Part shown: piece after piece, positions 1 to 64,000 of the stretch
Numbering within the stretch: the stretch's first letter is position 1
Layout of the letters: each line of letters starts with the position of its first letter
Origin: a bacterium
Lineage (GTDB): Bacteria > Auribacterota > Erginobacteria > Erginobacterales > DAOSXE01
Direction: 5' to 3'
DNA length: 64,000 nucleotides
NCBI GenBank assembly: GCA_035380285.1
Contig: DAOSXE010000008.1
Coordinates: forward strand, 17,217 to 81,216
Translations under genes and position numbers: made by a program
Notes under the pieces: generated by a model
What the model was told of the DNA's origin: nothing
The model's input: the letters and a program-made list of their open reading frames with translations, nothing else
Databases searched by the model: none

Positions 1-915
1 AAGTACGACCACGACACCGGCGGCCTCTCCATCGACGACGAGGGCCAGCTCTGGGTCGAGGGCGGCAAGGGTACGCACATCTACCGCCTGGATGTCGGCT
101 ACAGCCCCTTCGTGGCCGAAGTGACCGGGCATATCGATTCCGGGGATTACGACGGCGACGGCACCTCGGACATCGCCCTCTTCCGGCCGGCCACCTCTCT
201 CTGGGCCGTTCGCGGGGTCACCCGCTGCTACTACGGAACGGCTTCCAGCGTTCCGGTCTCGGGCGATTACAACGGCGACGGTACTTCCGACATCGCCACC
301 TACGACAAGACCAACAGCCGCTGGTCGGTGCGGGGCTACACCAAGTTCTACTACGGGGTCGAGGACGACTACCCGGTGCCGGGCGACTACAACGGGAGCC
401 TGTCGGTCCGGGCCGCGGTCTACCGTCCTTCCACCGGGCTGTGGGCCCTGCGCGGGCTTTCGCGCTTCTACTATGGGGAGGAGACGGACCTGCCCATACC
501 CGGGTACTTCCATTCCACCTATAAAAGCGTCAAGTTCCCCGCCCTCTTCCGCGGCTCCTCCGGCCTCTGGCTGATCCGCAACCTGGGCAACTACTACTTC
601 GGCGAGCGCGGCGATACTCCCGTGGTGGCCGACTACAACGGCGACTGGGTCGACGACATCGGGATCTTCCGCGAGGACGCCGGCCTCTGGGTCGTCAGGA
701 GCGTCACCCGCAGCTACTTCGGCCAGGAAGAGGACGAGGCGGTTCCCGCCGATTACCTCGGCGACGGCACCGCCGACATCGGGATTTTCCGGGCGGCCTC
801 GGGCAAGTGGCAGCTGAACGGAGTAGGGACCTACTTCTACGGCACCGCGGGCGATCTGCCCGCCACCGGGCGTCTCTGCTTCAACCCCTCGGCCGCGGCT
901 CCCGCCGGCATATAA
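1..915 (+). CDS. FG-GAP/VCBS-like repeat protein, C-terminal part (5' end lies outside the window)
   Basis: Frame 1 is open from base 1. The first residues (KYDHDTGGLSIDDEGQLWVEGGKGTHIYRLDVGY) match the end of the propeller-like domain of the paralog at 11221-13590, followed by about 6 repeats of DY(D/N)GDG(T)SDIA.FRP..GLW.VRG.TR.YYG. It ends with GDLPATGRLCFNPSAAAPAGI and stop TAA 913-915. Confidence 0.85.
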   Translation, partial: KYDHDTGGLSIDDEGQLWVEGGKGTHIYRLDVGYSPFVAEVTGHIDSGDYDGDGTSDIALFRPATSLWAVRGVTRCYYGTASSVPVSGDYNGDGTSDIATYDKTNSRWSVRGYTKFYYGVEDDYPVPGDYNGSLSVRAAVYRPSTGLWALRGLSRFYYGEETDLPIPGYFHSTYKSVKFPALFRGSSGLWLIRNLGNYYFGERGDTPVVADYNGDWVDDIGIFREDAGLWVVRSVTRSYFGQEEDEAVPADYLGDGTADIGIFRAASGKWQLNGVGTYFYGTAGDLPATGRLCFNPSAAAPAGI

Positions 916-923
916 ACCCGACC

Positions 924-2504
924 GTGAAGGAAAAAAGCCCCCGCCGGTTCCCGGCGGGGGCTTTTTCTTTTTGCACCGGGAAGCGCCTTCTCGCCCTTCT
1001 GGCCGCATCCGCGCCCTTGCTCGGCCCGGGGCGGGCCGGGGGCGCCTGTTCTCCCGAACCCCGGATCGTGGACACCATTCCCCGCTACGGGCTGGGCTGG
1101 TCGGGGGGCGTCTGCTGGCGGGAGGGGAGGATCTACGAGGTCACCGACAAACTCGCCGGGGTCCTGATCAAGGATGCCGACAGCGGTTCGGTAGTAGGGT
1201 CCATCTCCCTTCCCTGGGACGACATCAAGGACATAACCTACGACTCCCGGAGGGACTCCTTCTGGGTCAAACCCGGGGAAGGGGTCCAGAGCGTCTACCG
1301 CATCAACGCCGACGGGGACGTGCTGGGGTCCTTCGACCACAGCGGCATCAACCGCTATATCTTCGGCCTATACTGCGATCCCCAGACCCCCGACGTCATG
1401 TGGATGGCCAGCCATGTCTCGCCCCGTCTCTATAAAGTCAGGCTCCCCGACGGGGCGGTGCTCGACACCATCGATCTGGACTTTCAGGCCCGGGGGGTGG
1501 TGCGCGCGGGGAACTACCTCTGGTGCACCTACGGCGGAGAGACCGGTGACCCGGGGCTGATCGTCAAGACCGACGCTACGGGCGCGATCCTCTGCACTTT
1601 CGAGCTGCCCGCCGGGGAGTACTGTCACGATGCCGGGGGGATGTCCCTGGACGACGCGGGCTGCCTCTGGGTCCATGGGGGGAAGAACACCGCGATCTAC
1701 CGGATCTGGACGGGGGAGACGCCGGCCCCCACCCCGGCTTCGACCGGGGAGGCTTCCTGCGATTCCGGAGATTTCGACGGCGACGGAACCAGCGACGCCG
1801 CCGTCTTCAGGCCCGGCAACGGACTCTGGGCGATCCGGGGAATCTCCCGGTTCTACTTCGGCCGTGACGGCGACCGTCCCGCCTGCGCCGACTACGACGG
1901 CGACGGGACCACCGATCCCGCTCTTTTCCGGAGTTCGGAGGGGCTTTGGATCCGGCTCGGCGGCGCGCGCTGCTACTTCGGGGCTTCCGGAGACGTCCCC
2001 GTCCCCGGGGACTACGACGGAAGCGGGACGTGCCGCCCCGCGATTTACCGGTCCGGCACCGGTTTCTGGGCGGTCAGGGCCCTGACCCGGTTTTTCTTCG
2101 GCGCCTCCGGAGACGCTCCGGTCCCGGGTTACTATTCCGGTTCCGCCTGCCTGGGCGCCGTTTTCCGGCCTGCCTCGGGCAAATGGCTGATCCGGGGCTC
2201 GACCGCTTGCTGGTTCGGGCAATCCGGAGACGTCCCCGTCCCTTCCCTGGGGGGCGCCCGCGGCGCCTGGCGGCCCGCGGTCTTCCGCCCCTCGTCCGGG
2301 TATTGGGCGGTGCGCGGCGGCCTCAAGGGCTATTTCGGCCGTTCCGGAGACGTGCCGGTTCCGGCCAGCTATGACGGCCGCCCGGATACGGTCTATGCCG
2401 CCGTCTTCCGCGCCTCCGCCGGGTTGTGGAAGATTTACGGCCGGACCGCCTTTTATCTGGGGAGCGCGGGAGATATCCCCCTCACCGGTTCCCCCTGTCG
2501 CTGA
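924..2504 (+). CDS. secreted FG-GAP/VCBS-like repeat protein with N-terminal beta-propeller-like domain (start codon uncertain)
   Basis: Paralog of the 11221-13590 protein (KRLLALLAASAPLLG signal-like segment, GWSGGVCW, IYEVTD, HDAGGMSLDDAGCLWVHGGKNTAIYRIW), then a PT-rich linker and about 7 FG-GAP-like repeats. The only in-frame canonical start after the upstream stop is GTG 924, so the terminator hairpin would lie inside the 5' coding region. The six-frame ORF 807-2504 overlaps the upstream gene and is an extension artefact. Confidence 0.7.
   Translation: MKEKSPRRFPAGAFSFCTGKRLLALLAASAPLLGPGRAGGACSPEPRIVDTIPRYGLGWSGGVCWREGRIYEVTDKLAGVLIKDADSGSVVGSISLPWDDIKDITYDSRRDSFWVKPGEGVQSVYRINADGDVLGSFDHSGINRYIFGLYCDPQTPDVMWMASHVSPRLYKVRLPDGAVLDTIDLDFQARGVVRAGNYLWCTYGGETGDPGLIVKTDATGAILCTFELPAGEYCHDAGGMSLDDAGCLWVHGGKNTAIYRIWTGETPAPTPASTGEASCDSGDFDGDGTSDAAVFRPGNGLWAIRGISRFYFGRDGDRPACADYDGDGTTDPALFRSSEGLWIRLGGARCYFGASGDVPVPGDYDGSGTCRPAIYRSGTGFWAVRALTRFFFGASGDAPVPGYYSGSACLGAVFRPASGKWLIRGSTACWFGQSGDVPVPSLGGARGAWRPAVFRPSSGYWAVRGGLKGYFGRSGDVPVPASYDGRPDTVYAAVFRASAGLWKIYGRTAFYLGSAGDIPLTGSPCR
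931..972 (+). terminator. rho-independent terminator (GC hairpin gcccccgccgg-ttc-ccggcgggggc followed by a T-run)
   Basis: Perfect 11-bp stem, 3-nt loop, then tttttcttttt, starting 16 nt after the stop of the upstream CDS. Confidence 0.6.
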
Positions 2505-2521
2505 CCCCCGGGGGGGAGAAA

Positions 2522-2870
2522 GGGTTCAGGGTTCGGGGTTCAGGGGGACCACTCCATGCCCGATGCTCTATGCTCTGTGCTTCTCACATATAGACATGTA
2601 GGTAATGTAGGGTGGATGGTGAAGGGGGTTTAGGATGTGGGCTTTGATTTGCCCATCTAAAATTTTCCCCAATCAGAGTTAATCAGAGAAATCAGGTGCA
2701 GAAATCTCCAGGGGCCGTGGCGGAGGCCTTGCTCTCTGCTCCCCCGAACCCTGAACCCTGAACCCTGTATTCCTCCCCCCGTCAGAGTTAATCAGAGTAA
2801 TCAGGTGCAGAAATCTCCAGGGGCCGTGGCGGAGGCCTTCCTCCTGAACCCCGAACCCTGAACCCTGGGG
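2522..2870. repeat. AT-rich composite repeat element: inverted (GGGTTCA)3 / (GAACCCT)3 heptamer arrays flanking an AT-rich core and two tandem about 100-bp units
   Basis: 2522-2547 gggttcagggttcggggttcaggggg is the reverse complement of 2847-2869. A 58-bp core tcagagttaatcagagNaatcaggtgcagaaatctccaggggccgtggcggaggcctt is present twice (2683-2740 and 2783-2839, 1 mismatch), each followed by (gaaccct)n. Local GC is far below the surrounding 70%. Confidence 0.5.
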
Positions 2871-2893
2871 GGAGCGGGCGGTGGGGTCTTACT

Positions 2894-3826
2894 CTATGCC
2901 CGCTGCCCCCCGCGGGTGGTCTCGCGCACCAGTCCGGCAGGGCGGCCCATGTTCCGGAAATGGAGCCGGGCGAGATAACTCCCGATGATCCCCAGCACCA
3001 GGAACTGGGCGCCCGAGAAGATGGCGATAATCGAGGCCAGGAACGGGAAACCGGGGAAACTGTAGCCGAGAACCAGGTAGCGGCCGACTACGTAGACCAG
3101 GATCCCCACCCCGAAAACGGTGAAGCCGAACCCCAGGAAGCTGACGACCTTCAGCGGCCAGGCGCTGAACCCGGTGATGACGTTGACGGCTTGAGCCAGA
3201 AGCTTGATGAAGCCGTAGTTCGACGTTCCTTCCCGGCGCGGCTCGTGGCGGACCCGGACGGCCCCGAAGCGCGATGTGCCCCAGGAAAGCGGGACGTCGA
3301 TGATGATGAACGGGCCCCGGTATTCCCGAAACGCCTGTTTGAGTTCGGAGCGCATGGCCCGAAAGGAGCTGACGCTGCGGGCCAGTTCCGGCCCCAGCGC
3401 GCTCTGAACCATGAGCCGCAACAGGGCCGAGCCGCGGCGCCTCCAGAAACTTTGGCGGATTTCCGCCGGGATGCCGTAGACCACGTCGGCGCCGGCCTCC
3501 AGTTCCCGCAGCAGCCGCGGGATCTCCTCGGGGGGGTTCTGGAGATCGTCGTCGATGGTGACGATGGCCTCGTGGCGGGCGATGTTGATCCCCTGGAGCA
3601 GGGCGTTGTGCTGTCCATAGTTCCGCATCAGGTCCACGCCGACTACCTTGTCGCCGTCCGCCGCCAGGGTTCTTATGGTATCCCAGCTGCGGTCGGTGCT
3701 GCCGTCGTTGACCAGGATGATTTCGTAATCTTCCGCGGCTTCGGCGAGTACGCGCCGAAGCCGGTCCACCAAGGGGGCAATGGTAGCTTCGCTGTTATAA
3801 ACCGGGACAACCACCGATACGTTCAT
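2894..3826 (-). CDS. GT2 family glycosyltransferase, polyprenyl-phosphate sugar synthase type (ArnC/GtrB/DPM1-like) with C-terminal TM helices
   Basis: MNVSVVVPVYNSE...ILVNDGSTD...DDDLQNPPEEIP is a GT-A DxD-type N-terminus with two C-terminal hydrophobic helices. Start ATG 3824-3826 with RBS agggag; the ATGA overlap with the upstream wecE stop indicates coupling. The six-frame ORF to 4099 is an upstream extension. Confidence 0.8.
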   Translation of the reverse strand: MNVSVVVPVYNSEATIAPLVDRLRRVLAEAAEDYEIILVNDGSTDRSWDTIRTLAADGDKVVGVDLMRNYGQHNALLQGINIARHEAIVTIDDDLQNPPEEIPRLLRELEAGADVVYGIPAEIRQSFWRRRGSALLRLMVQSALGPELARSVSSFRAMRSELKQAFREYRGPFIIIDVPLSWGTSRFGAVRVRHEPRREGTSNYGFIKLLAQAVNVITGFSAWPLKVVSFLGFGFTVFGVGILVYVVGRYLVLGYSFPGFPFLASIIAIFSGAQFLVLGIIGSYLARLHFRNMGRPAGLVRETTRGGQRA

Positions 3827-4974
3827 GGCTTGAACTCCCTGACCGCTGCGATTACCAGTTTCTGCTCCCGTTCTTCCAGCCCGGTAAAGAAGGGGAGCCG
3901 GAGCAGCCGCGCGCTCACGTCTTCGGTTACCGGGCAGTCTCCTTCCCGTCCTCCGTACCGCCGCCCCATGGGAGAGAGGTGCAGGGGCAGATAGTGGAAG
4001 ACGCTGCAGATCCGGCGCGAACGCAGATGCCCGATCAGGGCGTCCCGGGCGGCCGCCGAGGGAAGCAGGAGATGAAAAAGGTGGTAGGAACTCCGGCAAT
4101 GGTCCGGGACGACGGGGAGCCGGGCCCCTGCCGCCGCCGCCCAGTCCCGGAGGCCGTCGCGGTACCGGAACCAGATCGCCCGCCGCCGGTCCTGGATCCG
4201 TTCCCGGGCTTCCAGCTGGGCCAGGAGAAATCCGGCCAGGATATCGGAGAGCACGTAACTGCTGCCCAGGTCCAGCCAGGTGTATTTATCCGTCTGCCCG
4301 CGGAAGAGTTGACTGCGGTTGGTCCCTTTCTCCCGGATGATTTCGGCCCGCTCGATCAGATCGGCGCGGTTGATGATCAGCGCTCCCCCTTCCCCGCAGG
4401 AGATATTCTTGGTCTCGTGAAAACTGAGGGCGCCCAAGTCCCCGAAGCTGCCCAGGGGTTTTCCCCTCCAGCCGCCGAAGATCCCGTGGGCGTTGTCTTC
4501 CAGGACCGCCCACCCCCGCTCGCCCGCCAGCCCCATGATCGCGTCCATCTCGCAGCCCACCCCCCCGTAGTGGACGGGAACCACCGCCTTGACCCGCGGT
4601 CCCGCGGCGTCTTCCAGGAGACGTTCGTCGAGGTTGAGGGTGTCGGGCCTGATGTCGACGAACCGGGGTTTCGCTCCCCGGAGTATAAAGGCGTTCACGG
4701 TGGAGACGAAGGTGAAGGAGGGGACGATGACCTCGTCCCCGGGGCCGACGCCGAACAGCAGCGCCGCCATCTCCAGGGCGTGGGTACAGGAGGTGGTGAG
4801 CAGGACCCGGGGGGAGCCGGTTTCTTCCTCCAGTATCCGTTCGCAGCGCGCCGTGAACTCGCCGTTGCCGGAAATGTGTCCCCGCCGGATCGCCTCCCCG
4901 ATGTAGTCCAGTTCCGGTCCCGCCAGCCCGGCGCGGTTGAAGGGGATCGCCCAGGAAATCGCATTTGTTCCCAT
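3823..4974 (-). CDS. wecE: dTDP-4-amino-4,6-dideoxygalactose transaminase (DegT/DnrJ/EryC1 family, WecE-like)
   Basis: Near-collinear similarity to E. coli WecE recalled from memory (IPFN..G.ELDY, SCT.ALEMAALL, PSFTFVSTVNAF.LRGA, VPVHY.GV.CEMD.IM, SFHETKN, EGGAL.IN, ERAEIIREKGTNRSQ.FRGQ.DKYTW.D.GSSY, VFHY.PLH). Confidence 0.85.
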   Translation of the reverse strand: MGTNAISWAIPFNRAGLAGPELDYIGEAIRRGHISGNGEFTARCERILEEETGSPRVLLTTSCTHALEMAALLFGVGPGDEVIVPSFTFVSTVNAFILRGAKPRFVDIRPDTLNLDERLLEDAAGPRVKAVVPVHYGGVGCEMDAIMGLAGERGWAVLEDNAHGIFGGWRGKPLGSFGDLGALSFHETKNISCGEGGALIINRADLIERAEIIREKGTNRSQLFRGQTDKYTWLDLGSSYVLSDILAGFLLAQLEARERIQDRRRAIWFRYRDGLRDWAAAAGARLPVVPDHCRSSYHLFHLLLPSAAARDALIGHLRSRRICSVFHYLPLHLSPMGRRYGGREGDCPVTEDVSARLLRLPFFTGLEEREQKLVIAAVREFKP

Positions 4975-4975
4975 T

Positions 4976-5722
4976 TCAGGAATCGAACCAGCGGTGAAAG
5001 GTATACGCCGCCGACTCCGGTTCGAAGCCGGCGCGGATCATGCTTTTTTGCATCGGTCTGTTGGTCATGAGCACATGGGCTTCGGCGATGGTCCGCCCCT
5101 GGTCCCGCGCCCACCGAAGCCCGGCGACGATCAGATCGTGCATCACCAGACTGCGTCGCCCGATTCCGGGAATGCCGCCCGCCAGGGGAAAATCGGCCCT
5201 GGCGGCGGAAATGTTCCGGCAGGTCACCAGGCCGACGGGCTTCGAGCCGTCCCAGGCTAGCATGACGTCGCCACAGCCGTCCAGACCGCGCAGGCAGTTG
5301 AGCGCCCAGGAGGAATAGATATCCCCGGCGGCGTACCCCTCCAGCCTGGGGTCTTCCCCGTAATGGCCCCGGTAGTTCTCGAAGGCGAGCCGAGCGACCT
5401 CCGCCAGGGCGTCTTCCTGCCCCGCAGAGGCCCGGACCACCCGGTAGCGGCCCGAGAAAGGAGGCAGTTCCCGCGGTGCGGCGAGCTTCCGGATATAGAC
5501 CAGGATGGTGTCGGTCAGGAAGAACCCGGCCTTTTCCAGGGCCTGGGCCGCGCGGTAGCTCCCGGCGGGAACGCGGGCGACCAGGAGCCCGACCTTCAAT
5601 TCCCCGCACGCCTTCATGACCGGATCCAGTTCCCCGGGGCTTGCGATCGAGGCTCTGCCGACCCTGACCCCGAACCGTTCGCTGTCGAGGCGGGCGATCG
5701 CGACCGGATGGGATTTTTTCAT
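4976..5722 (-). CDS. wecD: dTDP-4-amino-4,6-dideoxygalactose (fucosamine) N-acetyltransferase, WecD-like GNAT
   Basis: Length and architecture match WecD/RffC (N-terminal domain plus C-terminal GNAT; C-terminus ...AAYTFHRWF resembles WecD ...TAYWLYR). It lies immediately upstream of wecE with a 1-nt gap, as in ECA clusters. Confidence 0.7.
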   Translation of the reverse strand: MKKSHPVAIARLDSERFGVRVGRASIASPGELDPVMKACGELKVGLLVARVPAGSYRAAQALEKAGFFLTDTILVYIRKLAAPRELPPFSGRYRVVRASAGQEDALAEVARLAFENYRGHYGEDPRLEGYAAGDIYSSWALNCLRGLDGCGDVMLAWDGSKPVGLVTCRNISAARADFPLAGGIPGIGRRSLVMHDLIVAGLRWARDQGRTIAEAHVLMTNRPMQKSMIRAGFEPESAAYTFHRWFDS

Positions 5723-5835
5723 GGCAACAGGTGTCCGCTTGCGCGCGGCGGTGCTGTTCTTATAGTATTACTGTTCGAGCGCCCGCGGGCGCTCTGCATC
5801 CGACCGCTACAGTATACCAGCGAGGTATCCGGGGC
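5723..5835. promoter_or_regulatory. divergent promoter region with an 18-bp perfect palindrome GAGCGCCCGCGGGCGCTC (5777-5794) flanked by TATAGTATTACTGT (plus) and GGTATACTGTA (minus) -10-like elements
   Basis: 113-bp gap between the divergently transcribed wecD operon and the GT-C gene. The palindrome is centred between TATAGT (5761-5766) and the minus-strand TGgTATACT (5808-5818). Confidence 0.4.
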
Positions 5836-8460
5836 ATGAGGGAAAAAAAGAAGGTCGTCGCCGGGGTTTTGTTCCTGATCTTTCTGGCCGGGCTTCTGGT
5901 CAGGATCGCCGGCATCGGCTACGACGGTCTGATTCCGCTCAACCACGACGAACAGATTCATCTTAAAACCGCCCGCGCCTTCTCCGCCGGGGAACTCAAC
6001 CCCCGCGCCATCTGGGAGGGGGAAATTTTCCGTTACGCCTACTATCCCTGGCTGAGCGCCTACATTTTCGCCGGGATTCTGGCGGCCGTCCAGGCGGCCT
6101 GCGGGGGGGCCGTTTCCCTGGCCGGCGCCGCCGCCGAACTGATGGGCATCAGGGGAGCGAACGGCGCCCTGGTGACGGTGTCCTCGAAATGCCTGTTGGA
6201 TCCGGCCACGGCTCTCGCCGTCGGCCGCGTCGCCGTCGCCCTCTTCGGGGCCCTGACCGTTCTCGTGCTCTACCGCGCCGGCCGCGACTTGATGGGAAGG
6301 TGGGGGGCGGCCCTCGCCGCCGCATTTCTGGCGTTCAACGGCTATCATATCGCCAACTGCCATTGGATGAAGAACGACGTCATCGCGGCATTCTTCCTGA
6401 CGGTCGCCTTTTTCTTCTGCGTTCGGATATGGCTGAAGGGGCGCTGGTCGGACTATCTGCTGGGCGCCGTCTTCTCCGTCCTGGCCTTCAACGTGAAATG
6501 GTACAACGCTCCGGTCTTCGGCCTGTTCGCGGTCGCCCACCTGCTCCGGGCGGCGGTCCCGGACCGGCGCCCGGCCTGGAAGCGTCTTTTCCCGGGGCGC
6601 CTGTTCGCCGCCGCGCTGCTGGGCGCGGCGGTGTTCGTCGTCACCTGGCCGCTGCTTCTCTTCGACCCCGGTTTCGTGTTCGACAATGTCGCCCGGGTTT
6701 CCCGGGACACCTCGAGCCGGGGCATGTTCGGCAACGTGGGGACGTACGCCCAGCTCGGTTTCTGGGAGATCAGGTTCCACAACCTGGTCAATTTCGTGCT
6801 TTTCTCCTCGGGAATGGTTTCGGGAATGGGGTGGCCGGTCCTGCTGCTGGGCGCGGCCGGCCTGTTCGCCGGCCTGTTTTCGGGGCGCCGCGGCCTGCTC
6901 TTGGCCGCGTTCCCGGTCCTGTACCTGGTTTCGGCGATTCTCGTGGCCTCCCCGGGGATCCGCTATCAGGACACCATCCCCCTGTATCCGTTCTTCAGTT
7001 TGGGCGCGGCCTGGCTCGTGGTCAGAACGGCCGCCCTGGCCGGCCGCCGCCGCTCCTGGTTGATCGGGGGGGCGATCGCCGCGGCGATCCTGGTGCCCTA
7101 TCTCCGCAGCGCGCTCCGGCTCGATTACGGCTATTGGCAGAACTCGGTCAAGTACTACGCCGGGCGCTGGGCCCAACGCAACATCCCTCCGGGCAGCCTG
7201 ATCGTCAAGGAATCCAAGACCATTCCCCTGGCGCCGGGGCGTTACCGGGAACAGAAGGTGCGGGCGTTTTGGGGAGTCCCCCTGGAGAAGCTGGTCAAGG
7301 GGGGAGCCGATTATATCATCACCTCCGGGCGGCAGGAGCACCGGGCCCTGGAACGGTTCGGCCTCTTCGGCCCCGACCACCCCTTTTCCCGGTTCTACCT
7401 GGAACTGCCGACCAAGTTCGAGTTGATCAAGGAATTCGATCTCGGAGAGGTTCCCTACCGGGGAGGGACGACCAAGGTCTGGTCCCGGCGCCGGGAAGCC
7501 CACCTGGCGGTTTCCGGAATCGACTCCGGGTTTCTCCGCGTCTTCCAGGGGGAACATGCCACGGTTTCTCCCGATGTTCTCTTTCTCGACGACCAGGGGC
7601 GGTGCCAGGGCAACACCGCTTTCATGGTCCCGCCGGAGAGTTCCGTTTCCCGCCTCATGGTGACCTCCACGCCGCTGGAAGTGTTCGGGGTGAAGATCGT
7701 CAACGGTCCGCGGCCCGGCTTCGTCAAGATCGTCTCCGGCCCGACCGTCTGGCGCGAGAGGCTGGAGGCGGGGGAAAGCCGTCTTCTCAGCGTTCCCGCG
7801 AGCCGCTGTTTTCCCTGGATCCGGAACTCGTACCGGGTGGAGGTGATCTCTCCCTGGAACTCTCCGGTGCTGGCGGCGGTTCTGCCCGACCCCTTGAGGC
7901 TGGGCCGGGAGTTGGAAAAGATCGGCGACCCGGCGGCCCGTCACTATCTGGGCCGTTCCGCCGGTCTCTACCCGAACGACTGGTATGCGCTGCTGCTCTG
8001 GGGCGAACCGATCCCCCCGGAACAGCGGAAGGCGCTGGAACGGCTCCGGGCGGCCGCCCCGGCCGATTGGGACGGTCTTTTCCGGGAGTTGACCGGGTAC
8101 GAGGTGGCGTGGCTGGAAGCCCGGGCCGGCCGGACCTGGAAGGCTCGGCCCGGGAGCGAACTCCGCACCGGAACGTTCCATCTCCCGCCGGGCGAATACT
8201 CCGTCTCCGTCGCGGGGGGGACGGACGGCCGCCTGATCTTTTCCCGTGATGGAAGCGAGGAAGCCCCCTGGGCGCTCTCCGGAAGCGTTCCTTTCCGATT
8301 CCGGGTGGGGAGTTTCGCGGAGTCTTTGGGTTTGACGGTTACGGGTCCGGCGGAGTCGATGACGGTTTCTCCGTCGTTGCGGGCCTGGATGAAGGAGGAG
8401 ATGGGATGGACCGAGGATCGAACCGTCCCCGAACAAGCGCATGAACCCGCCGATGAATAG
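5836..8460 (+). CDS. GT-C fold membrane glycosyltransferase, ArnT/PMT (GT39/GT83)-like, with large C-terminal non-membrane domain
   Basis: Start ATG 5836 (MREKKKVVAGVLFLIFL), gaggt 10 nt upstream. About 11 predicted TM helices in the first about 450 aa with loop motifs typical of polyprenyl-P-sugar dependent transferases, then about 400 aa soluble region. The antisense 926-aa ORF (5719-8499) is R/G/P-rich with no structure and is rejected. Confidence 0.65.
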   Translation: MREKKKVVAGVLFLIFLAGLLVRIAGIGYDGLIPLNHDEQIHLKTARAFSAGELNPRAIWEGEIFRYAYYPWLSAYIFAGILAAVQAACGGAVSLAGAAAELMGIRGANGALVTVSSKCLLDPATALAVGRVAVALFGALTVLVLYRAGRDLMGRWGAALAAAFLAFNGYHIANCHWMKNDVIAAFFLTVAFFFCVRIWLKGRWSDYLLGAVFSVLAFNVKWYNAPVFGLFAVAHLLRAAVPDRRPAWKRLFPGRLFAAALLGAAVFVVTWPLLLFDPGFVFDNVARVSRDTSSRGMFGNVGTYAQLGFWEIRFHNLVNFVLFSSGMVSGMGWPVLLLGAAGLFAGLFSGRRGLLLAAFPVLYLVSAILVASPGIRYQDTIPLYPFFSLGAAWLVVRTAALAGRRRSWLIGGAIAAAILVPYLRSALRLDYGYWQNSVKYYAGRWAQRNIPPGSLIVKESKTIPLAPGRYREQKVRAFWGVPLEKLVKGGADYIITSGRQEHRALERFGLFGPDHPFSRFYLELPTKFELIKEFDLGEVPYRGGTTKVWSRRREAHLAVSGIDSGFLRVFQGEHATVSPDVLFLDDQGRCQGNTAFMVPPESSVSRLMVTSTPLEVFGVKIVNGPRPGFVKIVSGPTVWRERLEAGESRLLSVPASRCFPWIRNSYRVEVISPWNSPVLAAVLPDPLRLGRELEKIGDPAARHYLGRSAGLYPNDWYALLLWGEPIPPEQRKALERLRAAAPADWDGLFRELTGYEVAWLEARAGRTWKARPGSELRTGTFHLPPGEYSVSVAGGTDGRLIFSRDGSEEAPWALSGSVPFRFRVGSFAESLGLTVTGPAESMTVSPSLRAWMKEEMGWTEDRTVPEQAHEPADE

Positions 8461-9430
8461 TTCCGCCCGCCGTCCGCGGGTCACGGTCGTTACGCCCATC
8501 TACAACAACGCCCGGATGATCTCCGACTGCCTGGAAAGCCTGCTCCCGCAGGATTATCCCGATTACGAGGTCATCGTCGTCGACGACGGCAGCACCGACG
8601 GAACGGCGGAAGAGGTCAGGAAACATCCGGTCCGGCTTATCGTCAACCGGCACCTGGGCATCTCCGCCGCCCGCAACGCCGCCATCCGGGCCGCCGAGGG
8701 GGAGATCATAGTTCTGGTCGATTCCGACCTCAAGGTGCCCAAGGACCTTCTTTCCCGGTTGGTAGAACCGCTGACGGCCGACCCCCGCCGCGGGGTGGTG
8801 ATGGCGTGGTGGGACATCAGCAACCCCGATAACCTGGTGGCTTCCCTCATTTACCGCGGCTACGAATATTTCACCCGCGGTCTCGACGAACCCAATTTTT
8901 TCTGGGGGTACTGCTTCGCCATCAAGAAAGAGGTGCTCGATCGGGCGGGTTTCTTCGATGAAAATCTTCCCCTGGTGGAAGACGTCGACTACGCCTACCG
9001 GGTCGTGGCGCTGGGGTACACGATCAAGATCCTCCGGGAGGTCAAGGTTTGGCATTATTTCCGGGACAGCCTGGGCAAGCATCTCAGCCGCCACTTCAAA
9101 ACCGCCCGGCACAAGTTTCTCTACGTGCGCCGCACCGGACGCTACACCGATCAGCGGGGGACCGGGGCCGAGTACGCCAAGATCGTCGTTCATTCCGCGC
9201 TCGTGCTTTCCCTGGCGACCCTCCCCTGGACCCCGTGGATTTTCTGCGTCTTGCTGGCCGCTGCCCTGGGCAGCCACCTGCGCATGACCGTCTGGAGCAT
9301 GAGCAAAGGGCTCAAGTTCGCCCTGATGCTGCCCTTCGAGTTCCTGACCAAGATGGCCTGGGTTTTCGGCATCGCCCAAGGAGGCTTCTGGTTGCTCCGG
9401 GGGCACAACCCCTCTCCCCGGGATCTGTAA
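8441..9430 (+). CDS. GT2 family glycosyltransferase
   Basis: RVTVVTPIYNNARMISDCLESLLPQDYPDYEVIVVDDGSTDGT...VLVDSDL (GT-A, DxD). Overlaps the preceding gene by 20 nt. Confidence 0.8.
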   Translation: MNPPMNSSARRPRVTVVTPIYNNARMISDCLESLLPQDYPDYEVIVVDDGSTDGTAEEVRKHPVRLIVNRHLGISAARNAAIRAAEGEIIVLVDSDLKVPKDLLSRLVEPLTADPRRGVVMAWWDISNPDNLVASLIYRGYEYFTRGLDEPNFFWGYCFAIKKEVLDRAGFFDENLPLVEDVDYAYRVVALGYTIKILREVKVWHYFRDSLGKHLSRHFKTARHKFLYVRRTGRYTDQRGTGAEYAKIVVHSALVLSLATLPWTPWIFCVLLAAALGSHLRMTVWSMSKGLKFALMLPFEFLTKMAWVFGIAQGGFWLLRGHNPSPRDL

Positions 9431-10092
9431 TGCTGTTGCCGAACATTCCGCCGGAGGTCTTCGCCCTCTATGCCGGGCTTTCCTGGTGGGAACGGGCCCA
9501 TATCTGGCTGCGGTGGAAGCTCTGCCCGTTCCGTGCCATCGCCGCGCAGGTCCCCGCGGCGGGATCGGTCGCCGATATCGGTTGCGGCCGGGGGATGTTG
9601 GCCAATTACCTGGCCCTGACTTCCCCGTCCCGTTCGGTGATCGGCCTCGACCGCCAGGCCCAGCGGATCCGGGCGGCCCTGACCACCGTCGGCTCCCGGA
9701 GCAATATCTCCTTCAGAAACCAGGACGTCCGGGAGATGAGGGACGAAGTCTTCGACACCGTCATTCTCAGCGACATGCTCCACCACCTCACCTATCCCGA
9801 CCAGGAGGCTTTTCTCGGGCATTGTTACCGTATGGTTCGTCCGGGGGGGCTCCTCCTGCTCGAGGACGTCGGGGAGGTCCCCCGGTGGAAGTTCGTCTCC
9901 CATTATCTGATCGACCGGACCCTCAATCTGGGGAGGGGACAGAATTTCCGTACCCGGGAGCAATGGCGCCGGTTGTTGCAGGGTCTGGGCTTCGCGGTGG
10001 AAACCGTCCCCGTGCACCGTCGGCTCCCGCTCCCCGATTACCTGTTCGTCTGCCGGAAACCTCCGGAGAGCGCCGATGTCCCTTCCGGCTAA
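9430..10092 (+). CDS. class I SAM-dependent methyltransferase
   Basis: ADIGCGRGMLANYLA (motif I GxGxG), ...DTVILSDMLHHL, MVRPGGLLLLED. The ATG overlaps the upstream stop (TAATG). The six-frame ORF from 9049 is an extension. Confidence 0.75.
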   Translation: MLLPNIPPEVFALYAGLSWWERAHIWLRWKLCPFRAIAAQVPAAGSVADIGCGRGMLANYLALTSPSRSVIGLDRQAQRIRAALTTVGSRSNISFRNQDVREMRDEVFDTVILSDMLHHLTYPDQEAFLGHCYRMVRPGGLLLLEDVGEVPRWKFVSHYLIDRTLNLGRGQNFRTREQWRRLLQGLGFAVETVPVHRRLPLPDYLFVCRKPPESADVPSG

Positions 10093-11206
10093 GATCGGGC
10101 TGGGGTTGCGCTTCCCGGAGACGCTCGGGGAACGGTTCCGGGCCCGGCGGGCGCCCCGCCGCCTTCCCCGCGACCCCGACGGGTCGCTGCGCCTGGAAGC
10201 CCCGCTTCCGGTCACCCTGAGCCTGAACGTGATCCACGCCTGCAACCTGCGCTGCCGCATGTGCGGACAATGGCGCCGCGAAGACGGATCGCGTCCGGAA
10301 CGGCTGGAGCCGGAGGCCCTGCGGCCGGTGATCGACGCCGTCGCCCCCGCCAAGCCCAAGATCTATATCTGGGGGGGGGAACCGCTGATCCATCCCCGGA
10401 TCGACGAGATCGTCGGCTACGTCAAGAGCCGCTCCCTCTACACCGTCGTCAACACCAACGGGGTGCTGCTCGAGCGGCACGCCGACCGGCTCGTCGAACT
10501 GGGGGTGGACGGCCTCGATATTTCGATCGACGGCCCCCGGGAGATCCACGACCGGGTGAGGGGGGTGCCGGGGACCTACGACCGGGTCATGAAAGGCGTG
10601 GAAGCGGTCGTCCGCCGCCGCCGCCGGAAACCGATGATCAAGGCCGTCTCCGTGATCACGGCCGATTCTCTTCCCTCCCTCGACCAAACCCTGAAAGAAA
10701 TCGCCCGCAGCGGTTTCGATGCCGCCATCTTCAATCTGGGTTGGTTCGCCACGGAGGAGGTCGGCCGGGCGACGGAACGGTATTTCTCCCGCCACCTGGG
10801 CTGCGAGGCCAGGTCGTGGAAAGATTTCGTCGGGGTGCTGGGGACGGTCGATCCGGCGGAAGTGGCGAAGTTCATGCGCCGGGCTTCCCGGATCGGTTTT
10901 CCGGTGTTCTTCATACCCGCCGTCCGGCCGGAGCAGGTGGAAGAATATTATTCGCGCCCGGCTTCGTTTCTGGGGCGTCGGACCTGCTATATGCCCTGGC
11001 TGAGCCCGGATATCCGGCCCGGCGGCGACGTCACGTTCTGCCCCGATTTTCCCGATTACACAATCGGCAATATCAATACCGATTCTTTTCCATTACTATG
11101 GAACGGAGAAAAAGCGATCCGTTTCCGGCGCGCCCTGCGGGATCATGGGCTGTTCCCGCTCTGTTCGCGCTGTTGCGGTCTGTACGCTTTCGGAGGCGGA
11201 GTTTGA
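10076..11206 (+). CDS. radical SAM enzyme with C-terminal SPASM/twitch-type Cys cluster
   Basis: CNLRCRMCGQW (Cx3Cx2C), GGEPLIHP, then C-terminal CYMPW...CPDFPDYTIGNI...CSRCCGLY. Overlaps the methyltransferase by 17 nt. Confidence 0.8.
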   Translation: MSLPAKIGLGLRFPETLGERFRARRAPRRLPRDPDGSLRLEAPLPVTLSLNVIHACNLRCRMCGQWRREDGSRPERLEPEALRPVIDAVAPAKPKIYIWGGEPLIHPRIDEIVGYVKSRSLYTVVNTNGVLLERHADRLVELGVDGLDISIDGPREIHDRVRGVPGTYDRVMKGVEAVVRRRRRKPMIKAVSVITADSLPSLDQTLKEIARSGFDAAIFNLGWFATEEVGRATERYFSRHLGCEARSWKDFVGVLGTVDPAEVAKFMRRASRIGFPVFFIPAVRPEQVEEYYSRPASFLGRRTCYMPWLSPDIRPGGDVTFCPDFPDYTIGNINTDSFPLLWNGEKAIRFRRALRDHGLFPLCSRCCGLYAFGGGV

Positions 11207-11220
11207 AGTTCGCGGAGCCG

Positions 11221-13590
11221 ATGGACGGCAGGGGAAGAAGTTTCGTGAAGAGCAGCTTCGCGCTGGCGGCCGCGGCCGTTCTGGGAGCCCTGGTCCCGGC
11301 GCTCCCCGCGGCCGAATGCGTGCCCGCCCCCGAAATCACGCGCCAGCTTCCCCGGGCGGCTTCGGGTTGGTCGGGGAGCGTCTGCTGGCTGGACGGCGTG
11401 ATTTATGAAGTCACCGACGCCTATAACTACGCCATCGTCCGCGATGCCGTGACCGGCGCCCAGACCGGGATCAAGAATTTCGACGTCCCTTCCGATATTC
11501 AGGGCATCTCCTACGATCCCTGGAACGGGACCTGGTGGCTGAAGCTCCAGGGTGCGAAGGAGGCCTGGGAGTACAGCCAGAGCGGCGCCGGCCCCCTCCG
11601 CCAGGTATCCACCTACGGCTATGCCTTCGGGATTTACGTCGACCCGCTGGAAGAAGACGTGATCTGGATCGGGGGGACCGAGGACGCTTCGGTCAAGAAG
11701 GTCTCCCTGAGCAGCGGGGCGCTGCTGCGCACGATCCATACCTCGTTTCAGGTTCGGGGAGTGCTCCGGCTCGGCGATTATATCTGGTGCTCCCGTTCCG
11801 GCGAGGTCGGCGACGCCGGGATCCTGATCAAGATCGATATGGACGGAAACGAAATCTGCCGTTACTACATGCCGGTCTCCACCTACGACCACGATACCGG
11901 GGGGCTCTCCATCGACGACGACGGGCAGCTCTGGGTCGAGGGGGGCAAGGACGCGCGCATTTACCGCCTCGATATCGGGTATGAGCCGCCCACGCCCACT
12001 CCTTCGCCGACTCCCCGGCCCAGCGCCACCCCGACGCCGACGTCTTCCCCCGGGGGCCTCGTTCTCGACTCCAGCGATTACGACGGCGACGGCACTTCCG
12101 AAGCCGGAGTTTTCCGTCCGGACGGGGGGCTCTGGTCGATCTCGGGAGTGACCAAGTTCCACTTCGGCCGTTCCGGCGATATTCCCGCCAGCGCCGACTA
12201 CGACGGGGACGGCACCACCGATCCCGCCGTTTTCCGTCCCGCCAGCCGGGCCTGGTTCGTCCGGGGCCTGACCCGGGGTTTTTTCGGCGGCGCGGGCGAT
12301 CGCCCCGTTCCCGGGGATTACGACGGGGACGGCACCTGCGAGATCGCCGTGTACCGCGCCGCCGGCGCTTTCTGGGCGGTGGCGGGCCTTACCCGGGTCT
12401 ACTACGGGAGCGCCGGTGAGAACCCGGTCCCCGGGTACTACGGTCCCGGGGCCGCCAAACGGTTCGCCGTGTACCGGCCCGGCGATGGGAGGTGGTCGGT
12501 GCGGGGTTGGACCCGGTGTTTTTTCGGGAGCGCCGGGGACGTGCCGGTTCCGGGTTTCGGTGCCGGCCGGGTCGGTTGGGCTCCCGCCGTATTTCGACCG
12601 GCGACGGGGCTGTGGTCGAGGCGGGACGGCCCGGCGCTGTATTTCGGAGAAGCGGGGGACAGCCCGGTGCCCGGAGACTACCTCGGCGACGGCTGCGCCC
12701 CGGCCGCCGTCTTCCGAGCCGCCCGCAGCCGGTGGCTCATCTTCGGAACGACCTCGTTTTTTTACGGCGAACCCGGAGATCTTCTTCTCCACGGCCGCGC
12801 CGCTCGGCCTTCCCCGACCCCCTCGGCTTCGCCCACGCCTCCCCCGGTTATGGCCTCGACCGACTTCGACGGCGACGGCACCGACGATTTCGCGGTCTTC
12901 CGGCCCGCACTGGGGTTATGGCTGGTTCGGGGGATTACGCAGACGGAGCTGGGTCTTCCCGGCGATATCCCGGTTGCCGGAGACTACGACGGGGACGGTT
13001 CCGCCGAGGCCGTCGTTTTCCGTCCGTCCACGGGCAGATGGATCTTCGCCGGCGGCGGGGAAATCGCCTTCGGGCGCCCGGGGGACATTCCGGTCCCCCG
13101 GGATTACGACGGCGACGGGATCTGCGATCCGGCCGTCTACCGGCGCGCCCAGGGTTTCTGGGCGGTCCGTGGCTATACCCGTCTCTGGTTCGGAGACGAA
13201 TCGGCGCTGCCGGTCCCGTCGGACTACAACGGGTGGGGAGGAAGCGACTTCGCGGTTTACCGCCCCGGGACAGGCCTCTGGACGGTGCGGGGTCTGACCC
13301 GGGTCTTTCTCGGGCAGCCGGGTGATATTCCAGTTCCCGCGGACTATTCGGGGTGGGGGTCTTCGGGCCCCGCGGTCTACCGCCCGGAGACCTCCCTCTG
13401 GATCGACGCCGGGGGGGACGAGTTGGAGTTCGGAGGATCCCGGGACGTCCCCGTCCCCGGTAATTTCATCGGCCTGAACTATTCCGCGGTGGCGGTGTTC
13501 CGGGCCGCCAGCGGGCTTTGGCTGGTTAAAGGCCACACCCGGGTTTATTTCGGGGTCGAGGGCGATATCCCTCTCTTCAGCCCCCGCTGA
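11221..13590 (+). CDS. secreted FG-GAP/VCBS-like repeat protein with N-terminal beta-propeller-like domain
   Basis: ATG 11221 with ggag RBS. Signal-like MDGRGRSFVKSSFALAAAAVLGALVPALPAAEC, propeller-like domain (GWSGSVCW...YDHDTGGLSIDDDGQLWVEGGKDARIYRL), PT linker PPTPTPSPTPRPSATPTPTSSP, and about 16 tandem 44-aa repeats. The antisense 549-aa ORF (11143-12792) is rejected. Confidence 0.85.
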   Translation: MDGRGRSFVKSSFALAAAAVLGALVPALPAAECVPAPEITRQLPRAASGWSGSVCWLDGVIYEVTDAYNYAIVRDAVTGAQTGIKNFDVPSDIQGISYDPWNGTWWLKLQGAKEAWEYSQSGAGPLRQVSTYGYAFGIYVDPLEEDVIWIGGTEDASVKKVSLSSGALLRTIHTSFQVRGVLRLGDYIWCSRSGEVGDAGILIKIDMDGNEICRYYMPVSTYDHDTGGLSIDDDGQLWVEGGKDARIYRLDIGYEPPTPTPSPTPRPSATPTPTSSPGGLVLDSSDYDGDGTSEAGVFRPDGGLWSISGVTKFHFGRSGDIPASADYDGDGTTDPAVFRPASRAWFVRGLTRGFFGGAGDRPVPGDYDGDGTCEIAVYRAAGAFWAVAGLTRVYYGSAGENPVPGYYGPGAAKRFAVYRPGDGRWSVRGWTRCFFGSAGDVPVPGFGAGRVGWAPAVFRPATGLWSRRDGPALYFGEAGDSPVPGDYLGDGCAPAAVFRAARSRWLIFGTTSFFYGEPGDLLLHGRAARPSPTPSASPTPPPVMASTDFDGDGTDDFAVFRPALGLWLVRGITQTELGLPGDIPVAGDYDGDGSAEAVVFRPSTGRWIFAGGGEIAFGRPGDIPVPRDYDGDGICDPAVYRRAQGFWAVRGYTRLWFGDESALPVPSDYNGWGGSDFAVYRPGTGLWTVRGLTRVFLGQPGDIPVPADYSGWGSSGPAVYRPETSLWIDAGGDELEFGGSRDVPVPGNFIGLNYSAVAVFRAASGLWLVKGHTRVYFGVEGDIPLFSPR

Positions 13591-13606
13591 ACCGGTGAGG
13601 ACTTTC

Positions 13607-15289
13607 ATGAACAGCCGTTCGGCCGCTTTCCTCCTGCTGGCGGCGCTGCTGGCGGCGGCCTTTCCCCGGCTGGTCTCCCTGGCCACCTTCGATTTCATAG
13701 ACTCCGGGGGCGGCAGCGATTCCGTAACCTACCTGGCCCTGGCGGACAACCTCTCCGCCGGGCGCGGGTACACGGAGTTCGGGCGGCCGCATACCGTCCA
13801 CCACCCCCTCTATCCGCTGGCCATCGCCGCCGCCCGCTACCTGGTCCCGGGCCCGGCGGCCGCGGCCAAAACCGTTTCCTGCCTCGCCGGCGTTCTGCTG
13901 ATAGTGCCCGTGTTTTTTCTGGCGGCGTCCATGTTCGGGCTCGGGGCCGGCCTCGTCGCCGGGCTTCTGGCCGCTCTCTGCCCCCTGCTGGTGTACGGAT
14001 CCGTGGAGACCTTTTCCGAATCGCTCTACACCCTGATGCTCTGGCTGGGGCTCTGGGGCGCCTGGGGCGCCTCTCGGGGGGAGCGTCGGTTCCTCGCCGC
14101 CGCCGGAGCCGGAGCCGGTTTCGCCCTGGCTTTTCTCACCCATCCCATGGGGGTCATCTTCGTGCCTTTCTTTGCCGGCTACGTTTTCGCCGCGGGCTGT
14201 CGGCGCCGCCGTCCCGGTACGGCGGCGCTTTCCGTCGTGCTGATGGTCCTGGTCTTCGCCGCCTGCGCCCTGCCGTTCTGGGCGCGCCTCCACCGGGTTA
14301 CCGGCGAATGGCAGTTGAGCGGCAGCAGCCATTACCGGGACTTCGGGCTGCGCTACGAGCAGGGCCGGGGGGTCCCGGAAAGCCGGGTCATCTTCGAGCA
14401 CATGGAACAGTTGTTCGGGCCCGGCTCACCCGAACCCGCCGGCGGCGGGGAGCGGGAGAGTCTGGGCATGGCGGAACTGATCGTCCGTTACCCCGGCCGG
14501 TTCCTGCGCATCGTGGGTTTCAACCTCGAGGACGGATACGCCGAAGCGCTGAAAACCGCCCGGTTCCTCGGGCTCCCCCCCTGGCTTTTCTTCGCGGCGC
14601 TGGGGGCCGGGGGGGTGCTGCCGTTGGCGATCCTGGGATACGCGCTGGTCCGGCGCCGGAGAAGGGGGGCGGTCTTCTTCCTCGCCCTGGTCTTTCTTCC
14701 CATGGCGGTATTTTTGGTCATGCAGGTGGAACACCGGTATTTCTATCCGTTCATCCCCGGCGCGCTCATTCTCCTCTCCTGGCCCCTGGCTTCCGCGTGG
14801 CCGGGCCGTTTCCGGCGTTGGGGAACGCCGGTTCTGGCCGGGTGTCTGCTGGTCTTTGCCGGGGGAAGCGGTTACGTGGTCTGGCGCAAGGCGGTCAAGA
14901 AGGGGATACCCTACGAATACCGTCTTCTCGGCGACTGGATGCGGCGCCACCTGCCGGACATGGGGGGGGAGAGGGTCATGATGTTCCGGCTGGGCGTCAG
15001 CTACTACGCCGGCTGCGAGTGGAACGTCTTTTACTGGGGCGATTATCCGGGGCTGGTTTCGTATCTGAGCGACCGGGGCATATGGTATCTGGTCATCGAC
15101 AGCTATAAGCTGCACATGATCCACCCCTCGCTGCGCTTTCTGCTGACGGGTCCCCCCCCTCCCGAGTTCGAAGTGGTCCACGAAACCGAATTCGACGGGC
15201 GCCGCGCCCGCCTGCTCCGCTTCAAGGGCCCGGTGCCGGAGCGGGAAGGAGGGGCGCCTGCGGCCGTTCCGGCTTCAGCTCCCGAATAA
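13607..15289 (+). CDS. polytopic membrane protein, GT-C-like (PMT_2/ArnT-like glycosyltransferase family 39-like)
   Basis: ATG 13607 with ggtgagg RBS (six-frame start GTG 13595). About 12 TM helices and a C-terminal soluble part. The 3' end overlaps the convergent gene by 68 nt. Confidence 0.55.
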   Translation: MNSRSAAFLLLAALLAAAFPRLVSLATFDFIDSGGGSDSVTYLALADNLSAGRGYTEFGRPHTVHHPLYPLAIAAARYLVPGPAAAAKTVSCLAGVLLIVPVFFLAASMFGLGAGLVAGLLAALCPLLVYGSVETFSESLYTLMLWLGLWGAWGASRGERRFLAAAGAGAGFALAFLTHPMGVIFVPFFAGYVFAAGCRRRRPGTAALSVVLMVLVFAACALPFWARLHRVTGEWQLSGSSHYRDFGLRYEQGRGVPESRVIFEHMEQLFGPGSPEPAGGGERESLGMAELIVRYPGRFLRIVGFNLEDGYAEALKTARFLGLPPWLFFAALGAGGVLPLAILGYALVRRRRRGAVFFLALVFLPMAVFLVMQVEHRYFYPFIPGALILLSWPLASAWPGRFRRWGTPVLAGCLLVFAGGSGYVVWRKAVKKGIPYEYRLLGDWMRRHLPDMGGERVMMFRLGVSYYAGCEWNVFYWGDYPGLVSYLSDRGIWYLVIDSYKLHMIHPSLRFLLTGPPPPEFEVVHETEFDGRRARLLRFKGPVPEREGGAPAAVPASAPE

Positions 15290-16481
15290 TCCGGTCGGCC
15301 AGAGCCCGGGCCACGATCCTCCCTCCCTTGCTGGAGTAATGGGATTTTTTGTAGAGGCGGCTTTTCCCCTTCATCGCCGGGAGGGGGTCGACCACGATGA
15401 CGCCTTCTTTCTCCAAAGCCTGAAGAATCCGGTAGTGTGCCAATTCCTTGCCTGCTTCCGCCAGCTCGACGTCGTTCTCCTTGGGGATATGGAGCACGAT
15501 CGGGATCTCCCCGGCCTCCCGGGCCTCCCGGGCGAACTCTTCGAGAATTTTCTGGGCAACGGCCATGGGTTCGCTTTCCGGATCCCAGTAGTGGCGTCCG
15601 GGACGGTAGTCCCGCCGGCTCCCTGGGCGGGGGGCTTTCGGGCCGAGAACGGTGTGCAGAAGCCAGAGGAGACGGCTGGTGTAGATCGGAGAATTGGAAT
15701 AGTTGTCCGGGTTGTACCAGAACTCGTAAGCGGCCAACGGGGAGGAGGGAAGGTCGGCGATGGTATCGGCGACTTGTTCGGGAGGAACGACGGGGGAGTT
15801 GAGGAGCTCCAGTTCGTCGTTCTCTCCGAGGTAGAACCGGGGCTTGGAGAAGACCACGCCGGTGCGGCGGCTGTAAAAGATGCGGAAAATATTGACCGCG
15901 CGCTGCATGTTTTCCGGCTGGAACCCGAAAACCGCGATATCCGGTCCGTACCGTTTCCCTTCCAAGCGCCAGCGGAGGAACGCCTGCCCCATCCCGTAGG
16001 CCGGCACCCCGAAATTGAGGACTTCGGCGTCGATCCCGGCTTGAGCCAGGTCCTGTTCCAGGAACCGGCCCCAGGTCTTCCGAAACGGTTCTTCGTCCCC
16101 GTGGGTGAAGGAATCTCCGAAGAGGGCGATGCGCACGACCCCGGCGGGTTTGAGGAGCGAGTATTCCCGGGGCTCGGAACGGATGCCTTGGGCGTTGGAG
16201 CGGTAGAGCCCGTTCTGGCTGGAACGGTTAGTCCCGATGGTCCAGCCCAGGAGGGGATCCGCCACCACATAGGCTTCGTTTTCCCGCTCGGCGTAGACCC
16301 GGATTTTCTCCCGGGTCAGTTCCGCGGGGAAACGGTAGGGCCGCAGCGGGACGCCCTTGAAATAGGCCTGCCCGTCGATATCGGTTTCCGTCACCAGCCT
16401 GGCCGCCAGCTCGCAGAGTCCGAAACCGACGATAAGGGCGAAGCCCAGCAGAGCCAGATTCGCGCCCCGGCGGGGTTTCAT
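15222..16481 (-). CDS. SGNH/GDSL-type hydrolase family protein with N-terminal TM anchor (AlgX/AlgJ-like)
   Basis: N-terminal TM anchor then VRIALFGDSFTHGDEE (GDS motif block I), VLNFGVPAYGMGQ. Paralogous to 36977-38206, 62635-63684 and 24665-25915. Confidence 0.65.
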   Translation of the reverse strand: MKPRRGANLALLGFALIVGFGLCELAARLVTETDIDGQAYFKGVPLRPYRFPAELTREKIRVYAERENEAYVVADPLLGWTIGTNRSSQNGLYRSNAQGIRSEPREYSLLKPAGVVRIALFGDSFTHGDEEPFRKTWGRFLEQDLAQAGIDAEVLNFGVPAYGMGQAFLRWRLEGKRYGPDIAVFGFQPENMQRAVNIFRIFYSRRTGVVFSKPRFYLGENDELELLNSPVVPPEQVADTIADLPSSPLAAYEFWYNPDNYSNSPIYTSRLLWLLHTVLGPKAPRPGSRRDYRPGRHYWDPESEPMAVAQKILEEFAREAREAGEIPIVLHIPKENDVELAEAGKELAHYRILQALEKEGVIVVDPLPAMKGKSRLYKKSHYSSKGGRIVARALADRIIRELKPERPQAPLLPAPAPGP

Positions 16482-18760
16482 GAACCGGCGGCGGAAGGAT
16501 TAAAGGCCAGACGTCCGGTTACGGGAATGTCGTCCGTCCGACCCAGGTAGCAGCGGCTGACGTTCCGTATCCACCACAACCCCGTGGAACTCCGGAATAT
16601 CCCGATCTCTCCCGTGCCGTTTCCGCTGAAATCCGCGGGAACCGGCCGATCGGAGGCCGCCCCGAAATAGTGTTTGCCCCCGTCGGCCAGGGCCCAGAGC
16701 CCGGTGGAGGGGCGGAAGATCGCCGGCGTCTGCAGACCGGTTCCGGAATAGTTGGAAGGAACCGGAGCGTCGTCCCTGCGCCCGAAATATAATTTGGTGA
16801 TCCCCTGGATCGCCCACAGACCGGAGCCGGGGCGGAAGACTCCCCTGAACTTGACGTCGACGTAGTCGGGGTGGTAGTAGCCCGGTACGGGAATATCCCC
16901 GGCCTGCCCGAAAAAGGAACGGGTCAGGCCCCGGATCAGCCAGAGACCCTGGTCGGGACGGAAGACGGCGGCCTCGCAGGCGTGGTCCCAGCCGTTGTAG
17001 TCCCCCGGCACCGGCCAATCCCCCTCGCGCCCGAAGTACAGCCGGCTCACCCCCCGGCTCCACCACAGGCCATCCGCCGGGCGGAAGACGGCGACGTCGG
17101 TGGTCCCGTCGCCGTTGAAATCGCCGCAGGCGGGGAGGGCGCCCGGGCCCCCGAAATAAAACCGGCTCAGCCCCCGCAGCACCCACAGGCCGCTGTTTTC
17201 GCGGAAGACGGCGATGTCGGAGGTCCGGTCGCCGTCGAAATCGCCGCTGTCTTCATGGGAGTAGTCCGCCGCGCCGGGCGTGGGGATGGGGGAGGGAGAG
17301 GGGGAGGGGGAGGGAAAAGGCAGGCCGTCGTTCCAGGCTTCGGCGATCACCTGAGACCCTCCCGTCCAGACCGGGTGGATGCAATCCTCGACCAGAAGGC
17401 TCTCCCAGTCCCCATAGTCCCGGAAAGCCTGAAAGGGATCGGCGTAGGCGCAGTCCTTGATGGTGGTGGCGATCCCGATGATGTAGTTGCGCAGGTACTT
17501 GGTCCGATCGTAAAGATTGTCCCCGTCGCATCGGGGGATGACGGTGGCGATGACCGGCTCGACCCCTTTATCCCGGGACCGATCGATCATGGCTTCCAGG
17601 TTGGTGCTGATGGTTTCGTAGCCGACGCCGTCGCTGATATCGTTGGTTCCCGCCATGATCAGGATGCGGGCGGCCGGGTAGTTGTCGAGGACGTCGTCGA
17701 TTCCGGGACAGTAGCGGATGGGGTAACCGCCGCCGTGGAGGAGCTGCGCGGTGGTGCAGCCGGGATAGCCGTGGTTGTAGATGGTGTAGTTCGACCCGGG
17801 GAACCGCGCTTCCAGAATGTTCTCCAGGATGGGGATATAACACTTGCCCATGGGGGGGCCGTCGGTGCCGTAGGTGATGCTGTTGCCGTAGCCGATATAG
17901 GTGGTGGAGAGATCGCCGCGGCGCGCTCCCTCCGCGCCCGCTTCGACCGGGGGAGGGGAGACCGCCCAGGGCCTGAGAGCCCCCGCGGGGGTGAAGATCC
18001 AGGTCGTTCCCGGTGGAACCGGTTCGCTCCCCTCTTTCCAACCCCAGGCCGCGGGCGCGGGGAGGGACCGTTCGCTTTTCCCGGGCCGGGTTTGCCAATA
18101 CGCTCTGCCCCCGGCTACGAAGGGGGAAAACTGATCGGTCTCCGCCGGTTCTTCGGCCGCGGCCCGCGCCGCTCCTGCCGGGTCGCGCCGATAAATCTGG
18201 TAGAAGGAACCGTTCCACCCCTGCCAGACCGCGAACATCGTTCCGGCCCGATCCGCGCCCAGGGCCGGATTGACGTTGGGGGAGGTCCGGTTGGAGCTGA
18301 TCCCGGTTTCCGGGGTGAAACCGTCGCCGTCCCATCTCGACCAGAAGATGCCCGTCCCCGTTTCCCGTTCCGAAGCCCAGGCCACGACCGGGACGTTGCC
18401 GGCCATGCCCAGGGCCGGCGTCATGTCCCATCCCCGGGAGGACGAGACCCGCATCGGTTCCGACCAGCTTCCCGGGGCTCCCCGGGCCGCCACGATCGCG
18501 GGGGGGGAGTCTCCCTGTTCGGCCGCCCAGACCACCCAGACGGTCCCGTCGGGGGCCGCGGCCACCGCCGGAGCGTGGTTGCGGTCGAAACGGTCCGCGG
18601 GGGGGAAAGGGTATTCGACGGCGCCGGCCGGATCCCAGCGTCGGAGGGTGACGGGGTTTCCGGGAAGTTCCCGGGCGACTTCGACGGACCAGGTTTGGGC
18701 CGGTGCCCCCCGCCCCGAGAGCGCTAAAAGCAACGCGGCGATCGCGGTCGAACGTTTCAT
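16478..18760 (-). CDS. secreted multidomain protein: N-terminal beta-propeller-like region, central SGNH/GDSL hydrolase domain, C-terminal FG-GAP/VCBS-like repeats
   Basis: Signal peptide MKRSTAIAALLLALSGRGAPAQT; GYGNSITYGTD ... IMAGTNDI ... EDCIHP (SGNH blocks I, III, V); PSPSPSPSPIPTP linker; about 6 FG-GAP-like repeats; C-terminal tail DDIPVTGRLAFNPSAAGS. Confidence 0.8.
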   Translation of the reverse strand: MKRSTAIAALLLALSGRGAPAQTWSVEVARELPGNPVTLRRWDPAGAVEYPFPPADRFDRNHAPAVAAAPDGTVWVVWAAEQGDSPPAIVAARGAPGSWSEPMRVSSSRGWDMTPALGMAGNVPVVAWASERETGTGIFWSRWDGDGFTPETGISSNRTSPNVNPALGADRAGTMFAVWQGWNGSFYQIYRRDPAGAARAAAEEPAETDQFSPFVAGGRAYWQTRPGKSERSLPAPAAWGWKEGSEPVPPGTTWIFTPAGALRPWAVSPPPVEAGAEGARRGDLSTTYIGYGNSITYGTDGPPMGKCYIPILENILEARFPGSNYTIYNHGYPGCTTAQLLHGGGYPIRYCPGIDDVLDNYPAARILIMAGTNDISDGVGYETISTNLEAMIDRSRDKGVEPVIATVIPRCDGDNLYDRTKYLRNYIIGIATTIKDCAYADPFQAFRDYGDWESLLVEDCIHPVWTGGSQVIAEAWNDGLPFPSPSPSPSPIPTPGAADYSHEDSGDFDGDRTSDIAVFRENSGLWVLRGLSRFYFGGPGALPACGDFNGDGTTDVAVFRPADGLWWSRGVSRLYFGREGDWPVPGDYNGWDHACEAAVFRPDQGLWLIRGLTRSFFGQAGDIPVPGYYHPDYVDVKFRGVFRPGSGLWAIQGITKLYFGRRDDAPVPSNYSGTGLQTPAIFRPSTGLWALADGGKHYFGAASDRPVPADFSGNGTGEIGIFRSSTGLWWIRNVSRCYLGRTDDIPVTGRLAFNPSAAGS

Positions 18761-18789
18761 AAGTATCTTGCCTTGTGCCCGCCGGCCGA

Positions 18790-18840
18790 CGGGAATGTTC
18801 CGAGAAAAAAATTTATTGTAGTATTATACGGCGTTTTCGC
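18790..18840. promoter_or_regulatory. AT-rich divergent promoter region (aaaaaaatttattgtagtattatacgg): TGtAGTATTAT on plus, perfect TATAAT on minus
   Basis: The only AT-rich stretch in the 108-bp gap between divergent genes. Distances to both start codons are about 45 nt. Confidence 0.4.
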
Positions 18841-18868
18841 GGTCTACAACAAGGAAAGAGGGAGAGCC

Positions 18869-20095
18869 GTGCCCCGCAAGAAACTCAGGTTTTGCCTGGT
18901 GACCACGTTTTATCCGCCCTTCCACCCGGGCGGCTGCGGTCTCCACGTCTACCACCTCGCCAATCTTCTGGCCGCCGACGGCCATGAGGTGGTCGTGGCC
19001 GCGTCGGCCGGCGCCCACGCCGTGAAAATCTCCGAACGCCGGCCGGGCGAATACCCCCACCACCCCGGGGTGCGCGTGGTCAGAGTCGAGGGGGGGAGGG
19101 GGGAAGCGTTGGCCACGTACCTGGCCGGCAGGGGGTTGAAGGCTTCCCGGGCCCTGCGCGGAGTGCTGGAACGGGAGCACGACGTCGTTCATTACCACAA
19201 CATCTCGCTGTTCGGGGGGATCCGCTCCCTGGGGTGGGGTTCCGGGCTCAAGCTCTTTACCCAGCACACCTACTGGCTGCTCTGTCCGTCTCACTACCTG
19301 TGGAAGCACGGCCGGGAACCGTGCCGCCGCCCGTCCTGTCTTTCCTGCCTGCTGCGGGCGGGCAAGCCCCCCGCTCCCTGGCGCTGGGGCGGCGGCTGGC
19401 GCCGGCTCTTGGAGGGAGTCGATTCCCTGATCATGCCCTGCCGGTACATGCTGGAACGGCACCGCGCCGCGGGCTTCGGGGAAAGAATGGACCGCCTTCC
19501 TTACTTCGTGGCCCCGGTCGCCCCGTCTGCGGATGCCGCCCCCGGGCGGGAAGCTCCGCCGGGCCCGTTTTTTCTGCTCGTGACCCGTCTGGAGCGTTAC
19601 AAGGGGCCCCGATTGGCGGTGGAAGCCTTCATGCGCACCTCGGGCGACGTCGGACTGGTGGTGGTGGGGACGGGCAGCATGGCGGGGGAGCTGCGGGCCC
19701 TGGCCGCCGCGGACGGCAGGGTGAAGTTCCTCGATTATGTCGCCCCCCGGGACCTGGAATGGTACTATGCCCATGCGACGGCTCTGCTGGCGCCCTCGCT
19801 CTGGCCGGAGATGGGCAACCAGACGGTACTGCAGGCGGCCTCGTGCGGGACGCCCGCGCTCGCTTCCCGCTCCGGGTGTCTCCCGGAACTGGTCGGCGAG
19901 CACGGCGCCGGACTGATGTTCGAGGGCCCGGAGGAGTTGACCGAGGCCATGGAACGGATTCGGGATCCGGATCTCCGCCGCCGGCTCGGCGACCGGGCCC
20001 GGGCGGCGTTCCGGGCGGAATACACGCCGGAAGTCTTTTTGCGGAGATATTACCGGCTCATCGACGACCTGACGGGAGAGGGGGGAGGGGCATGA
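18869..20095 (+). CDS. GT4 family glycosyltransferase (GT-B, glycosyl transferases group 1)
   Basis: GTG 18869 preceded by the strong RBS aaggaaagagggagagcc. FYPP..GG.GLHVYHLA..L...GH.V; C-terminal E-x7-E-type region (LLAPSLWPEMGNQTVLQAASCGTPALASRSGCLPELV). The six-frame ORF from 18773 is an extension. Confidence 0.8.
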   Translation: MPRKKLRFCLVTTFYPPFHPGGCGLHVYHLANLLAADGHEVVVAASAGAHAVKISERRPGEYPHHPGVRVVRVEGGRGEALATYLAGRGLKASRALRGVLEREHDVVHYHNISLFGGIRSLGWGSGLKLFTQHTYWLLCPSHYLWKHGREPCRRPSCLSCLLRAGKPPAPWRWGGGWRRLLEGVDSLIMPCRYMLERHRAAGFGERMDRLPYFVAPVAPSADAAPGREAPPGPFFLLVTRLERYKGPRLAVEAFMRTSGDVGLVVVGTGSMAGELRALAAADGRVKFLDYVAPRDLEWYYAHATALLAPSLWPEMGNQTVLQAASCGTPALASRSGCLPELVGEHGAGLMFEGPEELTEAMERIRDPDLRRRLGDRARAAFRAEYTPEVFLRRYYRLIDDLTGEGGGA

Positions 20096-22002
20096 AAAAC
20101 CAACGGATCGTCTCCGCGGGAGCTTTGGCGGCCGCCTGCCTTCTGGCGGTGTCGGTTTTGTCTTCCTGCGGTTCCCCGGAGGGAAGCCGGCCCGATGTCG
20201 TTTTCGTCCTTCTCGACGCCCTGCGCCCGGATCACCTGGGGATCTACGGATACGGCGGCGGCACCTCTCCCCGCTTGGACGAGATGGCGCGGTCGGGGGC
20301 GGTTTTCCGCAACCACTTCGCCAACGGGACCTATACCCGCGCCTCCGTCCCGACGTATTTTTATTCCCGTTATTACATCAAGTCGCTTTTCCCGGCCGAT
20401 CGCCGGCTTCCCCTGGAAAGTCCGGAGAACCTTTTCCGGGTTCTGGACCCGCAAGCCCTCTCCCTGGCCGCCCTCTTCAAGGCCAACGGGTACCATACCG
20501 TGCTTTTCTCGGCTCATCCCTGGTTCATCAGGGGCCACGAGCTGGTCGGCGATTTCGACGAGTTTTATCGGGTCTCAGGGGCGAAGAGCGCGCACGGCGA
20601 AGCGGACGAAGTCGTCAAACGGGTGGAGGAGTGGATCGCCGCCCGCGGCGAGGACCACCGTCCCTATTTCCTCTACATTCACATGATGGACACTCATTTC
20701 CCGCACGTCCGCCGCGCCGAGACCGAACGTTTCCTGGAAGGGGTGGATCCCGGGGAACCGGAACGGTTCGACTGGCGGGGTTATTTCCGGGGCCAGGAGA
20801 TGGGGAAGTGGGGGCTTTGGTGGCTTCCAGGCGACTTCGGGCCGGAGGACAGGCGTTATCTTCATGCCCTCTACGACGGGGACGTGGCTTTCAGCGATTT
20901 CTGGGTGGGGAGGCTCGTCGATTTCCTGCAGGCCCGCGGCCGCGCCGACGACACGCTTTTCCTGATCACCGCCGACCACGGGGAGCATCTGGGGGACCAC
21001 GGCCTGGCCGAACACGGCGGCCCTCCCTGGGATTCCGTTCTTCGGGTCCCCCTGATTCTCCGCTACCCCGCCGGGATCCCCGCCGGAACCGAAGTGAAGA
21101 AAATCACCGAGATGGTCGACATTCTCCCCACGCTGGCGGGGCTTCTGAATCTGAAGGTGCCCCCGGGAAAACGCTTCGACGGGAAAGACGCCTTCGCCTC
21201 CTCGACCGGCCCCGACTGCGCTTTGGGCCGCGATTTCCTCCGCGACGACAGGTTCAAATACTTTACCGACCCCGACGGCGTCCCCCATCTGTACGACCTC
21301 GCCCGCGACCCGAGCGAGGAGACGAACCTGGCTTCGGAACTTCCGGGCGAGGTCGAGCGCCTGACCGCTCTCAAAGCCAAGCTCCTGTTCGCCTCCCGCC
21401 GGCGTTACGAGGCGGCGGTCACGACTTCCCCGCCGAACCTTCCCTTCGCCATCTCCGCCGACTTCTTCACGCTTTCCTCCGCTTCCAAGGTTCTGGAGAT
21501 AAGCCGTTACGGCTACCCTTCGCCGGACGGTGAAATCGCCGCCGCGGCGGACTCCGAACCGGTCTGGATACACAATCGGATCGCGGGCCGCTACTATGTC
21601 CTGGGCCGGAACCGGGACCTTCTCCGCCCGCTCCAGGTTTCCTTCGCGGTTCCCGACGGGGAGTACCGGGTGGGGATGGGGGTGTTGAACGCCGCCGATT
21701 TCCGGGGCGGCGCCCTCACCCGCTGCCGGGTCGCCGTCGGCCGCGACGATCCGGCCGCGGCCGTCCCCGTCGATCCCGCGAACGAGGCCGACGGATTGGC
21801 GGACCTGGGCCCCTGCCGGATCGAGGGGGGGGTCTTCCGCGCCTTTGTCTATCCGGAACCGGCTCCGGACTGGACATCGATTCTGTATTTCGGCTTCGAA
21901 CCGGTCGGCGCCCCGGGGCGGCCCGCCGCCGCGGGGGGCGAGGACGGGGAAAGTTCCGCCGATCGGGTCGAAAAGATTAAAACCCTGGGCTACATGAACT
22001 GA
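20092..22002 (+). CDS. sulfatase-family (alkaline-phosphatase superfamily) lipoprotein, Thr-nucleophile type (phosphoglycerol/phosphoethanolamine transferase-like or hydrolase)
   Basis: ATGA overlap with the upstream GT4. Lipoprotein signal MKNQRIVSAGALAAACLLAVSVLSSC. VVFVLLDALRPDHLGIYGYG ... NGTYTRASVPTYF (G-T-x-T-x-x-S-VP as in EptA-like enzymes; no C-x-P-x-R). The ORF from 19234 is an extension. Confidence 0.6.
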   Translation: MKNQRIVSAGALAAACLLAVSVLSSCGSPEGSRPDVVFVLLDALRPDHLGIYGYGGGTSPRLDEMARSGAVFRNHFANGTYTRASVPTYFYSRYYIKSLFPADRRLPLESPENLFRVLDPQALSLAALFKANGYHTVLFSAHPWFIRGHELVGDFDEFYRVSGAKSAHGEADEVVKRVEEWIAARGEDHRPYFLYIHMMDTHFPHVRRAETERFLEGVDPGEPERFDWRGYFRGQEMGKWGLWWLPGDFGPEDRRYLHALYDGDVAFSDFWVGRLVDFLQARGRADDTLFLITADHGEHLGDHGLAEHGGPPWDSVLRVPLILRYPAGIPAGTEVKKITEMVDILPTLAGLLNLKVPPGKRFDGKDAFASSTGPDCALGRDFLRDDRFKYFTDPDGVPHLYDLARDPSEETNLASELPGEVERLTALKAKLLFASRRRYEAAVTTSPPNLPFAISADFFTLSSASKVLEISRYGYPSPDGEIAAAADSEPVWIHNRIAGRYYVLGRNRDLLRPLQVSFAVPDGEYRVGMGVLNAADFRGGALTRCRVAVGRDDPAAAVPVDPANEADGLADLGPCRIEGGVFRAFVYPEPAPDWTSILYFGFEPVGAPGRPAAAGGEDGESSADRVEKIKTLGYMN

Positions 22003-22043
22003 ATCGGAAGCGGATTGCGGCCGCCGGCCGGGAGAAGAAGACG

Positions 22044-23744
22044 ATGGAGGGTTGCGGGAGAATTCACGGTTACGAGACGCGGATGACGGCGGCCGCGCTG
22101 AGGTTGCTGGGCCTGGCCGACCGCGACCCCCTCTCCCCCACCTTCGCCTGTTTCGATTATCCCTTCTGGCGGAGCAAGACCGCGACGTACGTCAACGCCC
22201 GCCTCCAGGAGGCGGTCTACTCCCTGGCGCTGCTCTACCGGGAGGAATTCCCGGGAAACGATTGGCGGGGCCGGCTGGAGATCTTCGAACTGGCGCGCGC
22301 GGGGATGCTCTTCTGGTCGGACTTGCAGCACCCGGACGGTTCTTTCGACGAATGGTACCGCGGAGAACACGGCTTTGCCGCCACCGCCTTTTCCGCCTTC
22401 GCCGTCTCCCGCGCTTTCGGCCTGTTGGAGCCGGACCTGGACGAGAACTCCCGCGAACGCCTGAAGAAAACTTTCGCCCGCGCCGGGACCTGGCTCTCCC
22501 GGCATGACGACCTGGACAAGCTCAACCACGAGGCGGTGGCGGCCGCCGCGCTGTACTCCCTGGGGGAGGCGCTCCAGGTCCCCGGATTCGCCGCCGCCGC
22601 CTCCGACAAGGCGCGAAAAGTGCTGGAACGCCAGACCGGGGAAGGCTGGTTCCCCGAGCTGGGGGGGCTGGACAGCGGGTACTCGTTTCTCACCCTGGAG
22701 TACCTGGCCCAATGCTGGACCTTCTCCCGCGCACCGGCTCTGGCCGGGGCCCTGGAAAAGGCGCTCGGGTTTCTGCTCGACCTCGTCCAGCCGGACCTGA
22801 CCACCGGCCGCGAATACAACCTCTGCGGCAATTCCTACGTGTCGCTTCTGGGCGCGGCGATCATGGCCGAATTTTCACCGGCGGCCCGGGAGCTTTTCCT
22901 CCAGGGCGCTTCCCGCTCCAACGCTCTCGACCAGCTCGCTCAGGACGACCTCAGCGCCTGCTATCATCTCTACAACGGGCTGCTCTCCGTGCTCCACTAT
23001 CGGCGCTGGTGCCGTCTCTACGACGAGACCGCGGCCCGGCTCCCCTGTCAGGGCCCCCCCTTCATCCGGGTCTGGCCCGAAGCCGGCTTGGTCGCGGCGC
23101 GGACCGGCGCTTATTACGCACTCTGCTCCGCCCGGGCCGGGGGCACGGTCAAGATCTACCCCGATGCCCTCCCCGAGACGCAACTGTGGAAGGACGCGGG
23201 TTATCGGTTGACCGCCGGCGGCCGGACGCTGGCCACCGGCGGCTGGTCGCCGGCGGGGCGCCTGGAAGTTCTCTCGGAGACCGCGTTCCGGGTCCGGGCC
23301 GGCTTTCGGGAGGTCTCGTATTTCTTCCCCGGCCGCTGGCTGAGGATGATGGTTTCCCTGATCAGCGCGGTCCCGGGCGGTTATCTGCTGATCAAGAAAG
23401 GGATGGACCTGGTTCGGAAGCGCAAGAGCGCTTCGCTGCAGCTTTCCCGAGTGTCCGGCGCCCGTTCCCGGGGAGGGCTGACGAGGAAAGTGGAGTTTAC
23501 CCCTCAAAGCGTCCGGATCGGCGATCTCCTCGAACGCGCGTCCGCGGAACCCCTCCGGGCAGCCGCGGCGGAAATCTCCGTGTATTCCCGGGGGGTGTTG
23601 ATCGCGCGCCCCGCGGGGGAACCGACGGCGTCCCTGCCCGGAGCGCTGGTCCGCGGCCGGCAGGTTCGCGTCGAAAAAGAGATCGCCTTCCCCGCCGGCG
23701 CGTTCACGGTCCGGATCACGGGCGGGGACGTCGATGGGGAGTAG
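22044..23744 (+). CDS. hypothetical protein (possible alpha/alpha-toroid glycan-processing enzyme; no confident family assignment)
   Basis: Clean 566-aa ORF with RBS gggagaagaag, non-repetitive, Trp/aromatic-rich helical N-terminal two thirds. Confidence 0.55.
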   Translation: MEGCGRIHGYETRMTAAALRLLGLADRDPLSPTFACFDYPFWRSKTATYVNARLQEAVYSLALLYREEFPGNDWRGRLEIFELARAGMLFWSDLQHPDGSFDEWYRGEHGFAATAFSAFAVSRAFGLLEPDLDENSRERLKKTFARAGTWLSRHDDLDKLNHEAVAAAALYSLGEALQVPGFAAAASDKARKVLERQTGEGWFPELGGLDSGYSFLTLEYLAQCWTFSRAPALAGALEKALGFLLDLVQPDLTTGREYNLCGNSYVSLLGAAIMAEFSPAARELFLQGASRSNALDQLAQDDLSACYHLYNGLLSVLHYRRWCRLYDETAARLPCQGPPFIRVWPEAGLVAARTGAYYALCSARAGGTVKIYPDALPETQLWKDAGYRLTAGGRTLATGGWSPAGRLEVLSETAFRVRAGFREVSYFFPGRWLRMMVSLISAVPGGYLLIKKGMDLVRKRKSASLQLSRVSGARSRGGLTRKVEFTPQSVRIGDLLERASAEPLRAAAAEISVYSRGVLIARPAGEPTASLPGALVRGRQVRVEKEIAFPAGAFTVRITGGDVDGE

Positions 23745-24699
23745 ATCGAAACCGTCCGGCCCGCTGTTCCGGGCCCTTCAGATCCTGGTCCTGGCGGCCG
23801 TTGCCTTCTTCCTGGGCCGCTATCTTTACCGGCTGGATTGGACTCGGTTCTGGAAGGAGCTGTCGGGAGCTTCTCCCGGGGGCCTGGTTCTTTCCATGGG
23901 CCTGACCGTGCTGGGGGGGCTTCTGGTCGCCTGGGGGTGGAGTTTCATCCTGCGGTCCCTGGGCAGCTTCGTCCCCCACCGCGCCGCCGTCCGGATCTAC
24001 TTTCTCAGCGAGATGGCCAAATACATTCCGGGAAAGATCTGGACCGCGGTCGGCCGGGCGGTGATGCTGGAAAAGTGGTCGGTCCCCAAAACGGTGACCG
24101 TCTCCACCGTGGGGATCATGTTGATCGTCCTGGCCGCTTCCGGAGTGGTGGTTGCGCTCCTCTCCCTGCCGTTCTGGCCTTCCCTGGACGCGGCGGGCAT
24201 ATCCACCGGGTTTTTCCCGGTGTTGTTCCTGCTCCTGCCGGCGGCTCTGATCCTGCTGCATCCCCGGGTTTTCGATCCGGTGCTCAACTGGTTCCTGCGC
24301 CGGATCGAACGGGTCGACGCGCCCGTGCACCTGCATTACGGCCGGACGGTGCTCTTGGTCCTGTATTGGACCGGACTCTGGCTGATCAAGGGTCTCGCTA
24401 CCTGGATCCTGCTGGCGGCGATATTTCCGCTTCCCCGGGTGCCCCCGCTCCCCTGGCTCTCACTCTCGGGGGTGATGGCGGTCTCCTGGATCGTCGGAGT
24501 CGTCAGTCCCTTCACCCCCGCCGGGCTGGGCATCGCCGAACTGACCATCGCCCTCCTGCTCCCGGCGCTTTTCGGGCTGGACGCTTCGTCCAGCGCCGTT
24601 TTCGCGTTTCTCTGCCGGATCTGGGCGGTTATCGCCGATCTGATCTGCGTGGGGCTGTCGGCTGTTATCGGCTCGCGCCGGGTCGGGGGGGGGCGGTAA
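23734..24699 (+). CDS. polytopic membrane protein, UPF0104/LPG_synthase_TM flippase-like family
   Basis: About 8 TM helices (LQILVLAAVAFFLGRYLYRLDW..., EMAKYIPGKIWTAVGRAVM). This family commonly accompanies GT2 enzymes. Overlaps the upstream gene by 11 nt. Confidence 0.5.
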   Translation: MGSRSKPSGPLFRALQILVLAAVAFFLGRYLYRLDWTRFWKELSGASPGGLVLSMGLTVLGGLLVAWGWSFILRSLGSFVPHRAAVRIYFLSEMAKYIPGKIWTAVGRAVMLEKWSVPKTVTVSTVGIMLIVLAASGVVVALLSLPFWPSLDAAGISTGFFPVLFLLLPAALILLHPRVFDPVLNWFLRRIERVDAPVHLHYGRTVLLVLYWTGLWLIKGLATWILLAAIFPLPRVPPLPWLSLSGVMAVSWIVGVVSPFTPAGLGIAELTIALLLPALFGLDASSSAVFAFLCRIWAVIADLICVGLSAVIGSRRVGGGR

Positions 24700-25915
24700 C
24701 GGGGGGCGCAACCGTCCCGTTCGTTGCTTCTGCGGGAGGGGGCGCGGGCACGGCGCCGGGCCCCGGGCCCCGCCGCAGAACCCGCACGATCTCTTCCGCG
24801 ATCAGCCGGTGAGCTTCCGGGTTGGGATGTTTGTCGACGCAGTGAGGCGGTTCTCCCCGGTAGATGGTGTAGAGTTTCCCGAACGCGGCCCGGCGCCCGC
24901 GCGGTGGCAGGGGGGGTATCTTTTCCAGGAGCCGCGGCTGGGCGTCGATGATGGGGATGCCCAATTCGGCGAAACGGTCCGGGGGGGGCTGGGGTTCTTC
25001 TCCCCAGGGGAGGTTGAGGATATAGGCCTGGCCGCCGTTGGCCCGGGCGAGTTCGGCGATTTCTCCGAAAACGGCGCGTTCTATTTCCCAGTCGTCCCCT
25101 CCCGGTTCCGGAACGAGGCCGAGGCGTTTCTTGAGGTTGAAGAGGAACATATTCAAATCGTCGTGGAAATAGAGGGGGAGACCGGCCCGGAAGAAGAAGG
25201 AGATGAAATCGGCCGTGCCCGCGGCCGTTTCCCGGAATTCCTCGAAGGGAAGGTCGAAGAGGATGCTCTGAAAGACCGGCCCGTGAACCCGGAGCCCCCC
25301 GGGGGTTTCGTAGAAATAGGGGATGGGAGCCGCTCCCAGGAACCCGATCGGCCCCAACGCCCGCTTGGCTCGCTCCACCAGCCACGGCGACCACTGCACG
25401 ATGACGACTTCCGGTTTCAGGCGCGGGATCAGGGTCCGGGCCCGCAGCAGCATCTGGGTCAGCCCGTAACTGCAGACCCCGGCGTTGACCGTGTCCCATC
25501 CGAGCATTTCCCCGGCTTTCCAGATATAGGTGTCCTCTTCGGCCACGGCGTCCCCGTAGGTGAACGAACACCCCAGGGCCATCAGGAGGGGGTGGGTCGC
25601 CGCCGCCGACCGGGAGGCGGCGGCGGGGATCCGGCAGCCGTTTTCGTCGCAGAGCGTGGGAATGGGAGGCCCCTCCGAAAAGGTCTGCAGGCCGGATGAA
25701 GAGGGGAGGGGGGCGAACCCCAGCGCCTGATCGGGGGCGTGGACGCGCCCCCGCCACCCGCGCACTCCGTTCTTGAGATACTGATAGAGGGGGTAAGCCC
25801 GCCGGTAGACCGAGTAGAAATATACCCCTCCCGCGCCGCCGACGGTCACGACCAGTATGAGCACGGACGCGGTGAAGGCGAATATCCAGCGTTTTCTTGG
25901 CGAGTATTCGTGCAC
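24665..25915 (-). CDS. SGNH-like hydrolase paralog with N-terminal TM anchor (start trimmed to GTG 25915)
   Basis: TM anchor RKRWIFAFTASVLILVV; LLMALGCSFTYGDAV (GxSxxxG-like block I); paralogous to the other SGNH genes. The six-frame ORF extends 70 codons further upstream without support. C-terminal P/A-rich tail overlaps the convergent gene by 35 nt. Confidence 0.55.
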   Translation of the reverse strand: MHEYSPRKRWIFAFTASVLILVVTVGGAGGVYFYSVYRRAYPLYQYLKNGVRGWRGRVHAPDQALGFAPLPSSSGLQTFSEGPPIPTLCDENGCRIPAAASRSAAATHPLLMALGCSFTYGDAVAEEDTYIWKAGEMLGWDTVNAGVCSYGLTQMLLRARTLIPRLKPEVVIVQWSPWLVERAKRALGPIGFLGAAPIPYFYETPGGLRVHGPVFQSILFDLPFEEFRETAAGTADFISFFFRAGLPLYFHDDLNMFLFNLKKRLGLVPEPGGDDWEIERAVFGEIAELARANGGQAYILNLPWGEEPQPPPDRFAELGIPIIDAQPRLLEKIPPLPPRGRRAAFGKLYTIYRGEPPHCVDKHPNPEAHRLIAEEIVRVLRRGPGPGAVPAPPPAEATNGTVAPPVTAPPRPGASR

Positions 25916-26070
25916 TTCCCGGCTCCGAAACGCCGTTTCGAGGTACTCCCTCGGGTAACAGTATATATGACGATTCCCTCCCCCGGTCAATGCCCGCGGC
26001 GGTCGGGTATTTCTCTGGCCAGGCTCGGCGAGTTTAGTACAATAACCGCACGCGATCTGGAGGCAGGGCC

Positions 26071-26811
26071 ATGGCTGGATATGACGGAGAGGGAACGATA
26101 CCCCGCTCGAACCGGGCCGGAGCATACCGGGTCCGGGTCTGCGGCCGGGGGGGGTGGGGCTCGTTCGTCGTCCAGGGGACGGTTCTGACCCTTTTTTCCT
26201 GCTTCCCCACCGTCTGGGGGAGCCTCTTGCGGCCCCGGGTATACCGGTTGATCCTGGGTGCGGTGGGGGCGGGGTGCTTTCTGGAGAAGAACATCCGTTT
26301 CTACCGCCCCTCCCGGGTGCGGTTGGGGGAGCGCGTCTTCGTCGGCGAGGGAGCGTTTTTCGATGTCGGCGGCGGCGGCGAGTCGATCGAAATCGGGTCC
26401 GACAGCCACGTTTCCCGGTATGTGTCCATCCGCACCCAGTACGGCCGCGTCGTCGTCGGGTCCCGGGTCAATATCGGCGCCGGGTCCTTTCTCTATGGAT
26501 ACGGAGACATCGAAATCGGCGACGACTGTCTCCTGGCCAACCAGGTGGAAGTGGTGACCGGGGGCCACGAACACGGCCGCCGGGACCTGGCCATGCGTTT
26601 CCAGGGACGGCGCCCCACCCGGACCGTGATCGGGAGGGATTGCTGGTTGGGGACCCACGCGGTGGTCCTGGGAGGAGTCTCCCTGGGGGAAGGCTCGATC
26701 GTCGGCGCCGGGGCGGTAGTGACCGGCGACATTCCACCCTACAGCATCGCCGTCGGGGTTCCCGCCCGGGTTATCGGAACCCGCGCGTCCGCGGGGGAGA
26801 CCGGGACATGA
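26071..26811 (+). CDS. hexapeptide-repeat (left-handed beta-helix) O-acetyltransferase, WcaF/LacA-like
   Basis: VGSRVNIGAGSFLYGYGDIEIGDDCLLANQVEVVTGGHEH...VIGRDCWLGTHAVVLGGVSLGEGSIVGAGAVVTGDIPPYSIAVGVPARVIG. Confidence 0.8.
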   Translation: MAGYDGEGTIPRSNRAGAYRVRVCGRGGWGSFVVQGTVLTLFSCFPTVWGSLLRPRVYRLILGAVGAGCFLEKNIRFYRPSRVRLGERVFVGEGAFFDVGGGGESIEIGSDSHVSRYVSIRTQYGRVVVGSRVNIGAGSFLYGYGDIEIGDDCLLANQVEVVTGGHEHGRRDLAMRFQGRRPTRTVIGRDCWLGTHAVVLGGVSLGEGSIVGAGAVVTGDIPPYSIAVGVPARVIGTRASAGETGT

Positions 26812-28034
26812 GGGTACTGGTCTCAATCTTCGAGGAACTGTATCCCCTCAGCGGGGGCGGTTCGCCGCGCATCTCCAACCTCTGCCGGGCCTTTGCCCGG
26901 GGCGGCCACGAGGTGATTGCCGCCGGAGGGTTCGCCGCTTCCGACCGGGAAGTCAGGGAGTACCTGGGCTGCCGGGAGCTGGTCCGGCTCAAGAGCGTCA
27001 GCCGCCTCGATCCGGGGAAAATGAAGAAATATCTCACCGCCCACCCGGTCAACCTGGCCCGGGTGGGGCGGGCCGTCCGCCGGCTGGCTCCCGACCTGGT
27101 GGTCTCGCATAATACCATCGCCGGTTACGGCGCCCTCCTCGGGGCCGGGATCTCCCGCCGGCGCCCTTTTCTCGTCCTCGACCTGACCGATGTGCTGTTC
27201 GAGTACCTGGACGATTACCGGTCCGGCGGTTGGTTGCGGGCGGTTCAGCGGGGGGGACGGCGCCTGGAAACCTCCGCCATTCGGGGTTCGGACCTCATCA
27301 TCACCATTTCCGACTCCATGAAGGAGATCGTCGAAGGGTACGGGGCTTCGCCGCGACGGATCGAAGTGGTCTGCGACGGGGTGGACCCCGATATTTTCCG
27401 GGAGACCGACGAGACCGCCCTGCGAGCCCGCCACGCCCCCGGAGCGGAAGCCGTCGTTCTGTTCCAGGGCGTCATCGATCCCCAGGACGGCCCGGATCTC
27501 CTGGCCGCCGCCGCCGAGCGGGTACTCCAACGCCACCCGTCCGCGAAATTCTGGGTCATCGGCGAAGGCTCGGCCATCCCGGGGCTGAAGAAGCTGGTGG
27601 GGGAGACGGGGATCGCCGGCAGTTTTTATTTTTCCGGGTGGGTCACCCAGGGGGAAGTCGCCCGCTACCTGAGCGCGGGGGACATCGGACTGGTTATTCT
27701 TCCCGATATCCTTTCCGCCCGGGGCCGGGTGACGCTCAAGGAGTTCGAATACTGGGCCTGCGGTCTGTCGGTGGTGGCTCCCCGCCTCCCGGCCCTGGAA
27801 GAGGTGATTGCCGAGGAGGAGAACGGTCTTTTTTACCCCCCCGGGGACGCGGAACGGATGGCGGACTGCGTCAACCGCCTGATCGAGGACCCCGGTCTTT
27901 CCCGGCGCTTGGCGGTTTCCGGTCAGCGCCTGGTGCGCGAAGAATACCGCTGGGACCGTTTAGCCGACGAGTTCGTCTCCCGCAGCGTGGCCGCGCTCGC
28001 CCGCGCCCGATCCGCTCCGGACCTCAGTCGATAA
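26808..28034 (+). CDS. GT4 family glycosyltransferase
   Basis: ATGA overlap with the acetyltransferase stop. MRVLVSIFEELYPLSGGGSPRISNL...; C-terminal FEYWACGLSVVAPRLPALEEVI (GT-B motif). The ORF from 26154 is an extension. Confidence 0.8.
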   Translation: MRVLVSIFEELYPLSGGGSPRISNLCRAFARGGHEVIAAGGFAASDREVREYLGCRELVRLKSVSRLDPGKMKKYLTAHPVNLARVGRAVRRLAPDLVVSHNTIAGYGALLGAGISRRRPFLVLDLTDVLFEYLDDYRSGGWLRAVQRGGRRLETSAIRGSDLIITISDSMKEIVEGYGASPRRIEVVCDGVDPDIFRETDETALRARHAPGAEAVVLFQGVIDPQDGPDLLAAAAERVLQRHPSAKFWVIGEGSAIPGLKKLVGETGIAGSFYFSGWVTQGEVARYLSAGDIGLVILPDILSARGRVTLKEFEYWACGLSVVAPRLPALEEVIAEEENGLFYPPGDAERMADCVNRLIEDPGLSRRLAVSGQRLVREEYRWDRLADEFVSRSVAALARARSAPDLSR

Positions 28035-28839
28035 GTCCCGAAGTTTTTCCGGCGGTTTGCTGCACGGCGAGATCGTCGACCCCGATCCCGGCGCAGCGGT
28101 ACCGCCCGCGCCGGGCGGTCTTCCCCCCGAAGTCGATGGCCCCGACCGGGCAGAAATGGAGGCAGGCCAGGCAGTTTTGGCAACGGTTCCCCCAGACCGG
28201 CCGGCCGTTTTCGTAGGAGATATTTTCCACCGGGCAGATCCGCGCGCAGAGGCCGCAGGATGTGCAGGCCGCGGAGACCCGGAACCGCCGCGCCCGGTCC
28301 GGGAGCCGCCGCCGCCAGAGCCGGTTGACGGCGGGGCAGAGCACGCTCAGAAAGGCGTTGATGTCGGCGATCTTCGTCTTCCCCTCCCGGATCAGGGCGG
28401 CTGCGGCCCGGGTGCGCGCCCGGGCCCGTTCCCGTATCCGTTCCTGTTTGGCGGCCGGGGGGATGTCGTAGAAGGGGGTATAGTTGGCGGGCATGTTCAC
28501 CGGGTGGCATCCGGCCAGGGATTTTCCCCGCGCGTTCAGCAGTTTTCGCAGTTGGCCGGAGGGGCCTCCGGGGGCTCCTCCCCGGGTGAAAACGGCGACG
28601 ATCCGCCGCACGTCGTCGAGGTCCGTCTCGGCGGCGAACCGGGCGACCAGTTCGGGCAGGCCCCAGAAATAGAGCGGGAATACCATAAGCAGGGTTTCCG
28701 CGCTGAGGCGAGTCGCTCGGGGTCCGACAAAAGCGGTCATGGGCTCCGGGGCCTCGGCTCCCAGATCTTCGGCGAGCCACCGGGCCACGGTCAGGGAGTT
28801 TCCCGTCCCCGAGAAAAAACAGAGGGCGTATTCCTTCAT
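28024..28839 (-). CDS. flavodoxin-like domain fused to 4Fe-4S dicluster ferredoxin domain (electron-transfer protein)
   Basis: Start ATG 28839 with ggagg RBS: MKEYALCFFSGTGNS (flavodoxin FMN-binding N-terminus); C-terminal CTSCGLCARICP and CQNCLACLHFCP (two Cx2Cx2Cx3CP). Confidence 0.7.
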   Translation of the reverse strand: MKEYALCFFSGTGNSLTVARWLAEDLGAEAPEPMTAFVGPRATRLSAETLLMVFPLYFWGLPELVARFAAETDLDDVRRIVAVFTRGGAPGGPSGQLRKLLNARGKSLAGCHPVNMPANYTPFYDIPPAAKQERIRERARARTRAAAALIREGKTKIADINAFLSVLCPAVNRLWRRRLPDRARRFRVSAACTSCGLCARICPVENISYENGRPVWGNRCQNCLACLHFCPVGAIDFGGKTARRGRYRCAGIGVDDLAVQQTAGKTSGLID

Positions 28840-28998
28840 TGCGACCTCCAAGGTGCCGGTTGGCTTGAGATTACAGGAAATCGCTGCGGTTGTCACGTTC
28901 CTCGCTTCGGGCCGCGTTCCCGGTCCGAGTTCAGGTGGACGAAGCCGGAGCGATATGGTTCAATACCCGTTATCCCGTACCTTGAGGACGACGAGACC

Positions 28999-30438
28999 GT
29001 GAAAGTGCTTATATCCAACCCCCCCTGGCCCGGAGAAGGGTTCGGGGCCCGTTCCGACGTTCGGTGGCCGCACAAACGCAGCGACAAGTTCATCGAATAC
29101 CCGATCTACCTCGCTTATCTGGTGGCGATCGTCCGCGGCGAAGGCTACGACGTCGAGTTTATCGATGCCGTTCTCGAGGAGCTCTCCATAGCGGATTTCG
29201 CCGGCCGGGCCGGCGCGGCGGCGCCGGATATGGTCGTTTTGGAATGTTCCACCCCCTCCATCGATTACGATCTCCGGACCGCCGCCGCCGTGAAAGCCGC
29301 CGCCCCCGCGGCCATGGTGGTCCTGATCGGGTCGCACCCCACCGTTTTTCACCGGGAGATCATGGAAGAGAACCCGGAGGTGGACGTCGTCTGCCGGGGA
29401 GAATACGATTTCACCGTCCGCGATCTGGCCCGGGCTCGGGCCGGGGGAAAGGGCCTGGAGGAGATCGAGGGGATCACCTGGCGTTCTCCCCGGGGCGTCA
29501 GGGTCAACCCCGAGCGGCCGCTGATCGCCGATCTGGACGAGATTCCCTTTCCCGCCCGGGACCTGGTGGCGAGCAAGTATTACCGGCAGGGGACTTTTCG
29601 CGGGAAGACGCCGACCACGGTGGTCACGTCCCGGGGATGCCCCTTCGGGTGCACCTACTGCCTTTGGCCGCGAACGCTTTACGGGAGAACGTTCCGGGCC
29701 CGGTCCGCCGGGAACGTGGTGGACGAACTCGAGGAATGCGTCCGGCGCTACGGCATCGACGAGGTTTATTTCGACGACGACTCCATGGCCCTGGACCGGG
29801 AGCGGATGCTGAAGATATGTTCCCTGATCGTCGAGCGCGGTCTGCGTTTCGAATGGATCGCCCAATGCCGGGTTTCGAGCATGGACGAAGAAGTGCTGCG
29901 GGCCATGAAGCGTGCCGGTTGCCGGTATATCCGGTTCGGCGTGGAATCGGGATCGCCCAAGATGCTGCGGCTGATGAAGAAAGGGATCACCACCGAACAG
30001 GTCGTCCGGGCCTTTGCCCTGGCCCGGAAGGTGGGGATCAGGACCCAGGCGTTTTTCCTGTTCGGGGTTCCGGGAGAGAATGCGGAGACGATCGAGGAAA
30101 CGATCCGCTTCGCCAAGCGGCTTCCCGCCGACAGCGCCCAGTTCGCGGTGGTCATCCCCCATCCCGGCACCGAGCTGTACGCTTCCGCCCGAGCCGCCGG
30201 CTCCCTGAAGTACACTTCCTGGGAGGATTTCTCTTCCTGTCGCGGCATGATCGAAACCCCCGAACTCTCGCTGGATCAGGTGGAGGCGGCCCGGATTCGG
30301 GCGTACAAGGAGTTCTATTTCCGGCCCTCGTTTCTTCTGCGCACCCTGGTCGGAATTCACAGCCTGGATGATCTTAAAAGCGTACTCGCCAGCGCCCGGT
30401 CCATCGTCAGCCGGATCGGTTTCTTTCGGCGGGATTGA
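28999..30438 (+). CDS. B12-binding domain radical SAM protein (class B rSAM, methyltransferase-like)
   Basis: GTG 28999 with gagg 11 nt upstream. N-terminal B12-binding-like domain (VKVLISNPPW...VLIGSHPT), CPFGCTYC (Cx3Cx2C), typical class B core. The ORF from 28057 is an extension. Confidence 0.75.
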   Translation: MKVLISNPPWPGEGFGARSDVRWPHKRSDKFIEYPIYLAYLVAIVRGEGYDVEFIDAVLEELSIADFAGRAGAAAPDMVVLECSTPSIDYDLRTAAAVKAAAPAAMVVLIGSHPTVFHREIMEENPEVDVVCRGEYDFTVRDLARARAGGKGLEEIEGITWRSPRGVRVNPERPLIADLDEIPFPARDLVASKYYRQGTFRGKTPTTVVTSRGCPFGCTYCLWPRTLYGRTFRARSAGNVVDELEECVRRYGIDEVYFDDDSMALDRERMLKICSLIVERGLRFEWIAQCRVSSMDEEVLRAMKRAGCRYIRFGVESGSPKMLRLMKKGITTEQVVRAFALARKVGIRTQAFFLFGVPGENAETIEETIRFAKRLPADSAQFAVVIPHPGTELYASARAAGSLKYTSWEDFSSCRGMIETPELSLDQVEAARIRAYKEFYFRPSFLLRTLVGIHSLDDLKSVLASARSIVSRIGFFRRD

Positions 30439-30452
30439 CCCAGGAGAGCGGG

Positions 30453-31397
30453 ATGAATGAGAAACGGTCAACGCGGGTTTCGGTCCTTATCCCCCTCTAC
30501 AACGAAGAGGAGAACCTGGAGCCCCTGGTCGGGCGTCTCCGGCCGGTGCTCGATTCCCTCGGCGCCGATTGGGAGGTGATCTTCGTCGACGACGGTTCCA
30601 CCGACGGGTCCTTCGAGCGCCTGCGTCGGCTTCGCGACGGTTGTCCCGGGCTGAAAGCCGTCCGCTTCCGGCGCAATTTCGGGAAGTCCGCCGCCCTCAG
30701 GGCGGGTTTCCGCCAGGCGCGGGGAGATCGGGTGGTGATCATGGATGCCGACCTTCAGGACGATCCCGAGGAGATTCCCGGACTTCTGGAGCTGCTCGAC
30801 CAGGGTTACGACCTGGTCGGGGGGTGGCGCGCCGACCGGCGCGACCGCTTCGTCAAGCGGCAGACTTCCCGGATCTATAACCTGGCCACTTCGACCCTGA
30901 CCGGCATCCGGATACACGACTTCAACTGCGGCCTGAAGGCCTTCCGCCGGGAAGTGATCGAGTCGATTCCCGTGCACGGAGAGCTGCACCGCTACATCCC
31001 CGTTCTTGCGCACCGGCGCGGATTCCGGGTCACGGAGAAGAAAGTCCGCCACCACCCCCGCCTCCATGGGGAAAGCAAATTCGGGCCCTACCGGTTTTTC
31101 GCCGGGTTCGCCGATCTGGTGACCGTTCTCTTCCTGACCAGGTACTTCAAAAAACCCCTGCATTTCTTCGGGGGGTTGGGGTTGATGTTCTTCGTCGCCG
31201 GTTTCGCGATCGATTTCGTGCTCCTGGTCGGGAGTCTGTTCGGCGAAACCATCCGTACCCGGCCGCTCCTCTTCCTCGGCATCCTGCTTATGTTGATCGG
31301 ATTCCAGTTCATCTCCACCGGGCTGTTGGGCGAGATGCTGGCGATGGGGCGGGATGAAGACGAACGGGAGTATCTGGTTGGTGAGACTCTCGAGTAA
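30453..31397 (+). CDS. GT2 polyprenyl-phosphate sugar synthase (DPM1/ArnC/CsbB-like) with C-terminal TM helices
   Basis: ATG 30453 with aggaga RBS. VSVLIPLYNEEENL...VIFVDDGSTDGS...VIMDADLQDDPEEIP...GGWRADRRD; C-terminal hydrophobic helices. Confidence 0.8.
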   Translation: MNEKRSTRVSVLIPLYNEEENLEPLVGRLRPVLDSLGADWEVIFVDDGSTDGSFERLRRLRDGCPGLKAVRFRRNFGKSAALRAGFRQARGDRVVIMDADLQDDPEEIPGLLELLDQGYDLVGGWRADRRDRFVKRQTSRIYNLATSTLTGIRIHDFNCGLKAFRREVIESIPVHGELHRYIPVLAHRRGFRVTEKKVRHHPRLHGESKFGPYRFFAGFADLVTVLFLTRYFKKPLHFFGGLGLMFFVAGFAIDFVLLVGSLFGETIRTRPLLFLGILLMLIGFQFISTGLLGEMLAMGRDEDEREYLVGETLE

Positions 31398-34300
31398 TCG
31401 CTGGCTGCGGGGGCTGGCCCGGGCCGGAGCTTCCCCCTATTTCCCCCTCCTGCTCCTGGGTGCGTTTCTTCTCTTCGTCTTCGTCCGGGCGATGGCGTCG
31501 TACTCCGCCGCCCTCGGTTCCGACCCTTTCGGGATCGTTCACTTCGCCGGCCACCTCTCGAGGGGAATGCTCTTCAGCGATTTCCCCGTCTACGATTGGT
31601 TCAAGCGCGACTGGGCCCCGGGCGAAGCCCATTTCGTCCTCCACGGCAACTACATCGCCGACGGGCAACGGCTTTTCTGCAAGTACACGATCGGGTTCCC
31701 TCTCATCCTGGCCGGGTTCATCCGGGTACTGGGGCCGGGATCGGTATATTTCGCCAACGTGGTGGTGCTGGTCATCCTGTTGGCCGCGGAATACGGCCTC
31801 GCCCGGTCCTTCCTCCGGAACTTTACGGGCGATCGGCTGCTGGCCCTGATCGCTCCCATCCTCCTGATGGTTCTGGTCAACAAGATCTGGGGCCTGGCTC
31901 TGCGCCCGGCCCGGGATCTTTCCGCCCTGGCCTTGCTGGTTCTCGGGTTTTACCTGGGGGCCGTGGGCCTGGGCCGGGCGCCGCGGCTTCGCTGGGGTGC
32001 CGTGGGGGCCGGGGCCTTCTGTCTCGGTTTCGCCGGCTCGGTCCGCTTTCCCAATGTCCTGGCCGCGGTGCCCGCGTTCGTCTATCTCCTCGAGCGCCTG
32101 TTGCGGAAGAGCACGCTTCGCCGGGGAACGGCCGCGGTCTTGTTGGCGGTCCTCTGTTTCGGCCTGGGCCTGGTTCCCGCCCTCTACCAGAATCTGGAAT
32201 CGACCGGGAATTTTCTCAAGCCCCCCCGTCCCGAAATCGTGGACCGAAACCCGGTTCAGGTGGAGGGAGAAACCAACCCCCCCCCGCTCTGGCTGGGGTT
32301 CTTCAAGACCACCGCCCCGGAAACCCTGGGGTACTTCTGGCGTCTGTACGGCCCCTTTTTTCTGGGCCTGATCCTGCTCGGCGCGGCGGCGCTGCGCCGC
32401 TCCCCCGGCGCCCTGATCGTCTGTCTGGGCGTCCCGGCGGTCTTCGTGCTTTTTTACAGCATGTGGGTCCACCTCATGATCAGGTACATGATGGTCGCCC
32501 AGCCGTTTCTGGTGGTGCTGGCCGTCGCCGGGTGCGGCTACCTGCTGGCCGCGCCCCGCCGCTGGGCCGTGGTTCTTCTTCCCCCGGTGCTCCTGCTCGA
32601 TTGGGCGGCGCGTTCCCGGCTTCCGCACGCCTACGGCCTGGAATATGTGGATACTCCGGTCCTGATTTTCGGAGTTTTTCTTTGGATCGCCGCCGCCTGG
32701 CCGTCGCGTCCGCGTCGGGCGCGGCTGCGGGTTCTGTTTCTCGCGGCGGGCGTCGCCGCCGTCTTTCTGGGGCGCTACCCCGCCGTCCTCCGGGACCAGG
32801 CCGAGGAAGCTTTTCAGCTTCCCCAGGCGCGCCGGCTGGGGGCCGACATCGATGCCCTGGTCCCCCCGGGCTCGGTGATTTTCGCCACCAAACCGGTTTC
32901 CGAATACATCAACCTCTTCACCCGGTCGTACTCCCTGCGTCCCTTCGAGATGGCCCGGATGCGGGTCGAGACCAGGGCGGGCATCGAACGGATCCTGGAG
33001 AGGGGCACCGGCGTTTTCCTGATCGAGTCGTCCGGTTGGAAGCGAGACGCCCGTAAGGCCGAGCCGTCTCTTCTCTACCACTTCGACCTGAAGGAAGCCG
33101 GCGCCGTGCGCGGCGCCGACTATAACCTGGAAAAACGGTTCGGGCGCCCGGTGAGCCGGATCTTCGAGGTGGTCCCCTGGCGACCGGGACCCGTAAGCTC
33201 GGTGCTGAAGGTGCCCGCGGGGGACGGCCCGTGGCTTTTTTCCCTGGACGCGCGGGCATTCAACCGCGCCGGCCCCCGCCGGGCCGAAGTCGCCCTCGGG
33301 GGCCTGAGGCTCGCTTCCTCCCTGGAGAACGGCCGGAACTTTTTCGTAGTTCCCCGGGGCGCCCTTCCCGGTCCGGAGGCGGTTTTGACGGTTGACGCTT
33401 CCGATCCCGTCCCCCGGGATCTGGCCCCGCGGCTGCAGCCGCTCGATCGGCCCTGGGAGGTGGACCTGGGAGCCGAGCCCGACTTCCCCGGTGACTACGC
33501 CCGCGACGGATTCTCCGAGGCCCGCTTGCGCGACGCCGACGCGGTGCGCCTCTGGTGGGGGCAGACGGGCCGCGCCGTCGTTCCCACCCCCGGAGGGTCG
33601 GGATACGAACTCTTCGCCGTCTTGAAACTGGCCAACGTCCGCGGCGCGCCCCGGCCTGCCTTCCTCCGGGTCGCCCTCAACGGGACCCCGGTGGCGGACC
33701 TCGACCTTTCCGACCTGGCCCGGGGCTGGCGGGAATACCGGGTGGCGCTTCCGTCCCGGGCTCTTGTCGGCCTCCGCGGGGTCCTGGAATTGACCCCCTT
33801 CGTTCCCGCCGGTAACCCGATTTCTCCGGACGAGAATAGAGTAGGAGCTTTTCTGGCCGGCGGTCTTGTTGTCGAACGCTGTCCTCTCCAGTTGGGGATG
33901 GCCCTTCCCCCGGGGAAGTCCTCGTTTCTGGCTTTTCAGGTCGAATCTGGAGAAGGTGCGACGGTCTGTCGTCCCCCTTACGTCTTTTTCGTCGACTCCG
34001 ACCGGCTGGGGGAAGCGCCCGCCCCCGGCGTTCAGCGCGTCCTTCTCCCCCCCGGCCCGGGCGGCGGGGCGTTTCTGGAGGCGTTTTCGCGGCAGGGGGG
34101 GTGCCGGGTGCCCTTTTCGCCGGAGTATCTGCTGGTTCCTTCCGCGCCGGCATTTGAAATCGACGTCGGGGGAGACGCCGACTGGGCCTTCGCGGAGACC
34201 GGGTTTTACGGGGCCGAGCGTCATCTGGGGACCGAGACCGTGCGTTGGACCTCCGGCCTTTCCCGCCTGGTCGTCCCCTTGTTTTCGGGAATGGAAACCG

Positions 34301-34596
34301 GCGGGGAAGTACGTTTTCGGGCGTTCAACCTCGCCCCCCCGGCCGCGGGCCCGATTTCGGTGACGGTCCGCCTCGCCGGCCGGGTTCTGGGCACGGTGTC
34401 GCCGCCGCCGGGGGAGGGGGTGTATCGGTTCCCATTCTCTCCGGACGGGTTTTTCCCGCGGTTGGCGGTCCTGGAATTCGAATCTTCGACCTGGCGACCG
34501 TCCGATTTCGGGGGAGGAGCCGACGACCGGGAATTGGGCGTGATGCTGGACTGGATCCGCCTGGGAGCTCCGGAAGACGGCGGCCGCCTGCCATGA
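31354..34596 (+). CDS. large polytopic membrane protein, GT-C-like (ArnT/PMT-like) N-terminal domain plus about 600-aa C-terminal soluble domain
   Basis: About 13 TM helices in the first 470 aa. 4-nt overlap to the downstream gene. Start ATG 31354 overlaps the upstream gene by 44 nt (alternative TTG/GTG at 31378/31381). The antisense 971-aa ORF is rejected. Confidence 0.55.
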   Translation: MKTNGSIWLVRLSSNRWLRGLARAGASPYFPLLLLGAFLLFVFVRAMASYSAALGSDPFGIVHFAGHLSRGMLFSDFPVYDWFKRDWAPGEAHFVLHGNYIADGQRLFCKYTIGFPLILAGFIRVLGPGSVYFANVVVLVILLAAEYGLARSFLRNFTGDRLLALIAPILLMVLVNKIWGLALRPARDLSALALLVLGFYLGAVGLGRAPRLRWGAVGAGAFCLGFAGSVRFPNVLAAVPAFVYLLERLLRKSTLRRGTAAVLLAVLCFGLGLVPALYQNLESTGNFLKPPRPEIVDRNPVQVEGETNPPPLWLGFFKTTAPETLGYFWRLYGPFFLGLILLGAAALRRSPGALIVCLGVPAVFVLFYSMWVHLMIRYMMVAQPFLVVLAVAGCGYLLAAPRRWAVVLLPPVLLLDWAARSRLPHAYGLEYVDTPVLIFGVFLWIAAAWPSRPRRARLRVLFLAAGVAAVFLGRYPAVLRDQAEEAFQLPQARRLGADIDALVPPGSVIFATKPVSEYINLFTRSYSLRPFEMARMRVETRAGIERILERGTGVFLIESSGWKRDARKAEPSLLYHFDLKEAGAVRGADYNLEKRFGRPVSRIFEVVPWRPGPVSSVLKVPAGDGPWLFSLDARAFNRAGPRRAEVALGGLRLASSLENGRNFFVVPRGALPGPEAVLTVDASDPVPRDLAPRLQPLDRPWEVDLGAEPDFPGDYARDGFSEARLRDADAVRLWWGQTGRAVVPTPGGSGYELFAVLKLANVRGAPRPAFLRVALNGTPVADLDLSDLARGWREYRVALPSRALVGLRGVLELTPFVPAGNPISPDENRVGAFLAGGLVVERCPLQLGMALPPGKSSFLAFQVESGEGATVCRPPYVFFVDSDRLGEAPAPGVQRVLLPPGPGGGAFLEAFSRQGGCRVPFSPEYLLVPSAPAFEIDVGGDADWAFAETGFYGAERHLGTETVRWTSGLSRLVVPLFSGMETGGEVRFRAFNLAPPAAGPISVTVRLAGRVLGTVSPPPGEGVYRFPFSPDGFFPRLAVLEFESSTWRPSDFGGGADDRELGVMLDWIRLGAPEDGGRLP

Positions 34597-36980
34597 ACCG
34601 AATCTGCGCCGCTCTTCTGGTCGCGGTGGTCGTGGTTGTGGGGGTCTACGGGGCCACCAACTACAACGCGCTCCTGAACTCCGACAGCTACACGTATTTA
34701 AGCTACGCCCGGAGCCTGGCCCGAGGAGGGGTCTTCGGCGATCCCGGGATCTATTCCCATTTCCGCTCCTACTGGCCCCGTGAACGCTCCAGCCTCATCT
34801 CCGGAAACCGCCACATGGATGGGGGAAGGATCTTCTACGACATCGATGTCGGTTATCCTCTTCTCCTGGCCCTGGCGATCCGCGGTTTCGGTCTGCCCGC
34901 CGTTTTCCTGGTCAACCCCCTCTTGCTCCTGGTCCTGGCCGTTTTTCTGGCGCTCCTCGTCCGGCGCACGGTGGGGCCGGGCGACCCCCGGGCCTGGCCG
35001 GCGGCGCTGGCGGGGCTGCTCGTTTTTCTCCTGCTTCCCCCCGGCCGGGTGTTGCTGTCGAGCATGAAGATCATGCGGGACATCCCCCCCCTGACCGCGC
35101 TGGTCGTCTCCTACTACCTGGTGGTCGTGTTCGCCCGGAGTGCGCGGCGGCGGTGGGGCGTTCTGCTGGGCGCGTCCGCCGCCTTCGGCGCGGCGGCCCT
35201 GATCCGATATACCTTCTGCATCTACGCGATCCCCTTCTGCGCTTACCTGGGCGTTTCCCTGGCGGCCCGGCGCGAGCCCTGGACCCGGTGGTTGGCGGCG
35301 GTTCTGCTGTTGGTCGTTCCGGCGCTGGTTCTGCTTTCGCCGGTGATCGTCAAGGATTTCGCCCGGTCCGGCGACCTCTTCGATACGGCCAAGGCACTCT
35401 GGAGCTACGTCGGCGCTTCGGATTCCCGGGGAGAAGTCTTTTCCCTCGACCACCTGGACGAAAGCGGCGCCTGGTATTTCGACTTTCTCCTTCGGGTGTA
35501 TACCCCGGTGGGGATTTTCTTCGTGTTGGCCGGCCTCGGGTTCGGTATCCGCCGCCGGGAAGTCTGGTCGCTGTTTCTCCCCCTCTTGATTCTGCACCTG
35601 GGGCTCTTCGCGATTTTCCGGTTCAAGCACTCGCGTTACCTGCTGCCGGTATACTGCATTTTCAGCGGTCTGGGCGCCTGGGGATGCCTGGAACTCTGCC
35701 GCGTTCTACCGTCCGCGCTGGGGCGGATCGAGCGCCGGGCGTTCGCGGTTCCGCTGCGCCTGGCGGCGGCGCTGGCCGCCGCCGGCGCCGCTGTTTATTT
35801 CCTGGCCGCCGGTTATTCCCCCGCGCTGGCCGCCCTCTCGCTGGCGGTCGTCCCCGCGGTCTTGATCCCGTACCCGTCTCAGGTCGCGCCCGGGATTTTA
35901 CTGGCGGGGTTGTCCGTCGCCCTGCTCGTTCAGGCCGTTCCCCCCGTTTTCGGGGGAAAACGTTTCACCATCTCCGACGCCCGGCGCCTGGGGGAAGCGT
36001 TCGACGCCCGGACCGCTCCCGGATCCCTGGTCGTCTGCGCCCGTTACCTGAAACAGAACATCGACGTATATTCCCACTGCGTGGCCCTCAACCCCAACCA
36101 GATCAGCAGCCCCTTCGGTTTGACTCCGGCCGAGGCGGTCCGTGTCCTCATTCGGGACGGCGTCGAAGTTTACGCCCTCGACAACAAGGGAAAACGCAAG
36201 GCGGCCCGGTTCGTCGAGCAGTTGCGGGATTATTTCGATCTGCGTCCGGTCTATCGCTGGCGTTCGGCCGACCTCAACATCGACTACCCCCAGTTTTCGG
36301 AGCGGGAGTTTCTCACCCTCTTCCGCGTGCTTCCCTGGAGCGCCGTTCCGGTGGTTCTTCAGCCCGGACCCGGAACCTCCGGCGCGGCGGTCTTCGACGC
36401 CCGCTACCCCTGGTGGACGGGAGACCGTGACTATATCCGCGCGACCGCCGACGGCGCCCCCCTGGAGGGGGAGGTTCTGGACGGATACAATTACCTGAAA
36501 TTCCCGTCCGCGGGTTCGGCGGTCGAGTTCGCCTCCGACCGGGGCCTGCCCGCTTTCCGTATTCTGCGCGGTTTCGAACCCGACGGCAGCATCTCCCTCC
36601 CGTTCGGTTCTTCTTCAGGGATCGAGGACTGGAAACTGCTCGACGACGGTTTTTTCCGGGAGCCGGGGGGAAAACAGTGGCGCACCTTGTCGGGGAAAGG
36701 GGCGGTCAGGATTCCCCCCTTCCGGGGCGAGGGCGCGACGGTTTCCCTGCGGGTCCGCCCCCGGGGGGGCGCGGCCCGTCTCGCGCTCGCGCTCGAAGGG
36801 AAGCCTCTGGAGACGGTGGATCTCGGTCCCGGGGATTGGCGCGAGCTGGTCGTTCCGGTTCCGCCCGCCACCGCCGAGGTCGGCGCGGCCCGTCTCGAAC
36901 TCGAAGTTCTTTCGGACGACGGCGCTCCGGCGCGGCTCGACCTCGGCGCCGTAAGGATGACCGCCGGGCGGGGGGAATGA
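34593..36980 (+). CDS. polytopic membrane protein, GT-C-like, with C-terminal soluble domain
   Basis: ATGA overlap with the upstream stop. MNRICAALLVAVVVVVGVYG..., multiple TM helices to about residue 470, then a soluble C-terminal region. The ORF from 34245 is an extension. Confidence 0.5.
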   Translation: MNRICAALLVAVVVVVGVYGATNYNALLNSDSYTYLSYARSLARGGVFGDPGIYSHFRSYWPRERSSLISGNRHMDGGRIFYDIDVGYPLLLALAIRGFGLPAVFLVNPLLLLVLAVFLALLVRRTVGPGDPRAWPAALAGLLVFLLLPPGRVLLSSMKIMRDIPPLTALVVSYYLVVVFARSARRRWGVLLGASAAFGAAALIRYTFCIYAIPFCAYLGVSLAARREPWTRWLAAVLLLVVPALVLLSPVIVKDFARSGDLFDTAKALWSYVGASDSRGEVFSLDHLDESGAWYFDFLLRVYTPVGIFFVLAGLGFGIRRREVWSLFLPLLILHLGLFAIFRFKHSRYLLPVYCIFSGLGAWGCLELCRVLPSALGRIERRAFAVPLRLAAALAAAGAAVYFLAAGYSPALAALSLAVVPAVLIPYPSQVAPGILLAGLSVALLVQAVPPVFGGKRFTISDARRLGEAFDARTAPGSLVVCARYLKQNIDVYSHCVALNPNQISSPFGLTPAEAVRVLIRDGVEVYALDNKGKRKAARFVEQLRDYFDLRPVYRWRSADLNIDYPQFSEREFLTLFRVLPWSAVPVVLQPGPGTSGAAVFDARYPWWTGDRDYIRATADGAPLEGEVLDGYNYLKFPSAGSAVEFASDRGLPAFRILRGFEPDGSISLPFGSSSGIEDWKLLDDGFFREPGGKQWRTLSGKGAVRIPPFRGEGATVSLRVRPRGGAARLALALEGKPLETVDLGPGDWRELVVPVPPATAEVGAARLELEVLSDDGAPARLDLGAVRMTAGRGE

Positions 36981-38206
36981 TCCGTTTCCCCGCCAACTTC
37001 CGGTTGTTGCTGGGATCGCTGCTGTTCGCGCTGCTTCTGGGAGAAGGAGCCGCCCGGCTTCTGACCCGGACCGACGAGGACGGGCAGGCATGGTTGGGTT
37101 CGTTTGCCCTGCTCCCGTACCGTTTCCCCGCCGCCACCACCCGGGCAGCGATCGAGCGATATCTCCGGCTTCGGGATCAGGCGTATATCGTGCGCGACCC
37201 CCAATTGGGCTGGGATTTGGCGCCGAACGCCGTCGGTGGCGACGGCCTCTACCGGACCAACGCCGCCGGGCTGCGCTCGCCGCCCCGCGAGTATGCCGCG
37301 CACCCTCCGCCGGGCGTCGTCCGCGTGGCGCTGTTCGGGGATTCCTTCACCCACGGGGACGAGGAACCCTGGGAGAAGTATTGGGGGGCGTTTCTGGAAG
37401 AAGAGCTGAACGCGAGCGGCCGCCGCGCCGAGGTTCTCAATTTCGGGGTTCCCGGGTACGGGGTGGGGCAGGCTTATCTCCGCTGGCTCCGGGACGGTAC
37501 CGCCTTTCATCCCGACATCGCGGTGTTCGGCTTTCAGCCCGAAAACATGCGCCGGACGGTCAACGTCTTCCGGCAACTGTACAGCCGGTCCACCGGGATG
37601 ATCTTCTCCAAGCCGCGGTTCCGCCTGACGTCATCCGGAACCTTGGAGGCGGTGAACCTTCCCATCCTCCCCCTGGAAGAGGTACCCGCCGCCCTGGAGC
37701 GGCTGCCCTCGATCGCTCTGGGCGCCTACGAATATTGGTACCGCCCGGACCATTACCGGGACTGCCGGCTCTACCGCAGCCGGCTGGCGGCCCTGATCGT
37801 TTCCGCTCTCTTCGCTCCGGGCGGCCGCCCCGGCGGCGACGACGACCACGGCCCCGGTCTCCTCCCCGAGGCCGAGGGCTCCGAAGGTTGGGAGGTCACC
37901 CGGACGCTCCTGGAGGCGTTCGCCGCTTCGGTCCGGGAGGAAGGGGCGGTCCCGGTGATAGTGCATATCCCCGACAAACCTTCCCTGAAGGAGATCGAGG
38001 CCGGGCGGCGCCCCCCGTACCTCGACCTGCTCGATGAACTCGCCGCCCGGGGCGTCCCGGTATGCGACCCCGCTGCCGAACTGGCCCGCGGGCACAAGTT
38101 CTACAAACACGCCCATCTTTCCAGCCGGGGCGGCAGGGCCCTCGCCCGGTTTCTGGCCCGGGAGTTGGAACGGTATTTAGATGCCGGGGAGGGCACGGCG
38201 CCGTGA
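36977..38206 (+). CDS. SGNH/GDSL-type hydrolase family protein with N-terminal TM anchor (paralog of 15222-16481)
   Basis: VRVALFGDSFTHGDEEPWEKYWGAFLEEELN...VLNFGVPGYGVGQAYLRW, about 50% identical by eye to the 15222-16481 product. ATGA overlap. Confidence 0.7.
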   Translation: MIRFPANFRLLLGSLLFALLLGEGAARLLTRTDEDGQAWLGSFALLPYRFPAATTRAAIERYLRLRDQAYIVRDPQLGWDLAPNAVGGDGLYRTNAAGLRSPPREYAAHPPPGVVRVALFGDSFTHGDEEPWEKYWGAFLEEELNASGRRAEVLNFGVPGYGVGQAYLRWLRDGTAFHPDIAVFGFQPENMRRTVNVFRQLYSRSTGMIFSKPRFRLTSSGTLEAVNLPILPLEEVPAALERLPSIALGAYEYWYRPDHYRDCRLYRSRLAALIVSALFAPGGRPGGDDDHGPGLLPEAEGSEGWEVTRTLLEAFAASVREEGAVPVIVHIPDKPSLKEIEAGRRPPYLDLLDELAARGVPVCDPAAELARGHKFYKHAHLSSRGGRALARFLARELERYLDAGEGTAP

Positions 38207-39522
38207 AACCCAGGGTGTGGGCGGGAATATTTTTTCTGGTCTCCGCCGCAGTCTACTCCGCCAATATGCGGGTGGTGGGAGCCGGCGACTGCTGGGCGGT
38301 GCGCTACGTTCCCGTCAGCATCCTGCGCGAGGGCAACCTCGACCTCAATGAATTTCCCGAAGTGAAGTTCCAGGTTTGGGACTGGACCCGGGGGAGGAAG
38401 TTCCGGATACCGCTTCAGCCGGTCGTGGCCGGGATCGCCGCGGTCCCCGTCTTCGCCGCCGCCGACCTGCTAGGGGTCCCCTTCACCCCGGTGAACATAG
38501 CCTACCTGGGGAAAGGTGCCGCCACACTTTGCAGCGCGGCGGCCGCCGCCTGCTGCCTGCTCCTCCTCTGGAGGCTCCTCCCCCCGGCGGGCGCCGTTCT
38601 CTATACCGCGGTCTTCGCCTTCGGGACCTGCGTCTGGTCGGTGAGTTCCCAGGACCTCTGGCAGCACGGTCTCAGCCACTTTCTGCTCACGGCCGCTCTC
38701 CTCTGCCTCTTCTCCGCGTCGGGACGGCGCTCGCGGGCCGGCCTCTCCGGGTTTTTCCTCGCCTGGGCCGCCGTCGTCAGGGGGATGAACATCCCCCTGG
38801 CCGCGTTTCTTTTCCTCTACCTCTGCCTGGAATACCGGGATCAGGTGCTTCCGTTCGTTCTCTGGTCTTTGCCCGCCTTGGGCTATACCCTGGCGTTCAA
38901 CTTCTATTATTTCGGCGCGCCCGGCAACGCCATCATCGGCTACGCCCTGGGAAAATTCAGTCCGGCCGGCGCGCCCGGGGCCCTGGCCGGCCTCTTGTTT
39001 TCGCCGGCCCGCGGGCTTCTCTTCTTCACCCCGGTCTTCGTTTTTTCTTTTTACGGGGCCTGGCGGGGTTGGAGCGCGCCTTCCCCCTTCCGGACGCTCT
39101 ACCGCTTTCTGGCGGCGGCGGCGGGGGCGTACGTCCTTTTTCTCTCCGCCTGGTTCATGTGGTGGGGGGGGCATTGCTACGGATACCGGATGCTGGTGGA
39201 CCTCGTCCCCATCCTGATCGTGCTCATGGTTCCGGCCTGGCGCCTTCTCTCCGGCTCGGCGGGGTTTCGCCTGCTCTTCGCCGTTCTTCTGGCCTGGTCC
39301 GTATTCCTGCAGGGCGCCGGAGCTCTGTATTACGGCGACCGCTGGAACGGCCGCCGGCATATCGACCGGCACCCGGAGCGGCTCTGGTGGGTGCGCGGCG
39401 GCCAGATCGACTATATGCTGGCCAAGGCCCGGGAACGGGGTTGGCGGGTGGAGCGCAGAGTCCTCCTCCCGGAGGGGCAGCGCGCCCGACCCGACCGGAT
39501 TCCGGAGGGAGCCGGACCGTGA
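38203..39522 (+). CDS. polytopic membrane protein of unknown function (possible GT-C/polymerase-like)
   Basis: GTGA overlap with the upstream stop; about 12 hydrophobic helices; WGGHCYGYRMLVDLVP. The ORF from 38062 is an extension. Confidence 0.5.
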   Translation: MKPRVWAGIFFLVSAAVYSANMRVVGAGDCWAVRYVPVSILREGNLDLNEFPEVKFQVWDWTRGRKFRIPLQPVVAGIAAVPVFAAADLLGVPFTPVNIAYLGKGAATLCSAAAAACCLLLLWRLLPPAGAVLYTAVFAFGTCVWSVSSQDLWQHGLSHFLLTAALLCLFSASGRRSRAGLSGFFLAWAAVVRGMNIPLAAFLFLYLCLEYRDQVLPFVLWSLPALGYTLAFNFYYFGAPGNAIIGYALGKFSPAGAPGALAGLLFSPARGLLFFTPVFVFSFYGAWRGWSAPSPFRTLYRFLAAAAGAYVLFLSAWFMWWGGHCYGYRMLVDLVPILIVLMVPAWRLLSGSAGFRLLFAVLLAWSVFLQGAGALYYGDRWNGRRHIDRHPERLWWVRGGQIDYMLAKARERGWRVERRVLLPEGQRARPDRIPEGAGP

Positions 39523-41654
39523 CCCGGGGCGCGCCCGTCAAGACGGCGCTGGCGCTGCTGCTGATCGCGGCCGCCGTGTTCGCCTGCTACCACCGCCTGC
39601 TGCTTCCCCGGGACGGAGGCTATCCCGGTTGGAACATCGTCAAATGGGGTTTGAAGGATTTTATGTATCCGCGGCTGATCTTCGATTCGGATGCCGTTCT
39701 TTCCGGATATTTCCCCCTCTGGAACCCCTATCAATACGGGGGCAGCCCCTGGTGCTCCAATTTCCAGGCCGGGCTGTACCAGCCGCTGAACTGGGCGGTC
39801 ATCCTGCTGGGGGGATATTCCGCCCTGGCCCTTCAATACCAGATGACGGTCCTTTTCCTGATCGGGGGCTGGGGGATGTTCGCCTGCGCCCGCGAGTTCG
39901 GTGTGGGCCGTGCCGGCGCCGCCGTCTCCGCCGTCTCGTTCGCCGGGGGCGGATTTTTTGTCGGCAACGGCACCTACTTCCCTCAGGTGAACACGCTGGT
40001 CCTCCTCCCGTTCTGTCTGCTCTTCTCGCGGCGGCTCGCCCGCCGATTTTCCTGGAGCGCCTTGAGTCTGGGAGCGGTTTCGTTCGCTCTCCTGGCGGCG
40101 GCGGGGTTTCCGACCATGTCTTTTTTCCTGGGAGCGACGGCCTGGCTGACCGGGTGGGCGTCGGGCGCCGCTCCCGGAAACGCCCCGCGGCCGGGACGGA
40201 TTTGGAGGCGGATGGCGCTGCTGGCGGCGGCGGCGGCGCTGCTGGCGGCGCCGCTTCTGTTCCCCGCGGCGGAAAGCTACTCCTGGCTGACCCGGCCCCA
40301 GCGGGTTTCCGATCCGGGCTCGGGTTGGGAGACGGTGGTGGCGGGAAAATCGCTGGGAGTCCCCAACTTCGTCAGTCTGGCCGTCCCCTTCGTCGCCAAC
40401 GCCGACATATCCGGGACCGGGCTCTGGATCGAATTCCGGAATTGTTTTTTGGGGCTGATCCCTCTCGTCTTCGCCGTCTATTACCTGGTCCGCGGCCGGG
40501 GCCGTGACCGGGCGGTGGTCTTCATCGTCGTGACGGCGGCGGCGGCTCTGGCGCTGGGGTTCACGCTGCCCCCCTACCGATGGCTTTACCGGCGCGTGTT
40601 GCCGCTGCGGCTGGTCAGCCATCCCGCCATGGATTTCCGCGCCCTCTTCCTCTTCTACCTCTCCCTGGCCTCGGGGATGGGGTTCGATCTCCACCGGCGC
40701 CGGAACCGGGCGGGGCCGTTTCTCCTGGTCTACCTGGGCATAGCGGCGGCCGCCGCCCTCGGCTTGGTCGTGATCATGCGCGGCCGGGACTCCGGTCTTC
40801 CGCCATCGGTCTGGACGGCTTTCGCCGTCACCATGCTGCTTCCGGTCCTGGGGTTGCTGAGGCGGGGACGTCTCCGGGACGGTCTTCTTCTGGGCGCCGC
40901 CGTCGCCGAGATCGCGTATTGGGGTAATTATAACTTCTCCACCATCGGCGACCGGGTCGGAACGGGGTTCTGGCTCAAGCGCCTGGATAAGGAAGCCCGG
41001 CGGGAACGGAGGGTGGACCGGACGGACAAGCTTGCCCGCCGCTCCGAGGCTCCGAGCCGGGACGCCCGCTCCATGTTTCACAAATACCGTTCCGACAGCG
41101 GGATCGACGGCACCGTTCTGCGGCCGTTCGCCGAGGTGATGCTGTCGCCGGCGGCGGAGGTTCTCGGCGAAGACTTCCGGATCCGGCCGCTGCGGCGGCT
41201 GGAGGTGCTGGAGGACGAAGCCGCGGTTCTGGAGCGGATCCGGGCGGGAGAAGATATCGCCGAAACCGGCTTGGCGGTCGGAAGCGATCTCCCCCCGGGG
41301 TTCGAGCCGGCGGCGGCGGAAGCGGACGCTGGTTTTGAGTCGCGGGTTGTGGTTTTTTCCCCTAACCTGATTGAATACGAGATCGAAGCCCGGGCCGAAA
41401 CTCCGGTTTTTTTCAACGAAATCTATTACCCCGGTTGGGAACTGGTTCGGGTCGGGGGAGGAGAGCGGCTGCCGCTCTTCCGGCTCAACCACGCCTTCCG
41501 GGGTTCGGTGCTTCCGGCGGGGTCTTATCGGCTGCGGATGGTTTTCCGCCCGCTGTGGTTTAAGATAGGCTTGGCCGCCGCCGCCGTGACGGCCGCGGGG
41601 CTGGTCTTGGGAGTAGCCGTGGAGACGAGGCGTCGGTATGCTGCGAAAAGTTAA
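39519..41654 (+). CDS. YfhO-family GT-C membrane glycosyltransferase
   Basis: GTG 39519 with ggaggga RBS. Polytopic N-terminus and C-terminal hallmark ...NEIYYPGWELVRVGGGERLPLFRLNHAFRGSVLPAGSYRLRMVFRP followed by a final TM helix, as in Bacillus YfhO proteins. The ORF from 38376 is an extension. Confidence 0.65.
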   Translation: MTRGAPVKTALALLLIAAAVFACYHRLLLPRDGGYPGWNIVKWGLKDFMYPRLIFDSDAVLSGYFPLWNPYQYGGSPWCSNFQAGLYQPLNWAVILLGGYSALALQYQMTVLFLIGGWGMFACAREFGVGRAGAAVSAVSFAGGGFFVGNGTYFPQVNTLVLLPFCLLFSRRLARRFSWSALSLGAVSFALLAAAGFPTMSFFLGATAWLTGWASGAAPGNAPRPGRIWRRMALLAAAAALLAAPLLFPAAESYSWLTRPQRVSDPGSGWETVVAGKSLGVPNFVSLAVPFVANADISGTGLWIEFRNCFLGLIPLVFAVYYLVRGRGRDRAVVFIVVTAAAALALGFTLPPYRWLYRRVLPLRLVSHPAMDFRALFLFYLSLASGMGFDLHRRRNRAGPFLLVYLGIAAAAALGLVVIMRGRDSGLPPSVWTAFAVTMLLPVLGLLRRGRLRDGLLLGAAVAEIAYWGNYNFSTIGDRVGTGFWLKRLDKEARRERRVDRTDKLARRSEAPSRDARSMFHKYRSDSGIDGTVLRPFAEVMLSPAAEVLGEDFRIRPLRRLEVLEDEAAVLERIRAGEDIAETGLAVGSDLPPGFEPAAAEADAGFESRVVVFSPNLIEYEIEARAETPVFFNEIYYPGWELVRVGGGERLPLFRLNHAFRGSVLPAGSYRLRMVFRPLWFKIGLAAAAVTAAGLVLGVAVETRRRYAAKS

Positions 41655-43758
41655 ACTTTACGTCCGCGCCCGCGGTGGGGAAATTCTGATGCTTCTGGGC
41701 ATCCCCCTTCTGGGCATCGTCCTGGCCCGCCCGCAGCTCGACGCGGCCCTGGCCGCGCGCACGGGAATCTTCTGCGCGGCCACTCTGCTCTGCCTCTTTC
41801 ATGCCTACGCCTTCAACGATTGGTCCCATTATCATTTCGACGTCTGCGACCGGCACAAGGGAGACCACCCTCTCTTGAAGAAGAGGATGACCCTGAACGA
41901 AACCCTGAGCTTCTCCATCCTCACCTTCGGGGCCGGTTTGATCGTCTATCTGGCGGCGCTGCCGATGCGGTCCTTGTTCATCTGCCTCAGCCTCGTTTTT
42001 CTCTGCATCCTCTACAGCAACCGCTTCACCCTTCTTAAAAACGTGCCCTTCGTGTCGACCTCCATTCACGTCGTTTCCGGTTCGCTCTTCTTCAATCTCG
42101 GTTGGTCGACGGTGAGAACTCCGTCGACCGCCAGCTGGCTCGCCGGTCTGTTCTTCGGGCTTCTGTACGGGGCCGGGCATCTCAGCCACGAATCGATCGA
42201 TTTCGAGGGCGACCGCCGGGCGCGGCTGCGGACGACCCCCGGCGTTTTCGGGTTGCGCCCGGTCTTCGCCGCCAGCGCCGTCGGCGTCACGCTGGCCTCG
42301 GCTCTCATGGCGGTCTTGGGGTTCGGCGGCGTCGTCTATACCTCCGCCGTCGCCGTGATCTTCCTGGCGGCGTGGCTCGCGTACATCCTCGCTTTCAGCC
42401 GGATCTGGCCCGGCGACCTCGGCTACGCCGACCTGTCCCGTTTCCGGACCGTCTACCGCAGGATCTACTCGGCGGCGGGGATCCTGGCCTTGGCGGCGGC
42501 CGTCGTCGGGGACGCGAAGGGGCCGGTTGTCCCCCGGCCCCGGGTCTGCATCGTCGGGCTCGACGCCCTCGATCCGGATCTGGTGGCGGCGTGGGGGGCT
42601 CAGGGGAAACTGCCGACGCTCTCGCGGTTGATCCGGGAAGGCGCCCGCGGGCGCCTCCGCTCGCTGCCCGGGCTCAAATCGCCGGTGATTTGGACTACGA
42701 TCGCCACCGGCCGGCTCCCCCGGGACCACGGTATCGTGGATTTCACCGTGCCCGGGAAGGACGGTGCCAGGGTCCCGGCCACCGCCGATTTCCGCCGGGT
42801 CAAGGCCCTCTGGGAAATGGCCACCGAATCCGGGCTCTCGTCCGGCTTCATCAACTGGTGGCCTTCCTTCCCGGCCGAGCGGGTCGACGGGTTCATGGTC
42901 TCCAATTATTTCCGCTATCTCTACGCCGATCTGGCCGCGCCCGGCGGCGTGGACCGGAAGCGCTTGGCCGGGCTCGAGGGGCTTTCCTGGCCGCCCGAAC
43001 TGGCGCTTTCGCTGGCCGATAAATGGCCCTCGGGCGGGGGGTTTCTCGACGAGATCGACGCGGAGACCGTCTTCGCGATCCCCTTTCCGGGAGGCTACGA
43101 TCCGGTCCGGGAACGGTCCTTTCCCGACGGGCGGGGGGTCTTTCGCTACGCCGTCGCGGGAGATGCGGCGGTGTTCGATCTGGCCCGGGATCTGGTTCGG
43201 GAACGCCCGGTCGATCTCTTCGCCGTTTACGTGGAAGGCATCGATGTTTTTTCCCACCTCTTCTGGGGATACGCACATCCCGACCGCTATCCGGTGAACG
43301 CGGACGAGGCCCGGGTGCTGGGCCCGCTGCTGGAAAAGTATTACCGGTATACCGACCGGCGACTGGGCGAACTCCTGGCGGCTCTTCCCCGGGAATGCCG
43401 GGTTCTGGTTCTCTCCGACCATGGCTATGGAGATGTCGGGGGGGGGCGTCATTTCCATCGGGAAGAAGGGTTTCTGGCCATGGCCGGCCCGGGCATCCAG
43501 GCCGGGACGCGGCTGGACTCCCCCGGCGTCGCCGACATCACTCCCACCGTTCTCTACCTGCTCGATCTTCCCGTCTCCCGCCAGATGCCGGGCCGCGTTC
43601 TCATGGAGGCTTTTACTCCCGCGTTCCGAGCGTCCCGTCCGGTTGAATTCAAAGATTCCTGGGAAGACGGTCCCCGGGAGCGGTCCCGGCCCGCGGTCGA
43701 TCCCCGCCTGCAGGAGGGGGCGATGGAGCGGCTCCGGGCTTTGGGCTATATCCAGTAA
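41638..43758 (+). CDS. fusion protein: UbiA-superfamily polyprenyl/phosphoribosyl transferase-like TM domain plus type I phosphodiesterase/nucleotide pyrophosphatase (AlkP superfamily) domain
   Basis: N-terminus: 8-9 TM helices with AYAFNDWSHYHFD and HESIDFEGD (Asp-rich UbiA-like motifs). C-terminus: CIVGLDALDPDLV...LKSPVIWTTIATGRLPRDHGIV (NPP catalytic-Thr region), ...LVLSDHGYGD. The antisense 741-aa ORF is rejected. Confidence 0.65.
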   Translation: MLRKVKLYVRARGGEILMLLGIPLLGIVLARPQLDAALAARTGIFCAATLLCLFHAYAFNDWSHYHFDVCDRHKGDHPLLKKRMTLNETLSFSILTFGAGLIVYLAALPMRSLFICLSLVFLCILYSNRFTLLKNVPFVSTSIHVVSGSLFFNLGWSTVRTPSTASWLAGLFFGLLYGAGHLSHESIDFEGDRRARLRTTPGVFGLRPVFAASAVGVTLASALMAVLGFGGVVYTSAVAVIFLAAWLAYILAFSRIWPGDLGYADLSRFRTVYRRIYSAAGILALAAAVVGDAKGPVVPRPRVCIVGLDALDPDLVAAWGAQGKLPTLSRLIREGARGRLRSLPGLKSPVIWTTIATGRLPRDHGIVDFTVPGKDGARVPATADFRRVKALWEMATESGLSSGFINWWPSFPAERVDGFMVSNYFRYLYADLAAPGGVDRKRLAGLEGLSWPPELALSLADKWPSGGGFLDEIDAETVFAIPFPGGYDPVRERSFPDGRGVFRYAVAGDAAVFDLARDLVRERPVDLFAVYVEGIDVFSHLFWGYAHPDRYPVNADEARVLGPLLEKYYRYTDRRLGELLAALPRECRVLVLSDHGYGDVGGGRHFHREEGFLAMAGPGIQAGTRLDSPGVADITPTVLYLLDLPVSRQMPGRVLMEAFTPAFRASRPVEFKDSWEDGPRERSRPAVDPRLQEGAMERLRALGYIQ

Positions 43759-45301
43759 CCGGCGCGTACAGAGCCCAGGCTCCATCCCGGAAAACGACTC
43801 TGGTAGTCCCGCTCCGGTCCGGGGCGGGCCCCAGCCAGAAAACGGGCCGCTTCAGCTCCCGGGATATCTCCTTCAGGACTTCCCCCCGGTCTCCGGAGCG
43901 GGCGCGGCCCAGCGTGCGCTCTCGGCGCCGGATTTCCCGGGGATCGGTTCCTATGGCGCGGAGAAAATCGATTCGGGCCAGGTAGGTGTCGCGTTCGGCC
44001 CGGGAGGGTACGTACCAGCCCCAGTCGGCCGCCACCACGGCGTCGCCCGGCAGCCCCTCCGCCGCTTTCCGGCAGACTGCCGCCGCTTCCGGTCGGAGCG
44101 GGTTCCGGTCTTTTTCCAGGCAGTACGCGGTCAGTCCCAGGGCGGTGGTGGGGAGACAGACGACGACGATCAGGAAAACGCCCCGCGCCGCGAACCCGCC
44201 CCTGATTCCGGAGCCGGCCATCAGGGCCAGGTGCACCGACAGCAGAAACGGCAGCTTGTATTCGTTGTACCCGCGCAGCCGCAGAAAGAGTACGGCCGCC
44301 GCCAGGACGGCCAGTCCGGCAGTAAAAAACCCCGCGTCCGGGCTCCGGTGCCTCCAGCCGCCGGCGAGCGCCAGCGCCAGAGCCGCCCAGAGCGGCAGCG
44401 GCAGCGCCAGCAGCATCCGCCATTGCGGCGCCCCCGGCGGCGCGAAGGCGAACCCGGAAACGCTTCCCGGCGCGAAGATCGAGTTCAGGTACGGCCAGAG
44501 GACGACGGCGGCGGCCGTCGCCGCCGCCGCGGGGACCGCCCACCCCGAAGCCCGTTTGCGGGAGAAGAGCAGCGTTCCGGCGCCGGCCGTTCCGGCATAG
44601 AGGAAGGCGGTCAGGAAAAGGACCGCGGCCGGGAACAGGTTGAGAAAGCCGATCAGGGCCAGTAGGGCCGCGCACCCCCCGAACCTCGCCGCGGAAGGTT
44701 TCCGGATCGTCGCCCGGAACAGGGCCAGACCCACCGCGTACCCGGCCAGTCCGGCCGGGAGGGAATTGGCGACCAGGAACTTGCTCATCATCATGCCCGC
44801 GGTGGTTTCCGCCGGCCCGGCGGAGACCGCGGGGAGGTAGCCCCAGATGCCTCCCGCTACGGCCGCGGCCAGAGCTTCCGACCCCCGCCGCGCCGCCGCT
44901 ATCCAGCCGAAGCCGTTGAGGCCCACGATCCCCAGCACCGCCGCCGCCGTTCCTCCGCTTCGACCGCCCCCGGCCGCCCGGGCTCCGGCGTACAGCGCGG
45001 CGCCGAGAACGGCGGCGGCCAGGGCCTGTCCCGCGGCCATGAGCGCTTCCGGGTCCGCTCCGGTTACGGACGCGGCGGCGACGAGGGCGTCGTACCCCCA
45101 GTAGTAAGCCAGTTTTTCCCCCGCCAGAAAGGGGTTCTCCGGCGGGATTCCCCCGCGCCGGACGGCCTCCACGATCCCCCGGTGGATCTGGGCGTCCGAG
45201 CGGGCCAGCAGGCTCGCGTTGCAGAGAAAGGGAAACGTCAGCGCCGCTCCCAGCAACCCCAGCGCGGCCGCCAGCAGCCTGTCTTTACAGCGTTCGGTCA
45301 T
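43649..45301 (-). CDS. polytopic membrane protein of unknown function (start trimmed to ATG 45301)
   Basis: About 12 hydrophobic helices with Ala/Gly-rich segments. The 3' P-rich tail overlaps the convergent gene by 110 nt, so the 3' end is uncertain. Confidence 0.45.
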   Translation of the reverse strand: MTERCKDRLLAAALGLLGAALTFPFLCNASLLARSDAQIHRGIVEAVRRGGIPPENPFLAGEKLAYYWGYDALVAAASVTGADPEALMAAGQALAAAVLGAALYAGARAAGGGRSGGTAAAVLGIVGLNGFGWIAAARRGSEALAAAVAGGIWGYLPAVSAGPAETTAGMMMSKFLVANSLPAGLAGYAVGLALFRATIRKPSAARFGGCAALLALIGFLNLFPAAVLFLTAFLYAGTAGAGTLLFSRKRASGWAVPAAAATAAAVVLWPYLNSIFAPGSVSGFAFAPPGAPQWRMLLALPLPLWAALALALAGGWRHRSPDAGFFTAGLAVLAAAVLFLRLRGYNEYKLPFLLSVHLALMAGSGIRGGFAARGVFLIVVVCLPTTALGLTAYCLEKDRNPLRPEAAAVCRKAAEGLPGDAVVAADWGWYVPSRAERDTYLARIDFLRAIGTDPREIRRRERTLGRARSGDRGEVLKEISRELKRPVFWLGPAPDRSGTTRVVFRDGAWALYAPVTGYSPKPGAAPSPPPAGGDRPRAGTAPGDRLPRNL

Positions 45302-45455
45302 GTTCCCGGTCGTCGATCCGAGGTGGAAGTGTCCGGTGATTTCGGGTATCCTCCCCACCGGTGATTATCACGGCGGACAATTCAATGTCATCAGTTATTC
45401 CCCCGCCCCGCCGGGTCGGACCGCCGGCGGGAGCCGTTACCCGGGACAGCGGCCG

Positions 45456-46388
45456 GTGAGGGTGCTGATTACGGGCGGCGCCGGATTTATCGGCAGCCAC
45501 CTCGCCGACGCTCTGCTCGAGAGCGGGGTGGAGGTGAGCGTTCTCGATAATTTCTCCTCCGGCCGCCCCGAATTTCTCGCCCGTGCCCGGGCGTATCCGG
45601 GGTTCCGGTTGTTCCGGGGTTCGATAGTGGAGCGGGAGGTGGTGGATGAAGCCCTGGGCGGGGTCGAATGCGTCTACCACTTCTGCGCCAACCCCGACAT
45701 CCGGGCGGGGCTGCAGGACCCCGGTATCGATTTCAGGGAAGAGACGCTGGCCACCTTTCGGCTCCTGGAGGCGATGCGCGCCCGCGGCTGTCGGAAGATG
45801 GTTTTCGCTTCCAGTTCGGTGGTGTACGGAGAAAGGCCGGTGCTGCCTACTCCCGAAGAGGCCCTGGGGCTGCCTATTTCATATTACGGCGCGGGCAAGG
45901 CGGCGGGCGAGGCCATGATCAGCGCGGCGGTCTGCTGTTCCGGTCTGGGAGCGGTTATCTTTCGTTTGGCCAACGTCGTCGGCCCCCGTCCTACTCACGG
46001 GGTGCTGTTCGATCTCCTGGCCCAGCTCCGCCTCGATCCCGCCCGCCTGCGCGTGCTCGGCGACGGCGCTCAGGAAAAATCGTATCTGCACGTCGACGAT
46101 TGCGTGCGGGGTGTGCTGGCCCTGGGAGACCCGGCTCCGGGGACCCTGGAAGTGTTCAATCTGGCCGGAGAGGGCACCGTTTCGGTGAAGCGGATTGTCG
46201 AACTGATCGCGGCCGTAACCGGTTTAAACCCCGAGGTGTCTTTCGGCGGCGGCCGGCAAGGTTGGCCCGGAGATGTCCCCCGCACCCATCTCGACGCCGC
46301 CCGGGCTCTCGGCCGCGGCTGGAAGGCTTCCCTGGATGCGGAAGCGGCGGTGCGCCGCGCCGCCGCCGAACTCTGGGAGGCGGGATGA
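45456..46388 (+). CDS. NAD-dependent epimerase/dehydratase (extended SDR; UDP-glucose 4-epimerase / dTDP-glucose 4,6-dehydratase-like)
   Basis: VLITGGAGFIGSHL (Rossmann GxxGxxG), YYGAGK (YxxxK). Start GTG 45456; the ORF from 45219 is an extension. Confidence 0.7.
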   Translation: MRVLITGGAGFIGSHLADALLESGVEVSVLDNFSSGRPEFLARARAYPGFRLFRGSIVEREVVDEALGGVECVYHFCANPDIRAGLQDPGIDFREETLATFRLLEAMRARGCRKMVFASSSVVYGERPVLPTPEEALGLPISYYGAGKAAGEAMISAAVCCSGLGAVIFRLANVVGPRPTHGVLFDLLAQLRLDPARLRVLGDGAQEKSYLHVDDCVRGVLALGDPAPGTLEVFNLAGEGTVSVKRIVELIAAVTGLNPEVSFGGGRQGWPGDVPRTHLDAARALGRGWKASLDAEAAVRRAAAELWEAG

Positions 46389-47110
46389 AGGAGATGCAGG
46401 CCGTGATTCTCTGCGGGGGCCTGGGAACGCGCTTGCGCCCCCTGACGGCCACGATTCCCAAAGCCCTGGTGGAAGTGGGCGGGCGCCCTTTTCTGGAGCA
46501 TCAGTTTCTGGAACTGCGGCGGCATTCGATCACCCGGATTCTGCTTCTGACCGGGTACCTGGGCGGGATGGTGGAGGATCGTTTCGGCGACGGAAGGGAG
46601 TGGGGGCTGGTGTTGAGCTATTCCCGGGAAGAGACGCCCCTGGGGACGGGAGGCGCTCTCCTTAGGGCGGCCCCGGGCCTGGAAGAGACGTTTTTTCTGA
46701 TCAACGGGGATACCTTTCTTCCCCTCGATTACCGCCGCTTGTCCCGGGCGTTTTCCGCGCGGTCCGGCGTCGGCCTGCTCAGCGTGGTCGCTTCCGCGGG
46801 GACCGGCCGGGTCCCCAATATCAGGCTGGGGGAGGCGGAGAAGGTGGTCGATTACCGCCGCCGGGGGCCGGCGGCGGAGGGTTTTACCCATGTCGACGCC
46901 GGCGTGGGAATATTCAGCCGGCGCCTGGTCGAGCATTTCCCCCCGGGCCCCGCCTTCGCTCTCGAAGAAACGGTATATCCGCTCCTGGCCGGCCGGGGGC
47001 TGCTGGGAAGTTTTTCCCCGGGCCACGATTTTTTCGATATCGGCACGCCGGAACGGCTGGCCGTTTTCGAAGACTACCTGCGTGAGAATGTCGGAGGGGC
47101 GGGGCGATGA
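46385..47110 (+). CDS. sugar-1-phosphate nucleotidyltransferase (NTP_transferase family)
   Basis: MQAVILCGGLGTRLRPLTATIPKALVEVGGRPFLEHQ (GxGTRL motif); ATGA overlap with the upstream stop. Confidence 0.75.
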   Translation: MKEMQAVILCGGLGTRLRPLTATIPKALVEVGGRPFLEHQFLELRRHSITRILLLTGYLGGMVEDRFGDGREWGLVLSYSREETPLGTGGALLRAAPGLEETFFLINGDTFLPLDYRRLSRAFSARSGVGLLSVVASAGTGRVPNIRLGEAEKVVDYRRRGPAAEGFTHVDAGVGIFSRRLVEHFPPGPAFALEETVYPLLAGRGLLGSFSPGHDFFDIGTPERLAVFEDYLRENVGGAGR

Positions 47111-48627
47111 AAACCGCCTTGCTCAGCGTCACCGATAAGACCGGGGTGGCGGACCTGGCCCGGGGTCTGGCCCGGGAGGGCTATTCCCTGGTCGCCAGCG
47201 GTGGAACCGCCGCCGCCGTGGAAGACGCCGGGGTGCCGGTTCGGCGCGTCGCCGATCTGACCGGTTTTCCGGAACTCCTGGGGGGAAAGGTCAAGACCCT
47301 GCACCCCGCCGTCCATGCCGCGGTCCTCGCCCGCCGCGCGGACCCGGGAGAGATGGGGGAGCTGGCGGCCGCGGGGGTCGCGCCCATCGATCTGGTCGCG
47401 GTCAACCTCTACCGTTTCGGGGAATGGGTCGAGGCCGGGACCGCTCACCCGGAGGCCGGGATCGATATCGGGGGTGCGGCGCTCCTGCGGGCCGCCGCCA
47501 AGAATTGGGAAGACGTCGTCGTTCTCTGCGATCCGGACGATTACGCCCCGGTGCTGGCGGCCCTTTCCCGGGGAGGGGTTCCGGCCGATTTCCGTCGGCG
47601 TCTGGCCGCCAAGGCCTTCGCGCTGACGGCGCGCTACGACGCCGAAATCGCGGCGTGGATGGAAGGCGAGGAATTCCCCCCCGGCGTCTGCTGCGGATAC
47701 GGGCTGAGCCGCCGCCTCCGCTACGGGGAGAATCCGCATCAGCGGGCGGCCCTCTACGCCGGGGGACCGGGGGCCGGCGCCGGACTAGCCGCCGCGCGCC
47801 AGCTCCACGGCAAGGAACTCTCCTACAACAACATCATCGACCTGGACAGCGCCCTCAGCCTGATCCTGGAATTTTCCGCCCCCGCCGCGGTCATCGTCAA
47901 GCATACCAACCCCTGCGGCGCCGCCCTGGCCGCCGCGCTCGAGCCGGCCTTCCGCCGCGCCCTCGCCGCCGACCCCAAGTCGGCTTTCGGGGGCATCGTC
48001 GCGCTCAACCGGGAAGTGGACGCCGCCACCGCCGCCGCCGCCGCTTCTTTTTTCGCCGAAGCGGTCGTGGCCCCCGGCTTCGCCCCCGGGGCGTTGGAGA
48101 TACTCACCCGGAAAAAGAATCTCCGCCTGCTGGAGACCGGCCCCTTCCGGGCCCGGGACCCGTTCCTGCGTTTTCGATCGGTTTACGGCGGCCTGCTCCT
48201 TCAGGACGAGGATAGCCGGGGTTGGGACCCCGCCGCTCTCGATCCGGTGACCGCGGCCAGGGTCCCGACCGCGCTGCTGCCGACGCTCGGGTTCGCCTGG
48301 CTGGTGGGAAAGCACGTCAAGTCCAACGCCATCGTCCTGGCCCGGGACGAGGCGGTAGTGGGGGTGGGGGCCGGGCAGATGAGCCGGATCGACGCCGCCC
48401 GGCTGGCTTTGGAAAAAGCCGCCGACGCCGGGCTGGACGTCCGGGGGGCGGTGCTGGCATCGGACGCTTTTTTCCCCTTCCGGGACGTCGTCGATCTGGC
48501 CGCGGCGGCCGGGGTGGCGGCGATCGTGCAGCCCGGGGGTTCCATCCGGGACCGCGATTCCATCCGGGCCTGCGACGAGCACGGTCTGGCCATGGTCTTC
48601 ACCGGCACCCGTCATTTCCGGCACTGA
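47107..48627 (+). CDS. purH: bifunctional AICAR transformylase / IMP cyclohydrolase
   Basis: [13 protein letters not shown] (MGS-like), [41 protein letters not shown] overlap with the upstream stop. Confidence 0.9.
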
Positions 48628-48650
48628 TCCCCGATCCCGCCGCTCCGGAT

Positions 48651-49262
48651 TCAGAGACCGAGGGTCAGGTTCTTGAGCCGGTCGTCCCCCACGCTTTCGG
48701 CCAGGTATCGCATGACCTGGTCCATCCGGGCGTCGAGGTTGCCGTGGATTTCGAGCTTGGGGCCGGTGAACGCATTCCAGCGCCGTTGCAGGCGTTCCTC
48801 GATGTCGATCTGGAAGAGTTCGTTGGTGGAGCGGACTCCGTCTTCCATCCCCCGGTTGGCGCTCAGGCGCAGATTCTCCTCGAGCCGGATGTAGACGAGC
48901 AGGGTGTAGGTCGAAACCCAGGTTTCTGCGGCGGCCCGGATGACGCCGAAGACGCGGGGATCGACGTAGCCGAGTTCGGCTCCCCGTTCGGCGAAGACCG
49001 AATTGTCCAGGACGCAGCGGTCGCAGAGCAGGAAATCGGGGAGGAGTTCGGCATGGTCGAGTTCCAGCCGGATCTGCTCCTTGAGTATCCAGTACTGTCC
49101 CCGGGTGACCTGCCCGCTTTCGTTGATATCGTAGGGGCAGAGCCGGGAGAGTTCCGGGACCAGTTCGACCTGGAAGGCCCGGTACTTCAGTTCGCTGAAA
49201 AGACGGTGAACGAAGGTGGTCTTGCCCACGCCGAAGGTCCCGATGACGCCGATCTTCTGCAT
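48651..49262 (-). CDS. P-loop NTPase, deoxynucleoside-kinase-like (predicted ATP-binding protein)
   Basis: IGVIGTFGVGKTT (Walker A), CDRCVLDNSVF (ERS-like motif), R-rich lid-like segment. Function is tentative. Confidence 0.6.
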   Translation of the reverse strand: MQKIGVIGTFGVGKTTFVHRLFSELKYRAFQVELVPELSRLCPYDINESGQVTRGQYWILKEQIRLELDHAELLPDFLLCDRCVLDNSVFAERGAELGYVDPRVFGVIRAAAETWVSTYTLLVYIRLEENLRLSANRGMEDGVRSTNELFQIDIEERLQRRWNAFTGPKLEIHGNLDARMDQVMRYLAESVGDDRLKNLTLGL

Positions 49263-49364
49263 GAACCTATTATCGGCGAAGATCCTCCCCGGATGAAGCG
49301 GTTTCTGTCCGCCCGGGAAATTCGCGGTTCGGTCTGGGTCCGTCCGCGGGGTACAATTCGGGGC

Positions 49365-51449
49365 ATGAACCGGACGTGGACGCGGTTTGCCCTACTCGGA
49401 TGCGTGGTCTTTGCGGTCTACCTGCCGTACCTGGACAACCCCTTCGTCTGGGACGACGAGCCCCTGGTCGTCCGCAACCCCCTGCTTCGGGACCCGTCCC
49501 GCTGGGACCGCCTCCTGACCGACCAGCTTCACGCCTTTGGGGTTCGGGGCGGAAATTACTGGCGTCCTGCCGCGGGGTTGAGCTTGGCTCTCGATTATCT
49601 GGTCTGGGGCCCGCGTCCGGCCGGCTTTCGCCTGACCGGGGTTGCGCTGCACGCCGTCAATTCTTTCCTGGTTTCCTCTCTGCTGATCGGGTTGGGCGCG
49701 TCACCGCCGGCGGCCGCGGTCGGCGCCGCGTTTTACGCGGTCAATCCCGCCTGGTCTTCGGTTGTCGGGTATGTGGCTTCCCGGTCCGACCTTCTCTGCG
49801 CGTTCTTCGTGCTCTCGGGTCTTTGGGCGGCTCTCCGCCGCGGCTGGCCGGGCGTTCTGGTTCCGATCGGCTGTTATGCCGGGGCGTTGGCTTCGCGGGA
49901 AGCCGCGGTGATGTTCCCGCTGCTTCTGATCTGGATGGGGTGGGTCGAGAAGCGCCGCGGCCTGTTGGCCGTCGCCGCCGCCTGCCTGGCGGTGGCCGGG
50001 GCGTGGTGGCTGGCGCGCGGGGCCGTGGTCGCGGCCCCGGTTCCGCCCTGGGCCGCGGCGACGGCCGGGCTTCGGCTTCCCGCGGTACTGCTTTCCTACC
50101 TCGGTATTTTTTATTTCCCCGTCAACCCCCACCTCTTGCGGTGGCTGCCTCCTCCTCCGTCGCCGTTGGCCCCCGGCTTCCTCCTCCCGCTCTTCCCCCT
50201 GGCGGTCCTGGTCGCCGCCGCCGTCCGCTTCCGCTCTCTGCGGCCGGGTTTGGGCTTTTTCCTGATCGCCGTTTCCCCGTACCTGGGGTTCTACCCTCTG
50301 GCCGCCCCTCTCGCCGACAACTGGCTCTACCTCCCCGCCGCCGGCCTGGTCCTGCTCGCCGCCCCCTTCTGGAGCGCCGCCGCGCGCCGCCGCTGGCCGG
50401 CGCTGGCGGTCGTGGGGGTTCTGGGGGCGGGAACCGTTGTGCAGGCGCGTTTCTGGTCCGACCCCGTCGCGCTGTATCTCCGTACCGTTTCCGCGGCCCC
50501 GCCGGACTCGCTCCGGGAGGCCCGGGGGCGCCGCCTGGGAGGCGTCTTCGGCAACCTCGGCGACGAATACGCGGCCCGCGGCGAAGCGGACAGGGCCCGG
50601 AGATGGTTTTTCCGGGCCCTGCGGGTCGATCCGGAAAACGTAGCCGCTCTCGACGGCCAGGGGAGGCTTCTGGCCCGGGAAGGCGAATTCCGCGCGGCGG
50701 AGGCGGCTTACCTCCGGGCCCTGGCCCTCCGCCCGGACCAGCCGGAAACGCTTTCCAACCTGGGTCGTCTCTGGGCCGACCTGGGCTTGTTCGCCAAGGC
50801 GGAGGCGGTCGTGCGCCGGGCTCTGGCCGCGGATCCGCTCCTCTCCGAAGCTTGGGGCAACCTGGCCCTGGTTCAGGCCCGGACCGGCGACTATGGGGCC
50901 GCCCTGCGGTCGTGGCGCCGCGCCGCCGCGCTCGACCCGGGCATTTCCGAATACGCGCTCAATCTGGAACGGGTCGGTCGCCTGGCGTCCTCGGCGCCGG
51001 ATCCGGCGAGGGAGGAGAAGTTCTTCGCGCTCGGCGCCCGGCGCGAAGAGGCCGGGGATCTCCCGGGGGCCCGGGCGGCGTACCGGGAAGCCTTCCGCCA
51101 TCCAGCCGCCGCGCTCAACCTGGGGCGTCTCTGCCGGGCGGCGGGCAACCCCGTCGGGGCCATCGAGGCCTACCGCCGCGCCCTCTTCCTGGACGGATCG
51201 TTGGCGGAGGCCCGGGTCAACCTGGCCAACGTTTATACGGACATGGGATTTTTCGCGGCCGCCGCCGCCGAATGCCGCGCGGCCGCCGCCCGGGAGCCTT
51301 CCCCCGGCGTTTTCAACGCCTGGGGCCGCGCCCTGGGGGAGGGCGGAGACCTGAAGGCGGCGGCGGAGAAGTGGGAAAAGGCGCTGGAGCTCGATCCCGG
51401 TTTCGCGCCGGCGGCCCGCAACCTCGAGAAAGTCCGTTCCCTCCGCTAA
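49365..51449 (+). CDS. TMTC-like GT-C membrane protein with C-terminal TPR repeats
   Basis: ATG 49365. N-terminal polytopic domain with PYLDNPFVWDDEPLV motif and about 9 more helices, then a TPR region ([44 protein letters not shown]...). The ORF from 48222 is an extension. Confidence 0.65.
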   Translation: MNRTWTRFALLGCVVFAVYLPYLDNPFVWDDEPLVVRNPLLRDPSRWDRLLTDQLHAFGVRGGNYWRPAAGLSLALDYLVWGPRPAGFRLTGVALHAVNSFLVSSLLIGLGASPPAAAVGAAFYAVNPAWSSVVGYVASRSDLLCAFFVLSGLWAALRRGWPGVLVPIGCYAGALASREAAVMFPLLLIWMGWVEKRRGLLAVAAACLAVAGAWWLARGAVVAAPVPPWAAATAGLRLPAVLLSYLGIFYFPVNPHLLRWLPPPPSPLAPGFLLPLFPLAVLVAAAVRFRSLRPGLGFFLIAVSPYLGFYPLAAPLADNWLYLPAAGLVLLAAPFWSAAARRRWPALAVVGVLGAGTVVQARFWSDPVALYLRTVSAAPPDSLREARGRRLGGVFGNLGDEYAARGEADRARRWFFRALRVDPENVAALDGQGRLLAREGEFRAAEAAYLRALALRPDQPETLSNLGRLWADLGLFAKAEAVVRRALAADPLLSEAWGNLALVQARTGDYGAALRSWRRAAALDPGISEYALNLERVGRLASSAPDPAREEKFFALGARREEAGDLPGARAAYREAFRHPAAALNLGRLCRAAGNPVGAIEAYRRALFLDGSLAEARVNLANVYTDMGFFAAAAAECRAAAAREPSPGVFNAWGRALGEGGDLKAAAEKWEKALELDPGFAPAARNLEKVRSLR

Positions 51450-51555
51450 ATCCCGGATTTAGCTTGTCGCGCTCCCGGCCGGGGCATACAATCGACAAAA
51501 AGCAGGGGTCTGTCGGTCCCTGGTATATCCGGAAATCAGCAACAGGGAGAGGAGT

Positions 51556-54500
51556 ATGAACAGGTCGGCATTGGTCACCGCGGGGCTGCTGGTCTTTATG
51601 GCCGTGGTCGCCGCTTCGAGCTGGGCGGTCCCCATTTCCGATATTCAGAACGGGACCATCCCGGTGGGGTCGACGGCCACCATCACCGGGGTCGTAAACT
51701 TCGTCGATTCCGATATCGCGCAGAGTTCGGGCAATTACGATTTCTACGTGGCCGATGCCGCCGGCGCCTACAACGGCATCTGCATCTATCAAGGGGCGTA
51801 CGGGGTGGATATCGGCGATTCCGTGACCATGACCGGCGAGGTGGACGAGTACAACGGCAAAACCGAGCTCAAGTCGCCCACCGCCTTCGCCATCAACTCC
51901 CGGGGCAACGTTCCCTACGCGCCGGTTGTGGTGACCGCCGCCAACTTCCAGAACACCGAGTACGACGGCTGTCTGGTCTCCCTGGAGAACGTTCAGGTGA
52001 CCAACGAGGACGCCGGGAACGGCCGCTGGCAGATCCAGCCGGTCGGGGGCGGCACCGCCGTGACCATCGACGACGAACTCGACTACAACTACTTCCCCAC
52101 CAACGGCGACGTTTTTGACTCCATCACCGGGATTGTCGTCCGCGACACCTCGGCTTCGCCCAACCAGATCCTCCAGCCCCGCTTCACCGCCGATTTCGCC
52201 GCCTCCAGCGACATCATCCCCAGCTACGCCCTCCACGGGACGGTGGTGACCATGGACTCCGGGTTCAACGTCTACGAGAACGCCTACATCGTCGTCGACG
52301 GCGACGAAATCGCCGAGGTGACGACGTCGCCCCCGGCGGTCAAGGTGATCGACGTCGACGGCCTCATCTTCCCCGGCCTGATCAGCACTCACGACCACCT
52401 GGCCTACGACATGTGGGACTTCATCCCCTTCACCGAAGCCCCCGATTTCGTCGGGCGCAACGAGTGGGCCGCGACCCAGATGTACTGCGACTTCAAGGCC
52501 CAGTACTCCGCCTTCGCCAGCTACTACGATCAGATCGGCAAGTTGGTCGAGGTCCGGATGGCCTCTTCCGGCTGCACCGTCACCCAATCCCAGGTTTCCA
52601 GCCGGATCAACCACAGCGACGACGGGATCGCCAAGCTCGGGATCGGGATCCTCAACGGGGAGCGCTACCCCGGCCGCTGCTACGACAAGGTGGTCGGGAC
52701 CACCGACGCCAGCGATTGGGGCGACTGGCACAACGCCGCCGTCGCCGGCCGCGTCGAGCGCTATATCGTCCACCTGGCGGAGACCACCGACAAGGGCGGC
52801 GATATGATCAACCAGTGGAACGACTGGAAGTCGTTCGCTTCCTTCGACGGCTACGACACCATCATCCACGGGATCAACATCCCCGCCGCCGAATACGCGC
52901 TCTTCAACCACGGCACCGACGTCTGGGGCAACCCCCTCCAGACCGTGCTCTCCTGGGCCTGCAAATCGAACATGCTCCTCTACGACGAAACCGCCGACGT
53001 CGGCGGCGCCCTGGCCCAGGGGGCCGTGGTCGCCCTGGCTCCGGACTGGACCGAGTCGGGGATGCCCAACATGCTGGCCGAACTCAACTTCTGCCGCTGG
53101 GTGGCGTTCGAGAACGCCTGGAGCATCCAGACCCGGACCTTCGTCGAGATGGTGACCACCAACGCCGCCCACGGGTTCGGGCAGTCCGACCGGCTGGGCT
53201 CGATCGAGGCGGGCAAGGTCGCCAACTTCATGGTCATCGATAACGGTCCCGGCGACCCCTACGACGACCTGCTCATGGTCGCCGGCGGCGGCGCCGACGC
53301 CGATTACCGCTGCGGTCCCCAGGAGGTCAAGCTGACCGTGGTGGCCGGTCGCCCCATCTACGGCGACGGCGATCTGCTCACCGCCGCCAACTTCCCCTTC
53401 CTCGACCCCGCCACCATCGAAGACATCACCATCTGCTCCGCTCCCAAGAAGCTCAGCATAGCCCGCCACGCCAATATCGACGGGTACGGGTTCGACGAGC
53501 TCTTCAACGATTTCTACCTGACCCTCTGGGAAAAATATCAATTCAGCAGCAAGTACCCCTGCGACTTCCTCTCCTACGACCCCGCCGACGTGCTTCCCCC
53601 CACCCCCATGCCCACCCCGACCCCGCCCGCCGGCACCTACGTCATCATTGCCGCCGACGACGACGCCTGCGACCACAACAGCTACTTCTCCGCCGACGCC
53701 GACTATATCTACATCGGCAACCGGGGCGGCACTTCCGGGGTCTACACCGGAGGCTTCCGTTTCGAGAACTTCAACGTCCCCCAGGGAGCGACCATCACCT
53801 CCGCGGTTCTCTACATGACCCAGTACCCCTACTCCTCCAAGACCTCGATGGGGGTCACCGTCTACGGGGACAAGTCCACCAACTCCGCCGCTTTCTCCTC
53901 GGGCGACCAGCCCCACGAGCGGCCCTCGACCACCGCCACCGTCGCCTGGACTTTCCCGGCTCCCGCCTATGAAGCCACCATCACCAGCCCCCAACTGAGC
54001 GCGATCGTCGAAGAGATCGTAGGGCAGGGCGGATGGAGCGCCGGGTCGCCCCTGACCCTCCTGGTTCAAGGCAACAACCCGGCGGTGGACCAGAGGAACC
54101 GGGTGTATTCCTACAACGCCGACCCGGCCAAGGCGGCCTGGTTGGTCGTCGAGTATGACGCCGTCACCCCCACGCCCACCCCCGAGGGGTACAAGACCCC
54201 CACGCCGCCCCCGACCTCGACCCCCACCGCTCCGCCTTCGCCCACCCCCGAGGGGTACAAGACCCCGATCCCGACCCCCACGCCCTCCTACGTCAACCTC
54301 CTCCCCAACCCCAGCTTCGAGTACTGGACCGGCGGCACGCCGGACGACTGGACCCCGGTCACCGGAGCGGTCGTGGCCGAAGAAACCGGCACCGTCCATG
54401 CCGGGTCCAAGAGCCTCTCCCTGAGCGTCACCGGAACCGCCGGGACCTACGGGAAGGGGATCTACGCCGACGCCGAGCCCACCGTGGAAGGGAACACCTA

Positions 54501-55566
54501 CACCTTCCAGATGTGGGTCTATTCGGCTTCTCCCGGTTCGATGGGGATCACCGCCAACTGGTACGTGGGCGGCTCCACCATCTACTGGGATACGGTCAAG
54601 TCGACCACGGCCAACCAGTGGGAACTTCTGACCGTCTCCTCGGTCTGCCTCGCCGGCGCCACCGACGCCCGCTGCGCCGTCCGCGGTTTCCTGGACGACG
54701 CTTTCTGCGGGTATGCCGACGACGGGGCCTGCTTCGAGGGGACCGCTCCCGTCACCCCGACTCCGGCCCCGCCCCAGGCGGGCGTGGTCGGCGATTACAA
54801 CGGCGACGGCACCTCCGACATCGCCGTCTTCCGTCCCTCCACCGGCCTCTGGGCGGTCCGGTCCTTCACCCGCGCCTATTACGGGGTGTCCACGGACCGT
54901 CCCGTTCCCGGCGATTACGACGGAGACGGTTCCTGGGAGATCGCGGTCTTCCGTCCCGCCGCCGGCAAGTGGCTCGTCTACGGGGGCACCTCCTTCTACT
55001 ACGGCACCGCCTCCGACCGCACGGTCCCCGGAGACTATAACGGCGACGGCACCGCCGAACTCGCGGTCTTCCGTCCCAGCCAGGGCAAATGGCTGGTGCG
55101 GGGCATGACTTCCGCCTACTACGGCGGAGCCGCCGACTTCCCGGTCCCCTCCGACTACGACGGGGACGGGGCGGACGACATCGCCGTCTTCCGCGCCGGG
55201 CAGGGCAAGTGGCTGATCCGCGACGTCCTCACCGCCTGGTTCGGAGTCTCCACGGACGCTCCGGTTCCCGCCGATTACGACGGGGACGGGGCGGACGACA
55301 TCGCCGTCTTCCGTCCCGGCCAGGGCAAATGGCTGGTTCGGAACGGGGCTTCCGTCTATTACGGCGTCTCTACCGACGTTCCGGTTCCCGCCGACTACGA
55401 CGGGGACGGGACCGCCGACACGGCGGTGTTCCGGGCCAACAAGGGCAAGTGGCTGATCAACAACCCCTCCGTGGCCACGATCTACTTCGGATCGTCCAAC
55501 GACAGCCAGGTCACCAACCCTTACCCGGGTCCGAAACCGACCCCGTCGGTCACTCCCACCACCTGA
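51556..55566 (+). CDS. secreted multidomain protein: N-terminal OB-fold-like beta domain, amidohydrolase-superfamily domain, PT linkers, CBM-like beta-sandwich domain, C-terminal FG-GAP/VCBS-like repeats
   Basis: RBS gggagaggag; signal peptide; PGLISTHDHL (HxH metal site); PTPMPTPTPP and TPTPTPEGYKTPTPPPTSTPTAPPSPTPEGYKTPIPTPTPS linkers; NLLPNPSFEYW..G.PDDW (CBM4/9/22-like); 7 FG-GAP-like repeats. The antisense 1722-aa ORF is rejected. Confidence 0.8.
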   Translation: MNRSALVTAGLLVFMAVVAASSWAVPISDIQNGTIPVGSTATITGVVNFVDSDIAQSSGNYDFYVADAAGAYNGICIYQGAYGVDIGDSVTMTGEVDEYNGKTELKSPTAFAINSRGNVPYAPVVVTAANFQNTEYDGCLVSLENVQVTNEDAGNGRWQIQPVGGGTAVTIDDELDYNYFPTNGDVFDSITGIVVRDTSASPNQILQPRFTADFAASSDIIPSYALHGTVVTMDSGFNVYENAYIVVDGDEIAEVTTSPPAVKVIDVDGLIFPGLISTHDHLAYDMWDFIPFTEAPDFVGRNEWAATQMYCDFKAQYSAFASYYDQIGKLVEVRMASSGCTVTQSQVSSRINHSDDGIAKLGIGILNGERYPGRCYDKVVGTTDASDWGDWHNAAVAGRVERYIVHLAETTDKGGDMINQWNDWKSFASFDGYDTIIHGINIPAAEYALFNHGTDVWGNPLQTVLSWACKSNMLLYDETADVGGALAQGAVVALAPDWTESGMPNMLAELNFCRWVAFENAWSIQTRTFVEMVTTNAAHGFGQSDRLGSIEAGKVANFMVIDNGPGDPYDDLLMVAGGGADADYRCGPQEVKLTVVAGRPIYGDGDLLTAANFPFLDPATIEDITICSAPKKLSIARHANIDGYGFDELFNDFYLTLWEKYQFSSKYPCDFLSYDPADVLPPTPMPTPTPPAGTYVIIAADDDACDHNSYFSADADYIYIGNRGGTSGVYTGGFRFENFNVPQGATITSAVLYMTQYPYSSKTSMGVTVYGDKSTNSAAFSSGDQPHERPSTTATVAWTFPAPAYEATITSPQLSAIVEEIVGQGGWSAGSPLTLLVQGNNPAVDQRNRVYSYNADPAKAAWLVVEYDAVTPTPTPEGYKTPTPPPTSTPTAPPSPTPEGYKTPIPTPTPSYVNLLPNPSFEYWTGGTPDDWTPVTGAVVAEETGTVHAGSKSLSLSVTGTAGTYGKGIYADAEPTVEGNTYTFQMWVYSASPGSMGITANWYVGGSTIYWDTVKSTTANQWELLTVSSVCLAGATDARCAVRGFLDDAFCGYADDGACFEGTAPVTPTPAPPQAGVVGDYNGDGTSDIAVFRPSTGLWAVRSFTRAYYGVSTDRPVPGDYDGDGSWEIAVFRPAAGKWLVYGGTSFYYGTASDRTVPGDYNGDGTAELAVFRPSQGKWLVRGMTSAYYGGAADFPVPSDYDGDGADDIAVFRAGQGKWLIRDVLTAWFGVSTDAPVPADYDGDGADDIAVFRPGQGKWLVRNGASVYYGVSTDVPVPADYDGDGTADTAVFRANKGKWLINNPSVATIYFGSSNDSQVTNPYPGPKPTPSVTPTT

Positions 55567-55590
55567 GCGTCGAACCGGACGGGACGAATA

Positions 55591-55626
55591 AGGGGCGGCG
55601 GCCGCCGGGCCGCCGCCCCTTTTTTC
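55591..55626 (+). terminator. rho-independent terminator (aggggcggcggc-cgccgg-gccgccgcccct + ttttt)
   Basis: Perfect 12-bp GC stem, 6-nt loop, T5 tail, 25 nt after the stop. Confidence 0.7.
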
Positions 55627-55654
55627 CGCCCCGGCCCCCTCCGGCCGCATTTCG

Positions 55655-55670
55655 TGGTATAGTATAATCA
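55655..55670 (+). promoter_or_regulatory. candidate extended -10 promoter TGgTATAGTATAAT for the subtilase gene
   Basis: TGn + TATAGT/TATAAT directly upstream of the SD ggaggggg and ATG 55681. Confidence 0.45.
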
Positions 55671-55680
55671 GGAGGGGGAT

Positions 55681-57903
55681 ATGAGAATCTTGTCGCTGAC
55701 AACGGTTTTCTGCGTGCTCGCCCCCGGATTGTCCGCTGCCGCCCCCTCCTCGGATCTCTCCGCATTCATTTTTTCCGCCGACGACCCGGCTCTGGTGCGC
55801 GGCACCGAGATTGCCGAAGCGTTTTTCCGAGACGGCGGGGAGGCGGGAGTGGTGGTCCTGCTGGAGAAGGGCGGGGCCGGGGGCGGTTCGGGCCCGGTTT
55901 CCCTCCGGGAGCGTCGGCTCGGGGAGGAGCGCTTCCGCGCCTTGGAGGACAAAGCCTTGGCGGTTTTCCCCCGGGGGAGTTTCCGTCTCCGCCACCGGTA
56001 CTCCGCCATCCCCGGTTTTTCGGGAACGGTGAGCCCGGAAGGGTTGGAGGCGTTGCTGGCCAGCGGTCTCGCTTTCTCCGTCGAGCCGGAGACCAGGATC
56101 GAAGCCTGTCTCCGTCAGGGGCTGGCCCTGATCGGCGCCGAGCGCTACCGCAGCCGGTTCGACGGTGCGGGGGTGGCCGTGGCCGTCTGCGACAGCGGAG
56201 TCGACTACCGCCACCCCCTCCTCGGCGGCGGCGGGTTCCCCAACCTCAAGGTCCTGGGCGGATACGATTTCGGCGACGGCGACGAAGATCCCTCCCCGGG
56301 GGGATCCGCCCATGGAACCGCCTGCGCCGGTATCGTCGCCGGGGCCCGGGAGGACGTCGGGGATTATATCGGCGGAGTCGCCCCCGGCGCCGGCATCTAC
56401 GCGCTCAAGATCACCTCGGGCGATTCCACCTCGGCCTCCTCCGGGGATATCGTCGCCGCCTGGGATTGGTGCGTCCGCCATCGCGACGACCGCCCCGGGC
56501 AGCCCCTACTGGTGATCACCCTCAGCTTCGGCGGGGGGAAGTTTGCCTCCGCCTGTGACGACTATTCTCCCGCGCTGACACAGGCGGCGGCCGCCGCGCG
56601 CGCGGCGGGGATAACCATCTTCGCCTCCGCCGGCAACAGCGGCTATTGCGACTCGGTCTGTTGGCCCGCCTGCGTCAGCGGGATCAATCCCGTCGGCGCC
56701 GTTTATGACGACGCCTTCGGCCCTATCGCTCCCTGCGTTTCCCAGGACAGCTGCCGCCCCGACAAAATCTACACCGACGGCTGCAGCACATCGTACTACG
56801 TTCTTCAGGAGTCGGAACCGGATCTGGTCGCCGCTTACTCCAACTCGTGGCCCCTGGCGGTTTTTCTGGCCCCCGCCGACCGGGTCCAGACCCTGGACAT
56901 AGCCGGCGCCGGGGGGTATACCGACGGGGATTATTATCCCGGTTTCGGAGGGACGTCCGCCGCCTGTCCCTATGCGGCCGGGGCCGCGGCCGTGGTCCAG
57001 GGCGCCTCCGTTTTCGTCAACGGGACGGCGCTCGCGCCTTCCGACCTGGAAGCGCTTCTGTGCGCCGCCGCCGTCAAGGTGGTCGACGAGAATACGGGGC
57101 AGGCCGCCTCCCGGATCGATCTGGAGAAAGCCCTTTGCACCCTCGTCGAACCCTTTCGGGACGTGGTCGGCGATTACAGCGGGGACGGCACCGCGGACGT
57201 GGCGATCTACCGCCCCCGCCTCGGGTTATGGGTCGTGCGCGGGATCACCCGGATCTGGTGGGGCCGCTCTGGGGATGTGCCGGTACCGGGCGACTACGAC
57301 GGCGACCGCACCTGGGAAGCCGCGGTTTTTCGTCCCTCCGCCGGGCAGTGGGAGATTCGGGGCGCCGGGTCGGTCTATTACGGCCGGACCGGGGACCTGC
57401 CGGTGCCCGCCGACTACAGCGGCGACGGCCGGTGCCAACCCGCGGTTTTCCGCCCCTCCACCGGAGGCTGGTTCGTGGGCGGGTCCTCTCCGTTGATTTT
57501 CGGCGGAGAGGGAGATACGCCTCTTCCGGCCGACTATGACGGCGACGGCCGTGCCGAGCCGGCGGTCTATCGGGCCGGCCTGGGCAAATGGATGTTCCCG
57601 GGATGCCCCCCGTTGTATTTCGGCAGGGAAGACGACCTGCCCGTGCCCGCGGATTACGACGGCGACGGGCGCGTGGACGTCGCCGTCTACCGGGCCCCCT
57701 CCGGCCGCTGGCTGGTCCGGGGAGTGACCGGCTGTTCCTTCGGCGCTTCCGGCGACCTGCCGGTTCCCGCCGATTACGACGGCGACGGCACCGCGGATAT
57801 CGCCGTCTTCCGGTCCGGCCGGTGCCGCTGGCTGGTCAAGGATGTCCTGAGCGCCTGGTTCGGCGTTTCCGGCGATCTGCCCGTCTCCGGCAACCTTCGC
57901 TGA
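55681..57903 (+). CDS. secreted subtilisin-like serine protease (S8 family) with C-terminal FG-GAP/VCBS-like repeats
   Basis: Signal peptide; catalytic triad motifs AVCDSGVD (Asp), HGTACAGIV (His), GGTSAACPYAAGAAA (Ser); then about 8 FG-GAP-like repeats; RBS aggagggggat. Confidence 0.85.
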   Translation: MRILSLTTVFCVLAPGLSAAAPSSDLSAFIFSADDPALVRGTEIAEAFFRDGGEAGVVVLLEKGGAGGGSGPVSLRERRLGEERFRALEDKALAVFPRGSFRLRHRYSAIPGFSGTVSPEGLEALLASGLAFSVEPETRIEACLRQGLALIGAERYRSRFDGAGVAVAVCDSGVDYRHPLLGGGGFPNLKVLGGYDFGDGDEDPSPGGSAHGTACAGIVAGAREDVGDYIGGVAPGAGIYALKITSGDSTSASSGDIVAAWDWCVRHRDDRPGQPLLVITLSFGGGKFASACDDYSPALTQAAAAARAAGITIFASAGNSGYCDSVCWPACVSGINPVGAVYDDAFGPIAPCVSQDSCRPDKIYTDGCSTSYYVLQESEPDLVAAYSNSWPLAVFLAPADRVQTLDIAGAGGYTDGDYYPGFGGTSAACPYAAGAAAVVQGASVFVNGTALAPSDLEALLCAAAVKVVDENTGQAASRIDLEKALCTLVEPFRDVVGDYSGDGTADVAIYRPRLGLWVVRGITRIWWGRSGDVPVPGDYDGDRTWEAAVFRPSAGQWEIRGAGSVYYGRTGDLPVPADYSGDGRCQPAVFRPSTGGWFVGGSSPLIFGGEGDTPLPADYDGDGRAEPAVYRAGLGKWMFPGCPPLYFGREDDLPVPADYDGDGRVDVAVYRAPSGRWLVRGVTGCSFGASGDLPVPADYDGDGTADIAVFRSGRCRWLVKDVLSAWFGVSGDLPVSGNLR

Positions 57904-57955
57904 CCGGGGGCCCGGTCCGGCCCCGGCGGAGTTATCCACAAACCTGCGGAAAGGG

Positions 57956-57963
57956 TGTATACT
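57956..57963 (+). promoter_or_regulatory. candidate extended -10 element TGTATACT upstream of the beta-helix protein gene
   Basis: GTGTATACTAT about 48 nt upstream of ATG 58012, with the SD aaggagg in between. Confidence 0.35.
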
Positions 57964-58011
57964 ATCCAGTGAGCAATTATTCGGAAGAATCGCCACCACA
58001 AGGAGGATGGG

Positions 58012-59325
58012 ATGAAAACGGTATTTCTAGTCGGCTGTACGATCCTCTTCCTCGCCGCTCCGGCTCTGTCGGCCGAAGACCTCCAGTCTCTCGTGGCCGC
58101 GGCCGGTCCGGACTCGGTCGTCGAGTTGGGTCCCGGTTGTTACCGGGGGCCCGTCAGGCTGGAGAAGGGGATGACCCTCTCCGGCGCCGGCGCCGGGTTG
58201 ACCGTCATCGAGGGGGATAAGGTCCCGGCCGTGATCGACGCCGCCGACGGTTGTTGCCTGCGCGGGCTTACGGTCCGCGGCGGCTCCGCCGGCGTTCGCA
58301 ATAACGGGGGCAGGTTGGGGGTTTTCGGGTGCGAGTTCGTCGATAACGCCGTGAGCGCGGTGTACGCCGGCGGCGGGGGCTGCATTCTGGTCAACAACCT
58401 GGTGCGGGGGAGCGGGAAACTGGGCTTTCAGCTCAGCGCCGTGGTGGCCCTGGTCGGCAACAACACCGTGGCGGAGCGGGAGACTGCCGTTCAGGCCTGG
58501 AAAGCCCCCTGGAGCTCCTTGGCGAACAATATTCTGGCTTACTCCGGCGTCGGTTTCGGACTGGAGGAGGGGGCTTCTCCCGATCTGTTCAACAACGATT
58601 TCTGGGCCAACGGCGCCGATACGTCCGCCGGGGAGTTTCTCCCGGAAAATCTTTACCTGGCGCCGGTCTTCGTCAACCCCGACTCCGGCGACTACGCGCT
58701 TTCCCCCGGCTCTCCCCTCCTGACCGCGGGGGGGGGAGCCGACTGGCTGCCGGCGCGCCTAGGGCCGCTGGTCGGCTGCGATCTTTCCCGCGACCTCGGG
58801 TTGGAGGAATGCCGGGAGATGATGGGCCTGTTGGAGCGGGAGATCATCGCCTGGAAAGGGGAGCTGGTATACGGTTTGGGCTCCGAGCCCGGCGAATTCC
58901 AGGTTCTGGTCCGCCAGGCCGGTCCCGCTTTCCGGGTAACCTCGTCCGCCGCCGGGACGGCGATCGACCGGGTCCAGGCCTGGGATGACGTTACCGACGA
59001 GGATCTGAAAAGCTCGGTGATCGAATCGGACCCGGCGGCAGTCGAAGTCAGCGGAGAGGAGGGGGGGGCGTATCCTTCGGCCCGGGGCCGCTATGTTCTC
59101 GACAGCGTCTTCAGCCGTCCCGAATCCTTTTTCCGCGGCGACGGCGGCGATCTCTGTTTCCGCCGCCAAACCAACATGCCCCTGGTCACGGTGGAGGTTC
59201 CTCGAGGGTGGGAGATATCCCGGGCGGAGCCCGAGGGCGAGACCGTTCCGGGCGGGGTTCGCTATCGCAACCCCGAACAGGAGTTGTTCGCCATCTCCTT
59301 GGATTTGATTCCTTCCGCGGAATAA
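58012..59325 (+). CDS. secreted right-handed parallel beta-helix repeat protein (pectate-lyase-fold; possible polysaccharide lyase/hydrolase)
   Basis: Signal peptide MKTVFLVGCTILFLAAPALSA; repeated G..V.NN...G segments (PbH1-like): LRGLTVRGGSAGVRNNGGRLGVFGCEFVDNAVSAVYAGGGGCILVNNLVRGSG... Confidence 0.65.
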   Translation: MKTVFLVGCTILFLAAPALSAEDLQSLVAAAGPDSVVELGPGCYRGPVRLEKGMTLSGAGAGLTVIEGDKVPAVIDAADGCCLRGLTVRGGSAGVRNNGGRLGVFGCEFVDNAVSAVYAGGGGCILVNNLVRGSGKLGFQLSAVVALVGNNTVAERETAVQAWKAPWSSLANNILAYSGVGFGLEEGASPDLFNNDFWANGADTSAGEFLPENLYLAPVFVNPDSGDYALSPGSPLLTAGGGADWLPARLGPLVGCDLSRDLGLEECREMMGLLEREIIAWKGELVYGLGSEPGEFQVLVRQAGPAFRVTSSAAGTAIDRVQAWDDVTDEDLKSSVIESDPAAVEVSGEEGGAYPSARGRYVLDSVFSRPESFFRGDGGDLCFRRQTNMPLVTVEVPRGWEISRAEPEGETVPGGVRYRNPEQELFAISLDLIPSAE

Positions 59326-59357
59326 ACCCGGATACGCGACGGGAGGCTTTCGCGGCC

Positions 59358-60269
59358 ATGTTCGACGCGGTGGGGATAGGGCGTTGCTGTCTCGATTATC
59401 TGGCGCTGGTGGACGGTTTCCCGGCGGAGAATTCGAAGGTGCGCGCGCTCCGGCATGCGGTTGAAGGCGGAGGACAGTCGTCGACGGCCATGGCGGCTCT
59501 TTCCCGGTTGGGGCTCGCCGCCGCTTTTGTCGGAGTGGTGGGGGACGACCCCGAAGGTGTTCTGGTTCTGGATGGTCTGGCCGCCGCCGGCGTGGATGTC
59601 TCCCGGGTGCGCGTGGCCCCCGGAATCAGGACCCCGGTTGCCCAGATCGTGATCAATACCCGCCGCCGGTCCCGAACCATCGTCTATTCGGATTCGGCCC
59701 CCCACCTCCTCGACGCCTTGCCTTGCCCGCTCGACCTGCTGGCCGGCGCCGGCTGCCTCATGGTCGATCCGTTCGGGACCGGGCTCGGTCTCCGGACGGC
59801 GCCCGGTGCGCGCGCCGCGGGTGTCCCCGTCGTCTACGACCTGGAGCACACGGCCGAAGGAGTGGGGGGGATGATCGCTGCCAGCGATTACGTCATCGGC
59901 TCCCGCGATTCGCTGGCGCTGCTGGGGCTGGACCGGCCCGAGGCGGCGTTGCGGGAGCTGATGCGCCGCGGTTGCCGGAGAGCGGCGGTCGTCACCCTGG
60001 GCGAAGAAGGCAGCGTGGGGACCGACGGAGCTTCGGTCCGCCGCCAGCGTGCCTTCCCGGTCGACGCCGTCGACACCACCGCCGCCGGGGACGCCTACCA
60101 TGCCGGTTTCGCCTACGGAGTGGTTCGAGGTTGGGACCTGCCCGAGTGCATGGAGTTCGCCGCCGCGGTCGGAGCCCTGGTCTGCCGGGAGGTGGGGGGA
60201 AGAAAATCGCTGCCCACGCTGGCGGAGGTGGAGCGGCTGTTGGCCGGGAGCGGGTCCGGTGGAGCCTAG
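59358..60269 (+). CDS. PfkB-family carbohydrate kinase (ribokinase-like)
   Basis: GIGRCCLDYLALVDGFPAENSKVRA ...; C-terminal DTTAAGDAYHAGFAYG (PfkB signature 2 with catalytic Asp). RBS gacgggagg; the ORF from 59208 is an extension. Confidence 0.75.
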   Translation: MFDAVGIGRCCLDYLALVDGFPAENSKVRALRHAVEGGGQSSTAMAALSRLGLAAAFVGVVGDDPEGVLVLDGLAAAGVDVSRVRVAPGIRTPVAQIVINTRRRSRTIVYSDSAPHLLDALPCPLDLLAGAGCLMVDPFGTGLGLRTAPGARAAGVPVVYDLEHTAEGVGGMIAASDYVIGSRDSLALLGLDRPEAALRELMRRGCRRAAVVTLGEEGSVGTDGASVRRQRAFPVDAVDTTAAGDAYHAGFAYGVVRGWDLPECMEFAAAVGALVCREVGGRKSLPTLAEVERLLAGSGSGGA

Positions 60270-60276
60270 AACGGTC

Positions 60277-62667
60277 GTGGGCCGGAGGGAACTCCTGGGG
60301 GCGGCGCTTCTCTTGGGAGGGGCCTTGCTCCTTCTTTACGGGGACGTTTTCTTCTCCTCCGTCCGCTTGCTTTCCAGCGTGGACGGGGATGTTTCCCGTC
60401 TTTACTACTATTGGAGATCGTTCGGATTCGGGTTGTTGCGGAAAGGGGTTCTCCCCCTCTGGAACCCGGCCGTTCTCTGCGGGGTCCCCTTCGCCGCCTA
60501 CCCCGAGACCTCGATTTTTTACCCCCCCAACCTGATCTTTCTGCTGGTCCCGGTCTCGGTCGGGATCAACATCTCCCTGGTGGGGCATCTCTTCGCCGCC
60601 GGGATCTTCCAATACCTGTTTCTCCGGCGCCTCCGGCTGGGTCCGCCGGCGGCCTTGGGCGCGGCGTCGATCCTGACCTTCAGCGCCCCCCTGGTGCTGC
60701 ACCTGTACGCCGGGCATCTTTCCAACATCTGTACCATGGCCTGGATCCCGCTCTGGTTCTTTCTGGCCGAACTGGTACTGGGGACGCGCGGTCCCGCCGC
60801 CCCGGTTCTGCTGGGCGGCGCCTTGGGCATGGCGATCTTTGCCGGGCACTGGCAGTACGTGTTCTACGGCGGCCTCTGGCTCGGGTTGTACCTGCTGGCC
60901 CGGCTGGCCGTTCTCGGGGGCGCCGGGGCCGCGGGGCGGGTGGGGAAACTGGTTTTCGCGGCCGGCCTGGGCGCGGCCCTGGGGGCCGTCCAGTGGATTC
61001 CGGCCCTGGAACTGTCCCGGGATTCCTTCCGCGCCGGGCTCGGTTACGACTGGGCGGCCGCTTTCTCGCTTCCCCCCATCAACCTGGTTACGCTCCTCTT
61101 CCCCGGGTTTCTCGGCGACGGCGTCGGCGCGATGTACTGGGGGCGGAACCTGTATTGGGAGATGTGCGCGTTTTGCGGAATCTCGACGCTGGGGTTCGTC
61201 GGGTTGGGGTTGTGCGGCCCCCGGCGTCGGCCGGCCGTGCTGTTCCTGGTGCTGGCGCTGCTGGCTTTGCTCCTTTCCTTGGGGGGCTATACCCCCCTGC
61301 TCAAGCTCCTGTACGATCATGTGCCCGGCTTCGACCTGGTCCGGGGCAGCGCCAAGGCGCTGTTCATGGCGGTCTTTTTCCTCTCCGCCGCGGCCGCGGT
61401 CGGCATCGAGGCGTTGGGCCGGGATCTTACCCGGCTCCGCCGGGCGGCGGGGTTGTCCCTGATCGCCCTGGCGCTTCTCCCCGCGCTGGCCTCGGTTTCC
61501 TCGCCCCCGCGGCCGTGGAAAAACCTGGTCAGGGAAGAACTGGGCCGCGGCCGGCATAACGAATTCATGCCCCCCGGGTTCCCGGTCTGGTGGCGGGAAC
61601 TGGCGAGGGAGACTCCGCCGGAGCGGTGGACGGAGTACGTGGGGGTGCTGGCCGCCCACCCCATGTTCCTGGGGCCGGCCTGGAGCCTGGCCCGAACGGA
61701 TTTTCTCCGAGCGGCGCTGGTTTTGGCCGGATTCGGCATCCTCCTGGGGCTGCGTGGATGGTGGGCGCGTCCGGCGGCCGTGGGCCTGGTTCTGCTGGAA
61801 CTTCTCAGCTGGGCGGCGGGTTTCGTCACCGATTTCGATTCCCGCCGCTGCGGTTGGGAGAGGGGGCTTGAGGGCTTTTTTCGGGACCGGGGCCGGGAGG
61901 GGCGGTACATCAGCTTCGACCCCTCCGACTATAACCGGGGGATGCTGGGGGACGCGGCCTGCCTGACCGGATCCCAGGCCGATGCTCCGCTGCGGACGTT
62001 GCGCTACCTGGCCGCCGGAGAATTCGGCGACCCCGAACGTTTCGACCTGGTGGTGGATGTGACCCGGTCATCTCCGCTCTTCGCCTTGGCGGGGCTTCGC
62101 TTTTACGTGACGCCCGGTGATATGGACGTGCCCTATCCCGGTTTCCGGCGGGTCGCCCGGGGGGGCGATAAAGCCGTCTGGGAAGGGGCCGCGTGGGACC
62201 GCTGCATCGTCTCCTCCGCTTGCGCGTTCGTCCCCGACGGGCGCTCCCTCCTGAACCGGCTGGCCTCCCCGGGCTACGACCCGCGCCGGGAAATTCTGCT
62301 GGAAGACCCTCCTCCCGCCTGGTTCGCGGCCGGTCCCGTTCCGGCCGGAAAAGTTCTCGGGGTCGAGGAAACCCCCAACCGGCTCCGGGTCCGGGTGGAG
62401 ATGAGCGGAAACGGAATTCTTCTGGTCAACGACTCCTGGGCGCGGGGCTGGTCCGCCCGGGTCGACGGTCGGGAAACGCCCGTCTATCGCGCGAATTATC
62501 TGATGCGGGCGGTCTTTCTCCCTCCCGGCGCCCATGACGTGTATTTTTCCTACCGCCCCGCTTCCTTCGCGCTCGGGGCCGCGCTCACCGTCGCCGGCGC
62601 CCTTTTGCTGGTGGGAGTGCTCGCGGTATCTTGCCTAAGGGGAAGCGGGGGGGGCAAGCACGTTTGA
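60277..62667 (+). CDS. YfhO-family GT-C membrane glycosyltransferase (second copy)
   Basis: GTG 60277. Polytopic N-terminus and C-terminal hallmark ILLVNDSWARGWSARVDGRETPVYRANYLMRAVFLPPGAHDVYFSYRP plus a terminal TM helix. The ORF from 60049 is an extension. Confidence 0.65.
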   Translation: MGRRELLGAALLLGGALLLLYGDVFFSSVRLLSSVDGDVSRLYYYWRSFGFGLLRKGVLPLWNPAVLCGVPFAAYPETSIFYPPNLIFLLVPVSVGINISLVGHLFAAGIFQYLFLRRLRLGPPAALGAASILTFSAPLVLHLYAGHLSNICTMAWIPLWFFLAELVLGTRGPAAPVLLGGALGMAIFAGHWQYVFYGGLWLGLYLLARLAVLGGAGAAGRVGKLVFAAGLGAALGAVQWIPALELSRDSFRAGLGYDWAAAFSLPPINLVTLLFPGFLGDGVGAMYWGRNLYWEMCAFCGISTLGFVGLGLCGPRRRPAVLFLVLALLALLLSLGGYTPLLKLLYDHVPGFDLVRGSAKALFMAVFFLSAAAAVGIEALGRDLTRLRRAAGLSLIALALLPALASVSSPPRPWKNLVREELGRGRHNEFMPPGFPVWWRELARETPPERWTEYVGVLAAHPMFLGPAWSLARTDFLRAALVLAGFGILLGLRGWWARPAAVGLVLLELLSWAAGFVTDFDSRRCGWERGLEGFFRDRGREGRYISFDPSDYNRGMLGDAACLTGSQADAPLRTLRYLAAGEFGDPERFDLVVDVTRSSPLFALAGLRFYVTPGDMDVPYPGFRRVARGGDKAVWEGAAWDRCIVSSACAFVPDGRSLLNRLASPGYDPRREILLEDPPPAWFAAGPVPAGKVLGVEETPNRLRVRVEMSGNGILLVNDSWARGWSARVDGRETPVYRANYLMRAVFLPPGAHDVYFSYRPASFALGAALTVAGALLLVGVLAVSCLRGSGGGKHV

Positions 62668-63684
62668 GGGCGGACCGCCCGGGTGGGTCCGCAGGTAATC
62701 GGCGACGATCCGGGCCACGGCTCCGTTCCCGAAGGCGGTGGGGTGGGCGGAGTCGTAATGGAAGGCGGGGTAGGGGGTCAGATCGGGATAATCCGCCTTC
62801 AGCCGGTCCAGGAGGTTGATGAAGGGAAGGCGGTTCTCCTCGCAGGGCACGGTCACCACGCGGTAGTTTTTTTCGTACTCGGAAAAGCGTTCCTTGCCCT
62901 CGAACTTGGGAAAAATCAGCACCAGGGGCTCGAAGCCGAAGCGGTCGGCGAGTTTTTTGAATTCGGCCAGCCCCTGGGACACGAAATCCCCCTCGTAGTA
63001 GTATTCCTCCATCGACTTGCGGACGTCCTCTTCGTCCGGGTCGAGGGCCTTGAGCCGGACGGCGCAGAAGAGAAACAGCTTGCTCTTGGCCAGGATCCGC
63101 GCCAGGGGCTGGGTGAGCATATAGACCAGCCGATGGTTCCTGACCAGGGCGCCCCGGAAGCGCATATCCAACTCCGATTTATTCCGGTGGTCGTTGAAGC
63201 AGTACTGCAGGATCACCACGTCGGGGTGGTAGGCCAGCCCCTTTTCCTTGAGCAGTTCCACCTCGTTGATGGTGTTGTAGCCCAACACCCCGAAATTGAG
63301 GACTTCCCAACTGCGCCCGCGGACGTTTTCCCGGTTGAGCAGTTCTTCGAGCTGGCTGCAGTACGTTTCGTCGTCTTCGAGAAAAACCCCCATGGTGACT
63401 GAGTCGCCGATGCAGATGACCCGGAGCGTCCGCGGGGGCCGGGCGTCCGGCCCGCGGACCCGTCCGCGGTAGCCGGCCGGGTTGATCTCGATCGCCGTCT
63501 TCCGGTAGTAGCTGACCCCGCCGGGCTTGAGGGTGTAGCGCAGCTTCGGGTTGGTGGAAAAAACGATCCCGCTGGAGGAGATCTCGGCGGTGTCGGGCGC
63601 CAGGCCCAGAACCCGGACCGTGACCTCGAGCAGCAGCAGCGCGAAGACGACGGCTCCGGCCAGAACCATGAGGTTTTTTTTCAT
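62635..63684 (-). CDS. SGNH/GDSL-type hydrolase family protein with N-terminal TM anchor (paralog)
   Basis: MKKNLMVLAGAVVFALLLL; LRVICIGDSVTMG (block I); VLNFGVLGYN; 33-nt convergent overlap with the YfhO gene. Confidence 0.7.
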   Translation of the reverse strand: MKKNLMVLAGAVVFALLLLEVTVRVLGLAPDTAEISSSGIVFSTNPKLRYTLKPGGVSYYRKTAIEINPAGYRGRVRGPDARPPRTLRVICIGDSVTMGVFLEDDETYCSQLEELLNRENVRGRSWEVLNFGVLGYNTINEVELLKEKGLAYHPDVVILQYCFNDHRNKSELDMRFRGALVRNHRLVYMLTQPLARILAKSKLFLFCAVRLKALDPDEEDVRKSMEEYYYEGDFVSQGLAEFKKLADRFGFEPLVLIFPKFEGKERFSEYEKNYRVVTVPCEENRLPFINLLDRLKADYPDLTPYPAFHYDSAHPTAFGNGAVARIVADYLRTHPGGPPSNVLAPPASP

Positions 63685-63792
63685 CTCGTTGCGCTCGTGT
63701 CGTTGAATCGGCCTTCACGTTCTACCACAGTTTTCCGGGCCACCCTACTCGAAAACCGTCTACTCCCGCACAGTGCGTGGTTCCCGTCTGTT

Positions 63793-63822
63793 TTGACAAG
63801 ACCTCCGCGCGCTTTATACAAT
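63793..63822 (+). promoter_or_regulatory. canonical sigma70-type promoter TTGACA-N18-TACAAT
   Basis: Perfect -35 TTGACA (63793-63798), 18-bp spacer, TACAAT (63817-63822); about 38 nt upstream of the ATG at 63861 with SD gggagg. Confidence 0.5.
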
Positions 63823-63860
63823 AAGTCCGTGCCCCGTCACTTTAGGCCCGGGAGGAACCA

Positions 63861-64000
63861 TGGATCAGGATCGGCATTCGCTGGAGGAGGCCATCAGGGA
63901 TATCCGCCTGGAAGAATCCGGGGGGAGACCGCCTCGGACTTCTCCGGCGGCGCTGGCCGAATCCTTGAGCGGCCTCGACGAGGCCCGGAAAACGGAGACG
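63861..64000 (+). CDS. hypothetical protein, N-terminal 46 codons (runs off the window end)
   Basis: ATG with strong SD cccgggaggaacc and an upstream canonical promoter; open frame to the window end (MDQDRHSLEEAIRDIRLEESGG...). It is not in the ORF track because it has no stop. Confidence 0.4.

Follow-up and report, generated by a model that had tools for sequence, protein, structure and literature searches.

Heptamer arrays and a 39-nt core between convergent genes: probably one locus of a dispersed, genome-specific mosaic of intergenic repeats

What is a dense cluster of short repeats doing between the 3′ ends of two bacterial genes? The question is raised by the spacer at positions 2505–2893 of the window (the whole 64-kb stretch of DNA that was analyzed), where 389 nt separate two convergent genes and carry three (GGGTTCR)3–4 arrays, of which one is forward and the others are inverted, together with a CTCTATG array and a pair of 58-nt units. 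A preliminary description, made from the letters of the sequence, singled out about 350 bp of this spacer as highly structured and AT-rich, and offered as candidate identities a pair of small RNA genes, a MITE-like element, or a bidirectional terminator/insulator. All of the features that it described were found to be present, with small corrections. We judge it reasonably probable that the segment at 2521–2867 is no gene but belongs to a mosaic of short intergenic repeats that is genome-specific and present in multiple copies, of which it represents one locus. Its first building block is a set of G-rich heptamer microsatellites (GGGTTCR, plus CTCTATG) of a class already described, and its second is a lineage-specific 39-nt core with a fast-diverging, G-rich tail. 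The features of the spacer and its neighbors are collected in Table 1.

Table 1. Features of the spacer and of the two genes that border it, in window coordinates
Feature	Coordinates	Strand	Remarks
Upstream gene	924–2504	+	Called with a length of 526 aa in other assemblies; FG-GAP-like repeats of ~40 aa
Forward array F	2521–2548	+	AGGGTTCA GGGTTCG GGGTTCA GGGGGA; left arm of both inverted repeats
CTCCATG/CTCTATG array	2552–2581	+	Second heptamer type; found by TRF (4.3 copies); absent from the preliminary description
AT-richer stretch	2587–2670	+	Precedes core copy a
Core copy a	2671–2709	+	Three decamer-spaced AATCAGRG units, then AGGTGCAGAAATCTCC
G-rich tail a	2710–2730	+	AGGGGCCGTGGCGGAGGCCTT; same in both window copies, different at every other locus
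Inverted array R1	2742–2767	-	CCCCGAACCCTGAACCCTGAACCCTG; the G-rich strand is the minus strand
Core copy b	2780–2818	+	CGTCAGAG as its first unit; the 58-nt unit differs from that of copy a at one A/T position
G-rich tail b	2819–2839	+	Identical to tail a
Inverted array R2	2839–2867	-	TCCTCCTGAACCCCGAACCCTGAACCCTG; forms with F a 28-nt, 96% inverted repeat, of which it is the right arm
Family-2 glycosyltransferase gene	2894–3826	-	310 aa; convergent; stop codon 2894–2896

The boundaries of the spacer are two stop codons, at 2502–2504 on the plus strand and 2894–2896 on the minus strand, just as had been described; the first heptamer array begins 17 nt beyond the former, and 27 nt lie between the latter and the R2 array. 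A Pfam search of the upstream gene product returned nothing at E ≤ 0.001, and some homologs of the glycosyltransferase carry the JGI label undecaprenyl-phosphate 4-deoxy-4-formamido-L-arabinose transferase. With a GC content of 56.8%, falling to 49.5% in its center (2549–2740), the spacer is indeed AT-richer than its surroundings, although the window as a whole stands at 66.6% GC and not at the 70% previously estimated. Small ORFs in the spacer are limited to short, low-complexity ones, and the nearest downstream ATGs on the plus strand (2896 and 2960) fall within the antisense of the glycosyltransferase gene, and neither begins a credible gene. The entire spacer is 100% identical across six independent assemblies from JGI, ENA, and NCBI, and this base-for-base identity means that it is not an assembly artefact. 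Within the window, it is the only spacer that bears any of the modules described here.

The inverted heptamer arrays reported earlier were borne out by alignment. Array F (AGGGTTCAGGGTTCGGGGTTCAGGGGGA; 2521–2548) is the reverse complement of 2839–2866 over 28 nt (27/28, or 96%, with 24 nt exact), and it also pairs with 2741–2777 as an inverted repeat of 37 nt at 84%; the loops between the inverted arms measure 194–290 nt. TRF delimits the period-7 arrays at 2521–2545, 2742–2767, and 2843–2867, in addition to 2552–2581. Directly outside both inverted arms of the window copy lies GGGGGGAG. A G-quadruplex sequence motif with four G-tracts spans F and a flanking G-run (2510–2538), and another occurs at R1 on the minus strand (2741–2765); exactly four G-tracts are present in two of the three window arrays, where a quadruplex is predicted from the sequence motif. 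The remainder of the 64-kb window contains no exact match to the heptamer arrays.

Interposed between the arrays are two tandem units (2667–2734 and 2776–2843) that share 94% identity across 68 nt, and within these the 58-nt repeats at 2673–2730 and 2782–2839 differ by a single base (A/T), in agreement with the earlier account. The tandem spacing of 100 bp given there holds from array to array (100 nt), whereas the distance from core to core is 109 nt. Each unit contains the 39-nt core, AATCAGAGTTAATCAGAGNAATCAGGTGCAGAAATCTCC, which is essentially invariant among the full copies in the genome. Its layout is AATCAGAG-TT-AATCAGAG-N-AATCAGG, i.e., three units spaced one helical turn apart and followed by AGGTGCAGAAATCTCC. 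Three intact copies of the unit AATCAGAG are present in the 64-kb window, all inside the spacer; the internal triplication previously noted exists as triplets of this unit, except that the third member of each is the imperfect AATCAGGT. Since tails a and b are identical, a recent local duplication is indicated. Ahead of core copy a, the sequence at 2626–2665 (gggtttaggatgtgggctttgatt..cccat.taaaatttt) shares 90% identity with what comes before the core at another locus (L016), and its cccatTAAAAT portion is found again at a third (L021).

Further copies had been anticipated in the preliminary description, and they were found in number. When metagenomes were scanned with a core 20-mer, 12 stretches were retrieved, four of them chance matches inside unrelated sequence, and the other eight resolved into five distinct sites: L015, L016 (the same as L012 and L018), L019 (the same as L020), L021, and L023. 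At all five, the flanks contain short modules of the same kinds as those in the window. An nhmmer profile built from the two window units raised the tally to 11 distinct core copies at six or more loci, and the statistics on copy number and orientation refer to these 11 copies in ~130 kb of the organism’s genome. The tetranucleotide correlation with the window was 0.93–0.95 for L019, L020, L021, and L023, 0.85 for L015, and 0.76 for the low-GC L016 (0.52), against reference values of 0.97 between the two window halves and 0.50–0.64 for unrelated high-GC DNA. These signatures place most of the loci in the window’s genome or a very close one, whereas L016, given its GC content and correlation, may lie outside the window’s replicon. 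The window locus and the L016-type locus co-occur in the same samples, and four contigs terminate inside the core.

The loci are alike in their parts and unlike in their plan. A regex map gave every locus its own order, number, and orientation of modules, with three types of heptamer array, the 39-nt core, and a 20-nt palindrome among the modules shared. The CTCTATG-type array recurs beside core copies in L019, L020, L021, and L023. The perfect palindrome, CCTGCCTGCCGGCAGGCAGG, has TCTGTG on both sides and is found at L015, L016, and L019 and is absent from the window; further recurrent modules are a GATTGCTTCG...CGCAATGAC inverted repeat, CATGAAG repeats, and CACAAGAGGCACAA. In shortened cores, exactly one decamer is missing (L016, L020) or none is left (L020, L015), such that the number of AATCAGRG units changes by whole decamers (3, 2, or 0). 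Polarity, on the other hand, is fixed within the assemblage: a C-run usually lies 5′ of the core and a G-rich tail of ~20 nt, different at every locus, lies 3′ of it, and the arrays that follow the core have one polarity in 11 of 11 cases (GAACCCY, CTGAATW/CTGTATT, or CTCTATG). All of the heptamer arrays at the window, L015, L016, L019, L020, L021, and L023 are intergenic; the forward array starts 7 nt after a stop codon at L020 and ~14 nt after one at L021, compared with the 17 nt in the window; and, by our own reading of the loci, approximately eight of ten core copies are co-directional with the adjacent gene. The family is therefore dispersed and its modules are shuffled under a fixed internal polarity.

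Perfect conservation of the core beside a variable tail counts against the mosaic reading. It hints at sequence-specific selection, for example on a binding site, and a purely passive model leaves it unexplained.

The family is missing from the syntenic spacer of a distant relative. In that relative (L025), a 249-aa gene, a DegT-type aminotransferase, the glycosyltransferase (66% aa identity), and convergent FG-GAP proteins occur in the same order as in the window, and the corresponding spacer is 79 nt in length and devoid of modules. A second relative (L024; glycosyltransferase 71%) has none in the 93 nt that precede its contig end. The organism is without near relatives in the databases, and the closest non-self homologs (71% for the glycosyltransferase and 61% for PurH) are too distant to define insertion boundaries. 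Among species-representative genomes, the core 20-mer gave one chance match in an unrelated MAG and no other; repeat-induced assembly breaks are one possible reason for its absence from these genomes. No core was found in viral contigs, nhmmer of the core against 1.8 Mb of loci hit the focal organism only (plus chance 20-mers), and plasmid and phage records showed no similarity to the spacer in blastn. As far as these sequence searches reach, the 39-nt core is restricted to this organism or its lineage.

Viewed from the window alone, such a distribution could suggest a MITE-like, non-autonomous element bounded by heptamer-array inverted repeats and mobilized by a transposase supplied in trans. 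The window copy has 28-nt termini that are inverted at 96% identity, GGGGGGAG sits directly beyond both arms, and the family is multi-copy, limited to one lineage, and missing where the relative’s synteny would place it. The other copies, however, have neither inverted termini nor a constant boundary nor target-site duplications: GGGTTCA arrays flank the core in direct orientation at L021 and L023, an array is missing on one side at L019, and no two loci have element boundaries in common. The apparent duplication of a G-run/C-run (GGGGGGAG) belongs at other loci to the array module itself, and heptamer arrays stand alone in many unrelated contigs. The flanking ORFs that were tested yielded no transposase, and Pfam detected neither an integrase nor a reverse transcriptase in the ORFs beside the copies examined. 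We consider a MITE-like element to be very unlikely. Because the modules are shuffled between loci, the forward/inverted arrangement of the window is one combination among several.

Folding and RNA searches bear on another of the identities first proposed, namely two tandem small RNA genes, one per ~100-nt unit. The units do have 58 nt in common with one mismatch, and on the minus strand they can pair their GGGUUCA arrays with the CUGAUU decamers through G-U pairs, with predicted fold energies of -40.6 and -24.3 kcal/mol compared with -29.7 and -12.7 kcal/mol on the plus strand. Yet single-unit folds were no better than those of shuffled sequences (z -0.25 to -0.96), and consensus folding of nine core copies with Alifold was essentially structureless (-2.6 kcal/mol forward and -4.0 kcal/mol reverse) and contained a single compensatory pair. 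Neither at the gathering nor at a permissive (E ≤ 10) cut-off did Rfam return a relevant match for the window, the spacer, or any of six related loci, region 2300–3100 contains zero promoter-like and zero terminator-like sites, and the sequences flanking the core are unlike at every locus. A pair of small RNA genes is thus scarcely credible.

What does fold is the spacer as a whole, with z-scores of -3.1 on the plus strand and -4.35 on the minus strand. The predicted F:R1 and F:R2 stems have energies of -76.6 and -65.7 kcal/mol, respectively, and are similar on both strands. These are long-range stems only; neither strand of the spacer has a match to an intrinsic terminator consisting of a short GC-rich hairpin and a U-tract. 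Several other structures and sites were considered for the spacer. It is not a CRISPR array, with two units only, set 109 nt apart, and with repeat modules as the sequence between them; nor did an IHF site, an attC site, tRNA T-arm mimicry, CsrA sites, or 16S complementarity fit.

We return to the mosaic reading, and to how such a locus could arise and act. Arrays of this kind would arise and change by replication slippage, and unequal or illegitimate recombination between arrays could shuffle and duplicate the interposed core, as in the two units of the window. Slippage or instability is not visibly ongoing, because the spacer is invariant among its six assemblies. Given that the polarity of the element (G-rich array, then core, then C-rich arrays) runs with the upstream, plus-strand gene, the element is probably transcribed as that gene’s 3′ UTR. 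In such a transcript, the forward array could pair with either inverted array to create a stem of 28–37 bp, and the opposite strand could form the same stem. It is conceivable that this stem protects the 3′ end, serves as a substrate for a double-strand-specific RNase, or impedes read-through into the convergent glycosyltransferase gene; a role in 3′-end protection or insulation is one that we infer by analogy with other transcribed inverted repeats, such as Correia elements and REP/BIME.

The main rival to the mosaic reading holds that the AATCAGRG units, and possibly the NNNCTGA heptamers as well, are sites recognized by a protein that binds DNA or RNA; global regulators, nucleoid-associated proteins, and post-transcriptional regulators are examples of what could be envisaged. 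Protein binding has precedents in proposals made for the heptamer arrays of Geobacter metallireducens and the TAACTGA repeats of Beggiatoaceae, and three units found here (ACCCTGA, ATWCTGA, and CTCCTGA) match the MTYCTGA consensus of the former (PMC2700814) and resemble the latter (PMC4679880). It would also accommodate a 39-nt core that is invariant in sequence with no conserved secondary structure on either strand, and a unit number that steps by whole decamers (3, 2, 0). On the other side, recent spread could explain perfect conservation equally well, and no candidate binding protein was found encoded nearby. Moreover, the window site is enclosed by two convergent 3′ ends, and there is neither a promoter-like sequence nor, for ~90 nt, a start codon, so that this copy is not placed as a classical operator or ribosome site would be. 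We regard a protein-binding function, whichever of these proteins is envisaged, as unlikely.

A simpler proposition is that the locus is functionless repeat debris, tolerated in spacers between convergent genes and without effect on its neighbors. The absence of the element from a relative with the same gene order, the lack of a fixed plan in module arrangement, and the presence of modules in one window spacer only would all be expected of debris, and no regulatory role was identified by Rehm et al. for analogous repeats (PMC4692102). What debris does not predict is a position and strand of the arrays that are strongly non-random with respect to stop and start codons, in this genome as well as in viral contigs. 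Nor does it predict the perfect conservation of the core, or that two window arrays out of three should have exactly four G-tracts, the number known from the published class. Debris is a possible, if doubtful, account of the locus.

The non-random placement of the arrays is most evident outside of this organism. The heptamer had been called telomere-like and unusual for a bacterium, an impression that did not survive a scan of viral contigs: (GGGTTCA)3 was found in 85 stretches, in contigs of 41–72% GC, and the class to which it belongs has been described in bacteria (PMC4692102). A literature search for the heptamer strings themselves yielded telomere and primer matches only. In the same contigs, triplets of GGTGTCA occurred in 53 stretches, CTGAATW in 22, and CTCTATG in seven, compared with ten for GGGTATC, a stop-free control of the same composition; GGTGTCA keeps CTGA on its reverse strand and is therefore not a clean control. 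When the GGGTTCA arrays are read in their C-rich orientation, 45 of 81 have an ORF of at least 60 aa starting within the next 30 nt, as against 15 of 81 on the other side, with the same bias seen for GGTGTCA arrays (30/60 versus 12/60). Eleven forward/inverted hairpins (e.g., L103, L042, and L081) are located between a stop and the next start, with an ORF stop 2–29 nt upstream in ten of the eleven and the next start 2–42 nt downstream in all eleven. On the C-rich strand, the units seen here (ACCCTGA, ATWCTGA, and CTCCTGA) conform to NNNCTGA, and it follows directly from the sequence that a run of three such units puts a TGA into each reading frame.

These placements could be read more boldly. 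The NNNCTGA-type arrays (GGGTTCA, GGTGTCA, and CTGAATW units, together with TAACTGA) might represent one polar and widespread class of intercistronic RNA/DNA signal, present in bacteria and especially in phages, to which the window’s organism would have added a dedicated, protein-binding 39-nt core, thereby creating a lineage-specific regulatory or chromosome-organizing network. Forward/inverted hairpins would then stand between a stop and the next start, single C-rich arrays would replace the Shine-Dalgarno region, and the arrays would act in mRNA processing or in the coupling of termination and re-initiation. As a whole, this proposal strikes us as distinctly unlikely and speculative.

The mosaic reading has practical as well as biological implications. 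Repeats of this type break short-read assemblies, and in annotation they can be mistaken for sRNAs, MITEs, or telomere-like sequence. The locus adds GGGTTCR as a new unit to the published class of G-rich heptamers and widens its range to include an uncultured bacterium of a deep-branching lineage as well as many phage-like contigs, and it illustrates that heptamer arrays can combine with a strictly conserved, non-repetitive core. We know of no function shown for any member of the G-rich heptamer repeat class. If the positional rules do reflect function, the arrays would constitute a cheap and widespread means of shaping mRNA ends or translation starts in GC-rich genomes. The most intriguing thread is the abundance in phage-like contigs of arrays close to stops and starts, with a possible role in mRNA processing or translation.

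Several known systems offer points of comparison, and the closest for the arrays is the class described by Rehm et al. in 2015, in which GGGAATC (Xanthomonas) and GGGGAYT (Nostoc) form dispersed, non-coding arrays of about four units (PMC4692102). These heptamers sit just 3′ of stops in the sense orientation or 5′ of starts in the antisense, often as inverted pairs, of which there are 70–75 per genome, with 16% between convergent ORFs; most of the arrays are transcribed, quadruplexes form in vitro, and no function or regulatory role was identified (PMC4692102). The arrays of the window and the viral contigs have in common with this class (PMC4692102) the tandem G3–4N3–4 heptamers of at least two and preferably about four units, several loci, and a mostly non-coding character, together with the post-stop/pre-start placement, the inverted pairs, and the convergent-ORF location. 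They differ from it in their unit, which is GGGTTCR here and GGGNATC there, in the interleaving of two other heptamer types and a 39-nt core, and in inverted arms that stand 194–290 nt apart. The quadruplex of the published class was formed in vitro, and that of the window is predicted from a sequence motif.

To our knowledge, no regulator is known for TAACTGA, MTYCTGA, or related heptamer repeats. The MTYCTGA arrays of G. metallireducens have been annotated as “predicted global regulator binding sites” (PMC2700814), and TAACTGA direct heptamer repeats occur directly 5′ of start codons in Beggiatoaceae, cyanobacteria, and Bacteroidetes (PMC4679880). The units here resemble both in reading NNNCTGA on the C-rich strand, and the viral-contig arrays, like TAACTGA, are found directly 5′ of starts at the position of the ribosome-binding site. 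Unlike the TAACTGA leader repeats (PMC4679880), the window arrays have no start codon after them. Several heptamer units are also known as intergenic tandem arrays in the single genome of the cyanobacterium Calothrix PCC 7601 (cited in PMC4692102). Such co-existence of several units between the genes of one genome is shared with the organism studied here, the unit sequences and the lineage being different. The Calothrix heptanucleotides go by the name of short tandemly repeated repetitive (STRR) sequences and come without an attached conserved, non-repetitive core.

The Correia elements of Neisseria are bounded by inverted repeats and, when transcribed, form a hairpin that RNase III can bind or cleave, with effects on neighboring genes (PMC2649163). 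As short, non-coding elements with inverted repeats, they provide a working analogy for the predicted 28–37-bp stem of the window, although their constant ends, TA target duplication, IHF site, and promoter-generating termini are all absent here. The REP/BIME sequences of E. coli are extragenic, modular, interspersed repeats. Neither they nor the pneumococcal BOX elements (PMC3049150) share sequence similarity with the mosaic, whose modules are mostly tandem heptamers and not palindromic and in which no REP-associated transposase and no fixed A-B-C order were seen. Like both, nonetheless, it is extragenic and multi-copy, is composed of a few short modules in variable number and order, and could form stable RNA stems in the UTRs of its neighbors, so that a BIME/BOX-like assemblage is the best reading of the mosaic.

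The source organism (GCA_036822455.1) is a deep-branching lineage; the best non-self homolog of its housekeeping PurH (window 47086-48627) reaches no more than 61% identity, and that of the glycosyltransferase (window 2894-3826, minus strand) no more than 71%. The repeat family also leaves its mark on assemblies. Four short-read contigs with this glycosyltransferase gene (L005, L006, L009 and L010) end 46-95 nt past it, with break points within the first core copy or shortly before it; a multi-copy repeat has just this effect on an assembly graph.

Beyond the 39-nt core, a 20-nt perfect palindrome, CCTGCCTGCCGGCAGGCAGG, with TCTGTG on either side, recurs as a separate module and is followed by a G-rich tail similar to that after the core. 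An inverted repeat on GAGATTGCTTCGTCG...CTCGCAATGAC (complement GTCATTGCGAG...CGAAGCAATCTC) is likewise found repeatedly within repeat regions, and similar sequences are presumably present in many unrelated bacterial genomes. Family modules are dense in a 1.7-kb gene-poor stretch of metagenome contig L015 (2481-4199), which contains a 148-aa ORF of lower GC (2843-3289) without a Pfam match; directly downstream lies a TetR-family gene with a GAAC-N-TTCAC near-palindrome in its promoter region. Metagenome contig L016 (1-14586; identical to L012 and L018) bears a truncated core together with other modules. Its GC is low (51.6%), its tetranucleotide signature fits that of the window more poorly (r 0.76), and it has a 1516-aa ORF plus a number of smaller ORFs lacking Pfam matches; possible identities are an island acquired by the window's host and a further replicon of that host. 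Repeats of a coding kind also occur in the window as 120-nt (40-aa) tandem units of FG-GAP/VCBS-like type (DYDGDG...DIAVFR...G.W), and in the gene whose stop codon ends at 2504 this type takes up the whole C-terminal half.

Coordinates of repeat features in the window, metagenome contigs and viral contigs
Feature	Positions	Source
Palindrome CCTGCCTGCCGGCAGGCAGG	L015:2613-2632, 3729-3748, 3928-3946; L016:10906-10925; L019:1131-1150	metagenome contigs
Inverted repeat GAGATTGCTTCGTCG...CTCGCAATGAC	L016:10770-10850; L019:1040-1095; L021:3150-3235	metagenome contigs
120-nt FG-GAP/VCBS-like coding repeats	17030-17247, 54873-55455, 57633-57884	window
GGGTTCA hairpins	L103:1-420, 1200-1450, 3150-3450; L042:4120-4450; L081:4400-4700	viral contigs
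Further heptamer units adjoining GGGTTCA arrays	L105:9480-9620; L029:5298-5480; L034:1646-1700	viral contigs

In viral contigs, single C-rich arrays tend to precede ORF starts. Counted over viral loci L026-L105 and L111-L163, an ORF start lay 0-30 nt downstream of 45 of the 81 single (TGAACCC)n arrays (15 of 81 on the opposite side) and of 30 of the 60 single (TGACACC)n arrays (12 of 60), a roughly threefold start-side excess. A stop-free heptamer of unchanged composition was much rarer, with 10 stretches as against 85 for GGGTTCA and 53 for GGTGTCA.

Hairpins of the form (GGGTTCA)n-loop-(TGAACCC)n occupy the gap between a stop codon and the next ATG in high-GC, phage-like contigs. Inverted units usually outnumber forward ones, and the sequence at the end of the hairpin is often ...GAACCCTcccATG, where a Shine-Dalgarno sequence cannot fit. 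GGGTTCA arrays are also adjoined by further units, namely GGGGTGC, GAACTCT, AATCCCC and the pair GGTTCAA and TTGAACC, which are inverses of each other. Viral contigs thus resemble the focal genome in combining several types of heptamer.

Follow-up and report, generated by a model that had tools for sequence, protein, structure and literature searches.

An unusual bacterial envelope-glycosylation locus with nine GT-C-type membrane proteins

What does a bacterium glycosylate with the many GT-C-type membrane proteins that are encoded within 57 kb of this DNA? The first-pass annotation of the window (the whole stretch of 64,000 nucleotides analysed here) had counted at least seven large polytopic glycosyltransferase-like proteins and two further polytopic ones, and had suggested that they form a protein O-glycosylation system acting on co-encoded FG-GAP repeat proteins. 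We found all nine to be polytopic, and labelled them A to I:

5836-8460, plus strand: GT-C protein A, 874 aa (Pfam PMT_2)
13607-15289, plus strand: GT-C protein B, 560 aa (Pfam PMT_2)
31354-34596, plus strand: GT-C protein C, ArnT-like fold and C-terminal beta-sandwich domains (AF2 model, Foldseek)
34593-36980, plus strand: GT-C protein D, paralogue of C (hhalign, BLASTP)
38203-39522, plus strand: GT-C protein H, 439 aa, at the fringe of PMT_2 (families of its homologues)
39519-41654, plus strand: GT-C protein E, YfhO superfamily (homologue matches, shared columns)
43649-45301, minus strand: polytopic protein I, DUF2298 (chlor_Arch_YYY) (Pfam DUF2298)
49365-51449, plus strand: GT-C protein F, TMTC-like TM domain and TPR array (motifs, model, homologues)
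60277-62667, plus strand: GT-C protein G, YfhO family (Pfam YfhO, NCBIfam PgfM2)

The open reading frames lie at these coordinates or a few codons off, and identical proteins are on record for E (711 aa), F (694 aa), H (439 aa) and I (550 aa). About 10-14 hydrophobic segments make up the N-terminal part of each of the nine, and in most of them a soluble C-terminal part follows. All seven large proteins could be tied to GT-C, as could H through the PMT_2 matches of its homologues, so that GT-C identity or fold is supported for eight of the nine; the ninth, I, has a DUF2298 assignment. The exceptional density that had been claimed is borne out as a plain count within the window, and the locus is a real, unusual envelope-glycosylation locus. 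Its genes are co-directional and so closely spaced that hardly any DNA is left between them, the GC content is uniform (0.64-0.69), and no tRNA gene was found in the window. A purH gene and an AAA_28 gene are located within the region.

Proteins A and B match Pfam PMT_2 (38.6 bits, E = 1.6e-9, for A, with a cut-off of 26.1; 34.7 bits, E = 2.6e-8, for B), and A carries after its TM domain an extra soluble C-terminal part of about 440 aa (TM scan) that has no Pfam match. Among 70 homologues of H, PMT_2 (PF13231) was found in eight, GT87 (PF09594) in one and DUF2079 (PF09852) in one. Protein I matches DUF2298 (29.1 bits; cut-off 27.8), which we take to be a member of the GT-C clan in Pfam, and TIGR03662 weakly. 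The two predicted YfhO-type proteins are indeed present, as E and G. The latter matches Pfam YfhO in its C-terminal part only (35.9 bits, E = 3.9e-9; cut-off 28.5), and E itself gives a weak direct match (E = 0.067). When E, G and 20 homologues were aligned, 20 of the 22 sequences matched YfhO (best E = 1.7e-30), and the PLWNP, G and W columns that are invariant in the E family also occur in protein G. G also resembles the C-terminal part of NCBIfam PgfM2 (5.7e-8) over about 70 residues, at 31 bits for a cut-off of 1500.

Protein C, whose start codon is at 31354 or 31492, has no match in Pfam or NCBIfam and founds a family of about 1060 aa that is without a Pfam model. The best Foldseek match of its AF2 model (pLDDT 84) was ArnT (5f15; E = 1.5e-7, TM 0.61 normalised to ArnT), followed by STT3, PglB and EmbC, and Asp57, just after TM1, is invariant among 19 sequences of the family. 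Its C-terminal beta-sandwich domains match BcsB and CBM-bearing enzymes only at the level of the fold (for the model as a whole, TM is about 0.1); they could also bind protein. D aligns with the C-family profile over 752 columns (hhalign probability 100%, E = 2.6e-44) and with C itself in BLASTP (2e-10).

Protein F had been given the architecture of the eukaryotic TMTC enzymes. The GT-C domain (residues 1 to about 390; about 11 helices in the model, with a GT-C fold), the DD motif (D30/D31, in the first outer loop right after TM1) and the TPR array (about 395-690) are there, but a Pfam profile search gave no DUF1736 match and the near-invariant arginine of ERxxY is missing, DNWLY standing at that position. 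F also has NPAWSS where its own family has HPxxxE. Because of these two departures, F may be inactive or atypical. Its bacterial relatives are about 30% identical to it; TMTC_DUF1736 was matched by 3 of 18 homologues, and two are annotated as 'protein O-mannosyl-transferase' by JGI. We found no bacterial TMTC-like member with a characterised function in the literature searched. At three loci in other genomes that encode TMTC-like homologues, GT2 neighbours were seen at two and FG-GAP neighbours at none, which weakens the reading as a protein O-glycosylation system.

The region also encodes, besides two ArnC-type GT2s, three other glycosyltransferases, sugar-nucleotide enzymes and further candidate glycan genes:

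2894-3826, minus strand: ArnC/GtrB-type polyprenyl-phosphate glycosyltransferase GT2a (PDB phmmer)
3823-4974, minus strand: WecE-type dTDP-4-amino-4,6-dideoxyhexose transaminase (NCBIfam NF008687, 527 bits, cut-off 375; Pfam DegT)
4976-5722, minus strand: WecD/RffC-like acyltransferase, weak assignment (TIGR02382, E = 7e-10, 38.7 bits, under the cut-off of 195; no Pfam match)
8441-9430, plus strand: membrane GT2b, non-ArnC type (PDB match)
9430-10092, plus strand: SAM-dependent methyltransferase (Pfam Methyltransf_25, 9e-18)
10076-11206, plus strand: radical SAM/SPASM protein (Pfam Radical_SAM, SPASM; no NCBIfam equivalog reached)
15222-16481, minus strand: SGNH/AlgX-like protein (Pfam Lipase_GDSL_2, ALGX)
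18773-20095, plus strand: GT4 glycosyltransferase (Pfam Glycos_transf_1, Glyco_trans_4_4)
20092-22002, plus strand: sulfatase-family lipoprotein (Pfam Sulfatase, 2.5e-40; lipobox-like LSSC), arylsulfatase-like under the NCBIfam cut-off
22044-23744, plus strand: 566-aa core-block protein (homologues at equivalent position; itself without Pfam or NCBIfam match)
23734-24699, plus strand: MprF-type flippase-like membrane protein (Pfam LPG_synthase_TM, 7.8e-23; NCBIfam MprF, N-terminal part)
24665-26125, minus strand: membrane-anchored SGNH-like protein, weak assignment (coding signal, one TM segment; GDSL match at E = 0.33 only)
26071-26811, plus strand: WcaF-like hexapeptide acetyltransferase, core block (Pfam Hexapep; NCBIfam WcaF family, 89 bits, under cut-off)
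26808-28034, plus strand: GT4 glycosyltransferase, core block (Pfam)
28024-28839, minus strand: flavodoxin-like and 2x[4Fe-4S] ferredoxin protein (Pfam Fer4 families, Flavodoxin_5; coding signal)
28999-30438, plus strand: B12-binding radical SAM enzyme, HpnJ-like, core block (Pfam B12-binding, Radical_SAM; NCBIfam HpnJ, 8e-90, 302 bits, under the cut-off of 577)
30435-31397, plus strand: ArnC/GtrB-type polyprenyl-phosphate glycosyltransferase GT2c, core block (PDB phmmer)
36977-38206, plus strand: SGNH/AlgX-like protein (Pfam Lipase_GDSL_2, ALGX)
41638-43758, plus strand: fusion of a UbiA prenyltransferase and a type I phosphodiesterase domain of the alkaline-phosphatase superfamily (Pfam UbiA, 2e-22; Phosphodiest, 9e-28)
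45336-47110, plus strand: two genes, NAD-dependent sugar epimerase/dehydratase and sugar-phosphate nucleotidyltransferase (Pfam)
59208-60269, plus strand: PfkB-family sugar kinase (Pfam PfkB, 1e-41), IolC/ribokinase-like under NCBIfam cut-offs

Two of the three GT2s that had been taken for polyprenyl-phosphate-sugar synthases fit that description. GT2a aligns over its full length with ArnC (8e-47), GtrB (2e-38) and DPMS (2e-16), and GT2c with ArnC, again over its full length (3.3e-55), GtrB (6e-36) and DPMS (2e-24); they are 34% identical to each other and both have C-terminal TM helices. We rejected GT2b as such a synthase: its similarity to ArnC is limited to the N-terminal 100 aa, its best full-length PDB match is 6yv7, and chondroitin synthase matches too. 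A flippase-like protein is present as claimed, but it is an MprF/LPG_synthase_TM domain protein and not of the GtrA type, and no small GtrA- or ArnE/F-like membrane gene fits the remaining gaps of the window. The scheme of GT2, flippase and GT-C that had been called complete is thus represented by ArnC/GtrB-type GT2s, GT-Cs and an MprF-type protein, but without a GtrA-like gene.

The candidate protein acceptors, secreted FG-GAP proteins with Pro/Thr/Ser linkers, were found as announced, together with a beta-helix protein:

1-915, plus strand: 3' part of the gene of a secreted FG-GAP repeat protein, truncated at the window edge (Pfam FG-GAP)
924-2504, plus strand: second FG-GAP paralogue (codon-position GC profile, sequence reading)
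11221-13590, plus strand: secreted FG-GAP protein, PT/S linkers at residues 254-278 and 529-543 (Pfam FG-GAP)
16478-18760, minus strand: secreted GDSL esterase with a PS linker, residues 480-496, and C-terminal FG-GAP repeats (Pfam)
51556-55566, plus strand: secreted amidohydrolase bearing CBM4_9, PT linkers and, at the C-terminus, FG-GAP repeats (Pfam)
55681-57903, plus strand: secreted S8 subtilase, FG-GAP repeats at the C-terminus, PT linker absent (Pfam)
58012-59325, plus strand: secreted right-handed beta-helix (NosD-like) protein (Pfam NosD, Beta_helix)

The first of these has repeats of about 42 aa of the form DYDGDG..AVFRP..G.W and, like 51556-55566, a GC3 of 0.89. The second, which starts at 924 or 1017 and has no Pfam match, combines an N-terminal domain resembling that of 11221-13590 with a short PT stretch and FG-GAP-like repeats; the N-terminus of 11221-13590 is signal-peptide-like. 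Within the window the linkers are confined to FG-GAP proteins, of which at least six genes are interspersed among the GT-C genes. Promoter-like sites lie 5' of two genes of the FG-GAP region, at a frequency no higher than chance.

Part of the locus is conserved. The B12 radical SAM enzyme, an ArnC-like GT2 and a C homologue occur together in five relatives and also in L005, and a D-like gene directly follows the C homologue in L005 and in all but one of the five. The C homologues in the five are merely 40-52% identical, while the core radical SAM enzyme is 70-73% and the core GT4 65-68% identical. The 566-aa protein has homologues (50-62% identical) at the equivalent position in L085 and L086, and those in L085 (weakly) and L088 match Ulvan_lyase_N. 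The synteny of the WcaF-like gene is conserved too; the core of the relatives has no MprF-type gene. In three of the five, FG-GAP genes lie next to the core; the FG-GAP homologues in L085 and L088 have no PT linkers. In L089, GDSL, UbiA-phosphodiesterase and epimerase genes are syntenic with the window, as is H, at the equivalent position. A, B, E, F, G and I were not found in the relatives' loci, and those carrying FG-GAP genes likewise lack F and G.

We consider it probable that this is a composite chromosomal locus for glycosylation of the cell envelope via lipid-carried sugars in an uncultured bacterium of the PVC group, probably one of the Auribacterota, and that in it the core serves a non-protein acceptor and the extra GT-Cs make further decorations. 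We infer every step of this mechanism from family membership. The nucleotidyltransferase, the epimerase/dehydratase, the WecE-type 4-aminotransferase and the WecD-like and WcaF-like acyltransferases would provide nucleotide sugars in the cytoplasm, and GT2a and GT2c would load single sugars onto polyprenyl phosphate at the inner membrane face. Given the position of GT2a beside the genes for the WecE-type and WecD-like enzymes, the donors probably include a polyprenyl-phosphate-linked 4-acylamido-4,6-dideoxyhexose. The lipid-linked sugars would then be flipped, the only candidate in the window being the MprF-type protein, and nine GT-C-type transferases of at least five families would pass them to acceptors at the outer face. 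The core (HpnJ-like enzyme, GT2c, C and D, usually with the GT4, the hexapeptide acetyltransferase and the 566-aa protein) would build or decorate a non-protein envelope glycoconjugate, either a glycan polymer or a glycolipid, while the lineage-specific F, E, G, A, B, H and I would add further decorations. The AlgX-like SGNH proteins, the WcaF-like acetyltransferase and the GT4s point to a glycan. Some of the extra GT-Cs may O-glycosylate the Pro/Thr/Ser linkers of the FG-GAP secreted enzymes, which is plausible by analogy with the streptococcal GtrB/PgtC2 and Pgf systems; the restriction of these linkers to FG-GAP proteins and the FG-GAP genes beside the core in three of five relatives also favour this branch. 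Several observations speak against the scheme: genes for a complete polymer pathway are not seen in the window, two ArnC-type synthases for nine GT-Cs do not account for most donors, the MprF-type protein is not a proven polyprenyl-phosphate-sugar flippase and is missing from the relatives' core, the beta-sandwich matches of C are limited to the fold, and F departs from its own family at two motifs.

It is possible, though we lean against it, that none of the nine GT-Cs has a protein acceptor and that they all modify an envelope polysaccharide, lipopolysaccharide/lipid A or another glycolipid, the FG-GAP module being bound or anchored to the glycan, or FG-GAP proteins being merely abundant. 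The propeller-like FG-GAP repeat module is here likened to SLH or choline-binding domains on wall polymers. One C-terminal FG-GAP module is found on a GDSL esterase, an amidohydrolase-CBM4_9 protein, an S8 protease and an unknown N-terminal domain, and fusion to such unrelated enzymes is typical of modules for surface display or anchoring; yet binding of glycan by FG-GAP repeats is conjecture. The WecE gene, the ArnC-like gene and the divergently oriented PMT_2 gene A resemble the Arn lipid A pathway in their logic, and the CBM/BcsB-like domains of C and the AlgX-like SGNH proteins agree with a glycan. The core radical SAM enzyme has as its nearest named relative HpnJ, whose substrate in hopanoid cyclitol ether synthesis is a lipid-linked sugar. 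However, a Pfam search of the window found no initiating phosphoglycosyltransferase, Wzx, Wzy, chain-length regulator or exporter, so that a complete polymer pathway is not visible in it, and TPR arrays on GT-Cs are best known in protein-directed enzymes (TMTC; OGT matches).

We regard it as rather unlikely that the locus chiefly serves multi-enzyme protein O-glycosylation, F, the YfhO and the PMT_2 proteins transferring polyprenyl-phosphate-linked sugars to Ser/Thr in PT linkers or FG-GAP repeats. In actinobacteria, PMT-family GT-Cs O-mannosylate the PT linkers of secreted enzymes, and the confinement of such linkers to FG-GAP proteins, the interspersed FG-GAP genes and their adjacency to the core in relatives would suit this idea, as would the TMTC architecture of F and the names and DUF1736 matches of its homologues. 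G resembles PgfM2, part of a protein-glycosylating operon; PgtC2 and PgfM1 with GtrB-type GT2s O-glycosylate extracytoplasmic Ser/Thr-rich regions, and the pgf operon adjoins its adhesin substrates (PMC12041528). Against this stand the missing motifs of F, the absence of F and G where relatives have FG-GAP genes, the lack of FG-GAP genes beside TMTC-like genes elsewhere, and the FG-GAP proteins without PT linker (the subtilase and the L085 and L088 homologues). C with its CBM-like domains, the AlgX-like SGNH proteins, the GT4s and the WcaF-like enzyme fit a glycan, and the YfhO and PMT_2 families also modify teichoic acids and lipid A (PMC5836110 and PMC8035078; ArnT structures). That the clustering lacks a common function, several independent glycosylation modules being just neighbours of each other and of unrelated genes for secreted proteins, is very unlikely: synteny limited to the core block and the L089 genes, extras not found in relatives, the purH and AAA_28 genes and promoter-like sites suggesting separate transcription units favour it, but so many glycosyltransferases and sugar-nucleotide enzymes packed in 57 kb and the recurrent FG-GAP adjacency do not.

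The composite envelope locus that we favour can be compared with several known systems. Like ArnB/ArnC/ArnT, it has GT2s aligning to ArnC over their full length, a DegT-family 4-aminotransferase and an acyltransferase-like gene adjoining GT2a, a divergently transcribed PMT_2 GT-C (A) and, in C, a model closest to ArnT; but its aminotransferase is a WecE equivalog rather than ArnB, ArnA, ArnD and ArnE/F genes are lacking, and A carries its additional C-terminal part. Three-component transmembrane glycosylation (GtrA/GtrB/Gtr*; CsbB-GtcA-YfhO for teichoic acids), whose general scheme is given in PMC8035078 and PMC5836110, shares the GtrB-type GT2 and GT-Cs including two YfhO-superfamily proteins. 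Here, however, an MprF-type domain takes the place of a GtrA/GtcA-type flippase, nine GT-Cs accompany two synthases, and the host is a PVC-group bacterium instead of a Firmicute or an enterobacterial phage system. With TMTC1-4, F shares the order of a multi-span GT-C domain at the N-terminus and a TPR array behind it, the DD after TM1 and the (Y/W)RP and RxD motifs (PMC7801869), and some of its homologues match TMTC_DUF1736; F differs in RE replacing KE, in DNWLY replacing ERxxY and in having no DUF1736 match, and cadherin-like substrates are not encoded here.

In streptococci, a GtrB-type GT2 and a YfhO-family GT-C O-glycosylate extracytoplasmic Ser/Thr-rich regions (PMC12041528). GtrB/PgtC2 and Pgf (PgfS, PgfM1, PgfE, PgfM2) resemble the present locus in the GT2 and YfhO-family GT-Cs, the epimerase gene, the candidate substrates with Ser/Thr-rich linkers encoded nearby, and the PgfM2-like C-terminus of G, but the last similarity is short and far below cut-off, and the linkers here are Pro/Thr-rich, lie between folded domains and are only putatively glycosylated. 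The mycobacterial arabinogalactan/LAM cluster (EmbCAB, AftA-D, UbiA DPPR synthase) differs in that the UbiA domain of the window, which is joined to a phosphodiesterase domain and has no sequence match in PDB, matches generic or archaeal prenyltransferase models instead of the one for DPPR synthase, and no DprE1-like gene was seen in the window. The likeness lies in several large GT-Cs beside a UbiA-family enzyme, in GT-Cs with carbohydrate-binding C-terminal domains (here fold-level matches), and in the presence of EmbC, AftA, AftB and AftD among the structural matches of the window's GT-C models.

The first-pass annotation had flagged seven large membrane proteins of the window as glycosyltransferase-like and left two more unassigned (H and I). 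All nine are indeed polytopic. The evidence obtained here links eight of them to the GT-C superfamily, and the ninth (I) is linked through its family assignment alone. The nine proteins are:

5836-8460, protein A, PMT_2 type
13607-15289, protein B, PMT_2 type
31354-34596, protein C, from a family of ~1060-aa proteins
34593-36980, protein D, paralogue of C
38203-39522, protein H
39519-41654, protein E, YfhO family
43649-45301, protein I, DUF2298 assignment
49365-51449, protein F, TMTC-like architecture
60277-62667, protein G, YfhO family

A and B passed the Pfam PMT_2 threshold, in agreement with the glycosyltransferase-like character ascribed to them. G matched Pfam YfhO (35.9 bits vs. a cut-off of 28.5) over its C-terminal 72 residues only, and this C-terminus was also similar to PgfM2. 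The direct YfhO match of E was weak (E 0.067); an exhaustive phmmer search gave 12,682 relatives of this protein. When E and G were aligned with 20 homologues, 20 of the 22 sequences matched the YfhO model (best 1.7e-30), and E and G had in common the motif PLWNP..G.P and 25 other conserved columns. Model matches and conserved columns together place both in the YfhO family, as had been proposed.

Searches of Pfam and NCBIfam with C gave no match. Its family consists of conserved proteins with 38-55% identity, in which Asp57, right behind the first membrane helix, was invariant (19 sequences). The best Foldseek match of its AlphaFold model (pLDDT 84) was ArnT (E 1.5e-7, TM 0.61 relative to ArnT), followed by STT3, PglB and EmbC, and its C-terminal beta-sandwich domains matched BcsB and CBM-bearing glycosidases by fold comparison. 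D is a clear paralogue of C (hhalign against the C-family profile: probability 100%, E 2.6e-44). Several of the 70 homologues of H carry PMT_2, GT87 or DUF2079 domains. I was barely over the Pfam DUF2298 threshold and is, by this assignment only, a putative GT-C member.

In C, E, F and G, we also looked for an acidic residue behind TM1, within the first extracytoplasmic loop. It was seen in C, F and G, D38 of G occupying a near-invariant column of the YfhO family; E has Gly in this column and Asp47 three residues further on. Sequence searches of the PDB returned nothing for the F-family and C-family profiles, nor for the single sequences of G, H, A and a UbiA-phosphodiesterase fusion protein, and fold comparison was the sole approach that succeeded. 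Profile-profile comparisons were not significant for the C family with the F family, H with the C family, or I with either the YfhO or the F family. Any relationship among these families would lie solely at the level of the fold.

The TMTC-like architecture claimed for F was confirmed: a GT-C membrane domain (residues 1-392) is followed by a C-terminal TPR array (residues ~395-690; TPR_1, TPR_2 and other TPR models), which the helix count would place on the non-cytoplasmic side. [quoted passage not shown] Most homologues of F combine TM and TPR parts in 550-700 aa, and two homologues bear the JGI name "protein O-mannosyl-transferase"; PMT_2 was matched in 4 of 18 homologues and TMTC_DUF1736 in 3 of 18. 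The TMTC motifs comprise M1 (DD), M2 (SHKSYRP), M3 (RxD), M4 (KE(T/Q)xxT) and M7 (ERxxY) (PMC7801869); M5 and M6 were not assignable in F. M1 is present in F as D30/D31 (conserved in 16 of 18 sequences), M2 is shortened to WRP, M3 is kept as RSD, M4 has RE instead of KE, and M7 reads DNWLY instead of ERxxY, the phosphate-binding arginine being gone. F also departs from its own family, with NPAWSS (residues 124-135) where the family has HPxxxE, and DNWLYLP (residues 318-325) where it has (E/D)R..YLP. Because DUF1736 is missing and the catalytic-site motifs deviate, we did not file F as a member of the TMTC family. It looks like, and is predicted from its sequence to work like, a TMTC-type enzyme, and its catalysis may be atypical or absent. 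The literature searched contained no bacterial TMTC relative that has been characterised.

On the donor side, and among the other conserved genes, the following features are of importance:

2894-3826, minus strand, GT2a, ArnC/GtrB-type glycosyltransferase
8441-9430, GT2b, third GT2
22044-23744, plus strand, 566-aa cytoplasmic protein, conserved as part of the core block, no family match
28999-30438, plus strand, B12-binding radical SAM protein, HpnJ-like
30435-31397, GT2c, ArnC/GtrB-type glycosyltransferase
41638-43758, plus strand, UbiA prenyltransferase fused to a type I phosphodiesterase/alkaline-phosphatase-like domain, kept in L089, the closest relative, at 14562-16634

All three GT2s had been read as polyprenyl-phosphate-sugar synthases. 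This stood for GT2a and GT2c, which gave full-length alignments to the structures of ArnC, GtrB and DPM synthase and have C-terminal membrane helices; GT2b turned out to be similar to the 6yv7 membrane GT2 and to chondroitin synthase. The presence of two ArnC/GtrB-type synthases in the locus suggests that the donors of the GT-Cs are polyprenyl-phosphate-linked sugars. The flippase-like protein is also there, its identity being that of an MprF-type LPG_synthase_TM domain. The complete GtrABC-type set that had been postulated was not recovered, as the window holds no GtrA/GtcA- or ArnE/F-type small flippase gene, and no small multi-TM ORF was found in it outside the called genes.

The B12-binding radical SAM protein was closest to HpnJ (8e-90, under the equivalog cut-off), a hopanoid enzyme that rearranges lipid-linked glucosamine, and may modify a lipid-linked sugar donor. 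A flavodoxin/ferredoxin gene (28024-28839, minus strand) adjoins its gene. The general mechanism to which we commit is that polyprenyl-phosphate-sugar donors would be made and the GT-Cs would then transfer the sugars at the outer face of the membrane.

In NCBIfam, the matches of the UbiA-phosphodiesterase fusion were confined to prenyltransferase models of a generic or archaeal kind. We considered it as an analogue of DPPR synthase/phosphatase and found no specific similarity to the DPPR synthase model and no DprE1 gene in the window. A PfkB kinase (ribokinase/IolC-like) is encoded at 59208-60269. Two homologues of the 566-aa protein (L085, 3386-5251; L088, 3475-5316) matched Ulvan_lyase_N (flagged as weak for L085), a hint that the fold may be one that acts on polysaccharides.

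Comparison with loci from other genomes delineated a conserved core. The order B12-radical SAM, ArnC-like GT2 and C is kept in five relatives (C homologues 40-52% identical), and a D-like gene directly follows C in four of them; in L087, C is followed first by a gene for 592 aa and next by one for 845 aa. Upstream of this block, genes for the 566-aa protein, a hexapeptide acetyltransferase and a GT4 are found in L085, L086 and L088; L089 lacks the first of these three, and L087 lacks them all. A nucleotidyltransferase, purH and an AAA_28 gene lie downstream in L085, L086 and L088, and the nucleotidyltransferase and purH in L089. L005, which was obtained via purH, showed an identical gene order from the GT4 through AAA_28. 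GDSL, H, UbiA-phosphodiesterase and epimerase genes are also found in L089. No counterpart of A, B, E, F, G or I was found in these relatives' loci.

The G+C content is 64-69% across the entire window, which because of this contains many spurious ORFs. Genes were called with third-codon-position GC and frame plots first, and with family matches after. This gave about 41 genes with nearly no intergenic space, the biggest unassigned gap (389 bp) containing no ORF; promoter and terminator scans of the window were uninformative. Third-position GC was 0.89 in the genes at 1-915 and 51556-55566 vs. ~0.80 elsewhere in the window, and GC skew was negative (-0.135) over the 52-56 kb stretch. The housekeeping gene purH and the AAA_28 gene are embedded (47107-49262) within the glycosylation region. 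Their position is kept in L005, L085, L086 and L088, which argues that the region is chromosomal synteny of long standing and not a mobile island; in L089, purH stands without AAA_28 on the opposite strand, just before the end of the locus. A horizontally acquired island was also rejected on the basis of the uniform GC and the absence of tRNA and mobility genes from the window. Identical copies of the PurH protein are present on several metagenome contigs, including a 72-kb JGI contig, and in MAG GCA_036804545.1, and the closest among 185,579 species representatives (57% identity) came from a "PVC group bacterium" MAG. The sources of the C homologues were Candidatus Erginobacter occultus, of the phylum Auribacterota, and PVC-group MAGs. 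These best matches place the organism among the uncultured bacteria of the PVC group, probably as an Auribacterota-like one.

The products of at least six genes share a C-terminal array of FG-GAP-like repeats, each ~42 residues long:

1-915, N-terminal domain without family match
924-2504, paralogue of the former in this domain
11221-13590, third paralogue in this domain
16478-18760, minus strand, FG-GAP protein
51556-55566, FG-GAP protein
55681-57903, FG-GAP protein

Outside the three paralogues, their N-terminal parts are a GDSL esterase, an amidohydrolase-CBM4_9 and an S8 protease, and signal-peptide-like starts were seen in those having complete N-termini. The Pro/Thr linkers that had been noted in these proteins are real: Pro/Thr/Ser-rich linkers are exclusive to FG-GAP proteins within the window and, with the threshold applied, were detected in three of these six; the S8 protease has none. 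Among the relatives' homologues, linkers are present in L086 and absent from L085 and L088. Two of the proteins end in the tail ...TGRL(A/C)FNPSAA. Found on unrelated secreted enzymes, the repeat module has the appearance of a unit for surface display or anchoring.

Directly upstream of an FG-GAP gene and a PMT_2 gene, an SAM methyltransferase and a radical SAM/SPASM protein are encoded (9430-11206, plus strand); no precursor peptide was found for this pair. The SPASM protein as anaerobic sulfatase maturase for a sulfatase-family lipoprotein was rejected, since no such NCBIfam match was among the best 25 of 71.

For the conserved core, and for the core only, we commit to a non-protein acceptor, i.e., an envelope glycan or glycolipid. 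Non-protein acceptors in general are favored by the carbohydrate-binding-like domains on C and by the presence in the window of two AlgX-like SGNH proteins, a WcaF-like acetyltransferase, two GT4s and an Arn-like module. The YfhO and PMT_2 families also act on teichoic acids and lipid A (PMC5836110, PMC8035078). Furthermore, F, E and G are missing from those relatives' loci that have FG-GAP neighbors, and the expected co-occurrence of TMTC-like with FG-GAP genes did not materialize: GT2 neighbors were found in two of three other TMTC-like loci and FG-GAP neighbors in none. A complete polymer pathway is, however, not encoded in the window, where a Pfam search of all called genes found no initiating phosphoglycosyltransferase, no Wzx or ABC transporter, no Wzy/ligase and no exporter; these components could lie elsewhere in the genome.

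Glycosylation of proteins by the accessory GT-Cs is live but unproven. It is favored by the architecture of F, by the interleaving of GT-C genes with those of PT-linker proteins, and by the recurrence of the FG-GAP adjacency in relatives (directly upstream of the core in three of five). There is also a streptococcal precedent, in which GtrB with the YfhO-family protein PgtC2, and PgfS with PgfM1, were demonstrated to O-glycosylate extracytoplasmic Ser/Thr-rich regions, the pgf operon adjoining the genes of its substrates (PMC12041528). We regard as unlikely the more specific proposal that F and the YfhO/PMT_2-type enzymes form a dedicated system decorating the Pro/Thr linkers or FG-GAP repeats of the locus-encoded secreted enzymes, while the core (HpnJ-like enzyme, ArnC-like GT2, C and D) makes an unusual, possibly ring-rearranged or C-methylated, lipid-linked donor. 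If this proposal were true, bacterial relatives of the animal TMTC enzymes would gain their first assigned function; if the acceptor is a glycan, the shared C-terminal FG-GAP module would be a candidate for a new domain of surface anchoring.

Every component type in the locus is already known. What is unusual is the occurrence of nine GT-Cs from at least five families in one locus, the coupling of the conserved C/D family, which lacks a Pfam model, to an HpnJ-like radical SAM enzyme, the UbiA-phosphodiesterase fusion, and a bacterial TMTC-like gene beside plausible protein substrates, which makes the role of bacterial TMTC relatives testable. The locus also illustrates the difficulty of annotating GT-Cs, as four of the nine had no significant direct family match and F matched TPR models only. 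Nothing on the Auribacterota envelope was found in the literature searched, and the locus offers a compact candidate set for envelope chemistry in Auribacterota-like bacteria. One donor can be tentatively named: GT2a adjoins a WecE equivalog (527 bits, over the cut-off) and a weak WecD-like acyltransferase, and this module (2894-5722, minus strand) suggests a polyprenyl-phosphate-linked 4-acylamido-4,6-dideoxyhexose. We know of no characterised combination of WecE, a WecD-like protein and an ArnC-like GT2. With the PMT_2 gene A, from which it is divergently oriented, the module has the same logic as the Arn pathway, with a different sugar.

Follow-up and report, generated by a model that had tools for sequence, protein, structure and literature searches.

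A single chain that combines a UbiA-family transferase with a phosphatase has been described in Citrobacter youngae O1: In ORF15, a HAD-family phosphoribose phosphatase is fused to a UbiA-family polyprenyl-phosphate phosphoribosyltransferase, and this biochemically characterized protein feeds GT-C enzymes (Kelly et al., PNAS 2024, PMC11127046). Mycobacterium tuberculosis has the DPPR synthase Rv3806c and the phosphatase Rv3807c, the latter from a different structural family (PMC11127046). Rv3806c has a positive one-Mg2+ pocket, and its PRPP-binding residues include D77 (Mg2+), R90 (β-phosphate), Q135 (ribose O3), and K28 (5'-phosphate and lipid phosphate) (PMC10994848). In the ebo operon, EboC (UbiA family) and EboF (PF01663) belong to one pathway, and eukaryotic EboF homologues are devoid of targeting sequences (Yurchenko et al. 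2016, PMC5133447). While ORF15 already embodies the single-chain transferase-phosphatase concept that the original prediction took to be undescribed, the specific UbiA-NPP architecture was indeed not found in the searchable literature.

The gene analyzed here lies in a stretch of 64,000 nucleotides, which as a whole is referred to as the window:

41638..43758, plus strand: fusion gene, 706 aa (UbiA domain, linker, and NPP/AlkP-type domain)

The open reading frame was found at exactly the coordinates originally given, and the Pfam search proposed as a check recovered both expected domains: PF01040 (UbiA) covers residues 24–250 (80.2 bits, cut-off 34.2) and PF01663 (Phosphodiest) residues 303–606 (98.3 bits, cut-off 23), so that the N-terminal part is a UbiA match and not a generic membrane anchor. 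A homolog of 690 aa, P0002, is 54% identical, has the same architecture, and is collinear across the domain junction. Because P0002 occurs on independent contigs (six, from ENA, JGI, and Logan samples) and an identical 706-aa protein is on record in GenBank, a frameshift or two-gene artefact is ruled out, and the single-chain fusion is confirmed as real; the window's own protein was moreover found on several JGI and NCBI contigs. Judged by conservation, translation indeed starts at the ATG at 41638, because the first 17 residues (MLRKVKLYVRARGGEIL) carry a Y-x3-R-x2-E segment that is found at the N-terminus of stand-alone UbiA homologs and also upstream of the called start of P0002. The JGI gene calls (689/690 aa) are 17 aa too short.

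The UbiA half comprises the following features:

41638..42507, plus strand: UbiA-fold domain, aa 1–290, nine TM helices, N-terminus cytoplasmic (PF01040; AlphaFold2 helices; positive-inside count; fold topology of the Rv3806c structure paper)
41815..41859, plus strand: first Asp-rich motif, non-canonical, N60-D61-W-S-H64-Y-H-F-D68-V-C-D71-R-H-K74 (clade conservation; alignment to Rv3806c N73/D77/D81/K87)
42190..42213, plus strand: second Asp-rich motif, intact, E185-S-I-D188-F-E-G-D192 (near-invariant in 142 clade members)
42424..42507, plus strand: helix 9, aa 263–290, Arg-rich cytoplasmic start and hydrophobic end (AlphaFold2 DSSP; stand-alone UbiA homologs end just past helix 9)

An AlphaFold2 model (mean pLDDT 89.5, pTM 0.78) consists of nine long helices, where eight to nine had been anticipated, followed by a low-confidence linker of about 11 residues and an alpha/beta domain. 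Both predicted Asp-rich motifs (NDWSHYHFD; DFEGD) are present, but the first, N60-D61-x2-H64-x3-D68, departs from the canonical form: His occupies the usual middle-Asp slot, a position that is G or D throughout the clade, and the Arg that precedes Pro78 in DGGGP synthase and Rv3806c is missing. For these two reasons, canonical prenyl-diphosphate binding is not assured. The half appears to be catalytically active, as judged from its retained clade-invariant polar residues: N60, D68, Y126, K134, E185, D188, and D192 are all kept and near-invariant across 142 clade members.

The remainder of the chain contains the phosphoesterase:

42508..42540, plus strand: short linker GDAKGPVVPRP, aa 291–301 (low pLDDT in the AlphaFold2 confidence profile)
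42541..43758, plus strand: NPP/alkaline-phosphatase-superfamily domain, aa 302–706, predicted extracytoplasmic (PF01663; Foldseek; family anchoring)
42562..42564, plus strand: D309, metal ligand on the first beta-strand (GLDALD), invariant in 31/31 family members
42679..42681, plus strand: S348, probable catalytic nucleophile (aligned with ENPP1 T256)
43243..43257, plus strand: D536-x3-H540, metal ligands (GIDVFSH), invariant in 31/31
43417..43422, plus strand: D594-H595, metal ligands (SDHG), found only in the S348 subgroup, fusion included

Its nearest solved folds in Foldseek are the NPP phosphodiesterases ENPP1/3, Xac NPP, autotaxin, and ENPP6. The segment designated as the catalytic-Thr region was correctly located, but the nucleophile is probably its first residue, Ser348, and not a Thr; this serine co-varies with the S-D594-H595-G motif in 8/8 cases. 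Since every metal ligand and S348 are kept, this half likewise appears catalytically active. The NPP asparagine (ENPP1 N277) corresponds to Phe369, counted by hand on the alignment, and for this reason mono- versus diesterase specificity is not readable from sequence.

With respect to topology, the predicted loops of the UbiA half hold about 20 Lys/Arg inside versus 2 outside, and in the published Rv3806c structure the last cytoplasmic loop of the fold lies between TM8 and TM9. A cleavable-type Sec signal peptide stands at the N-terminus of an unfused ortholog of the AlkP half, which is predicted to be soluble and secreted; all members of the AlkP-half family are anchored by TM helices, a lipobox, or a signal peptide, and some relatives carry five N-terminal TM helices. 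Based on the nine helices, the positive-inside rule, and the signal peptide of the unfused ortholog, the model and the sequence place the phosphoesterase domain outside the cytoplasm and the UbiA active site on the cytoplasmic side. With active sites on opposite membrane faces, transfer and dephosphorylation are therefore not one step, contrary to the one-step donor synthesis initially envisaged.

The distribution across genomes is narrow: The pairing of UbiA and AlkP occurs in about four lineages, fused in two, as adjacent genes in one, and not assigned to either form in one. Next to the nearest unfused UbiA protein, P0203 (48% identity), lies a separate protein orthologous to the AlkP half (44% identity over 409 aa, E = 1e-122), which is co-transcribed with a homolog of NAGPA-type phosphodiester glycosidases. 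In a third lineage, the two halves likewise lie side by side on one strand. By this Rosetta-stone argument from gene order, the two halves are functionally linked.

As originally stated, the fusion gene sits among GT-C glycosyltransferases:

30435..31397, plus strand: ArnC-like GT2 (polyprenyl-phosphate glycosyltransferase type), core operon (NCBIfam ArnC E = 6e-59, below model cut-off; in all lineages)
31492..36980, plus strand: two large GT-C-like membrane proteins, paralogs of 1034 and 795 aa, core operon (weak PMT_2 match; paralogy and conservation by tblastn)
36977..38206, plus strand: SGNH/AlgX-like protein, accessory-module partner (Pfam; syntenic in the P0002 and L048 lineages, absent from L045/L047)
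38266..39522, plus strand: 418-aa divergent GT39/PMT_2-type GT-C (homologs with PF13231 or GT39 annotation; 61% identical in the P0002 lineage)
39519..41654, plus strand: 711-aa YfhO-type GT-C directly upstream, overlapping the fusion gene by 17 nt (L045 homolog matches PF09586 YfhO; tblastn)
43649..45301, minus strand: DUF2298 GT-C-like membrane protein, window lineage only, overlapping the 3' end of the fusion gene by 110 nt (Pfam PF10060; gene calls)
45300..46388, plus strand: GalE-like NAD-dependent epimerase, directly after the fusion gene in the P0002 lineage (Pfam/NCBIfam; synteny)
46385..47110, plus strand: sugar-1-phosphate nucleotidyltransferase (Pfam/NCBIfam; synteny)

We propose an envelope glycan or glycolipid as the product of the core operon, which comprises a radical-SAM enzyme, the ArnC-like GT2, and several GT-C enzymes. 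As the ArnC-like GT2 is already present and the core GT-C operon exists in L045/L047 without the fusion, the comparison of loci indicates that the fusion belongs, with the SGNH protein, the GalE-like epimerase, and the sugar-1-phosphate nucleotidyltransferase, to an accessory module; a need of the GT-C enzymes for the fusion is not supported.

By sequence profiles, the closest relatives of the UbiA half are AfUbiA and the archaeal DGGGP synthase rather than DPPR synthase: The clade profile detects AfUbiA with E = 8e-20 and DGGGP synthase with 1e-18. Other clade members occur in fusions with, or next to, enzymes of isoprenoid chains (GGR-like, CruF, AttH/lipocalin) as well as PMT_2 GT-C and GT2 enzymes; at the window locus, no genes for GGR, GGGP synthase, or a prenyl-diphosphate synthase were found, and none of the curated UbiA subfamily models reaches threshold. 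These affinities, together with the intact acidic second motif typical of prenyl-diphosphate users, suggest a DGGGP-synthase-like prenyl-diphosphate transferase that acts on a phosphorylated acceptor rather than a PRPP-dependent phosphoribosyltransferase. Our preferred reading, held tentatively at a probability of roughly 40%, is a bifunctional enzyme working on both faces of the cytoplasmic membrane, with a prenyltransferase-like UbiA half and an outer phosphoesterase, accessory to the glycan/glycolipid operon. On the cytoplasmic face, toward which the UbiA-fold domain is oriented, its Mg2+/Asp site would couple a diphosphate-activated compound with another substrate, yielding a membrane-embedded isoprenoid lipid that still bears a phosphate. 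This lipid would be flipped, possibly via the TM1/TM9 cleft of the UbiA fold; no dedicated flippase adjoins the fusion gene, the sole candidate being a PF03706 protein 18 kb upstream. The NPP-type domain lies on the outer face about 11 residues past helix 9 and has a complete catalytic set, Ser348 and a two-metal site (D309, D594, H595; D536, H540, H605), with which it would cleave a phosphoester on the flipped lipid and unmask it for the neighboring GT-C enzymes as acceptor/primer or donor. Helix 9 would lead the chain out of the cytoplasm, a task that fell to a signal peptide in the secreted ancestor, and the fusion would keep the phosphoesterase at the lipid exit.

The DPPR-synthase-like chemistry initially proposed would instead make the UbiA half a polyprenyl-phosphate phosphoribosyltransferase that converts PRPP and polyprenyl-P to polyprenyl-P-ribose-5-P on the cytoplasmic face; after flipping, the outer domain would remove the 5-phosphate to give a polyprenyl-P-pentofuranose donor for GT-C enzymes, possibly epimerized by the adjacent GalE-like SDR. 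Within the UbiA family, only PPPRS/DPPRS are known to supply GT-C enzymes, the combination of a phosphatase-PPPRS chain and a GalE-like epimerase is established as a module (PMC11127046), and the window offers the GT-C context, the epimerase, and the accessory status; the repeated coupling of clade members to PMT_2 enzymes fits as well. With its epimerase beside a UbiA-phosphatase, the locus recalls the pentofuranose system that Kelly et al. described; this counts against our preferred reading and favors the present one. We still consider phosphoribosyl transfer unlikely: The NCBIfam DPPR-synthase model gives no match at E ≤ 0.1, and Rv3806c ranks only sixth against the clade profile (1.6e-8, N-terminal half only) and is undetected by the tight subclade profile. 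In the alignment, D77, R90, and Q135 are replaced by H64, H77, and C123, and K28 would correspond to M18 by spacing from the invariant R12; in favor of this reading, Y57 does match the 5'-phosphate ligand Y70, and N60, D68, K74, Y126, and K134 are generic diphosphate ligands. Moreover, the acidic second motif differs from the positive pocket of Rv3806c, neither DprE1/E2 nor a MATE/SMR flippase is found at the window locus, lipid-linked donors are already supplied by the ArnC-like GT2, and a PRPP route would leave the co-transcribed nucleotidyltransferase without a function.

More doubtful still is a phosphotransferase: With a lipid that the UbiA half makes or binds as donor, the outer domain would pass a phospho-substituent or sugar-phosphate on to the glycan under construction, like PF01663 GPI ethanolamine-phosphate transferases or EptA/LtaS. 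In EptA, LtaS, and PigN, a polytopic membrane domain precedes an extracytoplasmic domain of the AlkP superfamily whose nucleophile is Ser or Thr, the same layout as in the fusion and in the relatives with five TM helices; the closest folds are phosphodiesterases and not monoesterases, and the gene co-transcribed with the unfused ortholog encodes the NAGPA-type glycosidase homolog. That ortholog, however, is predicted to be soluble and secreted, unlike known lipid-dependent phosphotransferases, sequence similarity to the PigN or EptA membrane domains is absent, and an enzyme that would form a phospho-alcohol donor was not found. Least probable is a non-catalytic UbiA half that anchors or binds lipid for an exported phosphoesterase (e.g. 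a polyprenyl-diphosphate or nucleotide pyrophosphatase), or two halves in unrelated reactions: The non-canonical first motif and the PGAP name, merely 'alkaline phosphatase family protein', would fit, but this motif is common to all of the roughly 178 stand-alone proteins in the clade and therefore reflects no fusion-specific decay, the UbiA half with all its clade-invariant polar residues is better conserved than the AlkP half (61% versus 50%), and an anchor would not need the adjacency of the unfused genes.

Compared with known systems, the UbiA half finds its best profile matches in DGGGP synthase (PDB 6M31) and Archaeoglobus AfUbiA (PDB 4TQ3), with which it shares the second Asp-rich motif, Y126, and K134; the middle Asp and the Arg-Pro found in their first motif are absent from it, and it scores far under the family cut-off (32.6 bits versus 296), and is, unlike these archaeal enzymes, bacterial, encoded in a glycan locus, and joined to a C-terminal phosphoesterase. 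LtaS, EptA, and the GPI ethanolamine-phosphate transferases resemble the fusion in overall layout, in the side of the AlkP-type domain, and in the nucleophile and metal site, but they are transferases with known lipid donors whose membrane domains are not UbiA-fold enzymes, and LtaS and EptA belong to PF00884 instead of PF01663. The ebo operon is the only published pathway association of the two Pfam families; EboC and EboF are separate genes, the EboC model is not among the NCBIfam matches of the fusion protein, and no ebo-type neighbors (TatD hydrolase, sugar-phosphate cyclase, xylose-isomerase-like TIM barrel) were seen near the fusion gene. Rv3806c, too, shows the nine-TM-helix UbiA fold with the C-terminus outside, and with Rv3807c it likewise has a lipid-linked phosphorylated intermediate dephosphorylated later for use by GT-C enzymes; these two are separate proteins, however, and the fusion lacks counterparts of the PRPP-binding residues D77, R90, and Q135 (and K28 by spacing) while keeping the acidic second motif. 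Like ORF15, finally, the fusion is a single chain of UbiA-fold transferase and phosphatase in an accessory module that serves GT-C enzymes and includes a GalE-like SDR epimerase. The UbiA half of ORF15 is 31% identical to Rv3806c and has the canonical N-D-x2-D-x3-D motif, whereas that of the fusion shows no detectable likeness to PPPRS and carries His in place of D251/D77; the MATE flippase of the ORF15 system is missing at the fusion locus. The phosphatase is of the HAD family, N-terminal, and cytoplasmic in ORF15, but of the NPP/AlkP type, C-terminal, and by prediction extracytoplasmic in the fusion.

The open reading frame at 41638–43758 (+) encodes a single chain of 706 aa, in which Pfam detects two domains above their gathering scores: PF01040 (UbiA) at aa 24–250 (80.2 bits vs. 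34.2) and PF01663 (type I phosphodiesterase/nucleotide pyrophosphatase) at aa 303–606 (98.3 bits vs. 23). The domain search proposed together with the original prediction thus confirms a single-chain UbiA–PF01663 fusion, and the start codon chosen there is also correct: The N-terminal 17 residues carry Y-x3-R-x2-E, as do the N-termini of stand-alone homologs, the same segment is encoded 5′ of the database-called start of P0002 (the closest relative and a second fused lineage, 54% identity), and GenBank holds an identical 706-aa protein (HOO77114.1/HPQ65671.1), whose annotation, 'alkaline phosphatase family protein [bacterium]', names the phosphatase half alone. The JGI calls of the fusion (P0001 and P0002; 689 and 690 aa) begin 17 codons late (window 41638–41688), and the conserved N-terminal segment with R12 and E15 lies upstream of the called start. 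Neither of the two outcomes that might have undone the prediction, an N-terminal domain failing UbiA models or a frameshift artefact, occurred: We rejected a frameshift, chimera or assembly artefact because P0002 is collinear with the fusion through the junction, because P0002 occurs on six contigs from three data sources and the window protein on several more, and because of the 706-aa GenBank call; a generic transmembrane anchor was rejected on the grounds of Pfam score, fold and conserved polar residues. Full-length fusion gave no PDB matches by phmmer. At its 3′ end, the gene overlaps the convergent DUF2298 gene by 110 nt (window 43649–43758); the C-terminus LRALGYIQ is kept in orthologs, and the DUF2298 tail is, as judged by eye, rich in proline, glycine and alanine.

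In the AlphaFold2 model of the fusion (mean pLDDT 89.5, pTM 0.78), nine long helices lie ahead of the soluble domain. Of the loops of the UbiA fold, four are periplasmic and four cytoplasmic, the last cytoplasmic one being located between TM8 and TM9 (PMC10994848); consequently, the chain exits TM9 on the outside. This is accompanied by a clear charge bias, with ~20 Lys+Arg in the predicted cytoplasmic segments vs. 2 in the predicted periplasmic loops. The unfused AlkP ortholog at locus L008 has a GTG start codon and begins with a typical Sec signal peptide, (M)KTLNLLFSFLLLLSLVAPLRA followed by ESP, and all AlkP relatives examined are exported or anchored: Those of ~610 aa by about five N-terminal TM helices, the shorter ones by lipobox or signal-anchor leaders. 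By these four independent lines (helix count, charge count, signal peptide and the anchors of the relatives), the topology check named in the original prediction places the NPP domain outside the cytoplasm. The catalytic loops of the UbiA half are cytoplasmic and the two active sites thus face opposite sides of the membrane, so that the predicted one-step production of a dephosphorylated donor is impossible without flipping of the intermediate. As stand-alone UbiA homologs stop directly after helix 9, this helix has in the fusion taken the place of the signal peptide of the phosphoesterase, with a linker of ~11 residues. Small-residue patterns after helix 9 resemble signal-peptidase sites (G291-D-A293 before K, window 42508–42520; S-R-S before L in P0002), and cleavage there might set the external domain free once the protein is inserted.

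When aa 18–300 served as query in an exhaustive HMMER search of 1.84 billion representatives, 438 proteins were matched at E ≤ 1e-3, of which 178 reached E ≤ 1e-10; stand-alone proteins of ~290 aa account for nearly all of them. Neither the window protein nor its relatives reach curated NCBIfam cut-offs. Below threshold, the window protein is matched best by the models for archaeal-type 'prenyltransferase' PRK12884, DGGGP synthase, PRK12875 and heme O synthase; the DPPR-synthase model NF008977 (cut-off 234 bits) gives no match to it at E ≤ 0.1 and scores 28–32 bits for its nearest relatives. Although the DGGGP synthase equivalog models NF009521/NF009522 are likewise missed (32.6 bits vs. a cut-off of 296), this enzyme is the best or second-best solved-structure match of the UbiA half:

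PDB matches of the clade profile (41 sequences), with E-values
AfUbiA 4TQ3: 8e-20
DGGGP synthase 6M31: 1e-18
ApUbiA: 3e-10
Chlorophyll synthase: 5e-10
Rv3806c 8J8J: 1.6e-8, N-terminal half only

With a profile of five sequences from the subclade of the fusion, the PDB yields only 6M31 (1e-8) and 4TQ3 (1e-4), and Rv3806c goes undetected even at E ≤ 10. The first Asp-rich motif of the fusion, N60-D61-x2-H64-x3-D68-x2-D71-x2-K74, departs from the canonical N-D-x2-D-x3-D: The middle Asp is His in the window protein and Asn in P0002. Across 142 clade members, this position is Gly in 74 and Asp in 52. The second motif is present as D188-x3-D192 plus E185 and conserved in 136–140 of the 142, among which N60, D68, Y126, K134, E185, D188 and D192 are near-invariant. 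Since the middle position varies between Gly and Asp clade-wide and the other polar residues are near-invariant, the active site reads as clade-typical and not decayed. Of the Asp-rich motifs pointed out originally, the second is therefore intact, while the first carries His at its middle Asp.

The idea of a DPPR-synthase-like enzyme can be followed residue by residue. In Rv3806c, Mg2+ is bound by N73 and D77, the ribose by N73 and Q135, the 5′-phosphate by K28, Y70 and Y157, and the pyrophosphate by R22, K87, R90, Y138, K143 and K208, in a positive, one-Mg2+ pocket that differs from the acidic, two-Mg2+ pocket of canonical UbiA enzymes (PMC10994848); the PPPRS family conserves a loop-II motif, N247, D248, D251 and D255 in ORF15 (Kelly et al., PMC11127046).

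Rv3806c residues and window equivalents, as aligned by HMMER (clade profile vs. 8J8J)
Y70: Y57, conserved
N73: N60, conserved
D77 (ORF15 D251): H64, Asn in P0002, not conserved
D81: D68, conserved
K87: K74, conserved
R90: H77, not conserved
Q135: C123, not conserved
Y138: Y126, conserved

The counterpart of K28 would be M18, placed by its spacing from the invariant R12 and not an aligned position. Hence one residue of the Mg2+ ligand pair is kept (N60), the other being H64, and of the ribose and 5′-phosphate ligands Q135, K28 and Y70 only the last is matched (Y57). Where PPPRS enzymes have a positive one-Mg2+ pocket (R90, K143, K208), the window protein has H77 in place of R90 and retains the acidic second motif. 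Because the D251 equivalent is missing, ligands are mismatched and the acidic second motif is intact, PPPRS/DPPRS membership of the UbiA half is not supported by these comparisons, and the DPPR-synthase-like chemistry predicted at the outset loses its footing with the silent NCBIfam DPPR model and the lost equivalents of D77, R90 and Q135; a clade that uses PRPP by convergence stays conceivable. A PPPRS with corrected topology, whose product would be flipped and dephosphorylated outside, would suit the GT-C and epimerase context and has a precedent in ORF15, but with the residue and profile tests counting against it we regard it as unlikely.

For the C-terminal half, a Foldseek search of the model against the PDB returned ENPP1, ENPP3, Xanthomonas NPP, snake-venom PDE, autotaxin and ENPP6, each with a probability of 1.00 at 11–16% identity. 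In 31 aligned family members, D309, W352, T354, T357, G358, H364, D536, H540, S593, H605 and D633 are invariant, and T353 is found in 30. Eight of them have Ser at position 348, the other 23 Gly or Ala; the Ser348 members are exactly the 8 with S-D-H-G at 593–596, the remaining 23 having S-G-Y/H-G. Ser348, at the N-terminus of the helix ahead of T-G-x2-P-x2-H-G, aligns with the ENPP1 nucleophile T256 and is Ser, not Thr; the two-metal ligands D309, D536/H540, D594/H595 and H605 are kept in the fusion, P0002 and the L008 ortholog. Owing to this alignment and to the 8/8 co-variation with SDHG, Ser348 is the probable nucleophile of a complete two-metal site, which all three proteins share. Thr353 and Thr354 were rejected in this role as they are (near-)invariant even in members without the DHG ligands, whereas Ser348 co-varies; T354 is Asp in L012 (our own reading of the DNA), and Thr353 is still a formal candidate. 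The catalytic-Thr region of the original prediction was accordingly the right segment with the wrong residue. In ENPP1, the Asn N277 hydrogen-bonds the phosphoryl group. By our own residue count (HGIVDF vs. HGIIDN), its position is taken by Phe369 in the fusion and likewise in P0002, for which reason a mono-, diester or pyrophosphate class does not follow from the NPP precedent. That the external domain is a transferase of phospho groups seems quite unlikely to us.

The canonical AlkP residue set is kept only in the subgroup containing the fusion. P0013–P0047 belong to a large family of ~610-aa proteins, in which about five N-terminal TM helices precede an external AlkP-like domain. In these proteins, Gly occupies the nucleophile position and S-D-H-G is replaced by S-G-Y/H-G; they may be non-catalytic or use a different site. 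The island encodes a second AlkP-superfamily protein at 19234–22002 (+), with a PF00884 sulfatase-family domain (E = 6e-40) and a start that is uncertain because of an overlap of the ORF with the GT4 gene before it; two sulfatases are likewise found at the UbiA-clade locus L026.

We compared the arrangement of the two halves across lineages:

Arrangement of the halves, with UbiA identity to the window protein
Window lineage: fused
P0002 lineage, 61%: fused
MAG with loci L012/L029/L048, 55–57%: adjacent on the same strand, downstream of a YfhO-like gene; junction masked by 34 N
P0203 (nearest unfused UbiA), 48%: divergently adjacent to a stand-alone AlkP
L006 and L030, 44%: no AlkP nearby
More distant clade members, ≤ 33%: no AlkP nearby

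The AlkP next to P0203 is 44% identical to the window C-terminal half over 409 aa (E = 1e-122), and the locus also has NAGPA-like, GT2, DegT and epimerase genes. No UbiA was found in the neighbourhoods of the stand-alone AlkP relatives P0009 and P0018. The distribution is therefore narrow: Two lineages, those of the window and P0002, are proven fused among the collections searched, which makes the fusion rare, and L012, with its masked junction, is a possible but unproven third. From gene arrangement, the two halves are functionally linked, albeit in a narrow group only; that the UbiA half is only an anchor, or that two unrelated activities were joined, is very improbable. At L008 (7263–9844 (-)), three genes come after that of the unfused AlkP ortholog on its strand; they encode a PF09992 (NAGPA, phosphodiester glycosidase) homolog, a protein of 210 aa without Pfam match and an Lcl_C-domain protein, which hints at phosphodiester-linked sugar chemistry outside the cell.

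The wider UbiA clade has other partners. P0088 is fused to a GGR-like FAD enzyme and P0104 to CruF (carotenoid hydratase), while in P0075 (L026) helix 9 leads into a soluble C-terminal domain of ~315 aa, which should be periplasmic too; the P0075 gene has as neighbours those of a small GT2, a protein of 622 aa without Pfam match, a PMT_2 GT-C, a GGR-like reductase and the two sulfatases. The P0202 gene shares 4 nt with the end of a PMT_2 GT-C gene, and a GGR-like oxidoreductase comes next, with a PF03706 (MprF-type) membrane protein nearby, and P0054 (L023) is preceded by an AttH/lipocalin gene. Because these partners comprise isoprenoid-chain and GT-C/GT2 enzymes, fusions and gene neighbourhoods argue for a clade of prenyl-group transferases, the lipid products of which come together with GT-C enzymes.

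Taken together, the genes of the window form one large envelope-glycan island, in which the fusion is surrounded as follows:

Gene order around the fusion
28057–30438, co-directional run: B12-radical-SAM enzyme
30435–31397, co-directional run: ArnC-like GT2 (undecaprenyl-phosphate Ara4FN transferase model, E = 6e-59, below its cut-off)
31492–36980, co-directional run: two paralogous large GT-C-like proteins
After this pair, co-directional run: SGNH/AlgX-like protein
After SGNH: 418-aa protein, family contains PF13231/GT39 members
Between the 418-aa gene and the fusion, co-directional run: YfhO-type GT-C
3′ of the fusion, opposite strand: DUF2298 GT-C-like protein
After the DUF2298 gene: GalE-like epimerase, then sugar-1-P nucleotidyltransferase, then PurH

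This order is kept in the P0002 lineage. A 46%-GC organism (L045/L047) shares the core with 71% identity for the radical-SAM enzyme, 66% for the GT2 and 32–47% for both large proteins, the GT39-like protein and YfhO, and within 10 kb of this core SGNH, UbiA, AlkP, epimerase and nucleotidyltransferase are absent. As the core operon thus exists without it, the fusion belongs, by gene content, to an accessory module that the core GT-C machinery does not require, since this machinery already has a conventional GT2 route to polyprenyl-P-sugar donors; a need of the GT-C enzymes for the fusion product is not supported. Within the core operon (window 28057–41654, with four GT-C-like proteins), radical-SAM enzyme and GT2 are conserved far above the GT-C proteins between the window organism (66–67% GC) and L045/L047, which points to strong constraint on, or horizontal transfer of, a glycan system that is uncharacterised and would need a B12-radical-SAM enzyme. 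A PF03706 (MprF-type flippase-domain) membrane protein, a candidate flippase for lipid intermediates, is encoded at 23734–24699 (+); one also adjoins the P0202 UbiA/PMT_2/GGR operon (L011 9996–10946 (-)). At 46385–48627, purH overlaps the nucleotidyltransferase stop by 4 nt; it adjoins the module on the opposite strand in the P0002 lineage (L001) and lies ~4 kb from P0058, a 37%-identical UbiA member (L024), a proximity that probably reflects shared genome ancestry rather than function. Several large proteins with FG-GAP repeats, in part joined to SGNH, amidohydrolase/CBM or subtilase domains, and three SGNH/AlgX-like genes (112–915, 10261–13590, 16478–18760, 51556–57903) indicate an elaborate secreted or surface apparatus around the island.

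Two conserved and apparently competent catalytic domains are thus shown, from sequence and gene arrangement, to be functionally linked by fusion and adjacency. In the mechanism that we favour, with a probability of about 40%, the UbiA half would condense a diphosphate-activated substrate with a second substrate at the cytoplasmic face, yielding a phosphate-bearing isoprenoid lipid; the activated substrate would most probably be a prenyl diphosphate, as the affinity to DGGGPS/AfUbiA and an acidic second motif that is intact suggest. In the next steps, this lipid would be flipped to the outer face, where the tethered domain would remove or cleave a phosphoester with Ser348 and two metals, and the product would serve GT-C enzymes as acceptor, primer or donor. 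A possible but doubtful extension is an undescribed branch of envelope biogenesis, represented by the fusion and its unfused relatives, in which the product of a DGGGP-synthase-like UbiA clade is a phosphorylated isoprenoid (ether-type) lipid made inside, an NPP-type enzyme unmasks it outside, and ArnT/PMT/YfhO-type GT-C enzymes glycosylate it as membrane anchor or primer; if true, one polypeptide spanning both faces would follow a 'synthesise inside, deprotect outside' logic. Many bacterial surface glycans are assembled outside the cytoplasm from lipid-linked intermediates, whose making, moving and processing is only partly known, and even the site of mycobacterial DPR-to-DPA epimerisation is uncertain (PMC11127046). 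With a lipid transferase that faces the cytoplasm and a phosphoesterase that faces outward in one chain, the fusion is a natural experiment in which a UbiA product would be processed across the membrane from where it is made. It assigns a functional partner both to a UbiA clade about which little is understood (~178 representatives at 50% identity) and to a large family of membrane-anchored AlkP-like proteins, and it offers a compact one- or two-gene module that could be expressed and assayed. Should the UbiA half be PRPP-dependent after all, the pentofuranose pathway of Kelly et al. would extend to a third phosphatase family and to uncultured lineages.

Among known systems, the PF01040 and PF01663 families co-occur as separate genes in the ebo operon (PMC5133447). 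EboC/EboF identity was rejected, as no EboC model is among the NCBIfam matches at E ≤ 0.1, and the window ORFs scanned contain no TatD, sugar-phosphate-cyclase or xylose-isomerase-like genes of the ebo type. In C. youngae ORF15, HAD phosphoribose-phosphatase and PPPRS activities were shown biochemically (Kelly et al. 2024, PMC11127046), and in a candidate from Pseudomonas syringae the phosphatase domain is C-terminal (PMC11127046). Unlike the HAD-PRP/PPPRS fusion of the ORF15 type, the window protein has no HAD domain, with only PF01040 and PF01663 detected by Pfam. The three-component system of Kelly et al. 2024 for extracytoplasmic pentofuranosylation consists of PPPRS, a MATE/SMR flippase and a GT-C (GT136), with an optional SDR epimerase; the window has GT-C enzymes and an SDR epimerase, the UbiA half of the fusion lacks several PPPRS hallmarks, and no MATE/SMR flippase was found in the window. 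The wider idea, a UbiA transferase and a phosphatase in one chain that supplies GT-C enzymes, has already been published (ORF15; PMC11127046). The searchable literature yielded no single UbiA–PF01663 chain with its sites on opposite faces.
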